Shown here: piece by piece, positions 1-53,366 of the stretch
How the letters are laid out: the number at the start of each line of letters is the position of its first letter
How positions within the stretch are numbered: position 1 is the first letter of the stretch
IMG/VR virus record: IMGVR_UViG_3300025582_000056
Location: 1-53,366 of that record
DNA: 53,366 bases
Direction: 5' to 3' (one strand)
From: a virus
Lineage: Duplodnaviria > Caudoviricetes
The notes under the pieces: generated by a model
Database searches by the model: none
Seen by the model: only the letters and a program-made list of their open reading frames with translations
What the model was told of the DNA's origin: nothing
Translations under genes and position numbers: made by a program

Positions 1-188
1 GGCACACGACCACACAACGTGTTGATGACCAGAGCTAAAATATGTTGTCCGGGGGAAACTTTCCATTGTTTCGGATCCCAAGTCACAGCGTGGTTAATGT
101 ACTCGACCAGTTTAATTTCGTTGCATAAAGAAAGTATGAGTCCCGTTGCTCCGGAACGAAATGTTTTAATAAGTGGTGCTTCTGCCAT
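1..188 (-). CDS. IS1634-family (DUF4277-like) transposase, N-terminal part running off the window
   Basis: Manual translation from ATG 188: MAEAPLIKTFRSGATGLILSLCNEIKLVEYINHAVTWDPKQWKVSPGQHILALVINTLCGRV, resembling DUF4277 N-termini. Confidence 0.7.
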   Translation of the reverse strand, partial: MAEAPLIKTFRSGATGLILSLCNEIKLVEYINHAVTWDPKQWKVSPGQHILALVINTLCGRV

Positions 189-442
189 CTGAAATACCCC
201 CAGCCAAATAATTGCTGAGTTTAGATTACCAGATCGGTCGAGCAAAGTCCAGCATTATCGTTTTTAAACAGTTTCATAAATAATATTTTCCATTTTCTTC
301 ATGCTTAAAATGGGATTAATAATATGTTTTGACGTCTTTATGATATGCAAGCAAAACACCAATACTCTTGACGGCATGTTTTGATTATATCAATAATCCA
401 GCCCTTTTGGATCGCAGCTATATAGCTTGATCAAAATCAACA

Positions 443-2614
443 TCATGTTATTTCATGAGCTACAAAATCATCGAGCTGACTCATATAACATTGCGGAATC
501 TGCAAGTACTTACGAGGATCAAGTTGAAATACATAGTCATTTTCAATATGATTCGATTCGTTTAGGAATTTTCCTAAGGCTGGATATTTCCTTCTTAGTT
601 TCGTCAATAATTTTTTACGCTCAAACAACAATCTTGCTATCAGCATCTTTTCATACGGTTCAGAGGTTTTATAGCATTGTAATAATTTCGGATCTTCAAG
701 ATTATCAATATAATCGCTATATGTAAAACCTCCTATATACTCAGCGATATCACTGCAACCAGAATCAATCACGGGCTGTTCCAATTTTTGGCCATCAGTA
801 TATGTAGGGGTATCTCGGCCATGAATAATATTGGATAGTACATGATATGTCGAAGAATTATCATAGTCTTGGTATGTCAGTTCAATGTACTTACGCAAAT
901 TCACAATACGAGTAACGTCTGTTTCATTATTATCTTTAGCAATACCGAATGTTAACTCGACAACATTTTTTAAATCATCTGCAATAATTTCTCTCTCCGA
1001 AACAACGCCATCTCCGTTTTCTATGAACATTACGTAAACATTAGTTGTTAGCCCATAACGCCTAAAGAAATCCCCTTTAACAAAGTCGATTAAAGGCTGA
1101 GTATCATGGGTAAGCATGAGCACAGTCTTGTCTTTTAAGCTGTCTTTCTGATTATCAAATAACCTCCGGATTATCGCAAATTTTTTATTTTCATCAAATG
1201 CTGATATTGGATCGTCAAGTACGATTAAATCTGCGTTATCACTAATTGCTTGAAACATGAACATTACAAGCGAAAAGGCATTTCTTTCACCCCAGCTCAA
1301 ATGATTTGCTGGATTTGACACAGTATGCGTAGCAACACCAACAGGAATCAAGTAAGTCTTAGCCTTTCCATTTCCATCAGGTTCTATATGAAACTCATAC
1401 GGAAATCCTGCCAAAGAAAGGAACTGGTTGATGTCGTCTTTTCTGCCATCAATAAGTTTACCTAACTTAACATCATATTTTTTGAATAGCCCTTTTAGAT
1501 TTTGCGCTTGTTCTTGCAACTTTTCAATTTTATCGTTAATTTCAGAAACCATAGTCTTCATAAATTCTGTACAATAAAATCTTTTAAGCAGGCCCTCTTC
1601 AATATGCATTTCATTAAGTCGCTGTTCAATATTATCTATTTGTTCTCTCGTCACATTCATTGGTTTAAAACCAAGGATAGTATTAATTTGTGTATTTAGA
1701 TAATCTGTTTCAACCGCTAACTGAGTGATTTCTGTAGTTAATGCATTTGCTTTACTACTATCGCCCATATAACGTTCCAATGTCTGAAGTTCTTCTGCTT
1801 CAATGCAATTATTTTCAACCGCTTTCTTTAGGTACTCCAAAACGGCAGAGGCCGTACTAATAGCTGAGTTCTTAAATACTGTTCCAATCACTGAATTCTG
1901 CGCGTTTATTTTAGGCATTTCCATTCCTGAAACACAAAATGGGCAAGCATCTCCATGCATATGATCTATTCCATCACGTCTCCATTTCGCCCATCCCGTT
2001 ACCTTTGAAAAATCTTCTTGACCATAATAACTTTGATATGGTTTAAGTTCTTCATGTTTTTCAAATCCATATCCATTCCCTTTTAAAAATTCCCCCATTC
2101 CGCCCGATTTTGCTACTTTTCCATTATTAAATTTCACCGAGGAGAACAGTTGCGGAAGAAGTAGCCGTACCTGTTCTAGTTCTGGTGACTGTTGGAACGC
2201 ACCCTGCAATTCTTTAAGCATCTCTTCAGTCTCAGTTTCTAATTGTTCACATTCTGGTGATTGGAGAAAAACCTTGAATGAATTGTCAAAGAATCCATCG
2301 CCACGGAATAAGTATTTGTTAGCATATTTCTCGTCAAACACCCGTATTTTTGTAAAAGGCATGTCCAGAACATCCGGGCACTGATCAGGCTGATCCTTGT
2401 CTGCACCATATGGCAACAATACATCAAACATTGCCCTATCATTATCTGCTTTTGCACGAATAGCCATGCTAATTGTACTTTTTCCTGTTCCGTTAATTCC
2501 ATATTTAATGTTCAGGCAGTTATTTTTAATCTTAATGTCTGCATTACGAATACAATTACAGTTCCGTATTTTAATCATATTGCAAGCCGTTTCATCCATA
2601 ACATCCTCCATCAT
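443..2614 (-). CDS. ABC/SMC-like ATPase with zinc hook, RloC-like (putative anticodon nuclease/defence protein)
   Basis: Walker A GINGTGKST, CPFC within coiled coil, signature LSWGE, Walker B IVLDDP, THD H-loop; directly downstream of type III R-M. Confidence 0.65.
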   Translation of the reverse strand: MMEDVMDETACNMIKIRNCNCIRNADIKIKNNCLNIKYGINGTGKSTISMAIRAKADNDRAMFDVLLPYGADKDQPDQCPDVLDMPFTKIRVFDEKYANKYLFRGDGFFDNSFKVFLQSPECEQLETETEEMLKELQGAFQQSPELEQVRLLLPQLFSSVKFNNGKVAKSGGMGEFLKGNGYGFEKHEELKPYQSYYGQEDFSKVTGWAKWRRDGIDHMHGDACPFCVSGMEMPKINAQNSVIGTVFKNSAISTASAVLEYLKKAVENNCIEAEELQTLERYMGDSSKANALTTEITQLAVETDYLNTQINTILGFKPMNVTREQIDNIEQRLNEMHIEEGLLKRFYCTEFMKTMVSEINDKIEKLQEQAQNLKGLFKKYDVKLGKLIDGRKDDINQFLSLAGFPYEFHIEPDGNGKAKTYLIPVGVATHTVSNPANHLSWGERNAFSLVMFMFQAISDNADLIVLDDPISAFDENKKFAIIRRLFDNQKDSLKDKTVLMLTHDTQPLIDFVKGDFFRRYGLTTNVYVMFIENGDGVVSEREIIADDLKNVVELTFGIAKDNNETDVTRIVNLRKYIELTYQDYDNSSTYHVLSNIIHGRDTPTYTDGQKLEQPVIDSGCSDIAEYIGGFTYSDYIDNLEDPKLLQCYKTSEPYEKMLIARLLFERKKLLTKLRRKYPALGKFLNESNHIENDYVFQLDPRKYLQIPQCYMSQLDDFVAHEIT

Positions 2615-2813
2615 TAGTTACAGTCCAAGATTTTGTGTGATTTTCAGTTTTTGAAATTTGGTTTCGCATTATTGCAATTGCACGACTTTCCATTTATTTG
2701 CCATATTGTCTATTTTTCTATAAAACAACTTCACCAACATCAATAAGAAGATATCCTTACTTCTTCTGCTTACATGCATCTTTTAAAGAATATTTACGTC
2801 CCATAAATATGTG

Positions 2814-5345
2814 TTATTCATCTTCCGAATCCTCTAATAGGATTTCAAGATGGCTGCGGAACTTCGATTCAAATATTCTACCATCCTTTACATTATCGGC
2901 AAAAGTATTATAATCTACCGGACTTAAGAACGTAAAATAATACCTCTCTGGTTTCCCGTGTTTTTCAAGTTCTGCATTCAATAGTTCAAAATGCCTTTTC
3001 GCTGCCCTATTTTTCGCCCTATTTTCGAGGTTATCATCATTGTCTGACTTAATTTCGACGACAATAATACTATCGTCTTTTTTGATAAAAAAGTCTGGAT
3101 TAAAAGCTTTAAACTTGCTTCCCTTATTCTTTTGATAATCGATACTGTAAAACCCTTTATCTCTTGATTTAATCCATGCATCAATATGTTGTGCAAAGTC
3201 GTTGCTGGTCATAAGCTCTACAAATCTCTTCTCTGGTTCAAGGGTAGCAAAGACTACATTAACCGGTGTTTTAAAATTATACCTGTTAATTTCGTTATCT
3301 TGGCGCTTTTTTAATTCTTGACGCACTGCGTTAAATATTACCAGTTCATCCTCTTCGATCTCACTTTTATAATTATCAGAGAAAAATAACGAAACATCTC
3401 TAATAAGAGTCCCATATCTTGACATTTCTGCTCTCATATTTATCGTATTAAATGGTATCAGAACATCTACCGCCTTTTCCAATACAGGAGTAGACGGCTT
3501 TCTTCTAAGTAATCCATTAAAACGGCCATATATTTTATCTGCATTTTCTAAGGTAAGAAACGAACCATCCTCCCCTATATCTCTCATTGATTTCTCAATG
3601 AATGTTCTAATGTCTTGAATAGATGGCAGCTTCTCCTGCTCGTATTCACCACTGGGGAAGATCAACTTTGCTTCCAATGCACGACCTTTAAAACTCTCAA
3701 TAATTTTATTGATGACTTCGTCAATAGAAATCAATTCTTTTTTAATAATTGTCGATTTTAAATGAAGATGTCCTTTTATGTCTTCATAAATTGTTTTCTT
3801 GGGTTCCTTTCCGCTTTGAGAGACCAGTTTAATACCATTTATTAGGTTAAATACTTCTTGAGTCTTTGAATCTTTTTTTTCAATGGTACGCTCTTTCTTT
3901 GTGTAATTAATTGTATATACTTCAAAGTTATATTTATTTTTTTCAGTTGAGTTTACAATTTTACTGGAGACTGTCATTTCTTTCTCCAACACTTCATCCA
4001 CCAAAGACTGTATACTTTTACTCCAGCTAGCATGATTAAAAACCCTAACCTTTGGTTGGCCACTTGTGTTTTCTGGTATTCTAAGGCCTCTACCTAATAC
4101 TTGCGCTATTAGCAACTTTGAATTAAAAGCCCTGTCTTCCCAAGGAACTATTTGAAAAACATTCTTTACATCCCAACCTTCGGTTAACATAGATACAGAA
4201 ACTACCCACTCTGCTGGATTGCTCTTATCATCAACCGTTTTTAAGGCAATAACATTCTTTTTATGTTTAGGTGCCGACGTTACGACAAGAACTTTATCTT
4301 CAAATTCATCTCGTCGTATACCTTCCTTTTTTTCGATAAAATCTAAAAAATCTTCATATAGGTATCCTGCTGACTTTATATCCTTTGTAACCATTATTGT
4401 TAAAGGCTTAATATCACCATATTTCTTTTGAAATTCTTTATGATTATCATATATTTTTTGAAACTTTTCATATGGATCTCCACTTTCGTCTTCTGCCACA
4501 TATTCGACCAGTTTTACAAAACTTCTTTCCATAGCTTCCCTAAGAGAAAAACGATATATGACATCAGGGAAATACTCATTTTCTATATAGGCTGTTCCAG
4601 TAAAGCCAAGTAAATATTTGAATTGGAAATCTTCACTCATCAAAAAAGTTTTCCACTTTCGAATATCGTTCTCTCCACTGGAATTATATACATGATGCAC
4701 TTCATCACTTAAAACTAATGTTTTTTCTCCACGCCCTTTAAGACTGTCTATTATGGATGAGCCTGTCCCGTCGTAAACAGCGTGAATATTCTCTACACAA
4801 ATATCTCCATCTTTTATGGTGCTGTTGGCATCTATTATTCTAGGATTTTTGAAAAACGTCGTTTCAGGTATACTTGCTTTTAATCTTGCATCACTAGTTT
4901 TTTCTTTAAATTTTCCCATTAAACCAGACTCAATTGTTAGAGACGGGCACAAAACCAAAACCTTTGTTATCAGACCCAGGGACAACATGATTTGTGCTAT
5001 GCCATAAATAACATAGCTTTTACCCGTAGCGGTTGCCAGATCAATAACACCCGAAAGTTTACCTTTTAATGGGATATGTTGAATGAAATCATACTCTGTA
5101 CGATAAAGTCTTTGTAAATCCTGATTATTCTTATAATTTTCTCTTGCCAACTGATCAATATTCGAATATTCGCCCGAGGCCAAGTATATAATTGCTGTCT
5201 TTATGGCCTCTTTCTGGTAATCGCGATTTCCGCAAAGAATATCCAGATAATCTTCCCATTCATATAGATTTAGCTTTTTTAAATCATAACTACTTCTAAC
5301 CTTAAGAGTAAGATCTGAAGCATTGCTTCTAATAACGCCTTCCAT
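2814..5345 (-). CDS. res: Type III restriction endonuclease Res subunit
   Basis: ATATGKS, DEVHH, QVLGRGLR helicase motifs; C-terminal PDF...VEIK nuclease motif; abuts mod. Confidence 0.9.
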   Translation of the reverse strand: MEGVIRSNASDLTLKVRSSYDLKKLNLYEWEDYLDILCGNRDYQKEAIKTAIIYLASGEYSNIDQLARENYKNNQDLQRLYRTEYDFIQHIPLKGKLSGVIDLATATGKSYVIYGIAQIMLSLGLITKVLVLCPSLTIESGLMGKFKEKTSDARLKASIPETTFFKNPRIIDANSTIKDGDICVENIHAVYDGTGSSIIDSLKGRGEKTLVLSDEVHHVYNSSGENDIRKWKTFLMSEDFQFKYLLGFTGTAYIENEYFPDVIYRFSLREAMERSFVKLVEYVAEDESGDPYEKFQKIYDNHKEFQKKYGDIKPLTIMVTKDIKSAGYLYEDFLDFIEKKEGIRRDEFEDKVLVVTSAPKHKKNVIALKTVDDKSNPAEWVVSVSMLTEGWDVKNVFQIVPWEDRAFNSKLLIAQVLGRGLRIPENTSGQPKVRVFNHASWSKSIQSLVDEVLEKEMTVSSKIVNSTEKNKYNFEVYTINYTKKERTIEKKDSKTQEVFNLINGIKLVSQSGKEPKKTIYEDIKGHLHLKSTIIKKELISIDEVINKIIESFKGRALEAKLIFPSGEYEQEKLPSIQDIRTFIEKSMRDIGEDGSFLTLENADKIYGRFNGLLRRKPSTPVLEKAVDVLIPFNTINMRAEMSRYGTLIRDVSLFFSDNYKSEIEEDELVIFNAVRQELKKRQDNEINRYNFKTPVNVVFATLEPEKRFVELMTSNDFAQHIDAWIKSRDKGFYSIDYQKNKGSKFKAFNPDFFIKKDDSIIVVEIKSDNDDNLENRAKNRAAKRHFELLNAELEKHGKPERYYFTFLSPVDYNTFADNVKDGRIFESKFRSHLEILLEDSEDE

Positions 5346-7466
5346 CTACTCCACCCCCACAGAAAACTCTTCTTTAAACTCATTCCCATATATGTCGATA
5401 TATATTGCAAAAACCTTCTTGCCCGGATTTTTTACAGGAACATTGATAATGTTGGCATTTTTCAGTTCTTTTCTAACATCATCAGAAATATCTTTATGTG
5501 TTGTTGCCTTTTTTTTACTTATGGATATTAAATCTTTAGCAAAATAATAATCCTTCATGATAAAATCTCTACTATAATCGTTGTCGATGAGCACCATGGA
5601 CAAACTCTCAAAGTTTTTTATTTCTTTTCCCATCTCATCCATACTATAGTCAGACATAAATTTTTTCATAGTTATATAGTAATTCCCATCAATATCGGTC
5701 AATGTTGTTTCAACCTCTGGTTGTCTAATAAAATGAAACCCTACCGCCTCATCTAAATCGTTAACCTGACCCTGGCTCTGAGGTTGTCTGATTTTTTTAA
5801 AATTTTGATTATGTAATTCTTTGATTACTTGATAAGGTATCTTCAAAAAATAATACCTTATACTTTCAATTTCATAATAATCATTTACGAAAGCCACACT
5901 ATTGGCAGGCGCAACAATATAAAAGCGGTTTTTAATCCGCTCGCCTATGTTTGTATGAAGATCATGTAGATATTCTGAATCAACATCTGCATTACGCATC
6001 TTTTCATCCCAATAAGGATAAATTTTAACGAAATAGCCCCTTTTTTCTCCATCTATTGATACACCATTGATATTGTCTTTATCTATATCCTCAATGTCAA
6101 ATAGATTTTTCACAAAAGACTTATATTTATCTTCCTTTAAGGAAAATACCTTTCCTAAGTCATATAAACCTGCAGTTACTACAGAAAATGCTTTTGCATT
6201 TTGTTTATATTCTTTCTTAGGGTTGACCACATCCTTGCTCTTTGATATTTCCAGCAATCTTTTTTGTATAGTGTACATTGATAATTTTCCAATGTCACAC
6301 CCGATCCATCTGCGGTTTAATTTTTCAGCTACAGCTAATGTTGTTCCCGACCCAGCAAAACAGTCCATTACTAGATCGCCCTCTTGTGTACAGCTTTCAA
6401 TAACTCGTTTTAGCAATTCTTCAGCATTTTCTGTTGGATAGTTATTCGAAAATGCATACCCCTTGATGTCTGTCCAGTTATTGTCAATGGGAATAGCGTC
6501 TGTTTGTAAATACTCCGGGCGAGCATCAATTTTTTTGCCCTCTAAATCATAATAGGGAATATTTGGGTTTAAACGCAGCCTTCCTTCCTTTTCAAGCACG
6601 TCAATCTTCTTTTGAGTATATGTAAAATGCCTTCCTCGCCTCGGTAAATATAGCTTTCCAAAAAAGACTCGCTCAGGAGGATTCCTTAAACCAGGTGACG
6701 TTAAATCATCCCAAATTGGTTCTTTTTCTATACCACAGAAATTGCATTTCCGAGGCATTTCGGGATTATTAAAATAGAAATTGGCCGATTTTGAGTAGAA
6801 GAAAATTGTTTCCGTGCTAACATTAAATCTTGTAAGGTTTCGCAGAGACCGTTTTACCCTATTAATAACAATTTCGTTTCTAATATTATTCTTGCCGAAG
6901 ACTTCATCCATAATAATTTTAATGTAATGACCAAAATGATAGTCCAAACGAACAAAGATTACTCCATCATCAGCCATTACTTCTCGCAATAATATTAGTC
7001 TCCGCCGGAGAAACTCTACAAGATCTGCACCTTTTCGCTTAGCGCTATATGCACTTTGACCTTTGTTACCATCATAATTATCTCCCGTACCAAACGGGGG
7101 ATCTATATACACAAGTTTTATTTTCCCTTTGATATTTTTTGCAATAATCGGATCTTTATCATAATATATGGTTTTTAATACTTGAAGATTATCTCCAAAT
7201 ATCAATAGATTTTTCCAATCTTCATTTATTGAAGGATGTTCATCTCCATTGTAGGTTTTTTCAATTTGTAAAGGTACGTTAGCAATTTCATCGGTATCTG
7301 ATAATATATCTTCTTTACGCATTTTTCCTGCATAAGCAAGTTCATATTCCTTTTGGGTAGTAGGAAATAAAGCGTATTTGTATTCAGCAGGTATACTCTG
7401 ACCATCCTTTAAACACTTAATTATATAATCAATATCATATTGGTTTAGCATGATAAACTCCTCCAT
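5346..7466 (-). CDS. mod: Type III R-M DNA methyltransferase Mod subunit
   Basis: YIDPPF catalytic motif precedes DCFAGSGTT SAM-binding motif (beta order); GDNL N-terminal motif. Confidence 0.9.
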   Translation of the reverse strand: MEEFIMLNQYDIDYIIKCLKDGQSIPAEYKYALFPTTQKEYELAYAGKMRKEDILSDTDEIANVPLQIEKTYNGDEHPSINEDWKNLLIFGDNLQVLKTIYYDKDPIIAKNIKGKIKLVYIDPPFGTGDNYDGNKGQSAYSAKRKGADLVEFLRRRLILLREVMADDGVIFVRLDYHFGHYIKIIMDEVFGKNNIRNEIVINRVKRSLRNLTRFNVSTETIFFYSKSANFYFNNPEMPRKCNFCGIEKEPIWDDLTSPGLRNPPERVFFGKLYLPRRGRHFTYTQKKIDVLEKEGRLRLNPNIPYYDLEGKKIDARPEYLQTDAIPIDNNWTDIKGYAFSNNYPTENAEELLKRVIESCTQEGDLVMDCFAGSGTTLAVAEKLNRRWIGCDIGKLSMYTIQKRLLEISKSKDVVNPKKEYKQNAKAFSVVTAGLYDLGKVFSLKEDKYKSFVKNLFDIEDIDKDNINGVSIDGEKRGYFVKIYPYWDEKMRNADVDSEYLHDLHTNIGERIKNRFYIVAPANSVAFVNDYYEIESIRYYFLKIPYQVIKELHNQNFKKIRQPQSQGQVNDLDEAVGFHFIRQPEVETTLTDIDGNYYITMKKFMSDYSMDEMGKEIKNFESLSMVLIDNDYSRDFIMKDYYFAKDLISISKKKATTHKDISDDVRKELKNANIINVPVKNPGKKVFAIYIDIYGNEFKEEFSVGVE

Positions 7467-7870
7467 GAATTAGTTTGTAACTGCTTCCTAGTTCTTTAAT
7501 AGCTATTCATCGGGCGTTAAGTCCATAATGTCAGCAGAAGTGCAATCCAAGCATGTACATATAAAAATAACAAATGCACAAAAAATATTTAGAAAGTATT
7601 ATTTGACTTAATTTTCTTGTCGTTTAATTTCTCCTTTTTCAGCACAAATTCTGCTTTACCAACCTAATAAGTGTCTCGGAACACCTTGGTAATAATGGTT
7701 GATTCAGCAGAATGTACCTTTTTAATTTATTACTCTCATATAAATCCTTACTCTTTTTTATATATTCCACACGCTCCACATTCTTCCTTCATTTTCTGCA
7801 AAAATAACTATTAAATACAAAAACAGAGCGTTTATATTGAAACGCTCTAGCCGTACTGCACATACGCCTT

Positions 7871-8797
7871 TTATTCCTTGTCCGTCTTTTTCAGCATTAA
7901 TTCTTGATATACATCTAAAGCTCTGTCCAGTTCCTGACTCGCCCTGATAACTTCCGGATCAGTATAAGCTTTACCCTCTTTGATCCTGACTAAATCTGCA
8001 CGTAACTTTTCAATTTTTATTACTATTTCAGACCCAGCCGTTCTGAAAGCCCCATCCCCAGTCAGTTTACTTAACAGAATCTTACGATCCATTTTGTATT
8101 CACTACCCACAAAACCCAGCCGAATCAGCCATACCCTTAGAGAGTATTTATCATTGCCGGTTACCTTTTGTTTTGTGGAGGAGAACTTCTGCAATTTGGC
8201 CTGCTCATTTATCTTCTGGCAAAGTGTGATAAATGCGATAACCTCATCACAATCAAGGGTGTCTGGTAAAAATCCAAAGCTGACGGTCTGATTTACTATA
8301 TCAAAAGTTAAATCTCCTGTGCCCTCAATTTTACCGGTTTCTCTCGCATTGTTTATAACACCAGTAAAATCCTCTGTAGTATCTATGGGTACGTCATTGA
8401 CTGCAAAAACAAAGTCGGCAGTGAGTATATCATCCTGCCGACCGAGTGATTTTTTTAATAAATTTTGTTTACTCCAAATTAGATTGACCACATTACGAAG
8501 GCTAGCCCCGTTATGACCATCCATTGAGAAAGTTACCTTACTATCACCCTTTGCTAAAACTCTGGCGTTTTTTAAGGCATCCAGCACTTTTCGCAAGAGT
8601 TCAAGTTCTATTGTTGCCAATTCCGGTGTCGTTACTAAACAGTTTCGGTCAATCGTCCAGCTACCTACTTGATAACTGAAACTTGATGGTCCGGCATACT
8701 TGACCTGTTCACCGAGAGCCTCAGCAATAATCGCTGCTACCTGCTTTCGTCCAAGTCCAGTAACCCCGAATGAGTAAATGAAGGTGTCTTTTTTCAT
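7871..8797 (-). CDS. Mobile-element 'virulence-related' protein with C-terminal Spo0E-like segment
   Basis: Paralog of 42110-42853 (NDKYSLRVWLIRLGFVG vs NDKFTMRLFLIRLGFVG); tail IEKLRADL...PEVIRASQELDRAL has the Spo0E SQELD motif. Confidence 0.7.
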   Translation of the reverse strand: MKKDTFIYSFGVTGLGRKQVAAIIAEALGEQVKYAGPSSFSYQVGSWTIDRNCLVTTPELATIELELLRKVLDALKNARVLAKGDSKVTFSMDGHNGASLRNVVNLIWSKQNLLKKSLGRQDDILTADFVFAVNDVPIDTTEDFTGVINNARETGKIEGTGDLTFDIVNQTVSFGFLPDTLDCDEVIAFITLCQKINEQAKLQKFSSTKQKVTGNDKYSLRVWLIRLGFVGSEYKMDRKILLSKLTGDGAFRTAGSEIVIKIEKLRADLVRIKEGKAYTDPEVIRASQELDRALDVYQELMLKKTDKE

Positions 8798-8830
8798 GGC
8801 TTGTACCTACCTTTCCTTTTTGGTAGTGTA

Positions 8831-8861
8831 CATTAACGCTCCGTACGGTCGGGAAGTCAAG
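8831..8861 (-). promoter_or_regulatory. Element-specific promoter-like motif CTTGACTT-N12-GAGCGTTAATG
   Basis: Same layout and spacing as the motifs at 41844 and 43136, each upstream of an RBS. Confidence 0.55.
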
Positions 8862-9064
8862 CTGTTATTGTGTTTTTAATATTTCACATGATGCTTCTTG
8901 GTCATTCAAATTGATTAAACGTCATTACTACCACCTATTATGCATTTTGGAAACATACCAGAATATTATTCTCCCACTTGGTTTGTTACCCCAAACACAG
9001 TATTTACATTTATTCATAACCATGGTACTACTCATTGGCTAAACACTTATGCTATAATCAACTC

Positions 9065-9598
9065 ATGAATTTTCGTCGTTTGAGTGGTTTTGCTCTTCCA
9101 ACTGTACTAATAGCATCTATGGTGATGCTAACTGTGCTATTAGCTGCTATCACCTCTACGGCTGCAATACGTGTGGCGTTGGTATCTCAATATTACAATC
9201 GACTTGCTCAAACTGCTGGCGATGCTGGTTCGGCCTATGCGAAAGCTTGTCTTACGGCTAATAATGGTGTACCAAGTTGGAGTGACTCTAAACCATTAAA
9301 ACCAGATACTAATTGTGCTGGTGATCCGCTAACTGATCCGCTAACGGGTTTACCAAGTTGTCCGGTCAGTCCAGCTACTGCTACTTGTCATGCAGTCCTA
9401 TTAGATAGTAATAGTAATATTTTTACCACATTTACAGTCGGTCTACCACAATTAGATTCTAACGGTTTAGCGGTTAATGTCGCGTCAGTTGGTTTAGCAA
9501 AGTTAATACGTTCATCCGATCTTGCCAATGGTGTTATTACTGCTTGGCGTCAATATTCTCAAAATAGTAATTTTACTATACAAATTATTAGCTTGTAG
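9065..9598 (+). CDS. PilX/minor-pilin-like N-terminal protein (CPR-like), probably truncated
   Basis: SG/FALPTVLIASMVMLTVLL prepilin-like leader; TGCTATAAT 6 nt before ATG 9065. Confidence 0.65.
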   Translation: MNFRRLSGFALPTVLIASMVMLTVLLAAITSTAAIRVALVSQYYNRLAQTAGDAGSAYAKACLTANNGVPSWSDSKPLKPDTNCAGDPLTDPLTGLPSCPVSPATATCHAVLLDSNSNIFTTFTVGLPQLDSNGLAVNVASVGLAKLIRSSDLANGVITAWRQYSQNSNFTIQIISL

Positions 9599-9883
9599 TT
9601 GGTAACGCCTACGCTTCCTGGATTCAATGGCCAAGTGTCACAACTCATGGAGCTCTATTCCCCGACCCATTTCCTGGGACTACTGGCCTTCCTAATTCAA
9701 ATAGTTGGACTAGCACTAATGGTAATTGGGCAACTCCTTAGTAGCACCACTGACGGTGGAGTGCGTGCCTTTCGTCGTGGTGGCACTTGGTACGGTGGCG
9801 GCTATGCCGGGGTTCTGTCCCTGAATTTGGGCACTTTGCTCAGTGTTACGAGCCCGCTTCTCGGTTTCCGTGTCTCTCGGTGA
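9595..9883 (+). pseudogene. Frameshifted C-terminal fragment of a DGR target (CLec/FGE-type) with VR-like end
   Basis: VVGNAYASWIQWPSVTTHGALFPDPFPGTTGL..WTSTNG (frameshift ~9724) IGQLLS..FRRGG..GFRVSR aligns with the C-terminus of 24720-25985. Confidence 0.8.
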
Positions 9884-9987
9884 CATAGACCTTAGCTCTC
9901 GTGTTTTATTTAATTGTCTGATTAAATTGGCTAGTAACGTCAATAAAATTATTAAAGGATTCAAATGAGCAATAAAAATCGTCAATC

Positions 9988-10266
9988 TTGGTAATTGCTT
10001 ATAATTCTGGTTTTACAGTCTACCAACTAGCTAAACAATTTGGTTGTCATAGGACTACAGTTAGTCAGCATCTAAAATCCCAGGGTATTAAAATGAGGAA
10101 TCGTCCATTGTCTGAGAATCAAATAGACGAGGTTGTTAGGCTTTATGGATCAGGACTGTCATGTGCTAAGGTTGGGAAGATTATTAGGGTGGATGAGGAG
10201 ACGATTCATAGAAGGCTACGAGAGCGTGGTGTTGTTTTGAGGGGAGTTCATGAATCGGTGAGATGA
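9988..10266 (+). CDS. Tandem helix-turn-helix protein, possibly 5'-truncated
   Basis: Two HTH-like repeats (TVYQLAKQFGCHRTTV; SCAKVGKIIRVDEETI); TTG start without clear RBS. Confidence 0.6.
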   Translation: MVIAYNSGFTVYQLAKQFGCHRTTVSQHLKSQGIKMRNRPLSENQIDEVVRLYGSGLSCAKVGKIIRVDEETIHRRLRERGVVLRGVHESVR

Positions 10267-10534
10267 TGATAATTAATTATGGCTTTGATTGGATGTTACT
10301 AGTTCTCATAACTTAAGAAACACATTTATTACATCTATTCAAAGTTTCGCATGGCGACAAAATGAAATATAAGGTAATAATTTATATAACTGGCAAATTG
10401 TAATACGTTGTCATTCTTGCCCACCTTATCTTACTTAGTAACCTCAATGTTCGCTCACGGTCACTTAAACTTTATGCCAACTTTATTTTTTTGTGTAAAA
10501 AATAGTCAAAGGGTCAAATAGCCAAAGCAGTCAA

Positions 10535-12433
10535 TCAATTTTTCAGACAGCGCACCGAAAACCCGATGGCCTTGTCCAAATCACCCCGGTACACAGTAGC
10601 GTTGGACGACTCCAACAATCGCACCGAACGCCCCGAAGCATAATAGAGCTGGGAGCTAGACCACAAGTAAGCATTCGATGACAGACTATAGAAAAACCCA
10701 TCGGCGGCGCGTTCGCCGGCAAACGGTATATTCAACCCAGAGGTGCCACTAGGTTTAAGTTTAGTACCCTGGTCAGTGCCTCGCCAGTTAAGATTAATGT
10801 CGGCTTGTGCCTGGGACATACCAAGTTGCATTTCTAGTATTTTCCACTCATTGTCGGATGGGATATGTGAGCCAGTTGGACAGATGCCTTGAGCACCCTG
10901 CGTAGTGACGTATTGCATAGCTTCGTCCCATTGATAAAGGCCACCGTAGGTTGTGCAGTTTGATTCAGTGTCGGCGTAACAGTATTTTTCTAGGATGGCG
11001 TTGTTAGTCTGGTTGGTGCCACCAGTTATTGTACCACCATTTATTCTGGTACCGACATTTAGATTGGCTTTGGCCCAGACTTGAGTGCCGATAGCTAGCC
11101 AATTGGCACCTAAAGTAAAGTTAGCCGTACATGACTTATTGGCATCCATGGTGATGGTATGACTAGCTACTCCGCTACAGCCAGTGCTGCCAGACCAACT
11201 GCTGAATACGTAAAGAGCGTTTGGGGTGGCTGTGATTGTGGGTGTGGAACCTGCATTGTACGTACCGCCAGCGTTAACTGTACCATTAGTGCCAGCGATG
11301 GTGGTTAGAGTGTATTGAGTAATAGGGCGACTATAGTTTGCACTCCCTGCACCACTCCAAGACCCATTTGCATTAGTATTAGTACACTTAGCCTGGACAG
11401 CTACGGTGTACATATGAGATTCTATTGCTGTAGTAAAGCCAATAGATAAAGCAGCAGGATCATCTGGTGTTTTCCAACCAGCGGTTTGGCTGACACTGTC
11501 TATGAGATAGTTATATTGGTAATTAACCACCGTACCGCTGGCACACCCAGTCGAAGCCCCCCAACTCCAGGTTGTAGTAGGCCCAACCGTGTTGGCAGTA
11601 ACCCCTGGAACTGTAGGTATGGCGGTAATAGGGTTTACATAGGCATTACTTACGGCTCCAACGGCGGCGCTACTAGCTGAAGTTGATGAACCGTCAGGGT
11701 AACAACGAGCTTGGGATTGGTATTCGTATTTAACGCCCTGGTTAGCAACCTGGGTAGCTGTATTGTTAGTAGACCAGGCTGTATAACCTGACCAAGAGCC
11801 ATCGTTAGTACGATTTCTAGTGCCATATTGGGTAACTGCACCTGCTGGGCATGTTGCTGATATGGTAGCTAAGACATTAGAACCATTCAATGTGACGGTT
11901 GTAGTTGGAGCAGCTGGTGTAGCGAGGGTTGGGATAGTATGGCGACTTACCAATGATATGGTATTGCCGGTACTTTCTTCTCGGTATTTGAGGGTGTATT
12001 CCAGACAGGCTGCAGTTTGGCCCGATGTGGTTAGGCATGAATCACTACTATCGCCTACATAGGCAAAGACGTCACTAGCTAGGATTGTAATGGATGGATT
12101 GCAACTTACGGTTGCTGGAGCAGCAAAGGAGTTAGTACCACGGGTACTGCTTGGCGTAGTTAAGTTGGTTGGGTCTACGCCTACCAGCGTGTTAGCTACG
12201 ACTGTACTGGCTGATTGAGACATAGCTGTACAACTTGGGTATTCGCCATGTTGGGAGTAGTACTTTTCTAATGCTTCAGCAATGATTGTTATTTTGGAAG
12301 AACGCTGAGAATCGCGGGTGGATGATTGGATGTTGGCGAAGGATACTATGCCAACTGTGGAGAGGATGCCGATGATGGTTATTACGACGAGGAGTTCTAT
12401 TATTGTGAAAGCGCTTTTGGTTGTTTTATTCAT
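10535..12433 (-). CDS. Prepilin-type adhesin with Ig/FN3-like repeats and C-terminal FISUMP (Fib_succ_major) CLec domain; likely DGR target
   Basis: SA/FTIIELLVVI methylation motif; IGTQVWAKANL, YGGLYQWDEA, ICPTGSHIPSDNEW, GFSVRCLKN. Confidence 0.85.
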   Translation of the reverse strand: MNKTTKSAFTIIELLVVITIIGILSTVGIVSFANIQSSTRDSQRSSKITIIAEALEKYYSQHGEYPSCTAMSQSASTVVANTLVGVDPTNLTTPSSTRGTNSFAAPATVSCNPSITILASDVFAYVGDSSDSCLTTSGQTAACLEYTLKYREESTGNTISLVSRHTIPTLATPAAPTTTVTLNGSNVLATISATCPAGAVTQYGTRNRTNDGSWSGYTAWSTNNTATQVANQGVKYEYQSQARCYPDGSSTSASSAAVGAVSNAYVNPITAIPTVPGVTANTVGPTTTWSWGASTGCASGTVVNYQYNYLIDSVSQTAGWKTPDDPAALSIGFTTAIESHMYTVAVQAKCTNTNANGSWSGAGSANYSRPITQYTLTTIAGTNGTVNAGGTYNAGSTPTITATPNALYVFSSWSGSTGCSGVASHTITMDANKSCTANFTLGANWLAIGTQVWAKANLNVGTRINGGTITGGTNQTNNAILEKYCYADTESNCTTYGGLYQWDEAMQYVTTQGAQGICPTGSHIPSDNEWKILEMQLGMSQAQADINLNWRGTDQGTKLKPSGTSGLNIPFAGERAADGFFYSLSSNAYLWSSSQLYYASGRSVRLLESSNATVYRGDLDKAIGFSVRCLKN

Positions 12434-12474
12434 GGAATTTATTGTAGCAGAATTGAGGAATAATTTATATGCAT

Positions 12475-12798
12475 TTATTTAGTTTGTGTAGTAGTTGGAT
12501 GATTAATTAAATATAATTGTGCTTCAGTATCAACGACACCCTCAGTATTATTTAGTTCTTTGTATTGCTGCCTAGCTTGTTCGAATAATGTTTTGGCTTT
12601 GGCGGTGTCGTTGGCTAGTTCCGCTTTTAGTGCCTGTTCTTTTAAGCTGTCAGCGGTGGCTTTTGTGGTGATACTTGTTTGCTGTGTGTTATTACTACCA
12701 TTTACTGATCTTATTATAAGAATCACGCCAATTGAGATAGCTATAATTAATATTATTGTGATAGCTATGTAGATTAGTCTTTTTTTGTTCTTAAACAT
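12475..12798 (-). CDS. Small membrane-anchored helical (TPR-like) protein
   Basis: N-terminal TM, AAGGAG RBS, close paralog of 13092-13424. Confidence 0.75.
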   Translation of the reverse strand: MFKNKKRLIYIAITIILIIAISIGVILIIRSVNGSNNTQQTSITTKATADSLKEQALKAELANDTAKAKTLFEQARQQYKELNNTEGVVDTEAQLYLINHPTTTQTK

Positions 12799-12816
12799 GA
12801 TTCTCTCCTTAAGTGA

Positions 12817-12906
12817 TTATATTGAGTTTATTATTGCATAAAGCAGTAATAACGGTAGCTACAAACGAGAAAACAACCGGAATGAAACCGCTTGTGATTC
12901 TTTCAT
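12817..12906 (-). pseudogene. Possible collapsed prepilin gene remnant
   Basis: TGCTACAAT-7nt-ATG as in neighbouring pilins; after a 1-nt shift reads RITSG/FIPVVFSFVATVITAYAIINSI. Confidence 0.4.
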
Positions 12907-13091
12907 GGGGTTAATTGTAGCAGAGTTTTATGGAACAATACAATAAGTCTGTCTATTATATCTATTTAAGCTGGTATCTTTTGCTCATAATAATAGTTTT
13001 AAGCGTATGACTACATATTATATTTGCGGTACTATCCGGAAAAGTGGGAGCTTGACAATATGAGCGTCCTAATTTCAGCCCACGATCCTAT

Positions 13092-13424
13092 TTACTTCCC
13101 CGTACCAGGATGCTCAATCAAATATAATTGTGCTTCAGTATTAACCACGTTATTAGTATCGCCTAGGTCTTTGTATTGTTGTTGTGCTTGTTGGAATAAA
13201 GTTTTAGCTTTAGTAGTGTCGTTATTTTTAAGTGCTGCTATAGCTTGTGCCTTAATGCTATCAGCTTGGGATTTTTGAGAAAGAGTTGTAGTTTGGGTTA
13301 TCTTCTTTGAGCTATTGACTGCTTTTATTACAAGAACTGTCCCGGTTGCAATGATAACAACTAATAACACTGCGATGATTATGTAGATGAGTTTCTTTTT
13401 GTCTTTTAGTATATTCTTTATCAT
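13092..13424 (-). CDS. Small membrane-anchored helical (TPR-like) protein
   Basis: N-terminal TM; shares NDT.KAKTLF.QA.QQYK.L...V.TEAQLYLI.HP with 12475-12798. Confidence 0.75.
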   Translation of the reverse strand: MIKNILKDKKKLIYIIIAVLLVVIIATGTVLVIKAVNSSKKITQTTTLSQKSQADSIKAQAIAALKNNDTTKAKTLFQQAQQQYKDLGDTNNVVNTEAQLYLIEHPGTGK

Positions 13425-13445
13425 ATTGTCTCCTATTGGTTATTA

Positions 13446-15533
13446 TTAAGGCAATGGGATTACGGCGACAGGAATCAAGCTATTGACAGTTGAGTTGTTG
13501 CCAAGTTGGCCGTTACCGTTCCACCCCCAACAGTAGGCTTGATTATCGGAGGCGATGGCACAGGTTGCAGGGCCAGCCGAAATAGATGTGATCATTTTAC
13601 CGCTTAGTGCCCCAGTATTAATAACAGTTACAGGTATGAAACTATTAGTAGTTGAATTGTTACCAAGTCCACCATAATAATTATATCCCCAACAGTAAGC
13701 ACCGCTGTCGAAAGTAATGACACAAGTAGTATAATGGTCAGCTACAACAGATTTAATCGTCTTGCCATTTAGAACGCCAGCAGCATAAACAGCAACAGGT
13801 ATGGAGCTCTGGCTATCCGAGTTATTGCCGAGCGAACCAGCATAGTTCAGCCCCCAGCAATAGACTTGGTTATCAGAGGCTATAGCGCAAATATGAGCAG
13901 CGCCGGCTGTGATAGCTTTTATGGTCTTGCCGCTCAGGACGCCGGCAGTATAAACAGCGACGGGCACTAAATCAGTATTAGTATGGTTATCACCGGATTG
14001 ACCAAAAGAGCCATCGCCCCAGCAATAAGCTTGATTATCGGAAGCAATAGCGCAAGTATTAGATCCAGCTGTGATAGCTTTTATGGTCTTGCCGCTCAGG
14101 ACGCCAGTAGTATTAACGGCGACAGGAACCATACTCTGGTTAGTTGAATTGTTGCCAAGTTGGCCAGAACTATTAAGCCCCCAACAGTAGACTTGGTCGT
14201 CAGAGGCAATAACACAGGTATGATTAGTGCCGACTGAAATTGATTTAACCGTCTTACCATTTAGGACACCATTAGTATAAACAGCAACAGGTATAGAACT
14301 ATTAGTAGTTGAGTTATTACCAAGTTCGCCGTCGCCATTATAGCCCCAACAATAAGCTTGATCATCAGAAGCAATGGCACAAGTAACCATATTACCGACT
14401 GAAATCTGCTTTATTGTCTTGCCACTCAGGACACCGGCGGTATAAACAGCAACAGGTATAGAACTATTAGTAGTTGAGTTATTACCAAGTTCGCCCTCGC
14501 CATTATGACCCCAACAATAGGCTTGGTTATCGGAGGCAACGGCACAGGTGCGAATACTATCACCCGTAATCTGAGTCCACGTCCTTACACGATAATAATT
14601 TGCTGACCCTGATTCGCTCCAAGTGCTAGTTGCATTAGTGTTATAACACTGGGCTTGGGCAGCCACTGTATATGTTTGCCCTCCAGTTGAAGTTGTAAAA
14701 GCAACCGAAAGATTAGTCCCATTTGCTACCCAACCAGAATCATAGCCTGATGGCGTAATAGTGTAACGGTATTGGTAACGAGCTGTATTGCCAGGACAAG
14801 ATGCCGCACCCCACGACCAAGTTGTTGTGGCACCCACTGTTGCAGCCGTAACGGTCGGAGCTACTGGTGCGTCAATGGTTGTAGTAGCTGTAGCTGTGGT
14901 TGACCAGTTGCTGGTTCCGTTGGCGTCAGTTGCTTGTACTCGATAATAATATGGAGTTCCTTGAGCTAAGCCACTTGATACAAATGTTGAGCCTGCTTGC
15001 GTAGCGATAGTTGTCGCACTCGTGAATGATGAATTGCTACCACGTTGTAGCGTATAGCTGGTTGCACCGGCAGATGCATTCCATGATACGTTAATCGAAG
15101 AACTGGATGCTGCTGTGGCGATTAGATTAGTTGGAATAGCAGTAGCTATAGAGATTGAACGAGAAGCACATGTACCTAGTTGAGCACCCTGGCTGCCAAT
15201 GTTTTGGTCAATGTAATAATGAATGGTAGCGTTTTGTGAGCTAGAGGCATCAATACAGTAGACTACACCGTCACTACTACCACCAGTTAAGATGGTGTTT
15301 TTACTTGGTTTGAAAGTTGTTAGATTGGAGACTAAGGTTGGATATGAGTTATTGAATGTACGAGCACTTTCCATAGCACTAGCTACACCATTGAGGTCAC
15401 TCTTTAGTTGAGCTGAAATGATTGAGTTTTGCCAGTTAGGATAACTAACGATGACAATGCTAGCTAGGATACCAATGACTGAGATGGCAACTATTAGCTC
15501 TACGAGGGTGAAGCCGGGTATTTTTCTTCTCAT
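13446..15533 (-). CDS. Prepilin-type adhesin with FN3 domains and RCC1-like beta-propeller repeats
   Basis: PG/FTLVELIVAI; FN3 motif GLAQGTPYYYRVQA; about 7 TCAIASDNQAYCWG.N..G.LG repeats; TGTTACAAT 7 nt before ATG 15533. Confidence 0.85.
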   Translation of the reverse strand: MRRKIPGFTLVELIVAISVIGILASIVIVSYPNWQNSIISAQLKSDLNGVASAMESARTFNNSYPTLVSNLTTFKPSKNTILTGGSSDGVVYCIDASSSQNATIHYYIDQNIGSQGAQLGTCASRSISIATAIPTNLIATAASSSSINVSWNASAGATSYTLQRGSNSSFTSATTIATQAGSTFVSSGLAQGTPYYYRVQATDANGTSNWSTTATATTTIDAPVAPTVTAATVGATTTWSWGAASCPGNTARYQYRYTITPSGYDSGWVANGTNLSVAFTTSTGGQTYTVAAQAQCYNTNATSTWSESGSANYYRVRTWTQITGDSIRTCAVASDNQAYCWGHNGEGELGNNSTTNSSIPVAVYTAGVLSGKTIKQISVGNMVTCAIASDDQAYCWGYNGDGELGNNSTTNSSIPVAVYTNGVLNGKTVKSISVGTNHTCVIASDDQVYCWGLNSSGQLGNNSTNQSMVPVAVNTTGVLSGKTIKAITAGSNTCAIASDNQAYCWGDGSFGQSGDNHTNTDLVPVAVYTAGVLSGKTIKAITAGAAHICAIASDNQVYCWGLNYAGSLGNNSDSQSSIPVAVYAAGVLNGKTIKSVVADHYTTCVITFDSGAYCWGYNYYGGLGNNSTTNSFIPVTVINTGALSGKMITSISAGPATCAIASDNQAYCWGWNGNGQLGNNSTVNSLIPVAVIPLP

Positions 15534-16222
15534 GAGTTTAATTGTAACACATATATCCATAAACATTATAATTAAACATTATAATTAATAGCAATATTTG
15601 CTCATTATGTTATGGACGCATACATATCTTTCTTCTTTATTACAATGAATGATTATTGTTAAGATTTACTCTTAGGAATGATTCAAAGAAGTTATTTGTC
15701 TTGTCATTAACTATGAATCTTTTTTCGATATTTGCTGGAATACTATTCACTTTATTTTGTTCGTTATATATTCCAATCATTATAAAATGATGGCATCGTA
15801 TGGTGTACTTGAATGAAAAACTACCTGGAACGCATCCACTAGACCCAGGCAAGCGTAAGTATTATTTAATAATTTCAAGAGGGGCTATGATTAGTGCATG
15901 GATATCAACGAACTCATTATTAATGTTATTTGCACAATTATAGGCGGTCTAATAGGTAGCGACATTACGATGAAAGCCATTTTCTCTCAAGCCAGAAACA
16001 GAAAGTTGGCCCATTCTGGTAGCGAAAAGATCAAATCATTCGCAACCATTATGCGAGACAATCAAAGAAGCGTAGCCCTGTGAGGCAGCCGGTTCTGAGC
16101 TGTGTCCAGATAGCAATAGCGACCAAAACTACTAACGCTATTTGATGATTATCATGCCTAATAGCCCTCCCCAAAGCGATTAGTGACCCATTCGCGTCCT
16201 GGATTATTGAGTCTTTGAGGCT

Positions 16223-16810
16223 TCATGTCAGCCGCAACCAGTGGGCTAAACGATCGAGGAAACGCAGCCTTGCGAGATAACCTTTGGCATCATCAAATGG
16301 GAGGACTTCCTTAAAAGCGTTTAATACCTTCGTAGATTCATCGACGTTTTCGGGCAGGGCGATCTGAGAGGAAAAGCCCAAGCGTCGCCTCGGTAGCAGT
16401 AGTACGGTGACGGGTTTTGTGTCATCCACCCCTGCTTGAGCTGTCTCAGTAGTAAAGGCACGGTAGTCGTTCAACTGCAGAGTTTGGTTATTGACGGTGA
16501 GCGTCTGCGTATCGAGACGGTAAGCCAGCTGTCGGGGTGGTCGCGAGTAGGTGACCAGAATCGCAAGGGCAGCGGCTATAGTACAAAGCAATACAAACCA
16601 CTCTTCCAACAAACCCAAGAGTATCGTCAGCCAGAGCATTACGACACAGAATCCAATGTACCACCACCAACGCTTATGCGGACCAGGTTCTGTCGCCGTC
16701 CAAGTGACAGGAAGAACATGCCTCGTGCTACTATTCTTTTCTGGTTCCGATTTTTTCATAGGCCCTTTCGCTTTGGCGTTAGTTGTTGTCGCAATTGTGG
16801 TTCTTTTCAT
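16223..16810 (-). CDS. Two-TM membrane protein (DUF5673-like, common in CPR)
   Basis: VTWTATE...KRWWWYIGF, two TM segments, then PH-like beta region; GAAAGGA RBS; higher GC than neighbours. Confidence 0.55.
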   Translation of the reverse strand: MKRTTIATTTNAKAKGPMKKSEPEKNSSTRHVLPVTWTATEPGPHKRWWWYIGFCVVMLWLTILLGLLEEWFVLLCTIAAALAILVTYSRPPRQLAYRLDTQTLTVNNQTLQLNDYRAFTTETAQAGVDDTKPVTVLLLPRRRLGFSSQIALPENVDESTKVLNAFKEVLPFDDAKGYLARLRFLDRLAHWLRLT

Positions 16811-17009
16811 CGCCGTCCTTTCATTTAAAATAAGCCGTTACCTTACGCCGAAGAAATTCTTAGTTTCCTGGATTGTTCCAATTGATGTTCTTCGTACTGT
16901 CATATGCTTCTAGTATAACAGGTTGATCATATTTGCTCTTACAGATTTTACTTGAATAATTGACATACAACGCCTCGTTGATGAAATTCATCTCACAGGG
17001 AAAGATAGT

Positions 17010-20000
17010 TTAGGGTCGTGGGCCTCTTCCTGCTAGATATCTTATGTGGTCTATGTTATTACCAATGCCTTGTGCGATTTCAGGGCTATCCAATGCCTGA
17101 ATTGCAGAATCCCTCAGATTAGCAGGAATGGGGGCTCCTCCAAGGGAATTCAGAACATATCTTATCTCCTCATTTGAGGTAGTGGCAAGTCTGTTCGAAG
17201 AGTATCTATTAGCAATGGCACCTCGTCGTGCTATATCTTCTAGGTTTAATAAGTCACCAGTACCATTGACACGGTGACCTTCTTGAACGAATTGTATGTC
17301 GCCTGCTCCTATAAATGCAGGACGATTTTTTGATCCGCCAACAGTACTTGCTATTGTACGCATCATCTCGTCGCCGTGACGATCGTGTCTATCACCGTAA
17401 GTTGTAATCATATTATCCCATGCTGTTTGGAATTCAGCAAACTGTCCTCTTTCAAGTTGAGTATCCATCGCTGCTGCCTGTATTGACACATCTCTACCAT
17501 TGATACCTCTGACATTTCCACCATTAGAAATTGTATTAAGCTCAGCATTTGTTACATTTGCTTGTCGTAGTTGTGCCCGACCAGATTCAACGTTCTCCAT
17601 ATCAAGCTTATTTGCTAACTGTGCTGCTTGTTGAGCAGTACGGGTACCCATTGTTCCTGTAACTCTAGATGAGTTTAAGAAAGCGTTACGCCCACTTGCC
17701 AATCTTGTTAGTGGGTTTCTTCCTCTGTAAACACCACCTGTGATCTGAGCTCTTTTAATCTGCTGGTTTCTATCCCATGCCGTTTTGTATGCTCCGAGCA
17801 TTGATGTTTCTTTAACTTTACTGCCGATTCTTCCATTTGCCTTTGTACTAAGGCCAGCCAACTTCGTTCCTATACTACCAGCTGCACTCATAGAATTCTT
17901 TAATAAACTCGGTACCATAAACAACGGAACTATTGCGACGCCTATGGCGACTAATTGCATAACCTTATCTTCACCCGCACTAGCTTTGATAACAAAACCT
18001 GCTAGGCTACCAGCCCCAAATAATATAGAGATAATAGGAAAAACTAATAACAAATTAGCAAACATCTTGCCCCATTTTTTAAAATACTGTTCTGTATTTG
18101 GTAATAAATACGCAACAAAAGCTAGTGGCGATATAATGACCAACAGAACAATTAGTGCTGTACGGGCTATTAGTATCAATACGATCATTAGTAATGCTAA
18201 AAAAACGGATAATAATACAGGGACACTTATTGCGAATAATAACGTTACCCCACCTGCTAACCCCGCGGTAATTAATGCTGCTATACCAAAGCCATTTCCT
18301 GTTGCATTACCAGGTGAGAATACGTCAGGTGTTTGCATAAGCTGGCTAAGGCTACTGAAAAGACTTTTAAATGAATAACCTGAAATATTACTAAGGTCGA
18401 CTGCAATTTGGCATACAACGAAGGATAAGTTAACCAGGATGGCCGCAATGATTAACTTAGGAAACATTTTTTTGATGCCGTAGTTAGTTATGCCTATGCT
18501 AGTAATTTGAGAAAATATAATAATCAGGAACGCGATTACAAACGCAACGTTGGCGATATTACGCATTATTTGCCACGCATTGTATGTGGCAATGGTTCCA
18601 TTATTAGGATCAGTGTTTAATAAGCTAGTATTAGTACTTAGGAAACTGGAAGCAAGAAAATTAAATGCAACGTCCGAGATTTTTCCTAGAAATGTTAGTG
18701 TTGGACAGACAATCCATCCAATTCCTTCGACTGAGCATGAAGTAGTATTTAAAAGTGTAAAGAATTGGCTAGATTGGTCGGCGGGCACGGTTATCGTAAC
18801 GTTACTTTCTGTATTTACTTCTTTTGTAAAAGTCGAGCATAAGCTCGTATCACCAAGGCAGACTTTATAATCATTTGCTTTAGCTGATGGTTCAACTGAA
18901 TTAAAATTTGAATTTGGGCTAGTTGTTAGATTAAAATCTTCGCTGGCAGGTATATGAGCAGGATCTAGGGTTTGGGTACCAGTATTGGTTGTGTTTAATA
19001 TCGTGCCACTATCGGTATTCTTAAGGTTAATTATTATAGGGCCATAGGTTCCCGATTGGACACCACTGGGTATTTTAATATTAACAGTTACTTTGACGGT
19101 TTTACCTAATGAAAAAGAAACCGTATTCGGTGTTCCAAAAGTAACCACAAATAATGTGCCAAGAGTTTTAGTTATGGTTTGGCATTGATCAAAATCGAAT
19201 ATCGAAGATGGTGTGATACATACAGTATATTTACCCGGGTCAATGTTCTTAAAAAACGTCTGTCCTTCAACAGGGTCGCCAAGTAACGTTAAATCGCTAG
19301 ACATTGCCTTAGTTCCCGTACCACTTAAATTTAGTGGTGTTAGCGTAACTTTCATGCCACTTGGCAACTTATCAGAAGATACATTAGAATAGACTGCCAC
19401 CTCTATCTGACTTGTATTAATACTTTCTGGCTGATCACCTATTTGTGTTGTATCGCTAGTACTACCACCTATAGATATATTACTCTGGTTAAAATCCGAT
19501 ATATGGGAAGCAGTTTTTGCACTACATGCATCGATATGTGCCTGACCTTGGGCTCCGTAGGTAGGTTCGGGATTATTCAAACTCGCAGGAGTGGATATGG
19601 AACCAGTTGTACGATCGATCGGATTAACGTTAATTTGTACCCCTGCTGTACACGTAACTGTTTGGCTACCTATATTCAGGAAAGGGACCCAATTCCAAAA
19701 AGAATCATTGTATGTAACAGTTACCTTTGTAGATCCAGTGTATGTAATAGCTATCTTTGTAGGGCCAGTGGCGGTGTTTGAGCCGGTTGTTGTAAAGCTC
19801 AATTTTACGGTATTATCACCAAACTGACCACCAACTGCACCTATATCATTACCGCTATTGTAATATTTGTATGAAGGGACGGACGCTGCTTTAACTTGGG
19901 TGGTGAGTATTGCGGGTATTATTATAGGTGTTAATATTAAGAATAGTAGGCAGCTAATCGTAACCTTGAAAGGTATTCGCTTTGAGATGTTAGCATTTAG

Positions 20001-20012
20001 CCGATTTGACAT
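17010..20012 (-). CDS. Large TrbL/VirB6-like polytopic membrane protein (Saccharibacteria T4SS type)
   Basis: GIGWIVCP, AWQIMRNIAN, NYGIKKMFPKLIIAAILVNLSF..CQIAVDLSN, ISPLAFVAYLLPNT; TGCTATAAT 6 nt before ATG 20012. Confidence 0.75.
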   Translation of the reverse strand: MSNRLNANISKRIPFKVTISCLLFLILTPIIIPAILTTQVKAASVPSYKYYNSGNDIGAVGGQFGDNTVKLSFTTTGSNTATGPTKIAITYTGSTKVTVTYNDSFWNWVPFLNIGSQTVTCTAGVQINVNPIDRTTGSISTPASLNNPEPTYGAQGQAHIDACSAKTASHISDFNQSNISIGGSTSDTTQIGDQPESINTSQIEVAVYSNVSSDKLPSGMKVTLTPLNLSGTGTKAMSSDLTLLGDPVEGQTFFKNIDPGKYTVCITPSSIFDFDQCQTITKTLGTLFVVTFGTPNTVSFSLGKTVKVTVNIKIPSGVQSGTYGPIIINLKNTDSGTILNTTNTGTQTLDPAHIPASEDFNLTTSPNSNFNSVEPSAKANDYKVCLGDTSLCSTFTKEVNTESNVTITVPADQSSQFFTLLNTTSCSVEGIGWIVCPTLTFLGKISDVAFNFLASSFLSTNTSLLNTDPNNGTIATYNAWQIMRNIANVAFVIAFLIIIFSQITSIGITNYGIKKMFPKLIIAAILVNLSFVVCQIAVDLSNISGYSFKSLFSSLSQLMQTPDVFSPGNATGNGFGIAALITAGLAGGVTLLFAISVPVLLSVFLALLMIVLILIARTALIVLLVIISPLAFVAYLLPNTEQYFKKWGKMFANLLLVFPIISILFGAGSLAGFVIKASAGEDKVMQLVAIGVAIVPLFMVPSLLKNSMSAAGSIGTKLAGLSTKANGRIGSKVKETSMLGAYKTAWDRNQQIKRAQITGGVYRGRNPLTRLASGRNAFLNSSRVTGTMGTRTAQQAAQLANKLDMENVESGRAQLRQANVTNAELNTISNGGNVRGINGRDVSIQAAAMDTQLERGQFAEFQTAWDNMITTYGDRHDRHGDEMMRTIASTVGGSKNRPAFIGAGDIQFVQEGHRVNGTGDLLNLEDIARRGAIANRYSSNRLATTSNEEIRYVLNSLGGAPIPANLRDSAIQALDSPEIAQGIGNNIDHIRYLAGRGPRP

Positions 20013-20068
20013 ATGGAAATTATAGCACAATCACCTGTTTAGATTAATAGGCTAAATAAAAACGAAAA

Positions 20069-21109
20069 CTATCTTTGCCCGATCGAGATATAATTAAAAT
20101 TATTCGCACTATTAGCCGCTTCAGATATTGGCTGTTTTATAATCGACAACTGTATGTCATTAAAAACTTCTCTTTTGTGCGAAACATTTTTACCGTCATA
20201 TTGGTCTACGTTTATTGTTAGTTTCACCCCACCAGCTTGAAGTGATGATAATTTTTGACCATTAAAGTTGATAGTCTCAACGGCCCCTAACACATCAGGG
20301 AAGGCAGTAATACTGTTATCTCCACTTTTGGTTGAGCCATTTGCTACGCTATAATTAGCGGCACTTCCATACTTTGAGACTACAGATTTTGCGGTTGCCA
20401 TTAATTTATTGATCGCATCATTATCGGCCGTAAATTCTATAGGCAAACCTTTATTATCTGTGTCTGAGCAATAATTACGAAACTGTTCGTCGATAATGGC
20501 TACAGCGTTTGGTAAAGGATTTTTAGACAACAAATTCATATAAAGATTTAAATTTTTTACCGCATATTCATTGAATACTTTTATAACGGTTTCTTGATTA
20601 TCTTTCTCGGCTGCTGGTAGTTTATAGCGAGTAAATCCAAGGTCGCTCTCTTCTCCCTTGGAATAAGTTAAAGATTTGTAATTCTCTATATACACATCGC
20701 TAATAGGCAAGCCCTGTTTATTGTGTGCATTCTCATATGCCGTCTCAGCATAATAAGTTGAAACGGGATCGGCGTACCTACCGCCTACTTCACTAACAAA
20801 TTGCTTTGCTTCATTGGGTATTGCAGGCAGTTTTTGTGTTTCATTGCCCGGATTAAGGGTATCCGTTACGGCAGCTTTGTTAGTTGGTAAGATAGCTTTA
20901 TCTGACTTATCATTGAGTAAATTCTCAACACCGATGGTAGCTAGGATTGATAACGTTGCTACAGCAGCAATAATCTTTGTCTGTTTACTGTGTAGCCAAT
21001 TTTTATTTTCAGGTGGCATAGATGAAGATTCTCCTCCTTTTAAAGTGGATTCTTTATTTGGCCCATTAAAGATATTGTCTTGGGTGGGATGGTGCAGGTC
21101 TACTGACAT
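20069..21109 (-). CDS. Hypothetical membrane-anchored extracellular protein
   Basis: 346-aa ORF with one N-proximal hydrophobic segment; no recognised family. Confidence 0.6.
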   Translation of the reverse strand: MSVDLHHPTQDNIFNGPNKESTLKGGESSSMPPENKNWLHSKQTKIIAAVATLSILATIGVENLLNDKSDKAILPTNKAAVTDTLNPGNETQKLPAIPNEAKQFVSEVGGRYADPVSTYYAETAYENAHNKQGLPISDVYIENYKSLTYSKGEESDLGFTRYKLPAAEKDNQETVIKVFNEYAVKNLNLYMNLLSKNPLPNAVAIIDEQFRNYCSDTDNKGLPIEFTADNDAINKLMATAKSVVSKYGSAANYSVANGSTKSGDNSITAFPDVLGAVETINFNGQKLSSLQAGGVKLTINVDQYDGKNVSHKREVFNDIQLSIIKQPISEAANSANNFNYISIGQR

Positions 21110-21424
21110 AGATTATATTTCCTTGTATGCTTATATGGTTACATGAAACTACTACTGACACCATCTATACACTAATTGTCAAAAAAAGGCAATAGTCCGT
21201 AATAACTCACCACCTTTGCAAACAACTAAAAAGATTGGCCCTTACACTAGTAATTAAAACAACAACTAATATGAAGGGAGCCTATCTATGGCCTATTCTA
21301 TTAACACTAACCTAGTTGTGGTCAGAAAATCTTTAGAGTATAATTCGCAGCGTTGCCAAGTAAATTTTGGAATTGAAGTCATCCCCCTATTTGTTCTTTA
21401 CTTTTTCAACTCATCTCCTGTAAT

Positions 21425-21640
21425 CTATTGAGGAAATATATCCCTTTTAAAGTCGTTCGGATTCTTTTCCAAAATGGCACATATTGCAAGAAATTCATTA
21501 GCACGAAGTGGTCTTACTAATTTATTCAATGACCTATCAAGTGTATATTCCGAAATATCGGTGTTTCTGGAAAGCTCTTTTATTGGGATACCTTTTTGTT
21601 TAATGTAATTCGCTACCATTTCGGTTGTGAAAGTTAGCAT
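21425..21640 (-). CDS. Cro-like small HTH regulator
   Basis: IKQKGIPIKELSRNTDIS..TL XRE-like pattern; divergent from the XRE gene. Confidence 0.7.
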   Translation of the reverse strand: MLTFTTEMVANYIKQKGIPIKELSRNTDISEYTLDRSLNKLVRPLRANEFLAICAILEKNPNDFKRDIFPQ

Positions 21641-21800
21641 ATGTGCACCCCCAATTCAAACCTTCATTTTGAAGACATTTATAGTATAATCTTAGCTTTG
21701 AAGACTGTCAACAGCTTTTATTTCTTAAAAATGAAGAATTTTGCATTGACCGTCTTCAAATATCGAATTATAATAATATCGAAGTTAAGGGGGATGACCA

Positions 21801-22175
21801 ATGAAATCAAAGGAAGAAATAGCAAAGGTTCTGAAAGAATCCAGACAAAAAACCGGGTTATCTGCAAAAGAAGTCATCGAGAAACTAAGCCTGCATGACA
21901 TAAAGGTCAGCCCCAAAACACTGTACGGTTGGGAAAGCGGACATAGTCAACCAGATGCCGATACGCTTTTGCTTCTTTGTGATATATATGGAATTGATGA
22001 TATAATGCTTGCCTTTGGCTACATTAGAACTGAGCAACAACCGATCGATACTAAAACGCCCGAAAAAGCCCAACTTTTGAATAAAGTGGAACAATTGGGT
22101 GAAAACAACTGCAAGGTGGTTTCTGCTTATATTGACGGGTTATTAACCAAGCAAGGGAGCCATTCCCGTGGTTGA
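21801..22175 (+). CDS. XRE-family (CI-like) repressor
   Basis: LKESRQKTGLS...KTLYGWESGHSQPD...LCDIYG; AAGGGGG RBS. Confidence 0.85.
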   Translation: MKSKEEIAKVLKESRQKTGLSAKEVIEKLSLHDIKVSPKTLYGWESGHSQPDADTLLLLCDIYGIDDIMLAFGYIRTEQQPIDTKTPEKAQLLNKVEQLGENNCKVVSAYIDGLLTKQGSHSRG

Positions 22176-22256
22176 TAACACGCTCATTTCATTCTCGTGC
22201 GACTTGCCTGCATATTATTTAAGACCTATCTTATAATTAGGACACTTTTCAGAAAC

Positions 22257-22302
22257 AAAAACAGCTACGAAATGTATCTTTTACACTTCGTAGCTGTTTT
22301 TT
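22257..22302. terminator. Bidirectional intrinsic terminator
   Basis: AAAAACAGCTACGAA...TTCGTAGCTGTTTTTT between convergent ORFs. Confidence 0.75.
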
Positions 22303-22321
22303 CAATTAGTATATTTAATTT

Positions 22322-22550
22322 CTACTTCCAACGCCAAGCAATACCTGAATGAAGTCCACCATAGAGTTGAATAAACTCTTTCTGGATACTACCATCTTCA
22401 CTTATCTCCAAGCGATTTTCATCCACCGGCTCACCCGGACGCTCAATCCGTGAAAGCTTGTCATACGCCCAAATTATAGTCGGCTTCTCCCCTTTGAAGA
22501 CGACTTTCTGCCTGTAAGTCAACGTCGGGGTTTCAAACGATTGCCCTGTG
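22322..22550 (-). pseudogene. C-terminal gene fragment, paralog of 26104-26440
   Basis: SFETPTLTYRQKVVFKGEKPTIIWAY...GGLHSGIAWRW vs SFAIPTFTYNQEIVFIGQKPRVIWSY...GGMFSGVAWEW; no credible start. Confidence 0.65.
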
Positions 22551-22676
22551 TCACATTGCTGACGAGTTCCAGGCGAGACAGAAAGACATCTTTCTAGTTA
22601 TCACACCAGATAAGTTGGAGAGGCTGATCACTAATCACTCTATTTAGATATTTGTTTAAGCTTAGTATCACAATCT

Positions 22677-22709
22677 AAAAAGGCCGTACGCGACTTAACC
22701 GTACAGCCT
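22677..22709 (-). terminator. Intrinsic terminator downstream of TR
   Basis: Minus strand AGGCTGTACG-GTTAAGTCG-CGTACGGCCT-TTTT; the stem is complete (one G-U pair) only on the minus strand. Confidence 0.65.
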
Positions 22710-22827
22710 GAGTCGTATTCGTCTCACTATCCAAAGATAGTAAAGACTGGTTATAAGTGATCGGATACTAATCGGCACAGATCTATCAATAATTAAATTA
22801 ATAGATATCGGGCCACTTTTCATTATC

Positions 22828-22954
22828 CCGGGAGACACGGAATCCGATGTTGCTGTTCGTGTTGCTGGGGCCATTGTTCAAATTCAACGTCAGAACGCCG
22901 TCGTTGCCGCCATTGTTCCAATTCCCGCCGCGGATGAAGCCATACAAGCCCGTC
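22828..22954 (-). repeat. DGR template repeat (TR)
   Basis: 127 bp ungapped match to 24723-24849; 16 mismatches all at TR adenines; 30 adenines, 10 AAY codons. Confidence 0.97.
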
Positions 22955-22975
22955 TATAATCACATAACCATAAGT

Positions 22976-22983
22976 ATTATACT
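22976..22983. promoter_or_regulatory. Overlapping divergent -10 elements (TATACT plus strand, TATAAT minus strand)
   Basis: ATTATACT; plus-strand element is 7 nt before RT GTG, minus-strand element is 21 nt before TR. Confidence 0.55.
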
Positions 22984-22990
22984 ATAGGCA

Positions 22991-24106
22991 GTGATTAAAC
23001 TAAAAGATATATTCAGTTCAGTTACCTCACTGGACACGCTGTTAATAGCACATAGACGAGCGTTAAAAGGCAAACGTTATAATTACTATGCGACTGGCTT
23101 TGATTATAACCTCATCAGCCACTTAATTAAATTACAAGCCGAATTACGTGATCATGAATATAACCCAGGCGGTTATCGTAAAAAGATCATAGTCGAGCCA
23201 AAGGTTCGATGCATCGAAGCCCCAGCCTATCGAGATCGCATAGTCCATCATGCCTTGCATTATTTTTTAAATCCATTTTACGAGCGATTTTTCATTAGCG
23301 ATTCATACGCTTGTCGACAGGGTCGTGGTATACATCATGCGACCGCCAGGGTGCAACAATTCCTTCGCCACGGAGGATCAGATCTATACGTTTGTCAAAT
23401 CGACGTATCCAAATATTATGCATCTGTTAACCATAATCGCCTAATAGAGTTGCTCCAAGGAAAAATCGACGATAAACCATTAATGGAACTGTTATGTAAA
23501 ATAATCGAATCAACCGACAGCGGTACCGAACATGATTCATTATTCGCCCCGGATTCACATTATTTCACCAAGGGTCGTCGAGGCATCCCGATTGGTAATC
23601 TGACATCTCAGTTATTCGCCAATATTTATCTGCACGAAGCTGATATGTACGCCAAACAAACCCTTAAAATTCGTCATTACGTTCGGTATATGGATGACAT
23701 ACTCTTTTTTCATCACGACAAAACTCAGTTGCACGAGTGGAAACAGAGTATGCAAAATTTTCTTTACGATAATCTATATCTAACCATTAACCCGCACAAG
23801 ATCAGACTGTACCCTGCCAAACAAGGTGTTTCATTCGTTGGTTATGTTATATACCCATATTACCTGCGTTTACGTGGTAGCAGCGTTCGACGTTTTCAAA
23901 AACGTTATCGCAAACAGTTACAGGCTTTGTCGTCATGGAAAATTGATATCGACGTCGTAGACAAATCATTCGCATCATGGAAAGCCCACGCATCACACGC
24001 CAGCAGTAAACACCTGATCGAAAGAATGGAAATATTACAAAAAGATTGCCTGGCAAACAGACGGCCAATTCAAATGTCGCTCTTTGAATTATTTGGTGAT
24101 TTATAA
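22991..24106 (+). CDS. DGR reverse transcriptase
   Basis: RDRIVHHAL, QIDVSKYY, GIPIGNLTSQLFANIYL, YVRYMDD, FVGY; adjacent to TR and avd. Confidence 0.95.
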   Translation: MIKLKDIFSSVTSLDTLLIAHRRALKGKRYNYYATGFDYNLISHLIKLQAELRDHEYNPGGYRKKIIVEPKVRCIEAPAYRDRIVHHALHYFLNPFYERFFISDSYACRQGRGIHHATARVQQFLRHGGSDLYVCQIDVSKYYASVNHNRLIELLQGKIDDKPLMELLCKIIESTDSGTEHDSLFAPDSHYFTKGRRGIPIGNLTSQLFANIYLHEADMYAKQTLKIRHYVRYMDDILFFHHDKTQLHEWKQSMQNFLYDNLYLTINPHKIRLYPAKQGVSFVGYVIYPYYLRLRGSSVRRFQKRYRKQLQALSSWKIDIDVVDKSFASWKAHASHASSKHLIERMEILQKDCLANRRPIQMSLFELFGDL

Positions 24107-24450
24107 CGCTTGGCCCAACCGCCACGCATTTTACCAACTTCATCAATTTGAGATATGGCATAGCCTAGAGATTCGGATTTGAGGAAATGCAACTCATACG
24201 CAACCCTCAGCAAACTGCGTAATACCTCCAATTCAACATTCAGTTGATCTAGACTTTTAAGTGTACCCCCCCCCCCCAGCTTGACATTAGCGTTATTTGC
24301 TTGGATAATATATCGCAAACTTAACAATGCACTATTTTCAATTTGCTGCCCCAACACAAAACGCTGCTTTTTGGGAAAAGTGTTTACTTTTTCAAACAAC
24401 CACAAAACCACTTCGAGCATTTTGGTATAGATGATAAATTCTTTTTTCGT
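24070..24450 (-). CDS. avd: DGR accessory variability determinant (Avd, four-helix bundle)
   Basis: IYTKM..WL...NTFPKKQRFVLGQQI...L..LNVELEVLRSLLR...IDEVGKMRGGW; first ATG at 24420 but frame and RBS extend to ACG at 24450. Confidence 0.9.
   Translation of the reverse strand, partial: TKKEFIIYTKMLEVVLWLFEKVNTFPKKQRFVLGQQIENSALLSLRYIIQANNANVKLGGGGTLKSLDQLNVELEVLRSLLRVAYELHFLKSESLGYAISQIDEVGKMRGGWAKRYKSPNNSKSDI
24266..24277 (-). repeat. G12 homopolymer inside avd
   Basis: 12 consecutive C on the + strand, encoding L-G-G-G-G in frame. Confidence 0.85.
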
Positions 24451-24470
24451 AATATCTCCTTTTTTATTAA

Positions 24471-24631
24471 CTCGACTTACGCAAAACCTCGCACTCTTCT
24501 GGCGATACTAGTACCAGTTCAGAATACATTTTCTCTGGTGGAGATGATCCCGTAGGATCATCAACAACAGAAAAATGGTTTATGGACGGTGATAGTGCGT
24601 CAGAGGGTGTAGGGATTTTGCGTAAGTCGAG
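24471..24631. mobile_element. 161-bp MITE-like element
   Basis: Perfect 16-bp terminal inverted repeat CTCGACTTACGCAAAA / TTTTGCGTAAGTCGAG, with TAA on both sides. Confidence 0.7.
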
Positions 24632-24639
24632 TAAATCGC

Positions 24640-24658
24640 AGGGCGGACAAGCCGCCCT
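24640..24658 (-). promoter_or_regulatory. GC-rich hairpin downstream of VR (candidate retrohoming cruciform)
   Basis: AGGGCGG-ACAAG-CCGCCCT about 60 nt beyond the target stop codon. Confidence 0.55.
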
Positions 24659-24719
24659 AAATCTCAAGACTAAAGACCATAAGAGTCAAGAGTCCAAGAG
24701 TTAAGAGCTAAGGTCTGTA

Positions 24720-25985
24720 TCACCGGGAGACACGGAATCCGACGGCGCTGCTCGTGTTGCTGGGGCCATAGGGCAAATTCAACGCCAGAACGCCGCCGCC
24801 GCCGCCACTGCTCCAAAGCCCGCCGCGGAGGAAGCCATACAAGCCCGTCGTGTCATTATTACTATAAATCTGTCCTATACCTTTACCACTATTCCAAGTA
24901 CTAGAAGCACTAGCTCCGGATAAACCAGTACCGGTAGGAGATGGGTTGATCGGTAGAGTGCCATTTGCCGTTATTGATGTCCATTCACGCCAGCCCCAAC
25001 CAGCACCTGAGACACCAGGTTGACCACCAGCGACAGTCCCAGATGTCCATTGCCAGACGTTACCAGCAAAGTCCCAAATGGTCTCGTTGTTTGTTAGTTT
25101 TAGGGTTCGTCTTTGGTTCCCACCAGTATTAGTTTCACCAGCATAGCCGTTGGCATCGTTTGAATCAGGGGCAAGAGCGCCAGTTGGAGTATTGTCGTTG
25201 TGTCCTGAATAGATATAATTTGTGCCAACAGTGCCACCATACCAGTTACTGCCTACAGATAAGACGTTTTGGGCAATCGTCATCCATTCAGCCTCGGTAA
25301 TTAAGTGACAACCTGTGCAGCCAGCTACGTTGGGGCTATTGGCTATGGCAGTGGTTTGGGAGATGCTAACCCAAGGCAGAACGCTTGGTACGGATATTGG
25401 GACGTTGGTTGTTCCTACTTGACTGGCAGCATACTTCATAGTACAGAAACCAGCTTGACCGTATGTAGCGGATCCAGGTACTGGTATAAAGTTAGTTGGA
25501 CAATTGGTCGGTTGAGCTAGAGCTACTGGGGAAGAATTATCGTTAATACCATAGGCTGTGCCGTTGGTGTTGGTGTCAGTTAATGCAAAAGTTGTACCAC
25601 CATTGGTAGTATAAATTAATGTATTACTGCTACTTGATTTGAGACAATAGGTATTATCTACATTGGGAAGTGTAGGGCAGTTACTACCATTCATAGTAAT
25701 TGGATAAGAGCCATATAGCTGGTTATACATTTTTAGTTGTGTAGATGCAGTGGTTAGATCAGATTGTAGTACGGAGGCAGTAGCACGAGAGGTTATGCCT
25801 AGGTAGGATACTATCGTTATGGTTGCTAGGATGGCTATTACTACTATGACTACGAGGAGTTCGACGATGGTAAAGGCGGGGGAAGAAGTTACTTGATGGC
25901 CCGACTGCCGGTGCCGGTTCGGAAAAATATTATCTAATCTTCTTAGTGCTTTATCGGATATTTGTGTTGAAATATACTTAGTCAT
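24720..25985 (-). CDS. DGR target: prepilin-headed protein with FGE-sulfatase-type CLec domain
   Basis: PA/FTIVELLVVIVVI; HLITEAEW, IWDFAGNVWQW, RGG...GFRVSR; contains the VR. Confidence 0.92.
   Translation of the reverse strand: MTKYISTQISDKALRRLDNIFPNRHRQSGHQVTSSPAFTIVELLVVIVVIAILATITIVSYLGITSRATASVLQSDLTTASTQLKMYNQLYGSYPITMNGSNCPTLPNVDNTYCLKSSSSNTLIYTTNGGTTFALTDTNTNGTAYGINDNSSPVALAQPTNCPTNFIPVPGSATYGQAGFCTMKYAASQVGTTNVPISVPSVLPWVSISQTTAIANSPNVAGCTGCHLITEAEWMTIAQNVLSVGSNWYGGTVGTNYIYSGHNDNTPTGALAPDSNDANGYAGETNTGGNQRRTLKLTNNETIWDFAGNVWQWTSGTVAGGQPGVSGAGWGWREWTSITANGTLPINPSPTGTGLSGASASSTWNSGKGIGQIYSNNDTTGLYGFLRGGLWSSGGGGGVLALNLPYGPSNTSSAVGFRVSR
24723..24849 (-). repeat. DGR variable repeat (VR)
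   Basis: Last 42 codons of the target; 12 amino-acid differences from TR, all explained by adenine substitutions. Confidence 0.97.
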
Positions 25986-26103
25986 AGATAAAGAGTACGC
26001 TTTCTAAATATTATATAATCCATATTATGGATTGTATCATGAGCGGGATAAATTTTACAAGGTTATTACTTTCAACTGCCAGACAAATATTAACTTTTAG
26101 ATA

Positions 26104-26440
26104 TCACCACTCCCAAGCCACTCCTGAAAACATCCCACCGTGTAAATGCGTAAATGATATTTGTATTGTACTTCCACCATCCTTGAACGCGAGTGGTTTT
26201 TGTTCTTCCTGTCTGCCTGGGCGCTCCAACAACGAAAGCATATTATATGACCAGATAACTCTAGGCTTCTGTCCGATAAATACAATTTCTTGGTTGTATG
26301 TAAAAGTTGGAATTGCAAACGAACGTGTTATTTCTATTGCGATAGCTTTTTTACCATTCTTACCTTGTTCCGGCGACAACTCTATAAAGCTTATCTTGTG
26401 CGTTTGCCCACGTTTGAGCGGTTTGGGAAAGCTTTTGCAT
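26104..26440 (-). pseudogene. 5'-truncated gene fragment, paralog of 22322-22550
   Basis: Frame extends upstream (FPKPLKRGQTHKISFIEL) without a start or RBS. Confidence 0.55.
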
Positions 26441-26471
26441 CTTCGGTTTCTATTCGATCTGTAAGGGCACT

Positions 26472-29400
26472 TTACTCTTCTGAATTCGAATCGGCTAGCA
26501 TAGTCTCGGAAATGTTAGCTTTTTCAAGATACACGTTTGCCATGTCATTATCGTCAATGCTCCGATATGCTGAGGCAAGATTTTTGTATATTGACAGATT
26601 TTTGGGGTGGTTTTCAGGGAATTTCAAAAGGCGGATGTTCAACGCCTTTTGGTAAAACTCTATAGCCGCGTCATACTGTCCCTTTCCAAGGTATACGTCA
26701 GCAAAGTTGCAATATGAAGTGGCAATATGCGGATGAGAATCGTCAAATTTCTTCCGGCGGATATCAAACGCCATATTGAAATAAACCATCGCCTCGTCAA
26801 AATCACCTTTATCTCTGTAAACGTATCCCTTGTTATCATAGGAAGCAGTGGATGAAGGCAATCCCGCCCTACCATTTTGCCTGTAAATTTCAATTGCCTT
26901 ATCTATCCAAACCAAGGCGTCATCAAATTGCTTTTTCTTCCGGCAGACGCTGCACAGCCCCCTGTAGATGGCGGCGGTTCTCGGCTTGTTTTCCATGTTC
27001 AGATTCACCCTTATCTGCAGTGCCTTTTGATAATATTCCAAGGTGACGTCAAGCTCGTTTTTCGACTGATAGACGCTGCCGATGTTGTAATAGGCGATTG
27101 ACATTGATGAATGGTTTGCCGGCAGGACTTCCTTTTTGATTTTCAAAGATCTAAAATAATAATCCAGCGCATTGTCAAAATATCCTTTAGTTGAGTATAT
27201 CCATGCGATGTTATGCAAAGACTGGGCGATAGATCTGTGGTTAGGAGGCAGTGACAGTTGTCTGAACTCAAGCGACTTTAAAAAATTGGGCAAAGAATTG
27301 TCATATTCACCAAGCGCGTTATAATACATCCCTAAGTAATTATATGTTAGAGCAAGGTCGGAGAGTTTCTCCGGAAAATGTTCCTGCTGCACCTTAAGCG
27401 CAGCTAGGTGATATTTAAGCGCATCTGGATAGGAGGCTAACTTTCTACTGGAAGAGCCTAGTAAATTCAAGGTGCGGGCGAGATTGCGATAATCGGGATT
27501 CTCCGCTTTTTCAAAGAGATTTAGCGCTTTTAGGTAACACTCCATCGCTTTTTTGTTGTCGGCCAATTCCGAATAACTAAGACCGATGTGCCTGTGCAGT
27601 CTGGCTAGTTCGTTTTGATCGCTGAGGTTTTCCGGATTTTCCTTTTCGTAAATAGAGAGCGCTTCCAGCAGGCATTCCTGCGATTCATAAAACATCGCAA
27701 GCAGTCTGTAGATTCTTCCAAAGTTATATAGGATTCTACCGGTCAGCAATACCTTGTCGGGAATCCTTTTCAGGACACTTGTGCACAGTCTGATGGCCTG
27801 ATTGAGTGTAATCCAGTCATTGCCTTCATCCAGTGGTGACAAATATCCGTTTAGCGACGTCAGATATTGTTCGCAACTCACACTGTTCGGTTTCAAAGCG
27901 TTTGCAAGGACATCCGAAACGACCGGGTGCAATGAAGCGACGTCGGTTTTTCGGTCGAGGATGATCCAGCCGGTGCCCACCAGCGCATCAAAGTCATTAA
28001 AATCGTCAAGACGAATCCAGTCGCCAAAGGTCTCAGCCTTGATGCCGTCATGCGGAGTCAATGACATATTCATGAGGATATATTTTTCTCTTTCGGATAG
28101 CTGGGAGATGTCAAAGATCGATTCAATGTGTGCATACATCAGGGCGGAGTGGATTTCGCCATCCTTTTCAAGGGTGACATACGCGGGGATGTCCGTTTTT
28201 AGATTCGCCGTGAGCTTATCCAGCAGTGTTTTTGGAGACACCCTCCTGCCGGTGAACAGCGTCTTGGCGATGAGCACGAGCGTGAGGGTGTGGCCGCTGA
28301 TGATATCGAGTATCCCGGCGATCGCCCGCTGATCGTCTTCGGACATTTCTTTTGTGTAATACTTAAAGAAAAGCTCATTCTGATATACGCCTTCAAGCTC
28401 GCCCAATTCGAGACAGCCGTCATGGATGACCCGCGAAGTAAAGATGATGTGATACTTGCCCGACCGCACGTCGCCGAATTTCTTATCAAAAACAGCACTC
28501 ACATACTTCCCCGAATCATCTTTTGTGCGGTTGAAGTTATCGATAACGATCAAAGTATCTTCGTTGTAAGTTTTCAGGAGTTTCATCTTTGCGTTATAAT
28601 GAAATTCCAAGTTTTCATCCTCAGCCTCATAATTGAGGACAGGCAAGGAAAGGCCGATTGTTGAAAGAAGTGAGCCGTCGTAGCTTAAAAAGCATACGGT
28701 GTTATACTTTTCCTTGTTTCTGTGGATGTATTCCTTCACAAGCTCCGTTTTTCCGATCCCGCCCATACCGGAGACCATCGCCCAACCGGATTTTTGCAGC
28801 CGATCGCCGATTTCCCTAATCTTATCCTCCCGGTCTGTAAAGGTTTCCAGTGCGGACGGCACGCTGTATATGAGGCACATCTGCAGCCCGTTGGAATTTT
28901 GCAAAGCCTCCAGGTTTTCCCTCATTAGTCGGTTTGTCTCGTCGAGTTTGCCGGTAATGGTAGGGCCGGCGGGCTGGGTAATCTCCAGCAGGGTTTGCAG
29001 ATCATTCTGCAGCTCCCGAATATCTTGGTAGCGGCTCGATGTGGCAGCCCGTAGGGTTTTGGAAAATATTTTTTTGACGAGTGCTCCACTCTCGCCGGTC
29101 AATATCGAAGTATGGATGGAACTGTCCATCAAATGGAGCTTATTTCGCTGAATGGCATATAGATCGGCCTCGTTCAGTATCTTACCAGTAATAAGCCAGA
29201 ACAGCACCGCCCCCATCGCATAGATGTCGGTAGTCTTGCTGAAAGATCTCGTAAGCCATTGCTCCTGTTCCGGCGGAGCCCAGCCCTCGGAATTCACTCT
29301 ATAAGGGATTTTCTTTTCAAGAATGTCATCCAGCAGCATAACCGTATCGAAGTCGAATAAAGCGACACGGCGTGTTTCGCCTGCGTCTTTTTTGAATAAA

Positions 29401-29969
29401 AAGATGTTTTCAGGTTTTATGTCGAGATACAGATAGATGCCGTCCTTATGCTCGTGGAACGGCCTGACAGCGTTGCACAAGGACAGTATGATCTGAGCAA
29501 TTTCAAAAACACCTGAGACATCGTCCCGGATATTGTCGAGCGAATCGCCGTTGGTTGGCTCCAAAACGGTATAAACGGTGTTGTTGGCCTCGCTGCATGT
29601 CGGGCGGGGCAGCATGTGGTTCGTGTCGTTTTCATAGAAGGCAACATGGTTGAGATATCCGTTCAGAAAATGGCTTCTGAGGCTTTCGAAGCTTTTCTGG
29701 GCATCCATGCCGTCAACAAACAAGTGTACGCCGTCACGACGGATTTTTCGGGTTAGAGAACAGGGATAGAATTCCTTGATAATGGCTACACGGCAAAGCT
29801 GCCGACTCCCGCCGCAGAAGGCGGCCTCCGGCCTCTCGGCCCTATAGACGATGCAGCTGCCGCCGTACCCGATCACGCGTCTGATGGTGTATGTGATAGC
29901 CTGCCCGTCTACAATGAATTCCAGTTGTTCGCCTTCCGCAAGAGGAATCCTCTTTTCTTCTGCCACCAT
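26472..29969 (-). CDS. Ser/Thr kinase-like + STAND/NB-ARC-like NTPase + TPR repeat protein
   Basis: IGYGGSCIVY, IIKE, YLDIKPEN, LFDFD; GMGGIGKTEL and LIVIDN; about 10 C-terminal TPRs. Confidence 0.85.
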   Translation of the reverse strand: MVAEEKRIPLAEGEQLEFIVDGQAITYTIRRVIGYGGSCIVYRAERPEAAFCGGSRQLCRVAIIKEFYPCSLTRKIRRDGVHLFVDGMDAQKSFESLRSHFLNGYLNHVAFYENDTNHMLPRPTCSEANNTVYTVLEPTNGDSLDNIRDDVSGVFEIAQIILSLCNAVRPFHEHKDGIYLYLDIKPENIFLFKKDAGETRRVALFDFDTVMLLDDILEKKIPYRVNSEGWAPPEQEQWLTRSFSKTTDIYAMGAVLFWLITGKILNEADLYAIQRNKLHLMDSSIHTSILTGESGALVKKIFSKTLRAATSSRYQDIRELQNDLQTLLEITQPAGPTITGKLDETNRLMRENLEALQNSNGLQMCLIYSVPSALETFTDREDKIREIGDRLQKSGWAMVSGMGGIGKTELVKEYIHRNKEKYNTVCFLSYDGSLLSTIGLSLPVLNYEAEDENLEFHYNAKMKLLKTYNEDTLIVIDNFNRTKDDSGKYVSAVFDKKFGDVRSGKYHIIFTSRVIHDGCLELGELEGVYQNELFFKYYTKEMSEDDQRAIAGILDIISGHTLTLVLIAKTLFTGRRVSPKTLLDKLTANLKTDIPAYVTLEKDGEIHSALMYAHIESIFDISQLSEREKYILMNMSLTPHDGIKAETFGDWIRLDDFNDFDALVGTGWIILDRKTDVASLHPVVSDVLANALKPNSVSCEQYLTSLNGYLSPLDEGNDWITLNQAIRLCTSVLKRIPDKVLLTGRILYNFGRIYRLLAMFYESQECLLEALSIYEKENPENLSDQNELARLHRHIGLSYSELADNKKAMECYLKALNLFEKAENPDYRNLARTLNLLGSSSRKLASYPDALKYHLAALKVQQEHFPEKLSDLALTYNYLGMYYNALGEYDNSLPNFLKSLEFRQLSLPPNHRSIAQSLHNIAWIYSTKGYFDNALDYYFRSLKIKKEVLPANHSSMSIAYYNIGSVYQSKNELDVTLEYYQKALQIRVNLNMENKPRTAAIYRGLCSVCRKKKQFDDALVWIDKAIEIYRQNGRAGLPSSTASYDNKGYVYRDKGDFDEAMVYFNMAFDIRRKKFDDSHPHIATSYCNFADVYLGKGQYDAAIEFYQKALNIRLLKFPENHPKNLSIYKNLASAYRSIDDNDMANVYLEKANISETMLADSNSEE

Positions 29970-30044
29970 ACCTCATCCCTTCTGACTTTAAAATAAATAG
30001 CTAAACAAACCTATTCCGAGTTCCGAAACTAAAAACACAAAGGA

Positions 30045-30074
30045 GGCCCGTCCGGAATTGACGGGGCCTTTTTT
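30045..30074. terminator. Hairpin/terminator between 473-aa gene and kinase gene
   Basis: GGCCCGTC...GACGGGGCC followed by T6 on the + strand. Confidence 0.5.
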
Positions 30075-30140
30075 GCATTTATGCTGGGTTGGCAGAAGAC
30101 GTAAGGCAAATTCTTTCCCCAAAAAGAACCTCCGGCTGGC

Positions 30141-31562
30141 TCATTCCCCGAAATCGGCGGGGTAGGACGCTTTCAGTACTTCATTAAAGAACAGCATGGG
30201 ATCATCCTTATTCTCGATGGCATTAGCGCTTTTCAAGATGAGCCAATCCAGCTGATTGGCCGGATAAATACGCGCCATTCCGCATTCATTAAGCATTTTG
30301 TCGAGTCTGACATAAAAATCCGCATAGGTGTCGTCGGACGGATCAATGTTCGGGTCGAAATCAAAAAAGTAGTCCGCAAAGAACAGTAGTACCAGTGCGG
30401 CTCGCTTGATCTTCTTGGGGTTATTGTCCATTTCAGAGAAGTATTGTGCATAGGTAGTTCCCTCTAGTGCCTTTTTCAACGTTTCATCCTGTAGTGCCAA
30501 AAAATCGTTGTAGACGGTTTCCTTTTGGGATTTCTTATTCACCGCCGCTTTTTTTACAAAGGGGATGTCGAGGTAGATCAGCTGCAGCAGCATGTCGTTG
30601 GGAACCAGTTTCTGAAGGAATTGATCCGGTGTCAACGTTTCTTCGGCCGTCTTGGAGGCTCGGCCGTTCACGTTTTTTTCATGTACCCATTTCAGAGGCT
30701 GCTGCTCGCATTTCAATTCTATTTTTTCTGTGAGTCTGTTCCACAGTAATTTTATGTCCTGTGTCGGGCCAGTGGCCTTAAATCCGCGTAAATCACTGAT
30801 GAAATCGGCATCGCCCTTTGCAAGGCCAGCAAGCAAATGGACGAGCGTTATATACACTTCGTCCTGAAAATCATACAAATATGCGGATTTTAAGTGGGAA
30901 AGGACTATTTTGACGATCAGCCGCCTCTTCAGTTCCAGGTATTTTTTATAGGCAGTCAGGCTGTAACCGAAAAAATTCGCCTTGTTGTCACACAATAACC
31001 CAACGAACGCCTCTTCGTCCTCCTCTAGCATGGAGGTAAAGACGCTTCGAATAACACGGGTACTCTTTTCAGCGGAAGGTGTATTTTCTTCATTGCAGGG
31101 GGCTGAGTCGTATCTTGCGATTTTACCAAGAGCATGTTCATAGGTCTTTTTATACTTCAGGCAGTAGTAATATACAATTTCCTTCGCATCACGAAAATTG
31201 AAACCGTTATATTTGCATGCTTTTCTGAGGAACTCGACTGATTCTGATTCATTCAATCCCAGTGCAAAGCAAAGCTTGACAGCGTATTCTCGATCAGGAA
31301 CCGAATCGCCAGAAAACCACTTTCGGATATATGTATCCCGAGACGGCGCAAGATTCTTTTCATGCAGAATTTTGACGATCGCTTTATATGTCTCCTCCGA
31401 AGAGTTTTCGTTTCCCGGTTTGCCGAACCGTCGGGTTAATTCCTCGGAAAAGGTCATAAAGTGTTCCCCGGATTGGAGATACTCAAGGGATTCCTCGGGT
31501 GTGCAATATTCTTCGTCCAATATCGCAGCCAGTGCCATTTGCGTTTTCGATAACATTGCCAA
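30141..31562 (-). CDS. Hypothetical protein with HTH-like segment, partner of the kinase-TPR gene
   Basis: IRKWFSGDSVPDREYAVKLCFALGL; C-terminal LDKMLNECGMARIYP; GGAGGTGA RBS. Confidence 0.65.
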   Translation of the reverse strand: MAMLSKTQMALAAILDEEYCTPEESLEYLQSGEHFMTFSEELTRRFGKPGNENSSEETYKAIVKILHEKNLAPSRDTYIRKWFSGDSVPDREYAVKLCFALGLNESESVEFLRKACKYNGFNFRDAKEIVYYYCLKYKKTYEHALGKIARYDSAPCNEENTPSAEKSTRVIRSVFTSMLEEDEEAFVGLLCDNKANFFGYSLTAYKKYLELKRRLIVKIVLSHLKSAYLYDFQDEVYITLVHLLAGLAKGDADFISDLRGFKATGPTQDIKLLWNRLTEKIELKCEQQPLKWVHEKNVNGRASKTAEETLTPDQFLQKLVPNDMLLQLIYLDIPFVKKAAVNKKSQKETVYNDFLALQDETLKKALEGTTYAQYFSEMDNNPKKIKRAALVLLFFADYFFDFDPNIDPSDDTYADFYVRLDKMLNECGMARIYPANQLDWLILKSANAIENKDDPMLFFNEVLKASYPADFGE

Positions 31563-31910
31563 TCACCTCCGTAGTTCTCTCAGGATATCGTGCTCCATTC
31601 GTGTTCGGATGATTTACTTTATTTTTTCCATTTTATCATAATCTTGCCTTCGAGACACTCTTTTTTCACACTGCGGTAGCCTCCCCGCACATAGGAAAGC
31701 TTGCACTGATGCCCTCAAAACGGGCTGGCGGCATGAACCGGTTGCCCGTTTTGCATGTTAAAATTCCGAACCATCAAAGCTATTTTGATAGCATGAAAGA
31801 GAAATAAGTGGGCGGCCAATGTTGCGGAAAGACGTATATCACCGCCATTTGGTCACCGACAGAAAACACATCAAATCAAATTGGCCTAGAGGCCGGAAAG
31901 GAATATCGCC

Positions 31911-32564
31911 ATGAAAATCTTCCACTCCAAAAATCAAAAAAAAGCAAAGCAAATTGGCTTTATAGAAGCCAAAATTATCCACAGAAAAGGCCTACACGAC
32001 GGCGAGTTGGGGCTTCCAAGACAAGACGAATCTGGAGAATGGACATCACCCTATATGCAGCGCGAGCTTTCAGCCTTTCGTGAGCACACGAATCGCATGT
32101 GGCTGCAGGTCGAGGTGGACACAGCGGAACTGCAAATCCAAGCCGAGAAGCTAAGGCAGAAAATCATCCGTATGAAAGACAATCACCGGAGCATTTCCGG
32201 TAATCTCGATGTCAGGTACACGGGAGAAGAAAAACTGGACTCTTGGATCGTCCAGGAACGGCGCAGTAAAGAACTATCTGAAATTGAACATCTCGAAGAC
32301 AACTATCAAGAAGCAGTTCAACAAATTTTAGGAGTCGAAAACGCTGCGCGACTCTTTTGCCTACAAATCGAAGAGCACACTTTCGGACGACTGAGTATCT
32401 ATTGGGACGGCTGCCTTGAATCTAATCCCAGCGCAAATTTGCCACCTGTTCCGACTGTTATTCATTCCGACGCGGAGACCGCCTATATGAATCGGTATAG
32501 ACGGAGTCTTCTCCCCACGAGCATTGCCGAGAAGAACATGGAAGAGGAGAAAAACCATGGCTAA
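31911..32564 (+). CDS. Hypothetical coiled-coil protein, first gene of OmpA-lipoprotein operon
   Basis: GAAAGGA RBS; overlaps next gene. Confidence 0.7.
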   Translation: MKIFHSKNQKKAKQIGFIEAKIIHRKGLHDGELGLPRQDESGEWTSPYMQRELSAFREHTNRMWLQVEVDTAELQIQAEKLRQKIIRMKDNHRSISGNLDVRYTGEEKLDSWIVQERRSKELSEIEHLEDNYQEAVQQILGVENAARLFCLQIEEHTFGRLSIYWDGCLESNPSANLPPVPTVIHSDAETAYMNRYRRSLLPTSIAEKNMEEEKNHG

Positions 32565-33003
32565 CTTCATTAGGTATTTAAAAAACACGAAAGAAAAACC
32601 CGTCGACATTGGACTCGCGAGTGACTTTACCCGCGCCCCTTATAGCCTTTATCCAAAAGATTATCAGGTGCCCGAAAAACTGTTCGCATTTCGCGAGGAA
32701 CTTGATCGGCACATTAATGAGCTATTCGAGAAGGGGGCCGTTGATGCCGGTAATGATATGTCGGTTGATGCTTTTATAGCCAGTGGCATCTTGTCATGCT
32801 TGGAAGATATTAATTACCAGCGAGCTGAGCGCCAGAGAATTATCTTAAGTCTTGTTAGCCGGAGGAACGGCGATTTGATCGATGGACAGCTAAAAATTGA
32901 GGACTACCAGAAAGAACTAGATATGGTTGAAAAGGAGCTTGTCAAGTTAACTAACACAACGAACGCGATGGACGCAGAAAAAAATACGCAACAGCTCGGA
33001 TAA
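32557..33003 (+). CDS. Hypothetical coiled-coil protein
   Basis: GAGGAG RBS before ATG 32557. Confidence 0.7.
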   Translation: MANFIRYLKNTKEKPVDIGLASDFTRAPYSLYPKDYQVPEKLFAFREELDRHINELFEKGAVDAGNDMSVDAFIASGILSCLEDINYQRAERQRIILSLVSRRNGDLIDGQLKIEDYQKELDMVEKELVKLTNTTNAMDAEKNTQQLG

Positions 33004-33038
33004 GTCTTCGGATAATAACGGAAAGGAAGTGATCACAT

Positions 33039-33935
33039 ATGCTCCGTAAGAATCAGACTACTGGCATCGCAGCTCTCGGCATGAGCGAGCGCTACCCAAA
33101 ATCCCGGCTTAAACTGCTTGCTGAGGAATATAAGCCACTAACCTGGTGGCAATTGCCAGCCGTTTCGATATTGCTTCTGGTTGTCTTTACAGCAGGAGAC
33201 TTCGCGAATATTTTCATGATTTTGTCCGACGTTATAACGCAGAATCCGGTCGTGTTATTTTTGTTTGCCGCCGTACTTTGCCTTTTGTTCAATTTCCTAC
33301 CCACTATTCTCGCAAGGCTTATACGTCTGCGACAAGCCAAAATGATTAACGCGTCCACCATCTACCTAATAGTAATATTCATTGTCTTTCTGCTTCTATT
33401 AGCCTCCGTCTTTTTTGTCCGTTTTGCGACCCGTGATCAGGAGTTTTACACCTCAAGTCTTATGCAGTCGGTCGCGTCTAGTGGCGGTAATCAAAAAACC
33501 ACCGCATCGCCTGCAGCTCTGCCCATGGTGTTCTTGATGACAGCATTGCCCCTTGGGACAGCCACTGTAAGCTTTTTCATTTCGTGGATGACCGACCCCG
33601 TACAAGAAAAAATATACAGGCTTAAGAAGCAAAGAATTAGACTCTTTGAACACCTGGCTCAGTTGAAAGCCTTTATGGCCGAGTGCACCGACCAACAATA
33701 CCAGACTAGGCTTATAACTGAGGATGACGCCAAATACGCTGCGGCTATGAACACTATCGAGGCAGAGAAACTAAATCTACAAGATTATTATCGTGTGCGC
33801 CTTGCCGAACACTTAGGAAATCCAACATCTACTTCGATCTTATCCGCACCACGCACGAATGCGTCGGTATCGAAATCTGCCAGAATCGTGCCAACCCCTA
33901 AAAAGCGAAAAATAGTAGGGAGGAAAAGCAAATGA
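33039..33935 (+). CDS. Four-TM membrane protein with C-terminal coiled coil
   Basis: Four hydrophobic segments; ATGA overlap with next gene. Confidence 0.75.
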   Translation: MLRKNQTTGIAALGMSERYPKSRLKLLAEEYKPLTWWQLPAVSILLLVVFTAGDFANIFMILSDVITQNPVVLFLFAAVLCLLFNFLPTILARLIRLRQAKMINASTIYLIVIFIVFLLLLASVFFVRFATRDQEFYTSSLMQSVASSGGNQKTTASPAALPMVFLMTALPLGTATVSFFISWMTDPVQEKIYRLKKQRIRLFEHLAQLKAFMAECTDQQYQTRLITEDDAKYAAAMNTIEAEKLNLQDYYRVRLAEHLGNPTSTSILSAPRTNASVSKSARIVPTPKKRKIVGRKSK

Positions 33936-35137
33936 AAAAACTAAAACGCCTTATCCTAATGTTTTCATTGACAGCCATGGTTATCGTCGTCCTTACCGCC
34001 TGTAGCGAACCAAACACTAAAAATCCCGTGGCGCTTTCTATTATCTCAGGCAATCATGCGAACACCAAAGCTCAAAATCTCGCCGGAACAGAGATCGTGA
34101 ATAAAGTCTCCGCTGCCACCGCCAGTTATGGCTATATAAGCATAGTATGCGCGGACGGCAGCCCGAAGCTCTCGGCTGCCTGGACTATCAGCCCGCCGAG
34201 TACTCCCGGCCTTACCGAGTCAAAGCTTAAACAAATCAGCACGCAGCAAGCAAAGGAAATCATAGCTTCGTTATTGACGGTAAAAGCCAGCTCTCCCCAG
34301 TTAGATATGCTTAAAGGATTCAACACCTCCGTTCGCAGCTTCGCTGATGCGCCCGAAAACAGCGAACGCCAGATCCTAGTCCTGGACAGCGGACTATCCA
34401 CAACCGGTGAACTCAATTTTTTAAAATCCGATTTTCTGAATGCCAATCCTAATGCGGCGGTCGATCTCTTAAGTTCAAGAAACGCCATCCCTAACTTTTC
34501 TGGCATAACAGTCACATGGATCGGTTTGGGGGATGTTGGCGCTCCTCAAAAAGAATTGTCACCCACCCAAAAGGAAAATTTGAAGAAAATATGGACGAAA
34601 ATCATTGAAAAAACCGGCGGCAAAGTAATTTTTCTTGATACCCTGCCGAGCAATAAAGATAACCCGGCAAGCGATTACCCGAAAGTTTCGACTATCGATT
34701 TTCTCAGTGACGATCAAACGAATATCGGCAACGTTGACGCGGTAGTCTTCAGAAACATCCAGTTTATCGGCGATAGCTCAGAATATATTGACCCAAAAGC
34801 CGCCGACTCCATATTGAAACCGGTCGCCGATTACTTAAAGGCGACGCCCGGATTCACCATTCTAATAATCGGAACAACCGCCGGTGCGAATAATAAAGAA
34901 TCCTGCATGCAGCTCTCTTCAAAAAGAGCCGAGGCCGTGCGTAACACGCTGATTTCTCTCGGTGCTTCCGAAAATCAGATAAAGGCTATCGGCCTGGGAT
35001 ACAGCGATCCCTGGCATATACCTGACACCCGTGATGACGGAACTCTGATCGAATCCATAGCTTCCCAAAACCGTAAAGTCGTACTCATGGACGCCTCATC
35101 ATACGAAGCGCAGTCCATCCTCGCAGAAAACATATAA
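33932..35137 (+). CDS. Lipoprotein with C-terminal OmpA/MotB-like peptidoglycan-binding domain
   Basis: LTAC lipobox; IIGTTA...LSSKRAEAVRNTL...IGLG...NRKV. Confidence 0.8.
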   Translation: MKKLKRLILMFSLTAMVIVVLTACSEPNTKNPVALSIISGNHANTKAQNLAGTEIVNKVSAATASYGYISIVCADGSPKLSAAWTISPPSTPGLTESKLKQISTQQAKEIIASLLTVKASSPQLDMLKGFNTSVRSFADAPENSERQILVLDSGLSTTGELNFLKSDFLNANPNAAVDLLSSRNAIPNFSGITVTWIGLGDVGAPQKELSPTQKENLKKIWTKIIEKTGGKVIFLDTLPSNKDNPASDYPKVSTIDFLSDDQTNIGNVDAVVFRNIQFIGDSSEYIDPKAADSILKPVADYLKATPGFTILIIGTTAGANNKESCMQLSSKRAEAVRNTLISLGASENQIKAIGLGYSDPWHIPDTRDDGTLIESIASQNRKVVLMDASSYEAQSILAENI

Positions 35138-35213
35138 ATCTCAACCATTTGGTGTAGTTCGGAGATTCCAAAGATTGAAATCTGCAATTCAATGTTAAAG
35201 GAGGCGTTGCGTT

Positions 35214-35390
35214 ATGAAAGGAAAAATCACAGAGGTGGCATTCACACTCTTTTTCGCTTCACTCTTGATCTATATTGCGGTAATGCTCTTTCTAAAAATA
35301 TGGTTGGTTTTAGTCCTGTTAATTGCAATCATCGCTACCACAGTCGTCTTAATAAGAATCTATTTATGGCGATTCAGGAATCCCTGGTAA
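35214..35390 (+). CDS. 58-aa two-TM membrane peptide (absent from the ORF track)
   Basis: AAGGAGG RBS; MKGKITEVAFTLFFASLLIYIAVMLFLKIWLVLVLLIAIIATTVVLIRIYLWRFRNPW. Confidence 0.7.
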   Translation: MKGKITEVAFTLFFASLLIYIAVMLFLKIWLVLVLLIAIIATTVVLIRIYLWRFRNPW

Positions 35391-35613
35391 AATCTACCGC
35401 CTAATAATAAAGATTGGGGTAACTAACACGCCTAAAAACCACAGGCCATAACTCTTTACAACAGCGTTTTTTATTGCATATTAACACCCACTCTACCCCT
35501 GTTAAGTGGTTTCTCATCGGTCAAAAAGCTGTGAGCGCTACCTATTCCCAAAGAGAGACGTCCCGAGCTTTAATATCAACAAAGCAAATGCCCATAAAGA
35601 AAGGAAGATATTT

Positions 35614-36174
35614 ATGAAAACTAATAGACCTCAAAAGTTATATAAAACCATTATGGCTGATCCACCCTGGGATATACAGCAAAAGGGCCATCGCGGCGCA
35701 GCCATGCATTACCCGTTGATGACACTCGACCAGATTAAAGCCATGCCTGTATCCGATTTTGCTGAACCAGATTCTCACTGCTGGTTATGGGTCACAAACG
35801 CAACCCTTCGTCATGGCTTCGACGTTCTGGAGGCCTGGGGCTTCACAACCCGTTCAGTTTGCACTTGGGTTAAGCCCCGATTAGGTCTTGGGAATTACCT
35901 GCGAAATGCCACCGAACATATCCTGCTCGGTACGCGCGGAAACGCACCTGTTTTATTCCGTGCCCAGCCCACTTGGCTATTTGCCCCACTACAGGATCAT
36001 AGTCACAAGCCGGAAGAAATATTTTCCATAATCGAGCGCGTCTCGCCCGGCCCATATCTTGAATTATTTGCTCGTCGTCATCAACCCGGCTGGGACGCTT
36101 GGGGAAACGAAATCGAATCAGATATTGAGATACCGGGCTATCCCGTACCTCAAGTGCGCAGGAGGAAGGAATAA
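35614..36174 (+). CDS. MT-A70 family adenine methyltransferase
   Basis: ADPPW, LWVTN, AWGF, HSHKP, LELFAR, WGNE. Confidence 0.92.
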   Translation: MKTNRPQKLYKTIMADPPWDIQQKGHRGAAMHYPLMTLDQIKAMPVSDFAEPDSHCWLWVTNATLRHGFDVLEAWGFTTRSVCTWVKPRLGLGNYLRNATEHILLGTRGNAPVLFRAQPTWLFAPLQDHSHKPEEIFSIIERVSPGPYLELFARRHQPGWDAWGNEIESDIEIPGYPVPQVRRRKE

Positions 36175-36312
36175 TGCAAGGAATCCCAGCCAAAAGGACT
36201 CATCATCCGCATACTGGAATTCGCTGGCCCTTTTACCCTGAGTGCTTTTCCCCTGCGGCTCGGAGTGTGCAATTATGGAAAAACAACAACTAGCAAGAAA
36301 GGAGCGGGCACT

Positions 36313-38472
36313 ATGAAACGACAAATCAAAGAAATGTGTTGGAGGGAGGTTATCTGGCACCGTCCCTTTGAACTGGAAACCATCTACGAACTTTTGTCTC
36401 ACCTTGCATCTCTTATCCCGCGCGGCCCAATTATTTGGGAAGCAAGAGCATATGACGGCCAGGTGCGCTATCTGCTTGGCGCAGAGCAACGTTACACAAA
36501 TGAGATCCAAGATGTCTTCCGCGCCCACGGACGCGTTCAATTTTATAGCACGCCGAAACATACGCGTAAAGCCATTGACAATGTTAAGAAGCTTAAAATC
36601 TCCCGCCCTGTACTATCCCTTAAGACAGACATAGCCTTGTCGGTCATCCGGGCGGGACTGGCTGCCATGGTTTCCTCTCATAGTAAAGAGGAAACCGTGC
36701 TGCAGATCGTGTTCGGCCCGTCCTTTGCGCCATCAGATGTGCCAAAACGACTGCCCAACCCGCATACCACATGGTCTCAGCTTTTCTTCGGCAATGCCAG
36801 TCAGGCGTCACCGGAGAGCCGCAGCTCCATCAAAGGGAAAGCACAGCAGCATGGATTTTGTGCCGCGATTCGGATAGGTTCTTCCGGCAAAAACGCTTTA
36901 AACCGTATTTATAACATTTTAAGTGCGCTCAAAACCTTGGAGTCGGCAGGTGTCCGTATCAGCGCCCAACCCGAAAAGGCCATGAGCATTAATGAAGCAC
37001 ACGTGCCGTGGTACTTTCCCCTCAGATTGTCCGTTAGAGAACTGGCACACTTTCTGCTGCTTCCTGCAGGAGATAAGGAACTGGCTGGTACAGCAGGTTT
37101 GCATCCCAAAGCGTTGCCACCGCCTGAATGGTATAAAAATCCTGTAAGTTCTATTCAAGCCCGTACCTTCGCCGTTAGCACGGGCACCGCAGAGCGTGTA
37201 CAGCTCAGTATTTCCCCAAGTGACAGTCTGGAGCATACCATCCTGCTCGGTCCCACCGGAACCGGCAAATCCACTACCATGTTACACCTTGCTTTAGCGG
37301 ACATCAAAGCAGGACGCAGCGTGCTCCTGATTGACCCCAAGGCCGACCTCGTAAATGACGTCTTAGCCAGTTTACCGGAATCACGCAGCGATGAGGTCAT
37401 AATCATCGACCCCTCTGACCCCTGCCCAGTTGGGTTCAACCCCTTAGCATTCAATAACTATCGTAACCCAGCGCTCATTGCGGACGCTGTTTTGGCTGTC
37501 CTCAAGGAGATTTTTGCAGATAACTGGGGCATCCGCAGTCAGGATATTTTAAGTGCGGCTCTGCTTACATTGGTGGAAACCGAGGGGGCATCCCTACTTT
37601 GGCTGCCCACCCTCCTCACCGATGCAGCCTTTCGGCATAAAATTACCAGCCGAGTGAAGGACAAAATTGCCCTTAAACCTTTTTGGGATAGCTTTGAAGC
37701 CATGAAAGATACTGAGCGTCGGCAGGAAATTGCGCCAGTCATGAACAAAATGCGCCAGTTCCTGCTCCGTCCTGGACTGCGCAACGTTCTGGGGCAAAGC
37801 AATCCTAAGTTTAAGCTGACGGATTTATTCGACAAACGTCGCATCGTGCTGGTACCGCTCAATAAGGGAATGATCGGGGCGGAGAGTGCCCGGCTGCTGG
37901 GAAGCCTCATCGTGGGCCTGACCTGGACGCTCGCCCTCTCCCGCGCTAGCCTTCCGCCTGAGCGGCGGCACATCGTCAGCGTATTTATCGACGAGCTTCA
38001 GGATTATCTGAGCTTGCCCACTGATTTATCTGACGCACTTGCCCAAGCACGCGGTCTGGGATTGGGTATCACCATGGCCCACCAATATCGTGCCCAACTT
38101 CCGCCAAATATCCGCGCTGGTATCGATGCCAACGCACGGAACAAAATCATCTTCGGATTAAACAGCGGCGACGCAAAAGATATGGCGGCAATGGCACCCG
38201 AACTGGAGGCGCGGGACTTTATGAATTTGCCACGCTATCAGGTATACACCACGTTTCAATCCGCAGGCAAAAATACCGGCTGGGTACAGGGTCAGACTCT
38301 ACCACCGCCGCCTGTCCTCCGTATGTCTGCGGAACTGAAAGCCAGAAGTATGACCATGTATGGCATTCCCGCTGAAGAAGTCGAGCGGGAGTATCTTGAA
38401 ATCATCAATTCAGAGAACATTAACCACAATGATTGGGGCGATGCCTCTATCGGAAGGAGAAAATTACCATGA
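36313..38472 (+). CDS. VirD4/TraD-like coupling ATPase
   Basis: LGPTGTGKST, LIDPKADL, FIDELQDY, AHQYRAQL. Confidence 0.85.
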   Translation: MKRQIKEMCWREVIWHRPFELETIYELLSHLASLIPRGPIIWEARAYDGQVRYLLGAEQRYTNEIQDVFRAHGRVQFYSTPKHTRKAIDNVKKLKISRPVLSLKTDIALSVIRAGLAAMVSSHSKEETVLQIVFGPSFAPSDVPKRLPNPHTTWSQLFFGNASQASPESRSSIKGKAQQHGFCAAIRIGSSGKNALNRIYNILSALKTLESAGVRISAQPEKAMSINEAHVPWYFPLRLSVRELAHFLLLPAGDKELAGTAGLHPKALPPPEWYKNPVSSIQARTFAVSTGTAERVQLSISPSDSLEHTILLGPTGTGKSTTMLHLALADIKAGRSVLLIDPKADLVNDVLASLPESRSDEVIIIDPSDPCPVGFNPLAFNNYRNPALIADAVLAVLKEIFADNWGIRSQDILSAALLTLVETEGASLLWLPTLLTDAAFRHKITSRVKDKIALKPFWDSFEAMKDTERRQEIAPVMNKMRQFLLRPGLRNVLGQSNPKFKLTDLFDKRRIVLVPLNKGMIGAESARLLGSLIVGLTWTLALSRASLPPERRHIVSVFIDELQDYLSLPTDLSDALAQARGLGLGITMAHQYRAQLPPNIRAGIDANARNKIIFGLNSGDAKDMAAMAPELEARDFMNLPRYQVYTTFQSAGKNTGWVQGQTLPPPPVLRMSAELKARSMTMYGIPAEEVEREYLEIINSENINHNDWGDASIGRRKLP

Positions 38473-38595
38473 CGAACCGCCAGACCTTTCACTTGGATTT
38501 GAAAATCCCCGAACGCTCGGGTACAAGCCAACTTTTCGGATTTAAGGAGCACGACTCCTACTGCTACCACAGTAGTTTTTTGCAAGGGGGCGGCC

Positions 38596-39420
38596 ATGCC
38601 TGAGAGAGTATCGCTCAAAAAACTGGAGGAGCTGGAGCCTAGCTTAAGCGATCGGGACAAAAACGTCTTGAGATCTATTCAGGCGTACCGCTATCTCACG
38701 ACTTCGCAAATCCAAAGACTGCATGTTATCGATGCGGCAACCCCCAGTTCAGCCCTCAGAGCTACGAGCCGAAACTTGAAAAAACTCAAAGAGCTTCATC
38801 TGATCGACACCCTTGCCCGTCGAATCGGCGGAGTATATTCCGGATCAGGTTCCTCTGTGTGGCATTTGGATGCCGCCGGTGAGCATCTCCTCCGCTTGAC
38901 TGATAATAAAGCTCGCCAACATAAAGCAAGCTTTGAACCCTCCGCCTACTTTTTGACACATACACTGTCGGTATCTGAATGCGTTGTCCGACTCACCGAA
39001 GTATGCCGCAAAAAAGGCATGCATCTAACAGAAGCACAGAATGAGCCGTATTGTTGGCGTCCCTACAACAGTGCTGGAAAGATTATATCCTTAAAACCAG
39101 ATCTGTTTGCCATTACCCTGTGCGATAAGTATGAGGATCGCTGGTTCTTTGAGATTGACCTTGCCACCGAGTCGCCCGTCAAGGTCATCGAGAAGTGCCA
39201 TCGCTATCATCAGTATTATCGAAGTGGCTCGGAGCAGGAGCAGTACGGGGTGTTCCCGCTGGTGGTCTGGATCGTACCGGACGCCGCTAGAAAAAGCAGC
39301 GTAGAAATGCGAATCAAGGCGGAGTTTTTAAAGCTGCCAAACATCTTTGTTGTTATTACACCCGATGAGCTGGAGCCTTTGGTTAAAAAGGGCGCGGGCG
39401 ACTCTGAAGGAGGCCATTAA
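38596..39420 (+). CDS. Replication-relaxation family protein
   Basis: LTTSQIQRLH, RRIGG..SGS, HTLSV, KPD...FEIDLATES, GVFPLVVW. Confidence 0.85.
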   Translation: MPERVSLKKLEELEPSLSDRDKNVLRSIQAYRYLTTSQIQRLHVIDAATPSSALRATSRNLKKLKELHLIDTLARRIGGVYSGSGSSVWHLDAAGEHLLRLTDNKARQHKASFEPSAYFLTHTLSVSECVVRLTEVCRKKGMHLTEAQNEPYCWRPYNSAGKIISLKPDLFAITLCDKYEDRWFFEIDLATESPVKVIEKCHRYHQYYRSGSEQEQYGVFPLVVWIVPDAARKSSVEMRIKAEFLKLPNIFVVITPDELEPLVKKGAGDSEGGH

Positions 39421-39569
39421 TGATAAGAAAACAGATAATAACAGAGGCGCAGAAATTGCCCCAAAAGGCATTAAAAGAAATAGCGCCCGTAGGTTTACCC
39501 GATCTGCATAATAAAAGCGCACCTGCGGCCCCTGTCGCGGCCACCTGCGCAAAAAAAGGAGGTCAGCCT

Positions 39570-39971
39570 ATGACGGATAAGCAAAAGAAAACTATCCGGG
39601 ATATGCGCCAGCGAGGCATGTCTTACAGTGCTATTGCTGCCTTACACAGACTTTCCGCGAACACAATCAAGTCTTTCTGCCGCCGCGAAAACATCGACGT
39701 CCAAAGTAATCTTGACGATGAAAAACGGAAACTATGTAAAAACTGTGGCGCACCCTTAATGCATCATCCGGGATCAAAAAAGAAAACTTTCTGCCGTGAT
39801 AAATGCCGCTATGCATGGTGGAACAAAAACCGCGGATGGACAGGGGTAAAAAGCGCCTATCACCTAACCTGCTTCCATTGCGGAACTGAGTTTGACAGTA
39901 ATAACAAAAAACGCAAATACTGCGGACGTGAATGCTACATCCACAGCCGCTACGGGGAGGAATTGCCATGA
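39570..39971 (+). CDS. HTH (sigma region 4-like) + zinc-finger protein
   Basis: GGAGG RBS; GMSYSAIA...NTIKSFCRR; CxxC motifs. Confidence 0.8.
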   Translation: MTDKQKKTIRDMRQRGMSYSAIAALHRLSANTIKSFCRRENIDVQSNLDDEKRKLCKNCGAPLMHHPGSKKKTFCRDKCRYAWWNKNRGWTGVKSAYHLTCFHCGTEFDSNNKKRKYCGRECYIHSRYGEELP

Positions 39972-40159
39972 ATAAGCAGCAATTTCAGCGTGAGTTAGAT
40001 TATGGCGCGGCAGTGTCCATTGCCACATCGATGCTCCGTCGCCGCCTGATAACCCCAAATGAGTTTCGCCGACTCAAAGCAGTGCTCATTAAAAAACACT
40101 GCCCGGTTATCAGCTCGCTGCAGGAAACTGCCCCCGGCAATTCACCCCGCGACAAGTGA
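39968..40159 (+). CDS. SHOCT-like small protein of serine-recombinase elements
   Basis: MNKQQFQRELDY...MLRRRLITPNEF...PVISSL; ATGA overlap. Confidence 0.65.
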   Translation: MNKQQFQRELDYGAAVSIATSMLRRRLITPNEFRRLKAVLIKKHCPVISSLQETAPGNSPRDK

Positions 40160-40367
40160 TTTGCTCCAAAAGGCACTCAAAAAAGGCTGCCCCACGGGAC
40201 AAACACATTAAAAAAGGAAAGGAGGTTCAAAACAGTTTAAGTAAATTCGTTTCAATTCAGCAAAACACATAGGGCCGCGATGCGCACAAATTATCGAGCA
40301 TCGCGGCAACTTCCTTCGGAGCCGATGCTGTGCGTTTCGCGCGCCACTTCGAAGGAGGCGACTCAAG

Positions 40368-41291
40368 TTGTTTTCAAGCAGATTTGGTATTGAGATTGAG
40401 TTTACAGGTATCACCAGAAACCGCGCGGCAGAGATTGCGTCCGAGTATCTTGGTGGCAGCATCAGCGCAACCGGCGATTATTATGGCACACACCATATTA
40501 CTACGCCTGAGGGGCGGATCTGGAAATTCATGAGCGACGGCAGTATTACCTGCCAGCGCAAAGAAAACCGGCAAATTGTATCTGCCGGGAACGACTACAG
40601 CGTAGAGCTGGTTAGCCCCATTCTGACCTATTACGAGGATATCGAAGCGGTACAGGAACTGGTACGGCGGCTTCGCAAAGTGGGCGGTTTTACTAACAAG
40701 TCCTGCGGAATACATGTCCACCTCGACGGCTCTAATCATACGCCGAGGAGCATCCGCAACTTTGTGAACATCATCGCCAGTAAAAACGACCTGTTCTATA
40801 AGGCATTACAAATTGAACCGGAACGTATACGCTACTGCAAAAAGATAGACGCATACTTAGTCGAAAAGATGAACCGGGTTAAGCCCAGCAGCTTTTCGCA
40901 GATTGAGTCCATCTGGTATGAAGGCTACAGCGAAAGCCGTTCCCGCCATTATCACGACAGCCGTTACCACTTTCTCAATCTCCACAGCTTTTTTACCGAC
41001 AATCACACCGTTGAGCTTCGCGGCTTCAATTCGGAGCTGCACGCCGGAAAAATCCGGTCCTATATCGTGCTGGCTCTGGCTCTCAATCATCAGGCACTGA
41101 CACAAAAGAGTGCCAGCAGCCGGAAAGCCCAGACGGAAAACGAGAAATTCGCCATGCGTGTTTACCTTAACCGGATCGGCTTTATCGGTGACGAGTTTAA
41201 AAACTGCCGTGAGCATCTGTATCAGCACCTTGACGGCAATGCGGCATGGCGGTACCGGACAGCAAGCCGCTCGGGCTCGGAGAACACTTGA
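40368..41291 (+). CDS. Putative amidoligase (COOH-NH2 ligase type 2)
   Basis: FGIEIE, DGSI, ELVSPIL, SCGIHVH, TVELRGFN. Confidence 0.9.
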   Translation: MFSSRFGIEIEFTGITRNRAAEIASEYLGGSISATGDYYGTHHITTPEGRIWKFMSDGSITCQRKENRQIVSAGNDYSVELVSPILTYYEDIEAVQELVRRLRKVGGFTNKSCGIHVHLDGSNHTPRSIRNFVNIIASKNDLFYKALQIEPERIRYCKKIDAYLVEKMNRVKPSSFSQIESIWYEGYSESRSRHYHDSRYHFLNLHSFFTDNHTVELRGFNSELHAGKIRSYIVLALALNHQALTQKSASSRKAQTENEKFAMRVYLNRIGFIGDEFKNCREHLYQHLDGNAAWRYRTASRSGSENT

Positions 41292-41307
41292 AGGGAGGCT
41301 TATAAAA

Positions 41308-41778
41308 ATGAGTAAAACTAAAAGAAGGCTGTATATAGCCTATGGGTCCAACCTCAATTTGGAACAAATGTCCCAGCGCTGCCCCACGGCGCAAACTGTC
41401 GGCACCTCAGTTATGAAGGATTGGCGGTTGCTCTTTCGAGGCGGACGCACAGGCGCTGTGGCAACCGTGGAACGTTTTCGTGGCAGCTGCGTGCCCATAT
41501 TGGTATGGCAGCTTCAGCCACAGGACGAAGCTGCGCTTGACCGTTACGAGGGCTGGCCGCATTTGTATCGCAAGGAGACATTGCGGATTAGGCTGAACGG
41601 AAAAACCGTGGCGGCCATGATTTACATCATGAATGAGATCCGACCTTATGGCCTGCCTGGCCACTGCTACTTCAACACCATCCGTGATGGTTATGTAAGC
41701 GCGGGCTTCGATATTGGCATTCTGCGTAAAGCCGCCATCGATTCCTTAACAGCAGCTGAGAAGAGTGAAAATATATAA
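41308..41778 (+). CDS. Gamma-glutamylcyclotransferase family protein
   Basis: YIAYGSNL..QM..RCP, LDRYEG.P..Y. Confidence 0.9.
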   Translation: MSKTKRRLYIAYGSNLNLEQMSQRCPTAQTVGTSVMKDWRLLFRGGRTGAVATVERFRGSCVPILVWQLQPQDEAALDRYEGWPHLYRKETLRIRLNGKTVAAMIYIMNEIRPYGLPGHCYFNTIRDGYVSAGFDIGILRKAAIDSLTAAEKSENI

Positions 41779-41843
41779 ACACTCTGATCGAAACACAAAT
41801 TTAGCACTCCATGATGCCTCTGGTAAATAACCGCCAAAGCAGA

Positions 41844-41875
41844 CTTGCTTTCTTGAGGCACTTGAGTGATAGATG
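41844..41875 (+). promoter_or_regulatory. Motif CTTGCTTT-N12-GAGTGATAGATG
   Basis: Arms identical to those at 43136-43167. Confidence 0.65.
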
Positions 41876-41901
41876 GTGTGTAACAAAAGGAGGAAAACTA
41901 T

Positions 41902-42081
41902 ATGAATGCAGTAGTAAAAGAGCAGATATTAGCTGTCCGAGATACCGGCGAAACTAACATGTTTGATGTGAACAAGGTCATGCAAATCGCACTTAGAAAA
42001 GGCTTTCATGAGTTGGTTATATTTCTGGCTGAACACAGAGCCGAATACGCCCATTTCATCTTAACCGGCACGATCGACTAA
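41902..42081 (+). CDS. DUF5049-like small protein (absent from the ORF track)
   Basis: AGGAGG RBS; KEQILAVRDTGETNMFD...Y.HFILTG. Confidence 0.8.
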   Translation: MNAVVKEQILAVRDTGETNMFDVNKVMQIALRKGFHELVIFLAEHRAEYAHFILTGTID

Positions 42082-42109
42082 ACCAGCTAATGAGAAAGGA
42101 GCGATTACA

Positions 42110-42853
42110 GTGGATGTAAAGTATAACGTAACCGGTTCCAAGCGCAAGGCGCTTGTCGGAGCCATCAGCGAAATATTGGGACGGGAGATCATCTATAATG
42201 GTGTGCCCACCTTTGCCTATACGGTGAATAATTATCTCATCGATAAGAACGGAACCTTATCCTGCCCAGGCGATAATAACCTTGAGGAGGTCAAAAGGTT
42301 GCTTGATGCGCTTAAAGAGCGCGGATATATACCGGAAGCTGTCGAAAGAGAGGATTCGGTCAATGCCAACAAGCTGAGCATTCAAATGCCAAAGGCAGAT
42401 TTTACTGAGGAAGCTATTGAAAACCTTAAGAAAATCATTGCCAGCAAGGAAACCCTTATCAAAAAGGCGCTTGGTGCAGACAGCCTGCCTGTCGACATCA
42501 TCGGTGACACACTGAATTTTCCGTGGTTCACCTTGAATGGTGTTGTTGGCGAATCCGACGCTTACGCCCGCTTTGTCGTCTCCCTCTGCCAGATGGCGAA
42601 AATTCAAAAACGCATCACGGCCAAAGAAAAAGAATTGGGAAACGACAAGTTCACCATGCGGCTGTTCTTGATCCGCTTGGGTTTCGTCGGTCCGGAATGC
42701 AAAACGGCGCGTACTATCCTGCTGAAAAATCTCACTGGTAATGGCAGCTTCAAAAATGGACAGCGTCCAAATAAGACTGTTATTGCTGAAAACGGTGAAG
42801 CGAAAGTGTCGGCAGAAAATCTATCTAACACACAAACCCAAAATGAAGAATGA
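42110..42853 (+). CDS. 'Virulence-related' mobile-element protein
   Basis: RKALVGAISEILG...PTFAY...FPWF...NDKFTMRLFLIRLG. Confidence 0.75.
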   Translation: MDVKYNVTGSKRKALVGAISEILGREIIYNGVPTFAYTVNNYLIDKNGTLSCPGDNNLEEVKRLLDALKERGYIPEAVEREDSVNANKLSIQMPKADFTEEAIENLKKIIASKETLIKKALGADSLPVDIIGDTLNFPWFTLNGVVGESDAYARFVVSLCQMAKIQKRITAKEKELGNDKFTMRLFLIRLGFVGPECKTARTILLKNLTGNGSFKNGQRPNKTVIAENGEAKVSAENLSNTQTQNEE

Positions 42854-42867
42854 GGAAGCAGTTCGTT

Positions 42868-43101
42868 ATGAAAAACATCAACAACTTCCCGACCAAAGCA
42901 ACCGTGGAGCGGATACGCGCAGCGTATCCCCCCGGTTGCCGCGTGGAGCTCGTCTCCATAGACGATCCATACACGAATCTAAAACCCGGTGAACGGGGAA
43001 CTGTTCGCTGCGTAGATTCCATCGGTACGGTTTTCGTAGACTGGGACTGCGGTTCCGGTCTTGGCATCGCCCACGGCGTCGACCACATAAAGAAACTGTA
43101 G
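42868..43101 (+). CDS. DUF4314-like protein
   Basis: YPPGCRVEL...DDPY..L.PG.RGTV..VDSIGT..V.WD.GS.L. Confidence 0.85.
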   Translation: MKNINNFPTKATVERIRAAYPPGCRVELVSIDDPYTNLKPGERGTVRCVDSIGTVFVDWDCGSGLGIAHGVDHIKKL

Positions 43102-43135
43102 ACCGTGGAAAAAGGGGGTTCTGAGACAGAATCCC

Positions 43136-43167
43136 CTTGCTTTATCTAGTTGAAAGAGTGATAGATG
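43136..43167 (+). promoter_or_regulatory. Motif CTTGCTTT-N12-GAGTGATAGATG upstream of the recombinases
   Basis: Repeat of 41844-41875. Confidence 0.65.
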
Positions 43168-43215
43168 TTATGACTAAAAAATATATGGAGGTAATAACAT
43201 GCGAGATAACTTACT

Positions 43216-44535
43216 ATGCGAAAAATAACGACAATTAAACGGACAGTACTGCAGTCGGTACAGCGCAAGCGCGTGGCAGCCTATGCCCGCGTATCTTCCG
43301 GCAAAGACGCCATGCTACACTCCCTGTCCGCGCAGATCAGTTATTACAACAGTTATATTGGAAAACGCGGCGATTGGGAATTTTCCGGCATCTATGCTGA
43401 TGAGGCCATCACCGGCACAAAAGATACACGCCCTGAATTTCAGCGGCTGCTTGAAGATTGCCGTAGCAAAAAAATCGACATTGTCATCACCAAGTCCATA
43501 ACCCGTCTCGCCCGCAATACAGTGACGCTTCTTCAAACTGTCCGGGAATTGAAGTTGATAGGGATTGACGTCTACTTTGAAAAAGAAAACATCCATTCGC
43601 TCAGTACTGACGGAGAGTTCATGCTCACAATACTGGCTTCCTATGCGCAGGAAGAGAGCCGTTCGGTCAGCGAAAACCAGAAGTGGCGAATTCGCAAAAT
43701 GTTTGCAGAGGGGCGTCCAAACACCGGCAATATGCTCGGCTACCGGCTCTTTGACGGCAAGCTATACATTATCCCGGAGGAAACTGAAATAGTGAAAGAT
43801 ATATTCGACGACTACCTTTCCGGCATGGGGCCTAACGCCATCGTGAAAAAGCTGAATGACGCTGGTATATACACAAAAAGCGGCGCAGAATGGTGCAAAA
43901 GCACAATTCATAAAATGCTAAGAAATGAAAAATATTCTGGCGACTTGCTGCTGCAAAAAACTTTCAACATGGATCATCTCAGCAAGAAAAAACAGATTAA
44001 CCGTGGCGAATTACCAATGTATCAAGTAATAGATAGTCACGAAGCGATCATCGACAAAGTAACTTTTGCTAAAGTGCAGTTCGAGATTGAGCGTCGGGCG
44101 GTAAAATTTTGTTATAAACCCCAGCCGAAAAAGCAGTATCTATTTACCAGCTTAATCTGTTGTGGTCAGTGCGGCAAGCATTACCTCCGAAAACAGGCAA
44201 ACGCCGGAAGTAAATATATGAAACCAATTTGGATATGCGCAACCTTTAACTTCCGTGGCAAAAATAGTTGCCCGTCGCAGCAGATTCCCGAAAGCATTTT
44301 ACTTGAGAAAACGGCAGAAGTCCTTGGAACAACCGAGCTGGACATGGATCTGCTGAAAAAGAGCATTTCAAAAATACGGATACCCGAACACAACCGAATT
44401 GAGTATATCTTTATGGATGGCCGGAGTGTTGAAGTGATGTGGGAAAACCCGTCCCGTCGCGAAAGCTGGGATGAAGCCATGCGCCAAGCTGCACGAGAGC
44501 GCAAGTTATCAATTGACGAAAGGAGGCATAAGTAA
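43216..44535 (+). CDS. Large serine recombinase
   Basis: AAYARVSS, TKSITRLARN, AQEESRS, zinc ribbon CGQCG. Confidence 0.95.
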   Translation: MRKITTIKRTVLQSVQRKRVAAYARVSSGKDAMLHSLSAQISYYNSYIGKRGDWEFSGIYADEAITGTKDTRPEFQRLLEDCRSKKIDIVITKSITRLARNTVTLLQTVRELKLIGIDVYFEKENIHSLSTDGEFMLTILASYAQEESRSVSENQKWRIRKMFAEGRPNTGNMLGYRLFDGKLYIIPEETEIVKDIFDDYLSGMGPNAIVKKLNDAGIYTKSGAEWCKSTIHKMLRNEKYSGDLLLQKTFNMDHLSKKKQINRGELPMYQVIDSHEAIIDKVTFAKVQFEIERRAVKFCYKPQPKKQYLFTSLICCGQCGKHYLRKQANAGSKYMKPIWICATFNFRGKNSCPSQQIPESILLEKTAEVLGTTELDMDLLKKSISKIRIPEHNRIEYIFMDGRSVEVMWENPSRRESWDEAMRQAARERKLSIDERRHK

Positions 44536-44539
44536 CACC

Positions 44540-46144
44540 ATGCAGGATACAAGCAGAAAAATAAACGTCATCCAATCGCGTGTCAATCTTCCCTTTATAT
44601 CATTCGGCTCTGAATACCGAAAAAGGCGCGTTGCAGCCTATGCCCGCGTATCCACCGATTCGGACGAACAGCTTTCCAGCTATGAAGCACAGGTGGATTT
44701 TTACACACGACATATTAATAGCAACCCTGAGTGGGAATTTGTCATTGTCTACACCGATGAAGGCATCAGCGGTACTAATATGAAAAAGCGCGACGGCTTT
44801 AACCGTATGATCGCCGATGCGCTGGATGGGAAAATTGACCTAATTCTTACTAAATCCATAAGCCGCTTTGCCCGTAATACCGTGGATAGCCTTGTTACTG
44901 TCCGCAAGTTGAAGGAAAAAGGTGTCGAGATTTACTTTGAAAAGGAGAACATCTATACGCTGGACGCCAAGGGCGAAGTACTCATTACCATTATGAGCTC
45001 GCTCGCCCAGGAGGAAAGCCGCTCCATCAGCGAAAATGTCACCTGGGGCAAAAAGAAAAGCATGGAAGATGGCAAAATCTCACTCCCCTACAAACACTTC
45101 TTAGGCTACGAGAAAGGCAAAAACGACCTCCCAAAAATCGTGGAGGAAGAAGCTAAAATTGTTCGGCAGATCTACAGTCTTTTTCTGGAAGGTAAAACCT
45201 TCCGCAATATTACGCAGTATCTTACCGCTCAGGGCATTCCAACCCCCAGCGGCAAAAAACAGTGGAGCGTTAGTACTATTGCAAGCATTTTGAGCAACGA
45301 AAAATACAAAGGCGACGCACTGCTGCAGAAGACATATACGGTGGACTTTCTCAGCAAAACAATCAAGAAAAATGAAGGCGAGCTTCAGCAGTATTATATC
45401 GAGAACTCACACCCTGCCATCATTGACCCGGAAACCTTTGACCTGGTACAGAACGAAATCAAAAAAAGGCGGCCAAACAGGCGGCAGCTGAATAGCAACA
45501 GTCCCTTTGCTGCCAAGCTTATTTGCAGTGAGTGTGGCGGATATTATGGATCAAAGGTCTGGCATTCTAACAGCAAGTACCGCAATCAGATCTGGCAGTG
45601 CAATAGAAAATACAACGATGGTAAGTTCTGCGAAACACCTCATATACGCGAACATGAGTTAAAACCGGCCTTTATTCAGGCGGTTAATCAAATCTTAGGC
45701 GACAGGGATCGATATATTACCCACTTCGAGGAACTTCTGCCGCTTTTAGCCGACACCTCTGTACTAGAGAAAAGGCTAGAAGAACTCCAGAGCGAGCACG
45801 ACGCTATAATAAAGCGCATGTACAGCTGTGTAGAGGAGAATAAGCGCGAAATGCGGGATCAGGAGGAGTATAATCGCCGTTACTGCAAGATGGCTGAGGA
45901 GTTCAAGGAATCGGGAACCCAGTTGAATCAGATTAAAGATGAAATACTGGAACAGAGCGCCCGTAAAGAAAAAATCCATCGCTTTCTTGATGAACTGCGA
46001 CAGATGAATAATCTTGTAACTGAATTTGACGAGAATCTTTGGCACACCACCGTCGAACTGGTAACAGTACATCTGGACAAAACCTTGAGCTTTACATTCA
46101 GGGATGGTACAGAAATATCGGTAAAGGCAACAAAAGCCAAATAG
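44540..46144 (+). CDS. Large serine recombinase
   Basis: AAYARVST, TKSISRFARN, CSECG; AGGAGG RBS. Confidence 0.95.
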   Translation: MQDTSRKINVIQSRVNLPFISFGSEYRKRRVAAYARVSTDSDEQLSSYEAQVDFYTRHINSNPEWEFVIVYTDEGISGTNMKKRDGFNRMIADALDGKIDLILTKSISRFARNTVDSLVTVRKLKEKGVEIYFEKENIYTLDAKGEVLITIMSSLAQEESRSISENVTWGKKKSMEDGKISLPYKHFLGYEKGKNDLPKIVEEEAKIVRQIYSLFLEGKTFRNITQYLTAQGIPTPSGKKQWSVSTIASILSNEKYKGDALLQKTYTVDFLSKTIKKNEGELQQYYIENSHPAIIDPETFDLVQNEIKKRRPNRRQLNSNSPFAAKLICSECGGYYGSKVWHSNSKYRNQIWQCNRKYNDGKFCETPHIREHELKPAFIQAVNQILGDRDRYITHFEELLPLLADTSVLEKRLEELQSEHDAIIKRMYSCVEENKREMRDQEEYNRRYCKMAEEFKESGTQLNQIKDEILEQSARKEKIHRFLDELRQMNNLVTEFDENLWHTTVELVTVHLDKTLSFTFRDGTEISVKATKAK

Positions 46145-46176
46145 CGCGGAGCATTGCACTAGTACATTTATCATAG

Positions 46177-46205
46177 GCCTGTGGAGCAAATCCACAGGCT
46201 TTTTT
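46177..46205 (+). terminator. Intrinsic terminator after the recombinases
   Basis: GCCTGTGGA-GCAAA-TCCACAGGC-T6. Confidence 0.8.
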
Positions 46206-46316
46206 CTTGCCCTGACTTATTCTGCACCAGTTGGTGCACCCGGCTGGTGCAGACTGGTGCAAAAAGTGCGTGCCGCAACAATCCCTGTTACTGAGATTGA
46301 GCCGTGCTTCAGATAC
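46178..46316 (+). repeat. ~140-bp direct repeat copy 1 (copy 2 = 47705-47760 + 49218-49320, split by IS3)
   Basis: Near-identical sequence including terminator, TGCACCA-NN-TGGTGCA palindrome and TGGTGCA iterations. Confidence 0.85.
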
Positions 46317-46521
46317 TCTTAACTGTCAAAGTCCAGTAACACATAACTCTTTTCTAAATCTTACCTCAATAAAGCTTCATTACACCCTAACATACACCCC
46401 CAAAAAAAAGAAGCAAATTACCCCTTGCAGAAAATTTATCACTATTTTCACCTATCTTTTAATTACAGATACTTTCAATGGTTCAATTGCGATACAGGGG
46501 CATTCGGCTTTGAATAATAAT

Positions 46522-47376
46522 TTAAATATACTTTGTATATATTAAACTTTCCTCATTAAACTTTACCTCAATATAAGGAACATTCTTCCCATACCTCATT
46601 CTAATTTTTACACTTTTTCTATCATCTTCTCCTACCAAAAAAACCACTCTATATTCTTTTTCGCCACAATACTTATGATGCTTAAAAAACAATGAATAGT
46701 GAATTATTTTATTAAAAATAACCGATTTAATCTCCTCTATTAATTCCAAATAATCAACGCTCTCTTCTTGGTGAATTAAATTCGTTAACAGTTCTGCATA
46801 AAATTCATTAATATCTTCTAATAATAGAGTCATTTGCAAACCCAAATCATATTTAACCTTGGCACAAAATGTAATTAAATCGTTAGATCCAATAATTTGA
46901 AACATATTTCTTATATCATTTTTGAATCCTAATATACCCCCATCATGCTTACAATAATGCTCTTTTAAGTAATCATTATCTGCGTCTTCAGATAACGACA
47001 ACAAAAAAAGACTCCCCCCACTAATCGGAGCTCCTGATTCGAATATTTTACATAACGCTTTAAGTGTTTTTATAATAGCTTCATAAACATAAAATTGTCC
47101 GTCAATTCCCATGTCATAATCTTCTCTTTGGTCTATTAAATATTTAATTACTCCCACTAATACAAATGACATATATTTAATTTCAGTAACATCATCAAGA
47201 TAATTACTATGAGTTACCCAAAAATTTTTGCTATTTAATATTCCCTCTATTCCATTTTTATCGGTATAATGAAATAATTTTAGATTTTCACTAACTTCCA
47301 GTTTCATTATAATCGGATTATTTCTATTGACTTCATAATATTTTAATTCCCTTAAATCTTTCAATTGCTGTTCCAT
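46522..47376 (-). CDS. DUF2971-like protein
   Basis: LFHYT..G..GIL...FW.T...LDD..E and FFKH..Y..EKEYR; very AT-rich. Confidence 0.75.
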   Translation of the reverse strand: MEQQLKDLRELKYYEVNRNNPIIMKLEVSENLKLFHYTDKNGIEGILNSKNFWVTHSNYLDDVTEIKYMSFVLVGVIKYLIDQREDYDMGIDGQFYVYEAIIKTLKALCKIFESGAPISGGSLFLLSLSEDADNDYLKEHYCKHDGGILGFKNDIRNMFQIIGSNDLITFCAKVKYDLGLQMTLLLEDINEFYAELLTNLIHQEESVDYLELIEEIKSVIFNKIIHYSLFFKHHKYCGEKEYRVVFLVGEDDRKSVKIRMRYGKNVPYIEVKFNEESLIYTKYI

Positions 47377-47760
47377 TATTCTTCCCCCACGTTTTACTTT
47401 TTACAATTATTCTACAATTCCAAACAAAGCCCTGCAGATATTCTATTCAACTATATAAAACGAGGTTCCTGGCCTAAAGTCCGGGAACCCTTCTGTTTTT
47501 AACTCTTATGCTTTTAATTTGATTGACTATCAAATGCTCGGTATCGGTTCAGGCCGTTTATACTCAACCTCATTGTCCTTGAACTTCCTCACAAACAAGG
47601 CCCTAATAGCATCAGTCATAATGAACGAATACCGCCAGGCCCGTTTTCTCTTTTTGCCTAGAATCGTTGCAACACCGTCCCGGTAATCATCCTTTATTAT
47701 GAGTCCTGTGGAGCAAATCCACAGGCTTTTTCTTGCCCTGACTTATTCTGCACCAGATGG

Positions 47761-49214
47761 TGAAGTGTACCCCATTCTGTATACACGCCTAACGGTGCAA
47801 CTAAATTTTTATAGATAAAACTAGCACAAAAGATTCTGTGCAATATTGGAAAGATTTAGGTCTATTCATCCCGATCCTTAATAGGATAGACGCCTGTCTG
47901 ACAATATTCGTAATACTCATTTGGGGATAGCTTTGCGATTTCCCATTGGTAACGGTCGTTATTATAATAGTCAATCCAATCATTAAGTACGGCAACAACA
48001 TCCCATGTGTGCGGCAGGAGGACAAATCAATTTCATCTTTCATATGCCCGAAGAAACTCTCTTGTGGTGAGTTATCCCAACAATTAGCCTTTCGAGACAT
48101 GGATTGCCTCAATTTCGCACTTTTTAGAATCTGCGCAAATCTGTAACTCTTGTAATGAGCTCCTTGATCGCTATTAATGAGCGTTTCTGTGTCTAGGGAT
48201 ATTCCATGGTCATGTAACAGGTTATTTATAGTTTCTAGCACGAAATCCTCTTCAAGAGTTTTACTAAGCGCAAAGGATAGAACCTGCCTAGTATAGGCGT
48301 CAATAATGGTGGATATGTAGCTTTTCATGCCACTCCCAAAAAATAAATAAGATATGTCCGTAAGGAGTACTTTGCGTGGCCCATGCTCACGGAATTCACG
48401 ATTTAATAAGTACGGTGCGGTTCGGCTTTCTTGTGACGCTCTCAGCATGCCACGGTAAGGATTTGCCTTGCGAATTGGGCATCTGAGCCCATATTTCTTC
48501 ATTAACCGACGAATCTTCTTAATATTCATTCATTCCAACGGTTGTTGGCGAAGCAAACGCATATAAATACTGCGAGCACCTTTGGCATAACCACGATAGT
48601 TGTATGCCTCAAGAATACGAGAAAAATCTTCTCTGTCATGCTGTTCTCGCCGCTCACGCTTTGTTTCAGCAGCTATATAGTGGTAATAGCCAGGACGTGA
48701 AACACCGGCGACATTGCATAACCAAGATAGATTTAAGAGAGTTTATCTTCAACGGTTTTAGCTTTGGAGAATTTGCTTTTATTAATGATTTGTTCGATTT
48801 TTCCATCAGCTGCTTCCCATTCTTTAAGAGCGTGCCATCTTAAGCTATACATACGCTTAGTGCCTAATACATTCGGATCAATGCCGGATTCTTTAAGAAT
48901 TGTTCGTGGTGTCTTGCCTTTAATATATTCTTCGCAGAAATGACGTTTAAAAGTTTGACTAAAAACTACTGAAGTGTCCGTAGTGCGTGCAACTTGCGGA
49001 TAATTTGATAATATTTCAATTTGTTCTTTTGTTAATTAACTAACTGCCATGAGAATTCTCCGTTATTTTTAGGCTCATTCTAACACGACAAGAACAGAGT
49101 AAGTAACATATTGCACCCATTCAGTGTATACAAAATGGGGTACATGCACCTACGTGGTGTATACAGTTTGGGGTACACGCACCAATTGGTGTCTAAAATA
49201 CGGGGTACAGTTCA
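47761..49214 (-). mobile_element. IS3-family element, degenerate
   Basis: Ends TGAAGTGTACCCC / GGGGTACAGTTCA, 3-bp TGG target duplication, rve core. Confidence 0.9.
47801..49050 (-). pseudogene. IS3 transposase pseudogene
   Basis: TDISY, SDQGAHY, NCWDNSPQESFFGHMK; early stop at codon 5 after ATG 49050, plus frameshifts. Confidence 0.8.
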
Positions 49215-49413
49215 TGGTGCACCCGGCTGGTGCAGGTTGGTGCAAGCTGGTGCAGACTGGTGCAAAGAGTGCGTGCCGCAACAATCCCTGTCACTCAGAT
49301 TGAGCCGTGTTTCAGATGCTTTTGAGCCGTGCTCTCGTTTGAATACAACAAAAACCCCTTGAAATAAGGGGTTTCCTAACCTCTGAGATTGTCTCATAGG
49401 TGACGTCTTAATC

Positions 49414-49465
49414 TGGTCGGAGCGACATGATTCGAACATGCGACCTCTACCACCCCAAGGTAGCG
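49414..49465 (-). other. 3' fragment of tRNA-Pro(GGG): prophage att site
   Basis: Minus strand CGCTACCTTGGGGTGGTAGAGGTCGCATGTTCGAATCATGTCGCTCCGACCA; D-arm and 5' acceptor strand missing. Confidence 0.88.
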
Positions 49466-49722
49466 ATTACGTTTAACGTAACATTAACATAAAACCGAGA
49501 ATACCGCTATTTGCTGACAGCCTACGTATAGTCCATTTTCTTGCTTATTTAGTAACGTTTAAATATATTTAAAAAGATTATTTATATAACTTAATCGGTC
49601 GGTAGGTATTTATGTAGGTATTGAGCAAAATAATCCTCATCGAAAAGCAGGAAAAGACCCATCAAACGTTGAATGCCTAAAGGGTTTTCATAAATAAAAT
49701 TTAAGAAGGAGGAAGAAATGGT

Positions 49723-50484
49723 ATGTATGCATTTATAGGTTTTCTTTCTATCATCGGTTTTTTGGTATGTGTCATATTATTAATCATGGCGAAGGTTAAA
49801 AAGAACGGTAAAGTAAAGAAGTGGGCAATAGGTGCTGGCACTTGTTTTGTAGTCTTTGTCATTGCCCTTATTCTTACGCCCGGATTAACTCCCGAACAAA
49901 TTGCTCAAGCAAAAAATGCTGATGAATTAAAAGTTAAACAGGTCGCCGCCGATAAGGTTATTACCGATGCTAAGGCCAAAGTTGATGCCGAAGCAAAGGA
50001 TAAGCAAGTAGCAGCGGATAAAGTTGTCGCAGATGCTAAGGCTAAAGTGGACGCCGAATTAAAAGCAAAACAAGATGCGGCAGATAAGGTTATTGCCGAT
50101 GCTAAAGCAGTTGAAGATAAAAAGATTGCTGACGCCAAGGCCGCAGCCGCAGTAGAGGCCGCAAAGCCAAAGCATATTGCATATAAGGAACTAGCCCGTA
50201 ACCCGGATACATATAATGGTACCAATGTAATCTTTACGGGTCAAGTTATTCAGGTTCAAGAGAGTGGCGATCTAGTTAATCTTCGAGTAAATGTTACTAA
50301 AAATACCTATGGGTACGAAGATACCGTGCTTATCCAGTATGATAAGAGCATAATCAGTGGCAGGGTGCTGGATGATGATGTTATAACTTTCTCTGGAATG
50401 TCTATGGGGTTATTAACCTATAAGACGGTCATGGGCGCAGAAATGACAATTCCTCAAGTGTTAGTAACTGCCATATCTCGTTAA
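49723..50484 (+). CDS. Membrane protein with Ala/Lys-rich coiled coil and TcdC-like OB-fold C-terminus (phage moron)
   Basis: Two TM segments, AADKV.ADAKA repeats, YKELARNPD.Y.G..V.FTGQVIQVQE. Confidence 0.7.
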   Translation: MYAFIGFLSIIGFLVCVILLIMAKVKKNGKVKKWAIGAGTCFVVFVIALILTPGLTPEQIAQAKNADELKVKQVAADKVITDAKAKVDAEAKDKQVAADKVVADAKAKVDAELKAKQDAADKVIADAKAVEDKKIADAKAAAAVEAAKPKHIAYKELARNPDTYNGTNVIFTGQVIQVQESGDLVNLRVNVTKNTYGYEDTVLIQYDKSIISGRVLDDDVITFSGMSMGLLTYKTVMGAEMTIPQVLVTAISR

Positions 50485-50504
50485 TAACGATAGAAGCATA
50501 ACGT

Positions 50505-50534
50505 AAAAAGCCCCCGGCACAACCGAGGGCTTTT
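50505..50534. terminator. Bidirectional terminator
   Basis: AAAAAGCCCCCGG...CCGAGGGCTTTT between convergent genes. Confidence 0.75.
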
Positions 50535-50536
50535 AT

Positions 50537-50995
50537 TTATTGGTTTAAACTATCCAGCAAGGCCGTGATCGCCTTATCGACGGTCCTTGCCATCGGAATA
50601 CCAGTCTCAGCGGAATGTTTTCTCAGTCTAGCCATAATCTCGATATCCAGCGTAAGGCCAACCCGTTCACGCGTTGTCAGATCAGAGGTGGCTTCCTCCT
50701 GCACTCCAAACTCAGCTTCATACTCATCGACCGCGAGACGTTCTTCTGCCCACTCCTGGGCCTCTGTGGCTGTCATGGGTATTAGTTCCTTGCTTCCGCT
50801 GGTGGAGTTGCCATGACTCACGGAGTACTTGCTCAACGGACCTCCCTCGCCGACTAGGAAATATGCTCCCTTGGTGTTTTTGTAAAGGTCCTCTTCGCAG
50901 GATCTAAGGTCGTTGCCGTATACTCCATTGTCCCAGTTGCCGATTTTCTTGGATGTCTCCGTGTTGTAGGTGCGACCGTTGATTACTTTTCTCAT
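50537..50995 (-). CDS. Phage hypothetical protein with C-terminal RHH-like segment
   Basis: MRKVINGRTYNTETS...LYKNTKGAYFLVGEGG; RBS before ATG 50995. Confidence 0.7.
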   Translation of the reverse strand: MRKVINGRTYNTETSKKIGNWDNGVYGNDLRSCEEDLYKNTKGAYFLVGEGGPLSKYSVSHGNSTSGSKELIPMTATEAQEWAEERLAVDEYEAEFGVQEEATSDLTTRERVGLTLDIEIMARLRKHSAETGIPMARTVDKAITALLDSLNQ

Positions 50996-51050
50996 TTTTA
51001 AAACTTCCTTTCGTTGCCGGGTATTTTGGCTCCCGGCTGGCCTTTTAGAG

Positions 51051-51194
51051 TTATTCTTCGTGGTATCCTTTTGTTTCGCCTGTAAGTTTAAATAGCTCAT
51101 TACGATACCATTCAATATCCCTACCACCGATAGGAACCATTCCGTTGTTATGTGTCCAGATTGCGTTCTTTAATTGCTCGACTGTTAATTGCAT
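51051..51194 (-). CDS. 47-aa phage protein (absent from the ORF track)
   Basis: GAGGAGG RBS; MQLTVEQLKNAIWTHNNGMVPIGGRDIEWYRNELFKLTGETKGYHEE. Confidence 0.65.
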   Translation of the reverse strand: MQLTVEQLKNAIWTHNNGMVPIGGRDIEWYRNELFKLTGETKGYHEE

Positions 51195-51243
51195 GTTGGT
51201 TTCCTCCTCTGTCGGGTATTTTGGCTCCCGGCTGACCTTGGGT

Positions 51244-51513
51244 TTATGCTTTAATTTCTGTATACTCTAACATTTTGGAGAGATTAAGAGGACCATATTT
51301 CTTAGCAGTTTGTTCCTTGTAAATATCTCCGTAGTTGTCATAAAGCGTTTCCCCTAAATCTTGGCTATTCATGGTTGCTTTATAAGTTCTGCCGTTTTGG
51401 GCAATGTAGGTAATGTTACCAAGGCTGCCACCTGTAAAAGTTTCTTCCCGATCATACCGAATGGTCTTCGCGTCAACCACCTTCTTAAGATAAGCTAAAA
51501 CGTTCTTTGTCAT
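51244..51513 (-). CDS. Phage hypothetical protein
   Basis: GGGGAGG RBS; upstream TTGACA...TATAAT promoter on the minus strand. Confidence 0.65.
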   Translation of the reverse strand: MTKNVLAYLKKVVDAKTIRYDREETFTGGSLGNITYIAQNGRTYKATMNSQDLGETLYDNYGDIYKEQTAKKYGPLNLSKMLEYTEIKA

Positions 51514-51619
51514 GGTTTTCCTCCCCCTCAACTTCTTATTACCTTATTATACATCAGTTGATACATAATGTCAAACAATATCAAGGGTTTATCAAAAGAA
51601 TATTACGACATATAACGAC

Positions 51620-51657
51620 AAAAAAAGGCTCCCTACTAAAATAGTAGAGAGCCTTTT
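51620..51657 (-). terminator. Terminator after the lysis genes
   Basis: AAAAAAAGGCTCCCTACTA...TAGTAGAGAGCCTTTT. Confidence 0.7.
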
Positions 51658-51673
51658 CGATGCGCTTATTTGA

Positions 51674-51871
51674 TTAAAACTTTACAGGGTCCTTCGGGTT
51701 ATTTAACAAACCTACCAAAACTCCTATCTGAAGAACTCCTGCAACTACATCACCAATCATACCAGCATCAATACCATACTTAGCCCATACGCCAGTAAAT
51801 TGACCAATTGATATTATTTGTGCGACAACTGCACTCCAAAAGACCGGAGATTTAAACCTGTTTTGTTCCAT
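51674..51871 (-). CDS. Holin-like protein
   Basis: QNRFKSPVFWSAVVAQI...VGLLNNP. Confidence 0.75.
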   Translation of the reverse strand: MEQNRFKSPVFWSAVVAQIISIGQFTGVWAKYGIDAGMIGDVVAGVLQIGVLVGLLNNPKDPVKF

Positions 51872-51930
51872 TGTTAATTCCTTCTTTCTTATTTGTAAAC
51901 CCGTCCGGGAAGGTTTAAGTTTACAATACG

Positions 51931-52617
51931 TTATGGCAATATAATAGGCTCGCACGCATAGCCCATTGCCCTAATTTGTAATCGTACTGCTACTGCCTTT
52001 GAGTCTAGAACGCGGACCATGAGGTATCCGTCGTGATCAACCACAGGCTCTACAATGGGCACAGGATTAACCACAGGAGGCGCAACGGACAAGGCGCGGT
52101 AATCATACCCATAATAATTGCATATTCCCTTATAGAGTGCATTAGCAATCATTTCATGGTTATACGCTATCCATGTTGCATCCTCAAGATCGTCGTGGAA
52201 CCCCAGTTCTATCAGTGCGGCTGTAGCGCTTACCCTGTCTCCGACTTCCATTAATCCTGGATTATACTTTACTCCCCGATCAATGCCAGGACTAAGCGGA
52301 GCAATCTGATTGTAAAGAGCCCTGGCTAATCGTTCTGAATTTGTTCCGGGCCCATAAGCATAGACTTCTGTTCCCTCTCCCCCGCCGGCGTTGCTGTGGA
52401 GAGCAACGTGGATATCTGCGCCCCATGTGTTAGAGTCCGTGGCAATCTGGTAAATGTCCATAATGGGGGAGTTGCGTCTCCATACGAACCTTCCGTCTTT
52501 TGCGATAAGATGGATTAGGATATCAGCTATACCATTCATTTCGAATTCTTCGGTCCCGAAGGGACCTACTCCGGCGTTGTGCTCCTGAGTGCTGGGGCTA
52601 ATGTATATGTTTGGCAT
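51931..52617 (-). CDS. N-acetylmuramoyl-L-alanine amidase (Amidase_3 endolysin)
   Basis: IYISPSTQEHN, ADIHVALHSNA, GTEVY, ALIELGFHD. Confidence 0.9.
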   Translation of the reverse strand: MPNIYISPSTQEHNAGVGPFGTEEFEMNGIADILIHLIAKDGRFVWRRNSPIMDIYQIATDSNTWGADIHVALHSNAGGGEGTEVYAYGPGTNSERLARALYNQIAPLSPGIDRGVKYNPGLMEVGDRVSATAALIELGFHDDLEDATWIAYNHEMIANALYKGICNYYGYDYRALSVAPPVVNPVPIVEPVVDHDGYLMVRVLDSKAVAVRLQIRAMGYACEPIILP

Positions 52618-52628
52618 GATAAATCCTC

Positions 52629-52859
52629 CTACTTTGTAATAATAAACACGGCCATGCCTGAGGAAGCTGTCATTAATCCAGCTATAAGCATTGCTACGGA
52701 CCATGTTGGCCTACCTGAACGGACGGCGTTAAGGGCTTCATCTAGTTTTGTCTCGATTCGATCAAATTTTGCCTGTACATCTTTTTCCAAGGCTTCCAAC
52801 CTCCCCCGTAGAGAAGTGACTTGTTCAACCAGGACTGCTACTGCTGTATCTTGTTCCAT
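52629..52859 (-). CDS. Small coiled-coil + C-terminal TM phage protein (XhlA/holin-accessory-like)
   Basis: Coiled coil followed by hydrophobic tail, directly upstream of the amidase. Confidence 0.6.
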   Translation of the reverse strand: MEQDTAVAVLVEQVTSLRGRLEALEKDVQAKFDRIETKLDEALNAVRSGRPTWSVAMLIAGLMTASSGMAVFIITK

Positions 52860-53083
52860 AGTTCACCTGCTTTCTGGCTTTCGCCCCTTTCGTTGTTACC
52901 CATAAAAAATAAAATAAGGCATAAAGAAACGCCCCATATTTCAGAGGCGGTTGTTGCACATCATGCGTCTGTAGTTCATTAGAAGGGCATAAAAAATAGG
53001 CTTCTCAGCCCTTCGTTATGCCCTATTGAGATTAAACTATGGGTACAATTAGGTTTTGAAACCCATCCGCTGTCTACTGTTCA

Positions 53084-53221
53084 CTAAGCAACGATTAAAT
53101 CTTGTTTGCCATCAGCAACTAAGATTAAATCAATGTCTGACTTAAACTGTGGGTATTTCGCGGTCACCGCTACATAATCTAATTTACCCGCTTCGATTCT
53201 CATTGCTAAATATGCTGCCAT
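53084..53221 (-). CDS. 45-aa phage tail-region protein
   Basis: GGAGG RBS; MAAYLAMRIEAGKLDY..V..KYPQFKSDID.IL..DG..DLI. Confidence 0.65.
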   Translation of the reverse strand: MAAYLAMRIEAGKLDYVAVTAKYPQFKSDIDLILVADGKQDLIVA

Positions 53222-53222
53222 T

Positions 53223-53366
53223 TTAAATTCCTCCCATAATTAAAAAGTCAACCGCTTCTTGGGTTGCTTGGAGTTGTTCTTGGATTAGCTCAATATCCGT
53301 TTTTGGAATATCCTCCAAAATAACTACATTAGGTGTAACCGATACATCTACTCCGATTCCATTAGT
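53223..53366 (-). CDS. C-terminal part of a phage tail-associated protein
   Basis: Open frame from the window edge ending ...QATQEAVDFLIMGGI. Confidence 0.5.
   Translation of the reverse strand, partial: TNGIGVDVSVTPNVVILEDIPKTDIELIQEQLQATQEAVDFLIMGGI

Follow-up and report, generated by a model that had tools for sequence, protein, structure and literature searches.

PilX2 of Nanosynbacter lyticus TM7x is described as one of the minor pilins in the thin T4P-2 pilus, and efficient host binding is reported to require it (PMC11623550). The type IV secretion systems (T4SS) of CPR bacteria, which include a VirB6-like component, are described as homologous to the monoderm MPF_FATA machinery and as mostly lacking relaxases (10.1101/2025.01.22.634366). 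A DGR cassette with a pilin-lectin target is present in the Saccharibacteria MAG UBA6209 (locus L097), and among mobile elements, IME_Class_8 of streptococci joins a VirD4 coupling protein, a PF13814/MobC relaxase and a serine integrase in a compact order (PMC5357655). Genes related to these systems lie together on the contig described here.

The window, meaning the whole 53,366-nt stretch that was analysed, holds two blocks of Patescibacteria/Saccharibacteria-type DNA (8.9-21.3 kb and 22.55-26.05 kb; ~16 kb in total) with attachment, secretion and hypermutation genes, and ~36 kb of other DNA that shares one tetranucleotide composition (Table 1). The CPR-type DNA lies mid-contig, with mobile DNA at both contig ends. 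The contig is a genuine mosaic of a Firmicute-type element and CPR-type DNA, and we consider it probable that a Clostridia-type integrative mobilisable element (IME) here carries cargo captured from Saccharibacteria-like Patescibacteria. If so, the contig would offer rare physical evidence that genes pass from the tiny, parasitic Saccharibacteria, which are epibionts, into another phylum.

Table 1. Features of the window, with the evidence behind each assignment.
Feature	Coordinates	Strand	Evidence
Candidate defence ATPase	443..2614	-	Pfam AAA_13 1.8e-17; PADLOC PDC-S06 4.7e-167, full length
Type III R-M Res	2814-5345	-	ResIII 1.4e-15; REase_III
Type III R-M Mod	5346-7466	-	N6_N4_Mtase 1.5e-41; MTase_III
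Element-type gene, amidoligase-associated domain and Spo0E-like C-terminus	7871..8797	-	Spo0E-like 1.5e-8
PilX2-type (RCC1-protein) N-terminal domain fragment	9065..9598 (alternative start 9035)	+	Stop is in-frame TAG 9596-9598
Decayed 3' end of pilin-CLec gene	9599..9883	+	Frameshift near 9724; VR-like stretch about 9754-9880
Small double-HTH protein (HTH_7/HTH_23)	9988..10266	+	Domain matches
Prepilin head + Flg_new_2 + Fib_succ_major protein	10535..12433	-	N_methyl 8.9e-5
Two paralogous small membrane proteins	12475-12798, 13092-13424 (span 12475..13424)	-	Shine-Dalgarno sites
PilX2-like minor pilin: prepilin head, FN3, seven RCC1 repeats	13446..15566	-	N_methyl 7.4e-7
CPR-type small membrane protein	16223..16810	-	31% to L003 protein near L003 VirB6-like gene
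CPR T4SS-associated VirB6-like polytopic membrane protein	17010..20030 (probable start 20012)	-	
346-aa membrane-anchored protein	20069..21109	-	Atlas lead only (0.78, Saccharimonadota clusters)
Divergent Cro/C1-type HTH pair	21425-21640, 21801-22175	-, +	HTH_26 1.1e-7, HTH_31/HTH_3; PHROG repressor families
5'-truncated small ORF copy	22322..22553	-	Intact paralogue 26104-26379; 47% aa identity, DNA alignment
DGR template repeat (TR)	22828..22954	-	TR/VR comparison
DGR reverse transcriptase (RT)	22991..24106	+	RVT_1 7.3e-22
DGR accessory protein Avd	24070..24420	-	bAvd 3.6e-19
MITE-like insert, 186 nt	24448..24633		21-nt inverted repeats 24466-24486 / 24616-24636
DGR target: prepilin head, C-terminal lectin-like domain	24720..25985	-	VR 24723-24849
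Kinase-STAND NTPase-TPR protein, defence-like	26472..29969	-	PD-T4-6-like kinase
Mobilisation module: MT-A70 methylase, VirD4-type coupling protein, PF13814 relaxase	35506..39420	+	
Two large serine recombinases, right end of element	43216..46144	+	Best plasmid match Peptoclostridium 58.5%
Phage lysis genes: holin-like, Amidase_3 endolysin	51674..52704	-	

Gene content supports reading the flanks as Firmicute-type mobile and defence DNA. The mobilisation module is syntenic with, and 49-67% identical to, modules on two Oscillospiraceae MAG contigs (L083 and L084). These contigs, the plasmid match of the recombinases and family knowledge are the grounds for labelling the frame Firmicute; among 200 Clostridia-class genomes, only two, one of them G001 itself, gave a match to the coupling protein. 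In L084 a serine recombinase closes the module, and beyond it the chromosome resumes with Glf, glycosyltransferase and aminotransferase genes. The Spo0E-like gene, the last non-CPR gene left of the left junction, has a homologue in L084 and a paralogue in the element itself (42110-42853; 31%, 7e-31). To the right of the CPR-type DNA, the kinase-STAND-TPR gene is the first large one. The blocks are separated by the HTH pair, a non-CPR interruption whose tetranucleotides group with those of the flanks. As the first-pass annotation had claimed, flanks and interruption (21.4-22.55 kb) differ in kind from the blocks; this shows in gene content, Shine-Dalgarno use and tetranucleotides.

Four prepilin-headed genes had been annotated in the blocks, and three of these carry canonical motifs; the fourth is the PilX2-type fragment, for which family searches gave no match. 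It is 53% identical over 175 aa to the N-terminus of a Saccharibacterial RCC1 protein (L004). The fragment is followed by the last ~90 codons of a pilin-CLec gene, frameshifted, which tblastn aligns in two frames to residues 332-421 of the DGR target; the VR-like stretch of this remnant differs from the TR at 48 positions, 27 of which are at letters other than A, and the remnant pairs with the VR end in a 39-nt inverted repeat. The pilin-FN3/RCC1 architecture that had been proposed was found in the RCC1 pilin, whose only full-length matches are in three Saccharibacteria-labelled MAGs (L006 and L025, and L042 at 47%; otherwise 53-58% identity); none of 79 loci was labelled Firmicute. The N-terminal 200 aa of the Fib_succ pilin are 40-45% identical to 560-aa proteins of two Patescibacteria genomes (G536 and G514). 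The two small membrane protein genes share a 116-nt repeat (78% identical).

The VirB6-like protein (1006 aa) has a variable, unique N-terminal part of ~420 aa and found no match in Pfam (including TrbL), NCBIfam, PHROG or a PDB sequence search. Its annotation as TrbL/VirB6-like agrees with the five top Foldseek matches of its predicted model, of mediocre quality, all of them TrwI/VirB6, and with a homologue in a Saccharibacteria genome (G002) that lies in a T4SS cluster beside VirB4-like, PrgI/VirB3 and T4SS-pilin genes. VirB4, VirB3/PrgI and T4SS pilin genes are absent from the window, and the gene, an orphan, is probably a passenger. Of its neighbours, the CPR-type small membrane protein has an Atlas score of 0.95 (TM 0.65/0.77), with Minisyncoccota and Saccharimonadota the most frequent cluster phyla, and family searches with the 346-aa protein gave no match.

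The annotated DGR was confirmed, at the level of sequence, as complete and intact. TR and VR differ at 16 sites; read on the coding (-) strand, every one of these is an adenine in the TR and lies at codon position 1 or 2. The head of the target scores below the Pfam cut-off for N_methyl (0.0015) and above that of TIGR02532 (18.9 bits against 16.3), and its nearly full-length relatives are in G514 (55%) and G536 (45%). The RT is 58% identical to that of L097, and the two form a clade of 100/100 support in a tree that does not resolve the deeper position of the RT; RT matches were found in 62 of 251 Patescibacteria (best 39%) and 37 of 251 Clostridia-class genomes (best 38%), so that by these comparisons the RT on its own is not diagnostic of a source group. 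Relatives in runs X3 and X4 lack the MITE-like insert and have a joint 24447>24634 with 22 other letters between. Among the X3 indels listed, paired TR indels (22870, 22873) recur in the VR (24762, 24768), and every one in the target gene keeps the frame.

The arrangement of these genes bears on which DNA is the guest. Because their Saccharibacteria homologues sit at separate loci among housekeeping genes, spread over >500 kb in G536, the CPR-type region does not, to judge from gene order, represent a native CPR locus; its CPR-type genes have no housekeeping genes among them, and one pilin gene is debris. Since genes of separate loci are united here, the earlier proposal of a CPR-to-Firmicute transfer in several pieces is reasonable as to the pieces, the blocks being CPR-type and the flanks Firmicute-type; the number of events and the Firmicute carrier go beyond what was shown. 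Chromosomal and rRNA/tRNA markers were looked for across the entire window and none was found, which makes a Firmicute carrier cell a presumption, and the direction of transfer is likewise what we infer.

Elements usually gather cargo from the cell they inhabit, which would suit the reverse history, in which the contig derives from a Saccharibacterial or other Patescibacterial genome or resident element whose native genes are those at 8.9-26 kb, and into which the Firmicute-type IME arrived, as did the defence genes, the HTH pair and the prophage end. We regard this as unlikely, but it deserves weighing: the CPR-type DNA is central and the ends are mobile, so segment order alone cannot tell host from guest, and the left-flank depth equals that of the CPR-type block. 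A monoderm-type relaxase and coupling protein could also exploit a resident CPR T4SS, given its reported MPF_FATA homology and usual lack of relaxases (10.1101/2025.01.22.634366). Such a history is nevertheless at odds with the missing housekeeping neighbours, with a VirB6-like gene parted from VirB4/PrgI and a pilin gene reduced to debris, and with the uniform composition of the larger, non-CPR share of the contig. Moreover, the blocks have paralogous element genes on either side and occupy what is the cargo slot of the Oscillospiraceae relative, whose element is chromosomally integrated.

For both blocks, a Patescibacteria/Saccharibacteria origin is supported by best hits, phyletic distribution, cassette synteny, promoter sequence and composition. 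The VirB6-like core was found in 201 of 301 Patescibacteria genomes (one match being in unpublished genome G559) versus 0 of 399 Clostridia-class genomes, and additionally in 4/4 Patescibacteria genomes reached via loci. The corresponding counts are 48/151 versus 0/150 for the DGR target and 101/141 versus 6/140 (domain pieces only) for the Fib_succ pilin. The leaderless-type starts that had been reported are present: the CPR-type genes retain native, Saccharibacteria-type extended -10 promoters with TGnTATAAT-N6-ATG starts. Two starts, 9065 and M7 of the VirB6-like gene, have TGCTATAAT-N6-ATG, and TACAAT/TATACT boxes lie 6-7 nt 5' of the starts of the Fib_succ pilin and RT genes. Upstream of 9065, the promoter cttatgctataat-N6-ATG is conserved between the window, L004 and L020. 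The tetranucleotide check proposed earlier gave correlations of r 0.61 between the blocks and 0.60 and 0.56 with Saccharibacteria loci, versus only 0.15-0.38 with the flanks.

These counts, the conserved non-coding promoter and the deviating composition make it quite improbable that no inter-phylum transfer took place, that is, that the pilin-RCC1, pilin-lectin, VirB6-like and DGR families are native to poorly sampled Firmicutes and resemble those of CPR through a common monoderm surface-system ancestry. CPR and monoderm T4SS are indeed described as sharing ancestry (10.1101/2025.01.22.634366), the DGR RTs are similarly distant in both groups, and the corresponding slot of L084 includes a Fib_succ_major-like surface protein; yet this one begins with a Sec signal instead of a prepilin head, and alongside the Sec-type surface proteins in that slot there is no CPR-type gene. 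The closest CPR genomes are just 40-60% identical to the CPR-type genes, which would also suit native families; under transfer it means that no donor is in hand and that the event need not be recent.

We also examined the integrity of the contig. Its probable sources, X1 and X2, have near-identical depths and are probably one data set, and their Logan contigs represent a different assembly rather than independent reads. These contigs cover 290-10846 (one contig, 10,557 nt, depth 94), 14466-24235 (9,770 nt) and 24266 to about 49435 (25,170 nt), with no break at 8.9, 21.3, 22.55 or 26.1 kb, the junctions singled out by the first-pass annotation. Depth, which it had wanted uniform, falls from 94 to 88 to 63.5 with steps at 24.25 kb and ~26.84 kb; the latter lies inside the Firmicute-type STAND gene, and none coincides with a CPR/Firmicute junction. 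In X3, from another study, a 3,435-nt contig of about 96.5% identity bridges 24684-27499 across the 26.1 kb junction, and X4 bridges the 24.25 kb break. The DGR block meets the truncated ORF at 22546-22553, where both runs have a branch point; this 22.55 kb junction is not common to the X3/X4 relatives, and the X3/X4 data leave out 7.5-21.2 kb. A chimera of a Saccharibacterial genome and a Firmicute element, an unlikely event that is largely refuted and hardly credible as an explanation, could draw on the depth steps, on relatives of the CPR-type genes in the same metagenome (seen as added depth and as loose contig ends at 9883, 10534-11101 and 25835) and on Logan breaks at 10.85-11.07, 13.9-14.5 and 24.24-24.27 kb, but all breaks fall inside CPR-type DNA and intact ORFs, all three long Logan contigs contain both kinds of DNA, and a second study has contigs that span 24.25 kb and 26.1-26.84 kb.

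Under capture by a Clostridia-type IME, the frame would be an Oscillospiraceae-like element adjoining a prophage lysis cassette, with PDC-S06, type III R-M and kinase-STAND-TPR genes as defence cargo. Its cargo region would have taken up the ~16 kb of Saccharibacteria-like DNA, now split in two by the resident HTH pair: the PilX2-like RCC1 pilin, the pilin-Fib_succ lectin-like protein, the whole DGR cassette, the debris of another PilX2-like gene joined to the dead end of a DGR target, and the VirB6-like protein with two CPR-type neighbours. DNA of an epibiont or neighbour may have been captured by illegitimate recombination; one junction resembles an 8-bp microhomology deletion. The carrier's own prepilin peptidase might then process the intact pilin-headed proteins, which would serve as accessory, DGR-variable adhesins on the carrier's type IV pilus or pseudopilus; the first-pass annotation had speculated about decoys as well as new adhesins.

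Compared with the described systems, the 706-aa RCC1 protein resembles TM7x PilX2 in architecture, as far as the published description goes, with a pilin-type N-terminus followed by a seven-bladed RCC1 beta-propeller. It differs in its canonical G|FTLVE prepilin motif and FN3 domain, PilX2 being reported without a predicted PilD signal (PMC11623550), and in its setting, a Firmicute-type element with no pilus assembly genes in the window. The VirB6-like protein shares the polytopic membrane core of the Patescibacterial T4SS component (10.1101/2025.01.22.634366) and departs from it as a long orphan with a unique N-terminal part. The DGR has the order and strands of the L097 cassette, TR(-) RT(+) Avd(-) target(-), at 58/63/50% identity for RT, Avd and target; that cassette lies between Mur-ligase, RRM and ABC-ATPase housekeeping genes, whereas ours contains the MITE-like insert and has a truncated small ORF on one side and a STAND defence gene on the other. 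Finally, the element matches IME_Class_8 (PMC5357655) in its coupling protein, PF13814/MobC relaxase, serine recombinase and compact order, and is distinguished by two recombinases instead of one, by a much larger cargo (>25 kb) and by the presence in it of probably CPR-derived genes.

The window is the entire record, a single 53,366-bp contig filed as a virus record. The first-pass annotation had read it as a Firmicute-type mobile and defence island enclosing surface-protein and DGR DNA of CPR type (Patescibacteria, including Saccharibacteria), and several independent lines of evidence support this description. We consider it likely that the element is borne by a Firmicute and that its cargo derives from the CPR; which cell carries it, how many transfer events took place, and any function are what we infer. 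GC content changes stepwise along the contig, from 33 to 36% at 1 to 8 kb, to 37 to 47.5% at 9 to 26 kb, 41 to 54% at 26 to 46 kb, and 34 to 35% at 46 to 48 kb. No tRNA genes (tRNA scan), no Rfam matches at the gathering threshold, and no overlap between the contig ends were found. The left end (positions 1 to 245) is the beginning of a DUF4277-type transposase gene (8.5e-6), so the contig ends in a repeat-prone element. Beside it, the left flank is a defence islet in which PDC-S06 adjoins type III R-M, with all genes on the minus strand. The viral label probably stems from the holin-endolysin lysis cassette at the other end, whose endolysin matched phages weakly and with mixed hosts.

Features of the window and the segments used in the analysis
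Feature	Position	Strand	Content
PDC-S06 candidate defence ATPase	443-2614	-	PADLOC match 4.7e-167, full-length
Type III R-M pair	2814-7466	-	directly beside the PDC-S06 gene
308-aa gene with Spo0E-like tail	7871-8797	-	
Block B, first genes	8.9-21.3 kb (whole block)		pilin-type fragment (9065-9598), small HTH protein, 632-aa prepilin-Flg_new_2-Fib_succ_major protein
Block B, further genes			two small paralogous membrane proteins, 706-aa prepilin-FN3-7xRCC1 protein, 195-aa membrane protein
Block B, last genes			1006-aa polytopic membrane protein, 346-aa orphan
Segment C	21.3-22.55 kb		divergent Cro/C1-type HTH pair, 5'-truncated small ORF
Block D	22.55-26.05 kb		DGR
Segment E, left	from 26.1 kb		intact small-ORF paralogue, kinase-STAND-TPR protein, unknown genes, OmpA-family protein
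Segment E, right	to 46.2 kb		MT-A70 methylase, VirD4-type coupling protein, PF13814 relaxase, amidoligase, GGACT, two large serine recombinases
Segment F	46.2-53.4 kb		att-like repeats, truncated rve transposase, holin-endolysin lysis cassette

The frame of the island is that of a mobilisable element. Its coupling protein matched TrwB_AAD_bind/T4SS-DNA_transf and its relaxase Replic_Relax (8.8e-40), and the Resolvase+Recombinase+Zn_ribbon architecture occurs twice. Methylase, coupling protein, and relaxase recur in the same order, at 49 to 67% identity, in two Oscillospiraceae-labelled MAG contigs. On the 82-kb contig of one of these (L084), a large serine recombinase comes after the module, with genes for Glf, a galactofuranosyltransferase, and an aminotransferase beyond it, which implies that this copy is chromosomal. 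To the left of the module lie two Sec-type surface proteins, one of them bearing a Fib_succ_major-like domain, and a homologue of the genes at 7871-8797 and 42110-42853. These two genes are themselves paralogous (31%, 7e-31), so the CPR-type DNA of the window is flanked by two genes of the element's kind. The L084 genome gave no match to the VirB6-like protein, the DGR target, or the Fib_succ pilin, and it provides an approximate empty-site comparison. In the equivalent cargo slot (L084 positions 1672 to 4811) we observed Sec-type surface proteins with a Fib_succ_major-like domain and a glycine-rich domain; surface proteins may be a habitual cargo of this family of elements. The second recombinase of the window has a counterpart of 58.5% identity on a Peptoclostridium replicon. 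Since the coupling protein was rare in the Clostridia-class sample (only 2 of 200 genomes, one of them G001), it was set aside as a phyletic test. The relaxase had no plasmid match by tblastn, and the plasmid matches of the type III Res and STAND proteins were scattered over phyla or weak and therefore carry no information on the host.

Just past the serine recombinases lies the first of three att-like direct repeats (46175-46320, 47702-47762, and 49215-49323; 60 to 110 nt, 92 to 97% identical), with the others following after 1.5 and 3 kb. A 10-nt periodic CTGGTGCA motif occurs in the repeats, which bracket a gene of 27% GC (46522-47376, phrog_1762) and the truncated rve transposase. Such a pattern could have arisen by tandem accretion at one att site.

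To assess the ancestry of blocks B and D, we compared how often their proteins occur in Patescibacteria and in Clostridia-class genomes. The VirB6-like core was found in 201 of 301 Patescibacteria genomes (200 of 300 without the unpublished genome G559) and in none of the 399 scored genomes from the class of the Oscillospiraceae MAG, two further Clostridia-class genomes being unscored. It was present in all four Patescibacteria genomes reached through our comparison loci and absent from the Oscillospiraceae MAG. The protein has three relatives on genome contigs, the best in a Saccharibacteria MAG (50%), and had no match in 72,556 plasmids by tblastn. The DGR target occurred in 48 of 151 Patescibacteria and 0 of 150 Clostridia-class genomes, with near-full-length matches of 55% and 45% in the Patescibacteria genomes G514 and G536, both on large contigs. 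These two genomes also held the best N-terminal matches of the Fib_succ pilin, which was found in 101 of 141 Patescibacteria genomes versus 6 of 140 Clostridia-class genomes, the latter with domain pieces or short pilin heads only. For the RCC1 pilin, 137 of 154 candidate stretches were relatives, and the best 80 of these represent 79 distinct loci. Among these best 80 of 137, no locus of the 79 was Firmicute-labelled, the matches outside the CPR covered the RCC1 domain only, and the three matches that began within 10 residues of the N-terminus were all Saccharibacteria-labelled (58, 53, and 47%). The 195-aa protein is 31% identical to a Saccharibacteria locus; its Atlas score was 0.95 (TM 0.65/0.77), and the commonest phyla of the clusters it hit were Minisyncoccota and Saccharimonadota. 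A score of 0.78 for the 346-aa protein is a lead only. Neither of these two proteins resembled the ORFs that flank the VirB6-like homologue in L001, a Saccharibacteria locus.

The sole close relative of the RT (58%) lies on a Saccharibacteria contig (L097), whose cassette of TR, RT, Avd, and pilin-lectin target agrees with that of the window in gene order and strands. The tree support of 100/100 is for the pairing of the two RTs and not for their deeper placement. RTs of about 38% identity were equally present in the Patescibacteria and Clostridia-class samples, so the assignment of the DGR rests on its cassette and target and not on the RT, which we dropped as a taxonomic marker because matches in the two groups were alike.

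Composition sets the same blocks apart. Tetranucleotide deviations of B and D correlate with each other (r of 0.61) and with pooled Saccharibacteria loci (0.60 and 0.56, respectively), versus only 0.15 to 0.38 with segments A (the left flank), C, E, and F. These four correlate among themselves at 0.38 to 0.66, and E reaches 0.79 with Oscillospiraceae loci. The leaderless-type starts noted in the first reading were borne out: a 'cttatgctataat'-N6-ATG arrangement precedes position 9065 and the homologous genes of two Saccharibacteria-type loci, L004 and L020. A 'tgctacaata' box lies upstream of both the gene at 10535 and its L004 homologue. Shine-Dalgarno sites of the GGAGG type precede most segment E genes and are mostly absent from the CPR-type genes. 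Extended -10 promoters and leaderless mRNAs should work in Gram-positive cells. Taken together, phyletic spread, composition, and regulatory signals support a Patescibacteria/Saccharibacteria derivation of blocks B and D; the RT alone does not separate the two groups.

The sample also contains near relatives of the CPR-type genes, possibly true Saccharibacteria. Low-depth contigs of the source run agree with the window to 9883, at 10534-11101, and at 25835-25877 and then diverge, and depth in that run climbs to 110 to 130 across 10.8 to 14.8 kb. A megablast of 8000-27000 against plasmids and phages gave no match, the VirB6-like, STAND, RT, and target proteins had no relatives among viral contigs, and a scan of metagenome contigs returned a single relative (45%).

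We then considered how the CPR-type genes are arranged. In Saccharibacteria, the homologues have housekeeping genes around them: the RCC1 and pilin-lectin genes neighbour glycosyltransferases, ABC-F, Dus, and an AddA-type helicase; the DGR neighbours a Mur ligase, an RRM protein, and an ABC ATPase; and the VirB6-like homologue lies within a T4SS cluster. The VirB6-like, target, and pilin homologues of G536 are dispersed over more than 500 kb. In the window they are packed without housekeeping genes, the VirB6-like gene is orphaned, and one gene is debris, which argues against a native segment of CPR chromosome and favours capture from more than one source locus, either over several events or in a single event followed by deletions. 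The reverse direction would mean that a CPR cell harbours a mobilisable element with a relaxase and would bear on the cargo of CPR T4SSs; we regard this direction as unlikely. The gene flow that a T4SS preprint discusses runs from monoderms to CPR (10.1101/2025.01.22.634366). That the families are native to Firmicutes seems very improbable, with the RTs of similar distance in both groups on its side and the zero counts for the VirB6-like core and the DGR target, along with the merely partial Fib_succ matches in six genomes, against it.

We also asked whether the join is real. The probable source runs X1 and X2 each contain 99% of the words of 20000-27500; given their near-identical depths, we treated the two as a single data set that a different program had re-assembled. 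No contig of this re-assembly ends at 8.9, 21.3, 22.55, or 26.1 kb, and each of three long contigs (290-10846, 14466-24235, and 24266 to ~49435) joins CPR-type to Firmicute-type DNA. Its breaks, at 10.85 to 11.07, 13.9 to 14.5, and 24.24 to 24.27 kb, fall inside CPR-type ORFs, at places where the low-depth relatives in the sample give rise to branches. Runs X3 and X4, from a separate study, contain 21198-27499 at 95 to 99% identity, including a 3,435-nt contig that spans 24684-27499 and so links the DGR target to the STAND gene, and an X4 contig that joins 24089-24447 and 24634-24744; neither their lack of cover at 7.5 to 21.2 kb nor the small-share runs X5-X19 entered into the evidence. Source-run depth is 94 up to 24.2 kb, 88 up to 26.86 kb, and 63.5 beyond, with steps placed at 24.25 and 26.84 kb; heterogeneity of the population, or a second arrangement present in the sample, may account for the fall. 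Chimerism, which the breaks and the depth steps might suggest, is thus extremely improbable, with the junctions uninterrupted and the second depth step inside the STAND gene instead of at a CPR/Firmicute boundary.

The X3/X4 relatives branch from the window at 22546-22553, on both sides and with an 8-nt overlap. Two small ORFs, 22322-22553 and 26104-26379, are paralogues on the same strand (47% amino acid identity) that flank the DGR block, and the left one is truncated at its 5' end precisely at this branch. Because the X3 continuation from the segment C side, read in frame by eye, restores its absent N-terminus, we infer that the junction between C and D arose by a microhomology deletion in the window's lineage. 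This was preferred to an IS insertion with an 8-bp duplication, which we rejected on the same grounds.

The cargo had been described as including four prepilin-headed genes. A prepilin cleavage/methylation motif and hydrophobic helix are present in three of them, and the fourth, 9065-9598, has a non-canonical head and no family match. That fragment resembles the N-terminal domain of Saccharibacterial RCC1 proteins, stops at an in-frame TAG, and is continued by the final ~90 codons, frameshifted, of a gene for a pilin-lectin protein; the TAG, frameshift, and domain deletion mark the region as a pseudogene. An alternative genetic code for the stop at 9596 was rejected, as it is a TAG with a frameshift and a domain deletion nearby. 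No prepilin peptidase or pilus assembly genes were found among the window ORFs by Pfam scan. Between the two large pilin genes lie paralogous single-pass membrane proteins of 107 and 110 aa (12475-12798 and 13092-13424), which have good Shine-Dalgarno sites and share a 116-nt repeat (78% identical).

The DGR was confirmed by its repeat pair, RT, and Avd. Its TR (22828-22954) and VR (24723-24849) form a 127-nt pair with 16 differing sites; each of the 16 is an adenine of the TR, read on the coding (minus) strand, and falls at codon position 1 or 2. The RT (RVT_1, 7.3e-22) starts 37 nt from the TR and is transcribed divergently from it, as in L097. Avd (bAvd, 3.6e-19) and the prepilin-headed target are both on the minus strand. 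The VR forms the final 42 codons of the target, a candidate C-type-lectin-fold protein whose FGE-sulfatase match stays below the cut-off (18.6 bits, versus 23.3). A VR-like stretch at ~9754-9880 differs from the TR at 48 sites, of which 27 are not at A; it is a dead relative and not a second target of this TR. Between Avd and VR, a 186-nt stretch (24448-24633) with 21-nt inverted repeats (24466-24486 and 24616-24636) is replaced by 22 other letters in the X3/X4 relatives and looks like a MITE-type insertion within the cassette. Relative to these relatives, paired TR indels at 22870 and 22873 have VR counterparts at 24762 and 24768, which fits TR-to-VR copying that continued after the lineages split. 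Among the indels listed (nine more exist), all of those in the target gene keep the frame, as -1/+1 pairs 6 to 16 nt apart and one -3. With the 632-, 706-, 1006-, 371-, 116-, and 421-aa ORFs intact, the frame-keeping and matching indels are signs of maintenance.

The 1006-aa protein had been called TrbL/VirB6-like. Its family had no match in Pfam, NCBIfam, or PHROG, and a PDB profile search gave chance-level hits only (ATP-synthase b coiled-coil, E of 0.003). The core has five hydrophobic stretches (residues 486-713), of which 580-647 could hold at least two helices. Its AlphaFold model (AF2, pLDDT of 63.8) placed TrwI/VirB6 of R388 at Foldseek ranks 1 to 5 (E of 0.014 to 0.05, TM of 0.26 to 0.42). 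The window contains neither VirB4 nor VirB3, and the homologue in the Saccharibacteria genome G002 (locus L001) is encoded with both; there, it and a paralogue sit between a VirB4-like ATPase, PrgI/VirB3, a VanY hydrolase, and a T4SS pilin. We therefore keep the name VirB6-like on the strength of T4SS context and weak fold evidence. VirB6 homologues are described as widespread in CPR T4SSs and essential in one cultivated strain (10.1101/2025.01.22.634366).

Were the carrier a Firmicute, the island would be a physical record of transfer, from epibiont to host or neighbour, of the host-binding genes themselves; it would hint that Saccharibacteria of soil or sediment have a Clostridial partner and would supply concrete proteins for testing adhesin versus anti-epibiont decoy roles. 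On a more speculative reading, which we consider unlikely, the island would be a trace left by DNA passing physically between a Saccharibacterial epibiont and its Clostridial host. A mobilisable element might shuttle through the epibiont's monoderm-type T4SS and gain cargo while in the epibiont; equally, and not exclusively, the host might retain the PilX2-like adhesin, the DGR-variable pilin-lectin, and VirB6 in its defence island, where stolen attachment parts could mask host receptors or jam epibiont docking. Such a host would belong to a phylum outside the known (Actinobacteria) hosts of Saccharibacteria; those reported for cultivated strains include Actinobacteria (PMC10746230). In the full texts covered, we found no report of a Firmicute element that contains attachment or T4SS genes of the CPR; the supplementary tables of the T4SS and pilus papers may hold relevant loci.

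Parts of this arrangement have counterparts in known systems. The frame carries the gene combination of IME_Class_8 of streptococci, in which a VirD4-type coupling protein accompanies a PF13814/MobC relaxase and a serine integrase (PMC5357655). The 706-aa protein, with its pilin head and seven RCC1 repeats, shares the architecture of PilX2 of TM7x, a minor pilin with a seven-bladed RCC1 propeller that is required for efficient host binding (PMC11623550). The proposed masking of the host against epibionts would be an analogue of superinfection exclusion.

Follow-up and report, generated by a model that had tools for sequence, protein, structure and literature searches.

The DGR of Bordetella phage BPP-1, organized as mtd-avd-TR-brt, is the prototype of these retroelements, and a role for the spacer RNA located 3' of its template repeat (TR) was reportedly described by Handa in 2018. 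According to the accessible part of Wu et al. [quoted passage not shown] A second group of variable proteins, exemplified by TaqVP of Thermus aquaticus (PDB ID: 5vf4) and other CLec proteins of the formylglycine-generating enzyme (FGE) type, displays an FGE-sulfatase-like fold with a C-terminal VR. In Bacteroides, a DGR with an Avd-like protein, located on a conjugative-type island, rewrites the CLec head of an adhesin associated with a type V pilus, which relies on a lipoprotein and on assembly by strand exchange. Cellular DGRs have also been documented in CPR/Patescibacteria, small-genome and probably episymbiotic bacteria (the "CPR set" of Wu et al. 2018 and clade 2 of Roux et al. 2021, as far as the available text of both goes), where the arrangement TR-(avd)-RT (B3) is reported as dominant.

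A pilin-type DGR target is mentioned once in the literature consulted, as a rare "GspG-type pilin" domain with a VR (accessible part of PMC11661182), and the supplementary tables of surveys may list more such targets, or the architecture described below. Independently of DGRs, host binding by the cultivated strain TM7x has been linked to type IV pili and to a modular minor pilin, and PilX2, a pilin with a β-propeller, contributes to it (ISME J 2025, PMC12206443); in the available portion of that article, the words lectin, retroelement and hypervariable have no occurrence. The locus reported here belongs to a known kind of system with a target type that is little described. It lies in a window of 53,366 nucleotides, the whole stretch of DNA that was analysed, and is a genuine, intact DGR predicted to rewrite the lectin-like terminus of a surface protein that resembles type IV pilins.

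Organization of the Cassette

The features of the locus are collected in Table 1. A sequence-only reading had described a complete DGR, and indeed every component (RT, Avd, TR/VR pair and target) is present and intact. The RT carries the motifs YMDD (residue 233) and IGNLTSQ (residue 201), [ILV]GxxxSQ being a mark of DGR RTs. The bAvd assignment relies on PF22296 (69.7 bits, cut-off 40), with NCBIfam DivGenRetAVD NF033474 falling just below its own cut-off (78.8 bits vs 80). TR, avd and target share one strand and the RT gene occupies the other, a point absent from the earlier reading; the 3' end of the RT gene overlaps that of the convergent avd by 37 nt. With this opposition of strands, the template RNA would have to be transcribed separately from the RT gene and divergently.

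Table 1. Features of the DGR locus (positions in the window)
Feature	Position	Strand	Remarks
Terminator-like hairpin and T5	22677..22708	-	stem of 9-10 bp with a conserved loop; would form the 3' end of a TR-spacer RNA
Spacer (Sp)-like structured RNA	22709..22827	-	directly 3' of TR; conserved in alignment
IMH*-like TR 3' end	22828..22847	-	20 nt identical to the VR 3' end
TR	22828..22954	-	127 nt, 30 A, of which 16 are mismatched in VR
GTATAAT/GTATACT box	22976..22982	-	lies 21-23 nt 5' of TR; possible -10 element for the TR RNA
Reverse transcriptase gene	22991..24106	+	371 aa; Pfam RVT_1, E 7.3e-22
bAvd (accessory variability determinant)	24070..24420	-	116 aa; Pfam PF22296
GC-rich hairpin	24641..24657	-	7-bp stem and 5-nt loop, 63 nt past the stop codon of the target; candidate terminator or DGR cis element
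AGACCTTAG, then short-period CTT array (~7-8 nt)	24660..24719	-	just downstream of VR and stop; candidate VR-specific cis element
Target gene	24720..25985	-	421 aa; prepilin-type leader (A↓FTIVELLVV...), pilin alpha1 helix and beta head, CLec/FGE-type domain
VR	24723..24849	-	codes for target residues 380-421 (last 42)
Promoter-like site (TTGTAA, 18 nt, TG-TACAAT)	26031..26060	-	upstream of the target gene; putative, from a consensus scan

The repeat search returned TR and VR as a single direct repeat, 87% identical and, as first described, gapless over 127 nt. Read on the minus strand, all 16 mismatches fall on TR adenines, which leaves no non-adenine difference between the copies (hypergeometric p = 1.8e-12 for a TR composed of A30 C34 G38 T25). 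They occupy codon positions 1 or 2 exclusively and alter 12 residues (386, 390, 392, 393, 396, 397, 401, 405, 406, 412, 414 and 415), the number originally counted. The codons of the TR specify an Asn-rich template, TGLYGFIRGGNWNNGGNDG... The likeness ends at both borders; on the side of the shared GC-rich end (TCGG...CCCGG), the VR stops 3 nt ahead of the target stop codon, and the exact 20-mer occurs twice in the window, at 22828 and 24723. When the TR A positions are ignored, the only TR-matching sites on either strand of the 53-kb contig are the VR and, at 9754-9880, a single decayed copy that retains 70/97 of the non-A positions.

The arrangement of TR, divergent RT, convergent avd and target is found in eight Saccharimonadia loci with RTs 49-59% identical, namely seven of the 23 related loci in which a TR/VR pair was found plus L001, judged by eye. 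These RTs are the nearest relatives, and all adjoin TR/VR pairs. Among ten fetched loci with RTs 48-59% identical, all detected pairs show the shared layout, L010 and L012 giving no pair. In 16 more distant loci, TR and RT are encoded on the same strand; among these, the 14 loci that were read further out gave targets in which a pilin leader was looked for and not found. Small ORFs flanking the cassette are missing from the loci of six relatives and are therefore not treated as parts of the DGR.

The two repeats differ by their flanks. The TR is followed by the structured spacer, the VR by the conserved AGACCTTAG, the CTT array and the GC hairpin. In an alignment of eight sequences, the array shows invariant T columns at 8-column spacing, and TRF reports AAGAGTC x3.7 at 24681-24707. 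No CTT array was found downstream of TR.

The Putative Template RNA

About 150 nt of conserved RNA structure extend 3' of TR on the TR strand, and the terminator-like element closes this stretch; the left limit proposed in the sequence-only reading, 22677, is the exact end of its hairpin and T-run. The spacer alignment contains nine sequences (one per locus) in eight distinct rows, with the conserved motifs GTGCC, AGTATCCG, CCAGTCT and GACGAATA. Compensatory changes affect 23 of the 41 predicted pairs, and 90.7% of the cells are paired, vs 34-47% when the partners are slid by 1-3 columns; none of 500 shuffles reached such values. The terminator hairpin (helix 8) displays changes on both sides in 8/10 pairs, with 98.8% of cells paired. 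It was missed by a generic scan because its loop is longer than the scan allows. Rfam gave no match over 21000-27000 with E values up to 1. Long-range pairings between TR and spacer and between leader and spacer, proposed by RNAalifold on the full-length alignment, were discarded, as they involve mostly invariant columns with little covariation; a pairing of the leader GGTTAT with the spacer ATAACC fails, by eye, in L001 and L006.

The GTATAAT/GTATACT box occurs in seven of eight loci at a maintained distance from TR, while its distance from the RT start codon varies, and may act as the -10 element of the TR RNA promoter. A generic sigma-70 scan returned 8 promoter-like sites, vs 10.4 expected from shuffles. 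Upstream of the target gene, no poly-G promoter switch was found. Taken with the conserved structure, the box suggests the strand, ends and promoter of a putative TR RNA.

Variability and Activity

Across 70 homologues, the mean VR entropy is 2.65 bits at the 19 A-templated positions vs 0.68 at the other 23. A homologue 90% identical to the target, from another sample, differs at 14/42 VR residues, 13 of them A-templated, and at 28/379 residues elsewhere. The A-templated differences of this homologue would indirectly favour a DGR that is still at work, and the confinement of all mismatches to adenines fits the recent retrohoming or recent acquisition put forward initially.

Alternatively, the DGR could be real but silent at present, the VR being the frozen trace of a past retrohoming, after a recent transfer or under tight repression. 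We consider this possible, if doubtful. The decayed VR copy mentioned above, with 27/97 non-A positions changed, illustrates that such copies become fossils on the element, and many genomic DGRs are inactivated according to the part of Wu et al. 2018 available to us (PMC5758913). Of four sequencing runs compared, all in the form of contigs, two that may be the source of the window, X1 and X2, contain a nearly complete locus and yield one contig each across the VR with zero differences; contigs, however, drop minor variants. Low-depth contigs on TR in these two runs have unlike flanks and belong to other loci, and a third run, X3, contains a related strain, not the same one. Against silence stand the intact frames of RT, Avd and target, the lack of any non-A difference or indel between TR and VR, and the conservation of the spacer RNA and of the elements flanking the VR.

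The Target Protein

The target joins a prepilin-type leader to a CLec/FGE-type domain, as the sequence-only reading had it; the TIGR02532 prepilin domain (18.9 bits, cut-off 16.3), the structural model and the Foldseek matches all agree with this fusion. The leader motif, A↓FTIVELLVVIVVIAILATI, corresponds to the cleavage/methylation motif [G/A]↓F-x-x-x-E, followed by a hydrophobic helix. Two Pfam families remain below their gathering scores, N_methyl (18.5 vs 21.2) and FGE-sulfatase (18.6 vs 23.3). The AlphaFold model (pLDDT 87.2) harbors a 52-residue N-terminal helix (residues 40-91) and a beta head in the lollipop arrangement of pilins, and a C-terminal domain, the helix and the strands at 104-148 having block-mean pLDDT values mostly of at least 90. 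Structure prediction, suggested beforehand as a way of placing the variable residues, puts them in the CLec/FGE-type domain, of which the VR makes up the last 42 residues.

The best PDB match in Foldseek is the DGR variable protein TaqVP (E 1.3e-8, probability 1.0), and others include FGEs, Mtd and the type IV pilin PilA4. For PilA4 (6xxd_A), the TM-score is 0.59, normalised to PilA4 as the Foldseek target, with an rmsd of 3.3 Å over 117 columns. Database relatives of this pilin-lectin protein number more than 1,500. Two further modular prepilin-leader genes are located on the same contig. A prepilin-fn3-RCC1 propeller protein is encoded at 13446-15566.

The leader motif and the predicted fold point to an adhesin that may be displayed on a pilus. 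A different view, in which the target is not a pilus subunit and its pilin-like N-terminus serves as an uncleaved membrane anchor for a variable surface lectin, seems rather unlikely to us. Among the scanned ORFs of the window, none was identified as encoding a prepilin peptidase or a pilus assembly protein, and the predicted leader counts 37 residues and carries Ala, not Gly, at position -1, so the target might remain in the membrane as an anchored receptor. The sub-threshold N_methyl score would also suit an anchor. Furthermore, two relatives within the clade attach the same CLec domain to a different N-terminus, which is collagen-like in L033 and a plain hydrophobic anchor in L038, and most cellular targets are membrane-anchored according to the available part of Roux et al. 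2021 (PMC8144416). The homologues, however, speak against an anchor, since F+1, T+2 and E+5 are invariant in all 70, and position -1 is occupied by G in 50 and by A in the remaining 20. An invariant F+1/T+2/E+5 with G or A at -1 is the signature of prepilin peptidase substrates. The match of the modelled pilin-type alpha1 helix and beta head with PilA4 and the presence of the other modular prepilin-leader genes on the contig likewise argue for a pilin.

Host and Genetic Element

Judged by similarity, the sequence probably originates from an uncultured Saccharibacteria-type bacterium, and the locus is very likely the complete DGR of such a lineage on a conjugative-element-like island. Phages often carry DGRs, the record is classed as viral, and an ORF at 51931-52704 matches endolysin families, all of which would suit a phage element whose target is a receptor-binding protein. 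This reading is not supported and appears highly improbable: searches of 20 proteins against PHROGs and 27 against Pfam detected no capsid, portal, terminase or tail family, and the contig carries instead a T4SS coupling protein, a Replic_Relax protein and two serine recombinases. A scan of IMG/VR contigs with the RT gave 13 pattern matches and no relative, whereas the same cassette resides on Saccharimonadia genome contigs of 155 kb-900 kb in five of six fetched relatives, and on the 5.8-kb contig of L001. That the repeat would be a chance or recombinational duplicate made without reverse transcription is rejected as next to impossible, given the p value for its adenine-confined mismatches, the RT and Avd genes lying between the copies, and the recurrence of this pattern in relatives (e.g., 9/9, 12/12 and 20/21).

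Proposed Mechanism

The following scheme borrows its conjectural steps from the established DGR biology of phage BPP-1. An RNA of ~290 nt would arise from the minus strand as an independent transcription unit, a proposal prompted by computed structure and conservation. It would start just past the GTATAAT box, run through the TR (127 nt) and the ~120-nt structured spacer, and stop at the 22677 hairpin and T-run, the RT gene presumably being transcribed divergently from the plus strand. RT and bAvd would then bind the TR RNA in trans and produce a cDNA copy of the TR with misincorporation opposite adenines. This cDNA would take the place of the VR in the 3' part of the target gene; the GC-rich 20 nt common to both repeats would steer its homing, probably together with the CTT array and GC hairpin downstream of the VR.

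The sequence pattern indicates that change would be limited to residues from A-containing codons, i.e. at most 19 positions in the last 42. By computed fold and motif, these residues lie in the CLec/FGE-type domain, to which a type IV pilin module is joined. A modular minor pilin with a re-programmable ligand-binding face is the most likely product, and it could plausibly attach the epibiotic cell to its host bacterium or to another surface.

A bolder proposal, speculative and on the whole unlikely, is that this Saccharibacteria DGR lineage has been reorganised in three ways: the TR and spacer would have become a small-RNA gene in its own right, equipped with a promoter box and a terminator and running divergently to the RT gene; a CTT array, rather than a cruciform, would mark the acceptor; and the product would be a re-programmable type IV pilus adhesin setting the host cells of the epibiont. 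If true, an element on a conjugative-type island would transfer an evolvable host range between epibionts.

Comparison with Known Systems

The locus shares with the BPP-1 DGR all the traits listed at the outset from Wu et al. 2018, within the accessible text of that source. It differs by the inversion of the RT gene relative to TR, avd and target, by a TR and spacer predicted to form a separate, terminator-bounded unit, by a cellular pilin-like target instead of a phage tail fibre, and by a short-period CTT array downstream of the VR instead of an adjacent cruciform. This lineage would be a natural case of template RNA and RT as separate, divergent genes, useful to define which cis elements DGR RNAs and acceptor sites minimally require. 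With TaqVP and the FGE-type CLec proteins, the target has in common the fold and the C-terminal position of the VR, although the identity to TaqVP is just 16-17% and the TM-score 0.40-0.43 over the whole chain. To our knowledge, TaqVP possesses no prepilin-type N-terminal module.

The Bacteroides DGR offers a parallel in its rewritten CLec head of a pilus-associated adhesin, its conjugative-type island and its Avd-like protein. It belongs to another phylum and has another cassette orientation, and its type V pilus contrasts with the signature of a type IV class III signal peptide found here; its activity and surface display have been shown experimentally, whereas the present element is known from sequence and models. 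Like the CPR/Patescibacteria DGRs, the present one is cellular, with the order target-avd-(RT)-TR in place of the arrangement reported as dominant in the accessible text on that set.

Finally, the target resembles the modular minor pilins PilX1 and PilX2 of TM7x, which combine a prepilin leader, a lollipop pilin and an extra C-terminal binding domain (PMC12206443, available part). The comparison bears on how Saccharibacteria and other ultrasmall episymbionts recognise their host cells and move from one host to another, since a retroelement-written binding face in a large pilin-lectin family offers a concrete and testable way for attachment specificity to change rapidly. The TM7x pilins are static, whereas the binding face described here would be written by a retroelement.

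Template and Variable Repeats

Between positions 21500 and 27500, a repeat search finds a single long direct repeat of 127 nt, with copies 87% identical. Read on the minus strand, the template repeat (TR) and the variable repeat (VR) align without gaps, and a script count places all 16 mismatches at adenines of the TR copy, which is composed of 30 A, 34 C, 38 G, and 25 T. The chance of 16 out of 16 mismatches falling on A is 1.8e-12. The VR forms the 3' end of the target ORF and encodes residues 380-421; the mismatches occur only at first or second codon positions, and 12 residues are changed relative to the TR-encoded sequence. The figures of the sequence-only reading, i.e., a gapless 127-bp pair with 16 of the 30 TR adenines mismatched and 12 residues altered, are thus all right. 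Translated in its frame, TR yields an Asn-rich sequence (…GGNWNNGGNDG…LNLNNGPSNTNSNIG…), in line with what the template of a diversity-generating retroelement (DGR) should encode. Homology is lost abruptly at both repeat ends, and the final 20 nt, the same in TR and VR, form a 20-mer found at no other place in the window.

Positions of the DGR, its neighbours, and other features in the window
Feature	Positions	Strand	Remarks
Restriction-modification genes	2814-7466		lower G+C
Pilin-like ORF with decayed VR copy	9020-9883		in-frame TAG, 9596-9598
Decayed third VR copy	9754-9880	plus
Prepilin-leader modular protein	10535-12433	minus	Flg_new_2 repeat and FISUMP (Fib_succ_major) domain
Prepilin-leader modular protein	13446-15566	minus	fn3 and seven-repeat RCC1 propeller
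Polytopic membrane protein	17010-20030	minus	1006 aa
Small paralogous ORF	22322-22522	minus
Last helix after TR	22677-22708
TR	22828-22954	minus
RT	22991-24106	plus	between the repeats; Pfam RVT_1, E 7.3e-22; YMDD at residue 233, IGNLTSQ at residue 201
avd	24070-24420	minus	bAvd PF22296, 69.7 bits (cut-off 40)
Open frame upstream of the Avd ATG	24421-24453	minus	11 codons
GC hairpin	24641-24657
AGACCTTAG and CTT array	24660-24719	minus
AAGAGTC x3.7 (TRF)	24681-24707
Target	24720-25985	minus	421 aa; TIGR02532 prepilin-type domain, 18.9 bits (cut-off 16.3)
VR	24723-24849	minus
Small paralogous ORF	26104-26379	minus
Kinase, ATPase (STAND-like), and TPR protein	26472-29969	minus	1165 aa; directly adjoins the target
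T4SS coupling-protein homologue (VirD4-like)	36265-38472
Replic_Relax protein	38596-39420
Two serine recombinases	43216-46144

Cassette Genes and Target Protein

The complete DGR proposed from the sequence alone at 22677-25985 is present, with intact RT, avd, and target genes and a TR/VR pair. Against the NCBIfam model DivGenRetAVD, the avd product scores 78.8 bits, slightly below the cut-off of 80. Upstream of its ATG, the Avd frame remains open as far as an ATT preceded by AAGGAG. The corresponding residues, MKQDFIIYTK, open the Avd homologue of L001, a related Saccharibacteria locus, and Avd may therefore have a non-canonical start.

Two Pfam families score under their cut-offs in the target (N_methyl, 18.5 vs. 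21.2; FGE-sulfatase, 18.6 vs. 23.3). An AlphaFold2 model built from 70 homologues (mean pLDDT 87.2, pTM 0.84) starts with a leader that is disordered; residues 40-91 then form a 52-residue helix and residues 104-148 a small beta head, and the C-terminal domain is large. Its top Foldseek match in the PDB is the Thermus aquaticus DGR variable protein TaqVP (E 1.3e-8), followed by formylglycine-generating enzymes and BPP-1 Mtd variants; the Thermus thermophilus type IV pilin PilA4 is also matched, over 117 columns with an rmsd of 3.3 Å. Both halves of the fusion read earlier, a pilin leader and a CLec domain, are therefore supported by independent methods.

Among 8000 candidates scored, at least 1581 are relatives of the target at E ≤ 0.001; many carry a prepilin-type name, and one bears the label Candidatus Saccharibacteria. 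In the 70-homologue alignment, the mean entropy reaches 2.65 bits at the 19 VR positions with an A at TR codon position 1 or 2, as against 0.68 bits at the other 23 VR positions and 1.10 bits at residues 37-379. The closest homologue, P0002, encoded on a 3435-nt contig, is 90% identical to the target. Of their 42 residue differences, 28 are spread over the 379 residues outside the VR; the 42-residue VR accounts for 14, of which 13 are A-templated. This distribution fits diversification after the split of the two strains, and is no proof of present activity.

Inverted RT and Template RNA

TR, avd, and target lie on the minus strand and RT on the plus strand. The RT start codon is located 36 nt from the TR 5' end, and the RT 3' end overlaps that of avd by 37 nt. 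Adenine mutagenesis refers to the sequence of the TR RNA, and each variable position is an A when read on the minus strand; the template RNA must therefore be a transcript of the minus strand, divergent from RT.

In the region 3' of TR on this strand, an alignment of the window with eight related loci shows GTGCC, AGTATCCG, CCAGTCT, and GACGAATA to be conserved. RNAalifold predicts 41 pairs in this alignment, 23 of which show compensatory changes. Paired cells amount to 90.7% (8 distinct rows), as against 34-47% in controls with the partners displaced by 1-3 columns; double changes affect 23 pairs, as against 4-9 in these controls. In 500 shuffles, the observed values were never reached. The last helix, in which 8 of 10 pairs have changes on both sides, is followed by a T-run, forming what would be a terminator-like end of the template RNA. 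The left limit assigned to the DGR in the sequence-only reading, 22677, falls exactly at the end of this hairpin. Rfam contains no family matching the post-TR RNA.

Upstream of TR, a GTATAAT/GTATACT box occurs in seven of eight loci, 21-23 nt from TR and at a varying distance from the RT start, and is a candidate -10 element; a generic promoter scan was uninformative. The RT is inverted, and the template RNA would be autonomous, as a gene separate from RT.

Related Loci

In a scan of one genome per species, a single close RT relative was found, that of L001 (58% identity), from a Candidatus Saccharibacteria MAG. Its ORF map reproduces the layout of the window, with TR immediately upstream of RT and in the opposite orientation. 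In the public assembly, the L001 VR (about 2995-3000) appears in shortened form, split by NN, as might result from assembly of a hypervariable site.

Within the class of L001, RT matches at E ≤ 1e-40 turned up in 40 of 401 genomes. The 31 loci examined comprise 23 with an adenine-biased TR/VR pair and 8 in which none was found. TR is on the opposite strand to RT and directly upstream of it in 7 of these 23 (L004-L009 and L011; RT 50-59% identical to that of the window), the independent cases being fewer than seven because L008/L009 and L006/L007 are near-duplicates; the remaining 16 carry TR and RT on one strand (RT 33-43% identical). All six extended loci exhibit the order TR, RT, convergent avd, and target in tblastn searches with the window proteins.

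The pilin leader motif [GA]FTIVE is present in six of the eight members of the inverted-RT clade (the window, L001, and L034-L037), vs. 0 of 18 VR-bearing frames from 14 same-strand loci in a regular-expression test; one of these frames was truncated at the 5' end, and an additional locus lacked an open frame. Pilin targets are thus associated with the inverted-RT clade. In the other two members, the target N-terminus is made of collagen-like Gly-X-Y repeats (L033, genome G345) or of a plain hydrophobic anchor (L038, genome G049), attached to the same DGR-diversified CLec domain, a case of module swapping on the target.

Acceptor Side and Decayed Copy

Directly downstream of VR and the stop codon, AGACCTTAG is followed by CTT about every 7-8 nt in each clade member covered, the window and six relatives (L001 and L033-L037), and in a decayed VR copy. 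The alignment of this array has invariant T columns with an 8-column spacing, and a GC hairpin comes after the array. Neither array nor hairpin is present after TR, and together they are candidates for the signal telling acceptor from donor.

The decayed third copy matches TR at 70 of 97 non-A positions and 9 of 30 A positions, with its AGACCTTAGCTCT flank kept. The frame that ends with this copy is broken by an in-frame TAG, and its likeness to the target is limited to the last ~52 residues. By appearance, an unrelated pilin-like ORF is followed here by an orphan or fossil VR cassette.

Genomic Context

The database record of the window is classed as viral. Among 20 proteins compared with PHROGs and 27 with Pfam, none matched a capsid, portal, terminase, or tail family. 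The recognisable genes (see table) are typical of conjugative or integrative elements. Judging by similarity, including the Saccharimonadia homologues described below, a Saccharibacteria-type bacterium is the most likely bearer of this DNA, as a plasmid or a conjugative-type island. MT-A70 methylase and amidoligase genes are also carried.

The polytopic membrane protein has no Pfam, PHROG, or NCBIfam match, and gives the impression of resembling VirB6/TrbL. Homologues 36-49% identical to it occur in all five Saccharimonadia genomes tested; for this protein and the coupling protein together, the identities span 26-49% (5/5). In L034, L037, and L038, weak matches to it are found at a distance of 2-3 kb from the DGR. 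Two small paralogous ORFs (47% identity, E 1e-22), similarly oriented, lie on either side of the cassette. Neither matches a Pfam family or was found in the loci of the six relatives, and the pair may be a trace of cassette insertion. Of the two prepilin-leader modular proteins, that with the RCC1 propeller is reminiscent of the propeller-bearing PilX2 reported for the cultivated Saccharibacteria strain TM7x (PMC12206443).

Comparison with Known Systems

The cassette forms an intact DGR, most likely belonging to a Saccharibacteria lineage, and its target is a pilin-lectin fusion; the DGR may be active at present, and the target would be displayed on a pilus. The words pilin, pili, and pilus have zero occurrences in the main text of Roux et al. 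2021 (PMC8144416), as do lectin, retroelement, and hypervariable in the Saccharibacteria type IV pilus paper (PMC12206443). A full-text search found no paper on a DGR-diversified type IV pilin in Saccharibacteria; a prior listing, for example in survey supplements, is possible. The pilin-lectin target class, the template RNA, and the acceptor elements have been little described so far. Among DGRs of the CPR, Wu et al. [quoted passage not shown]
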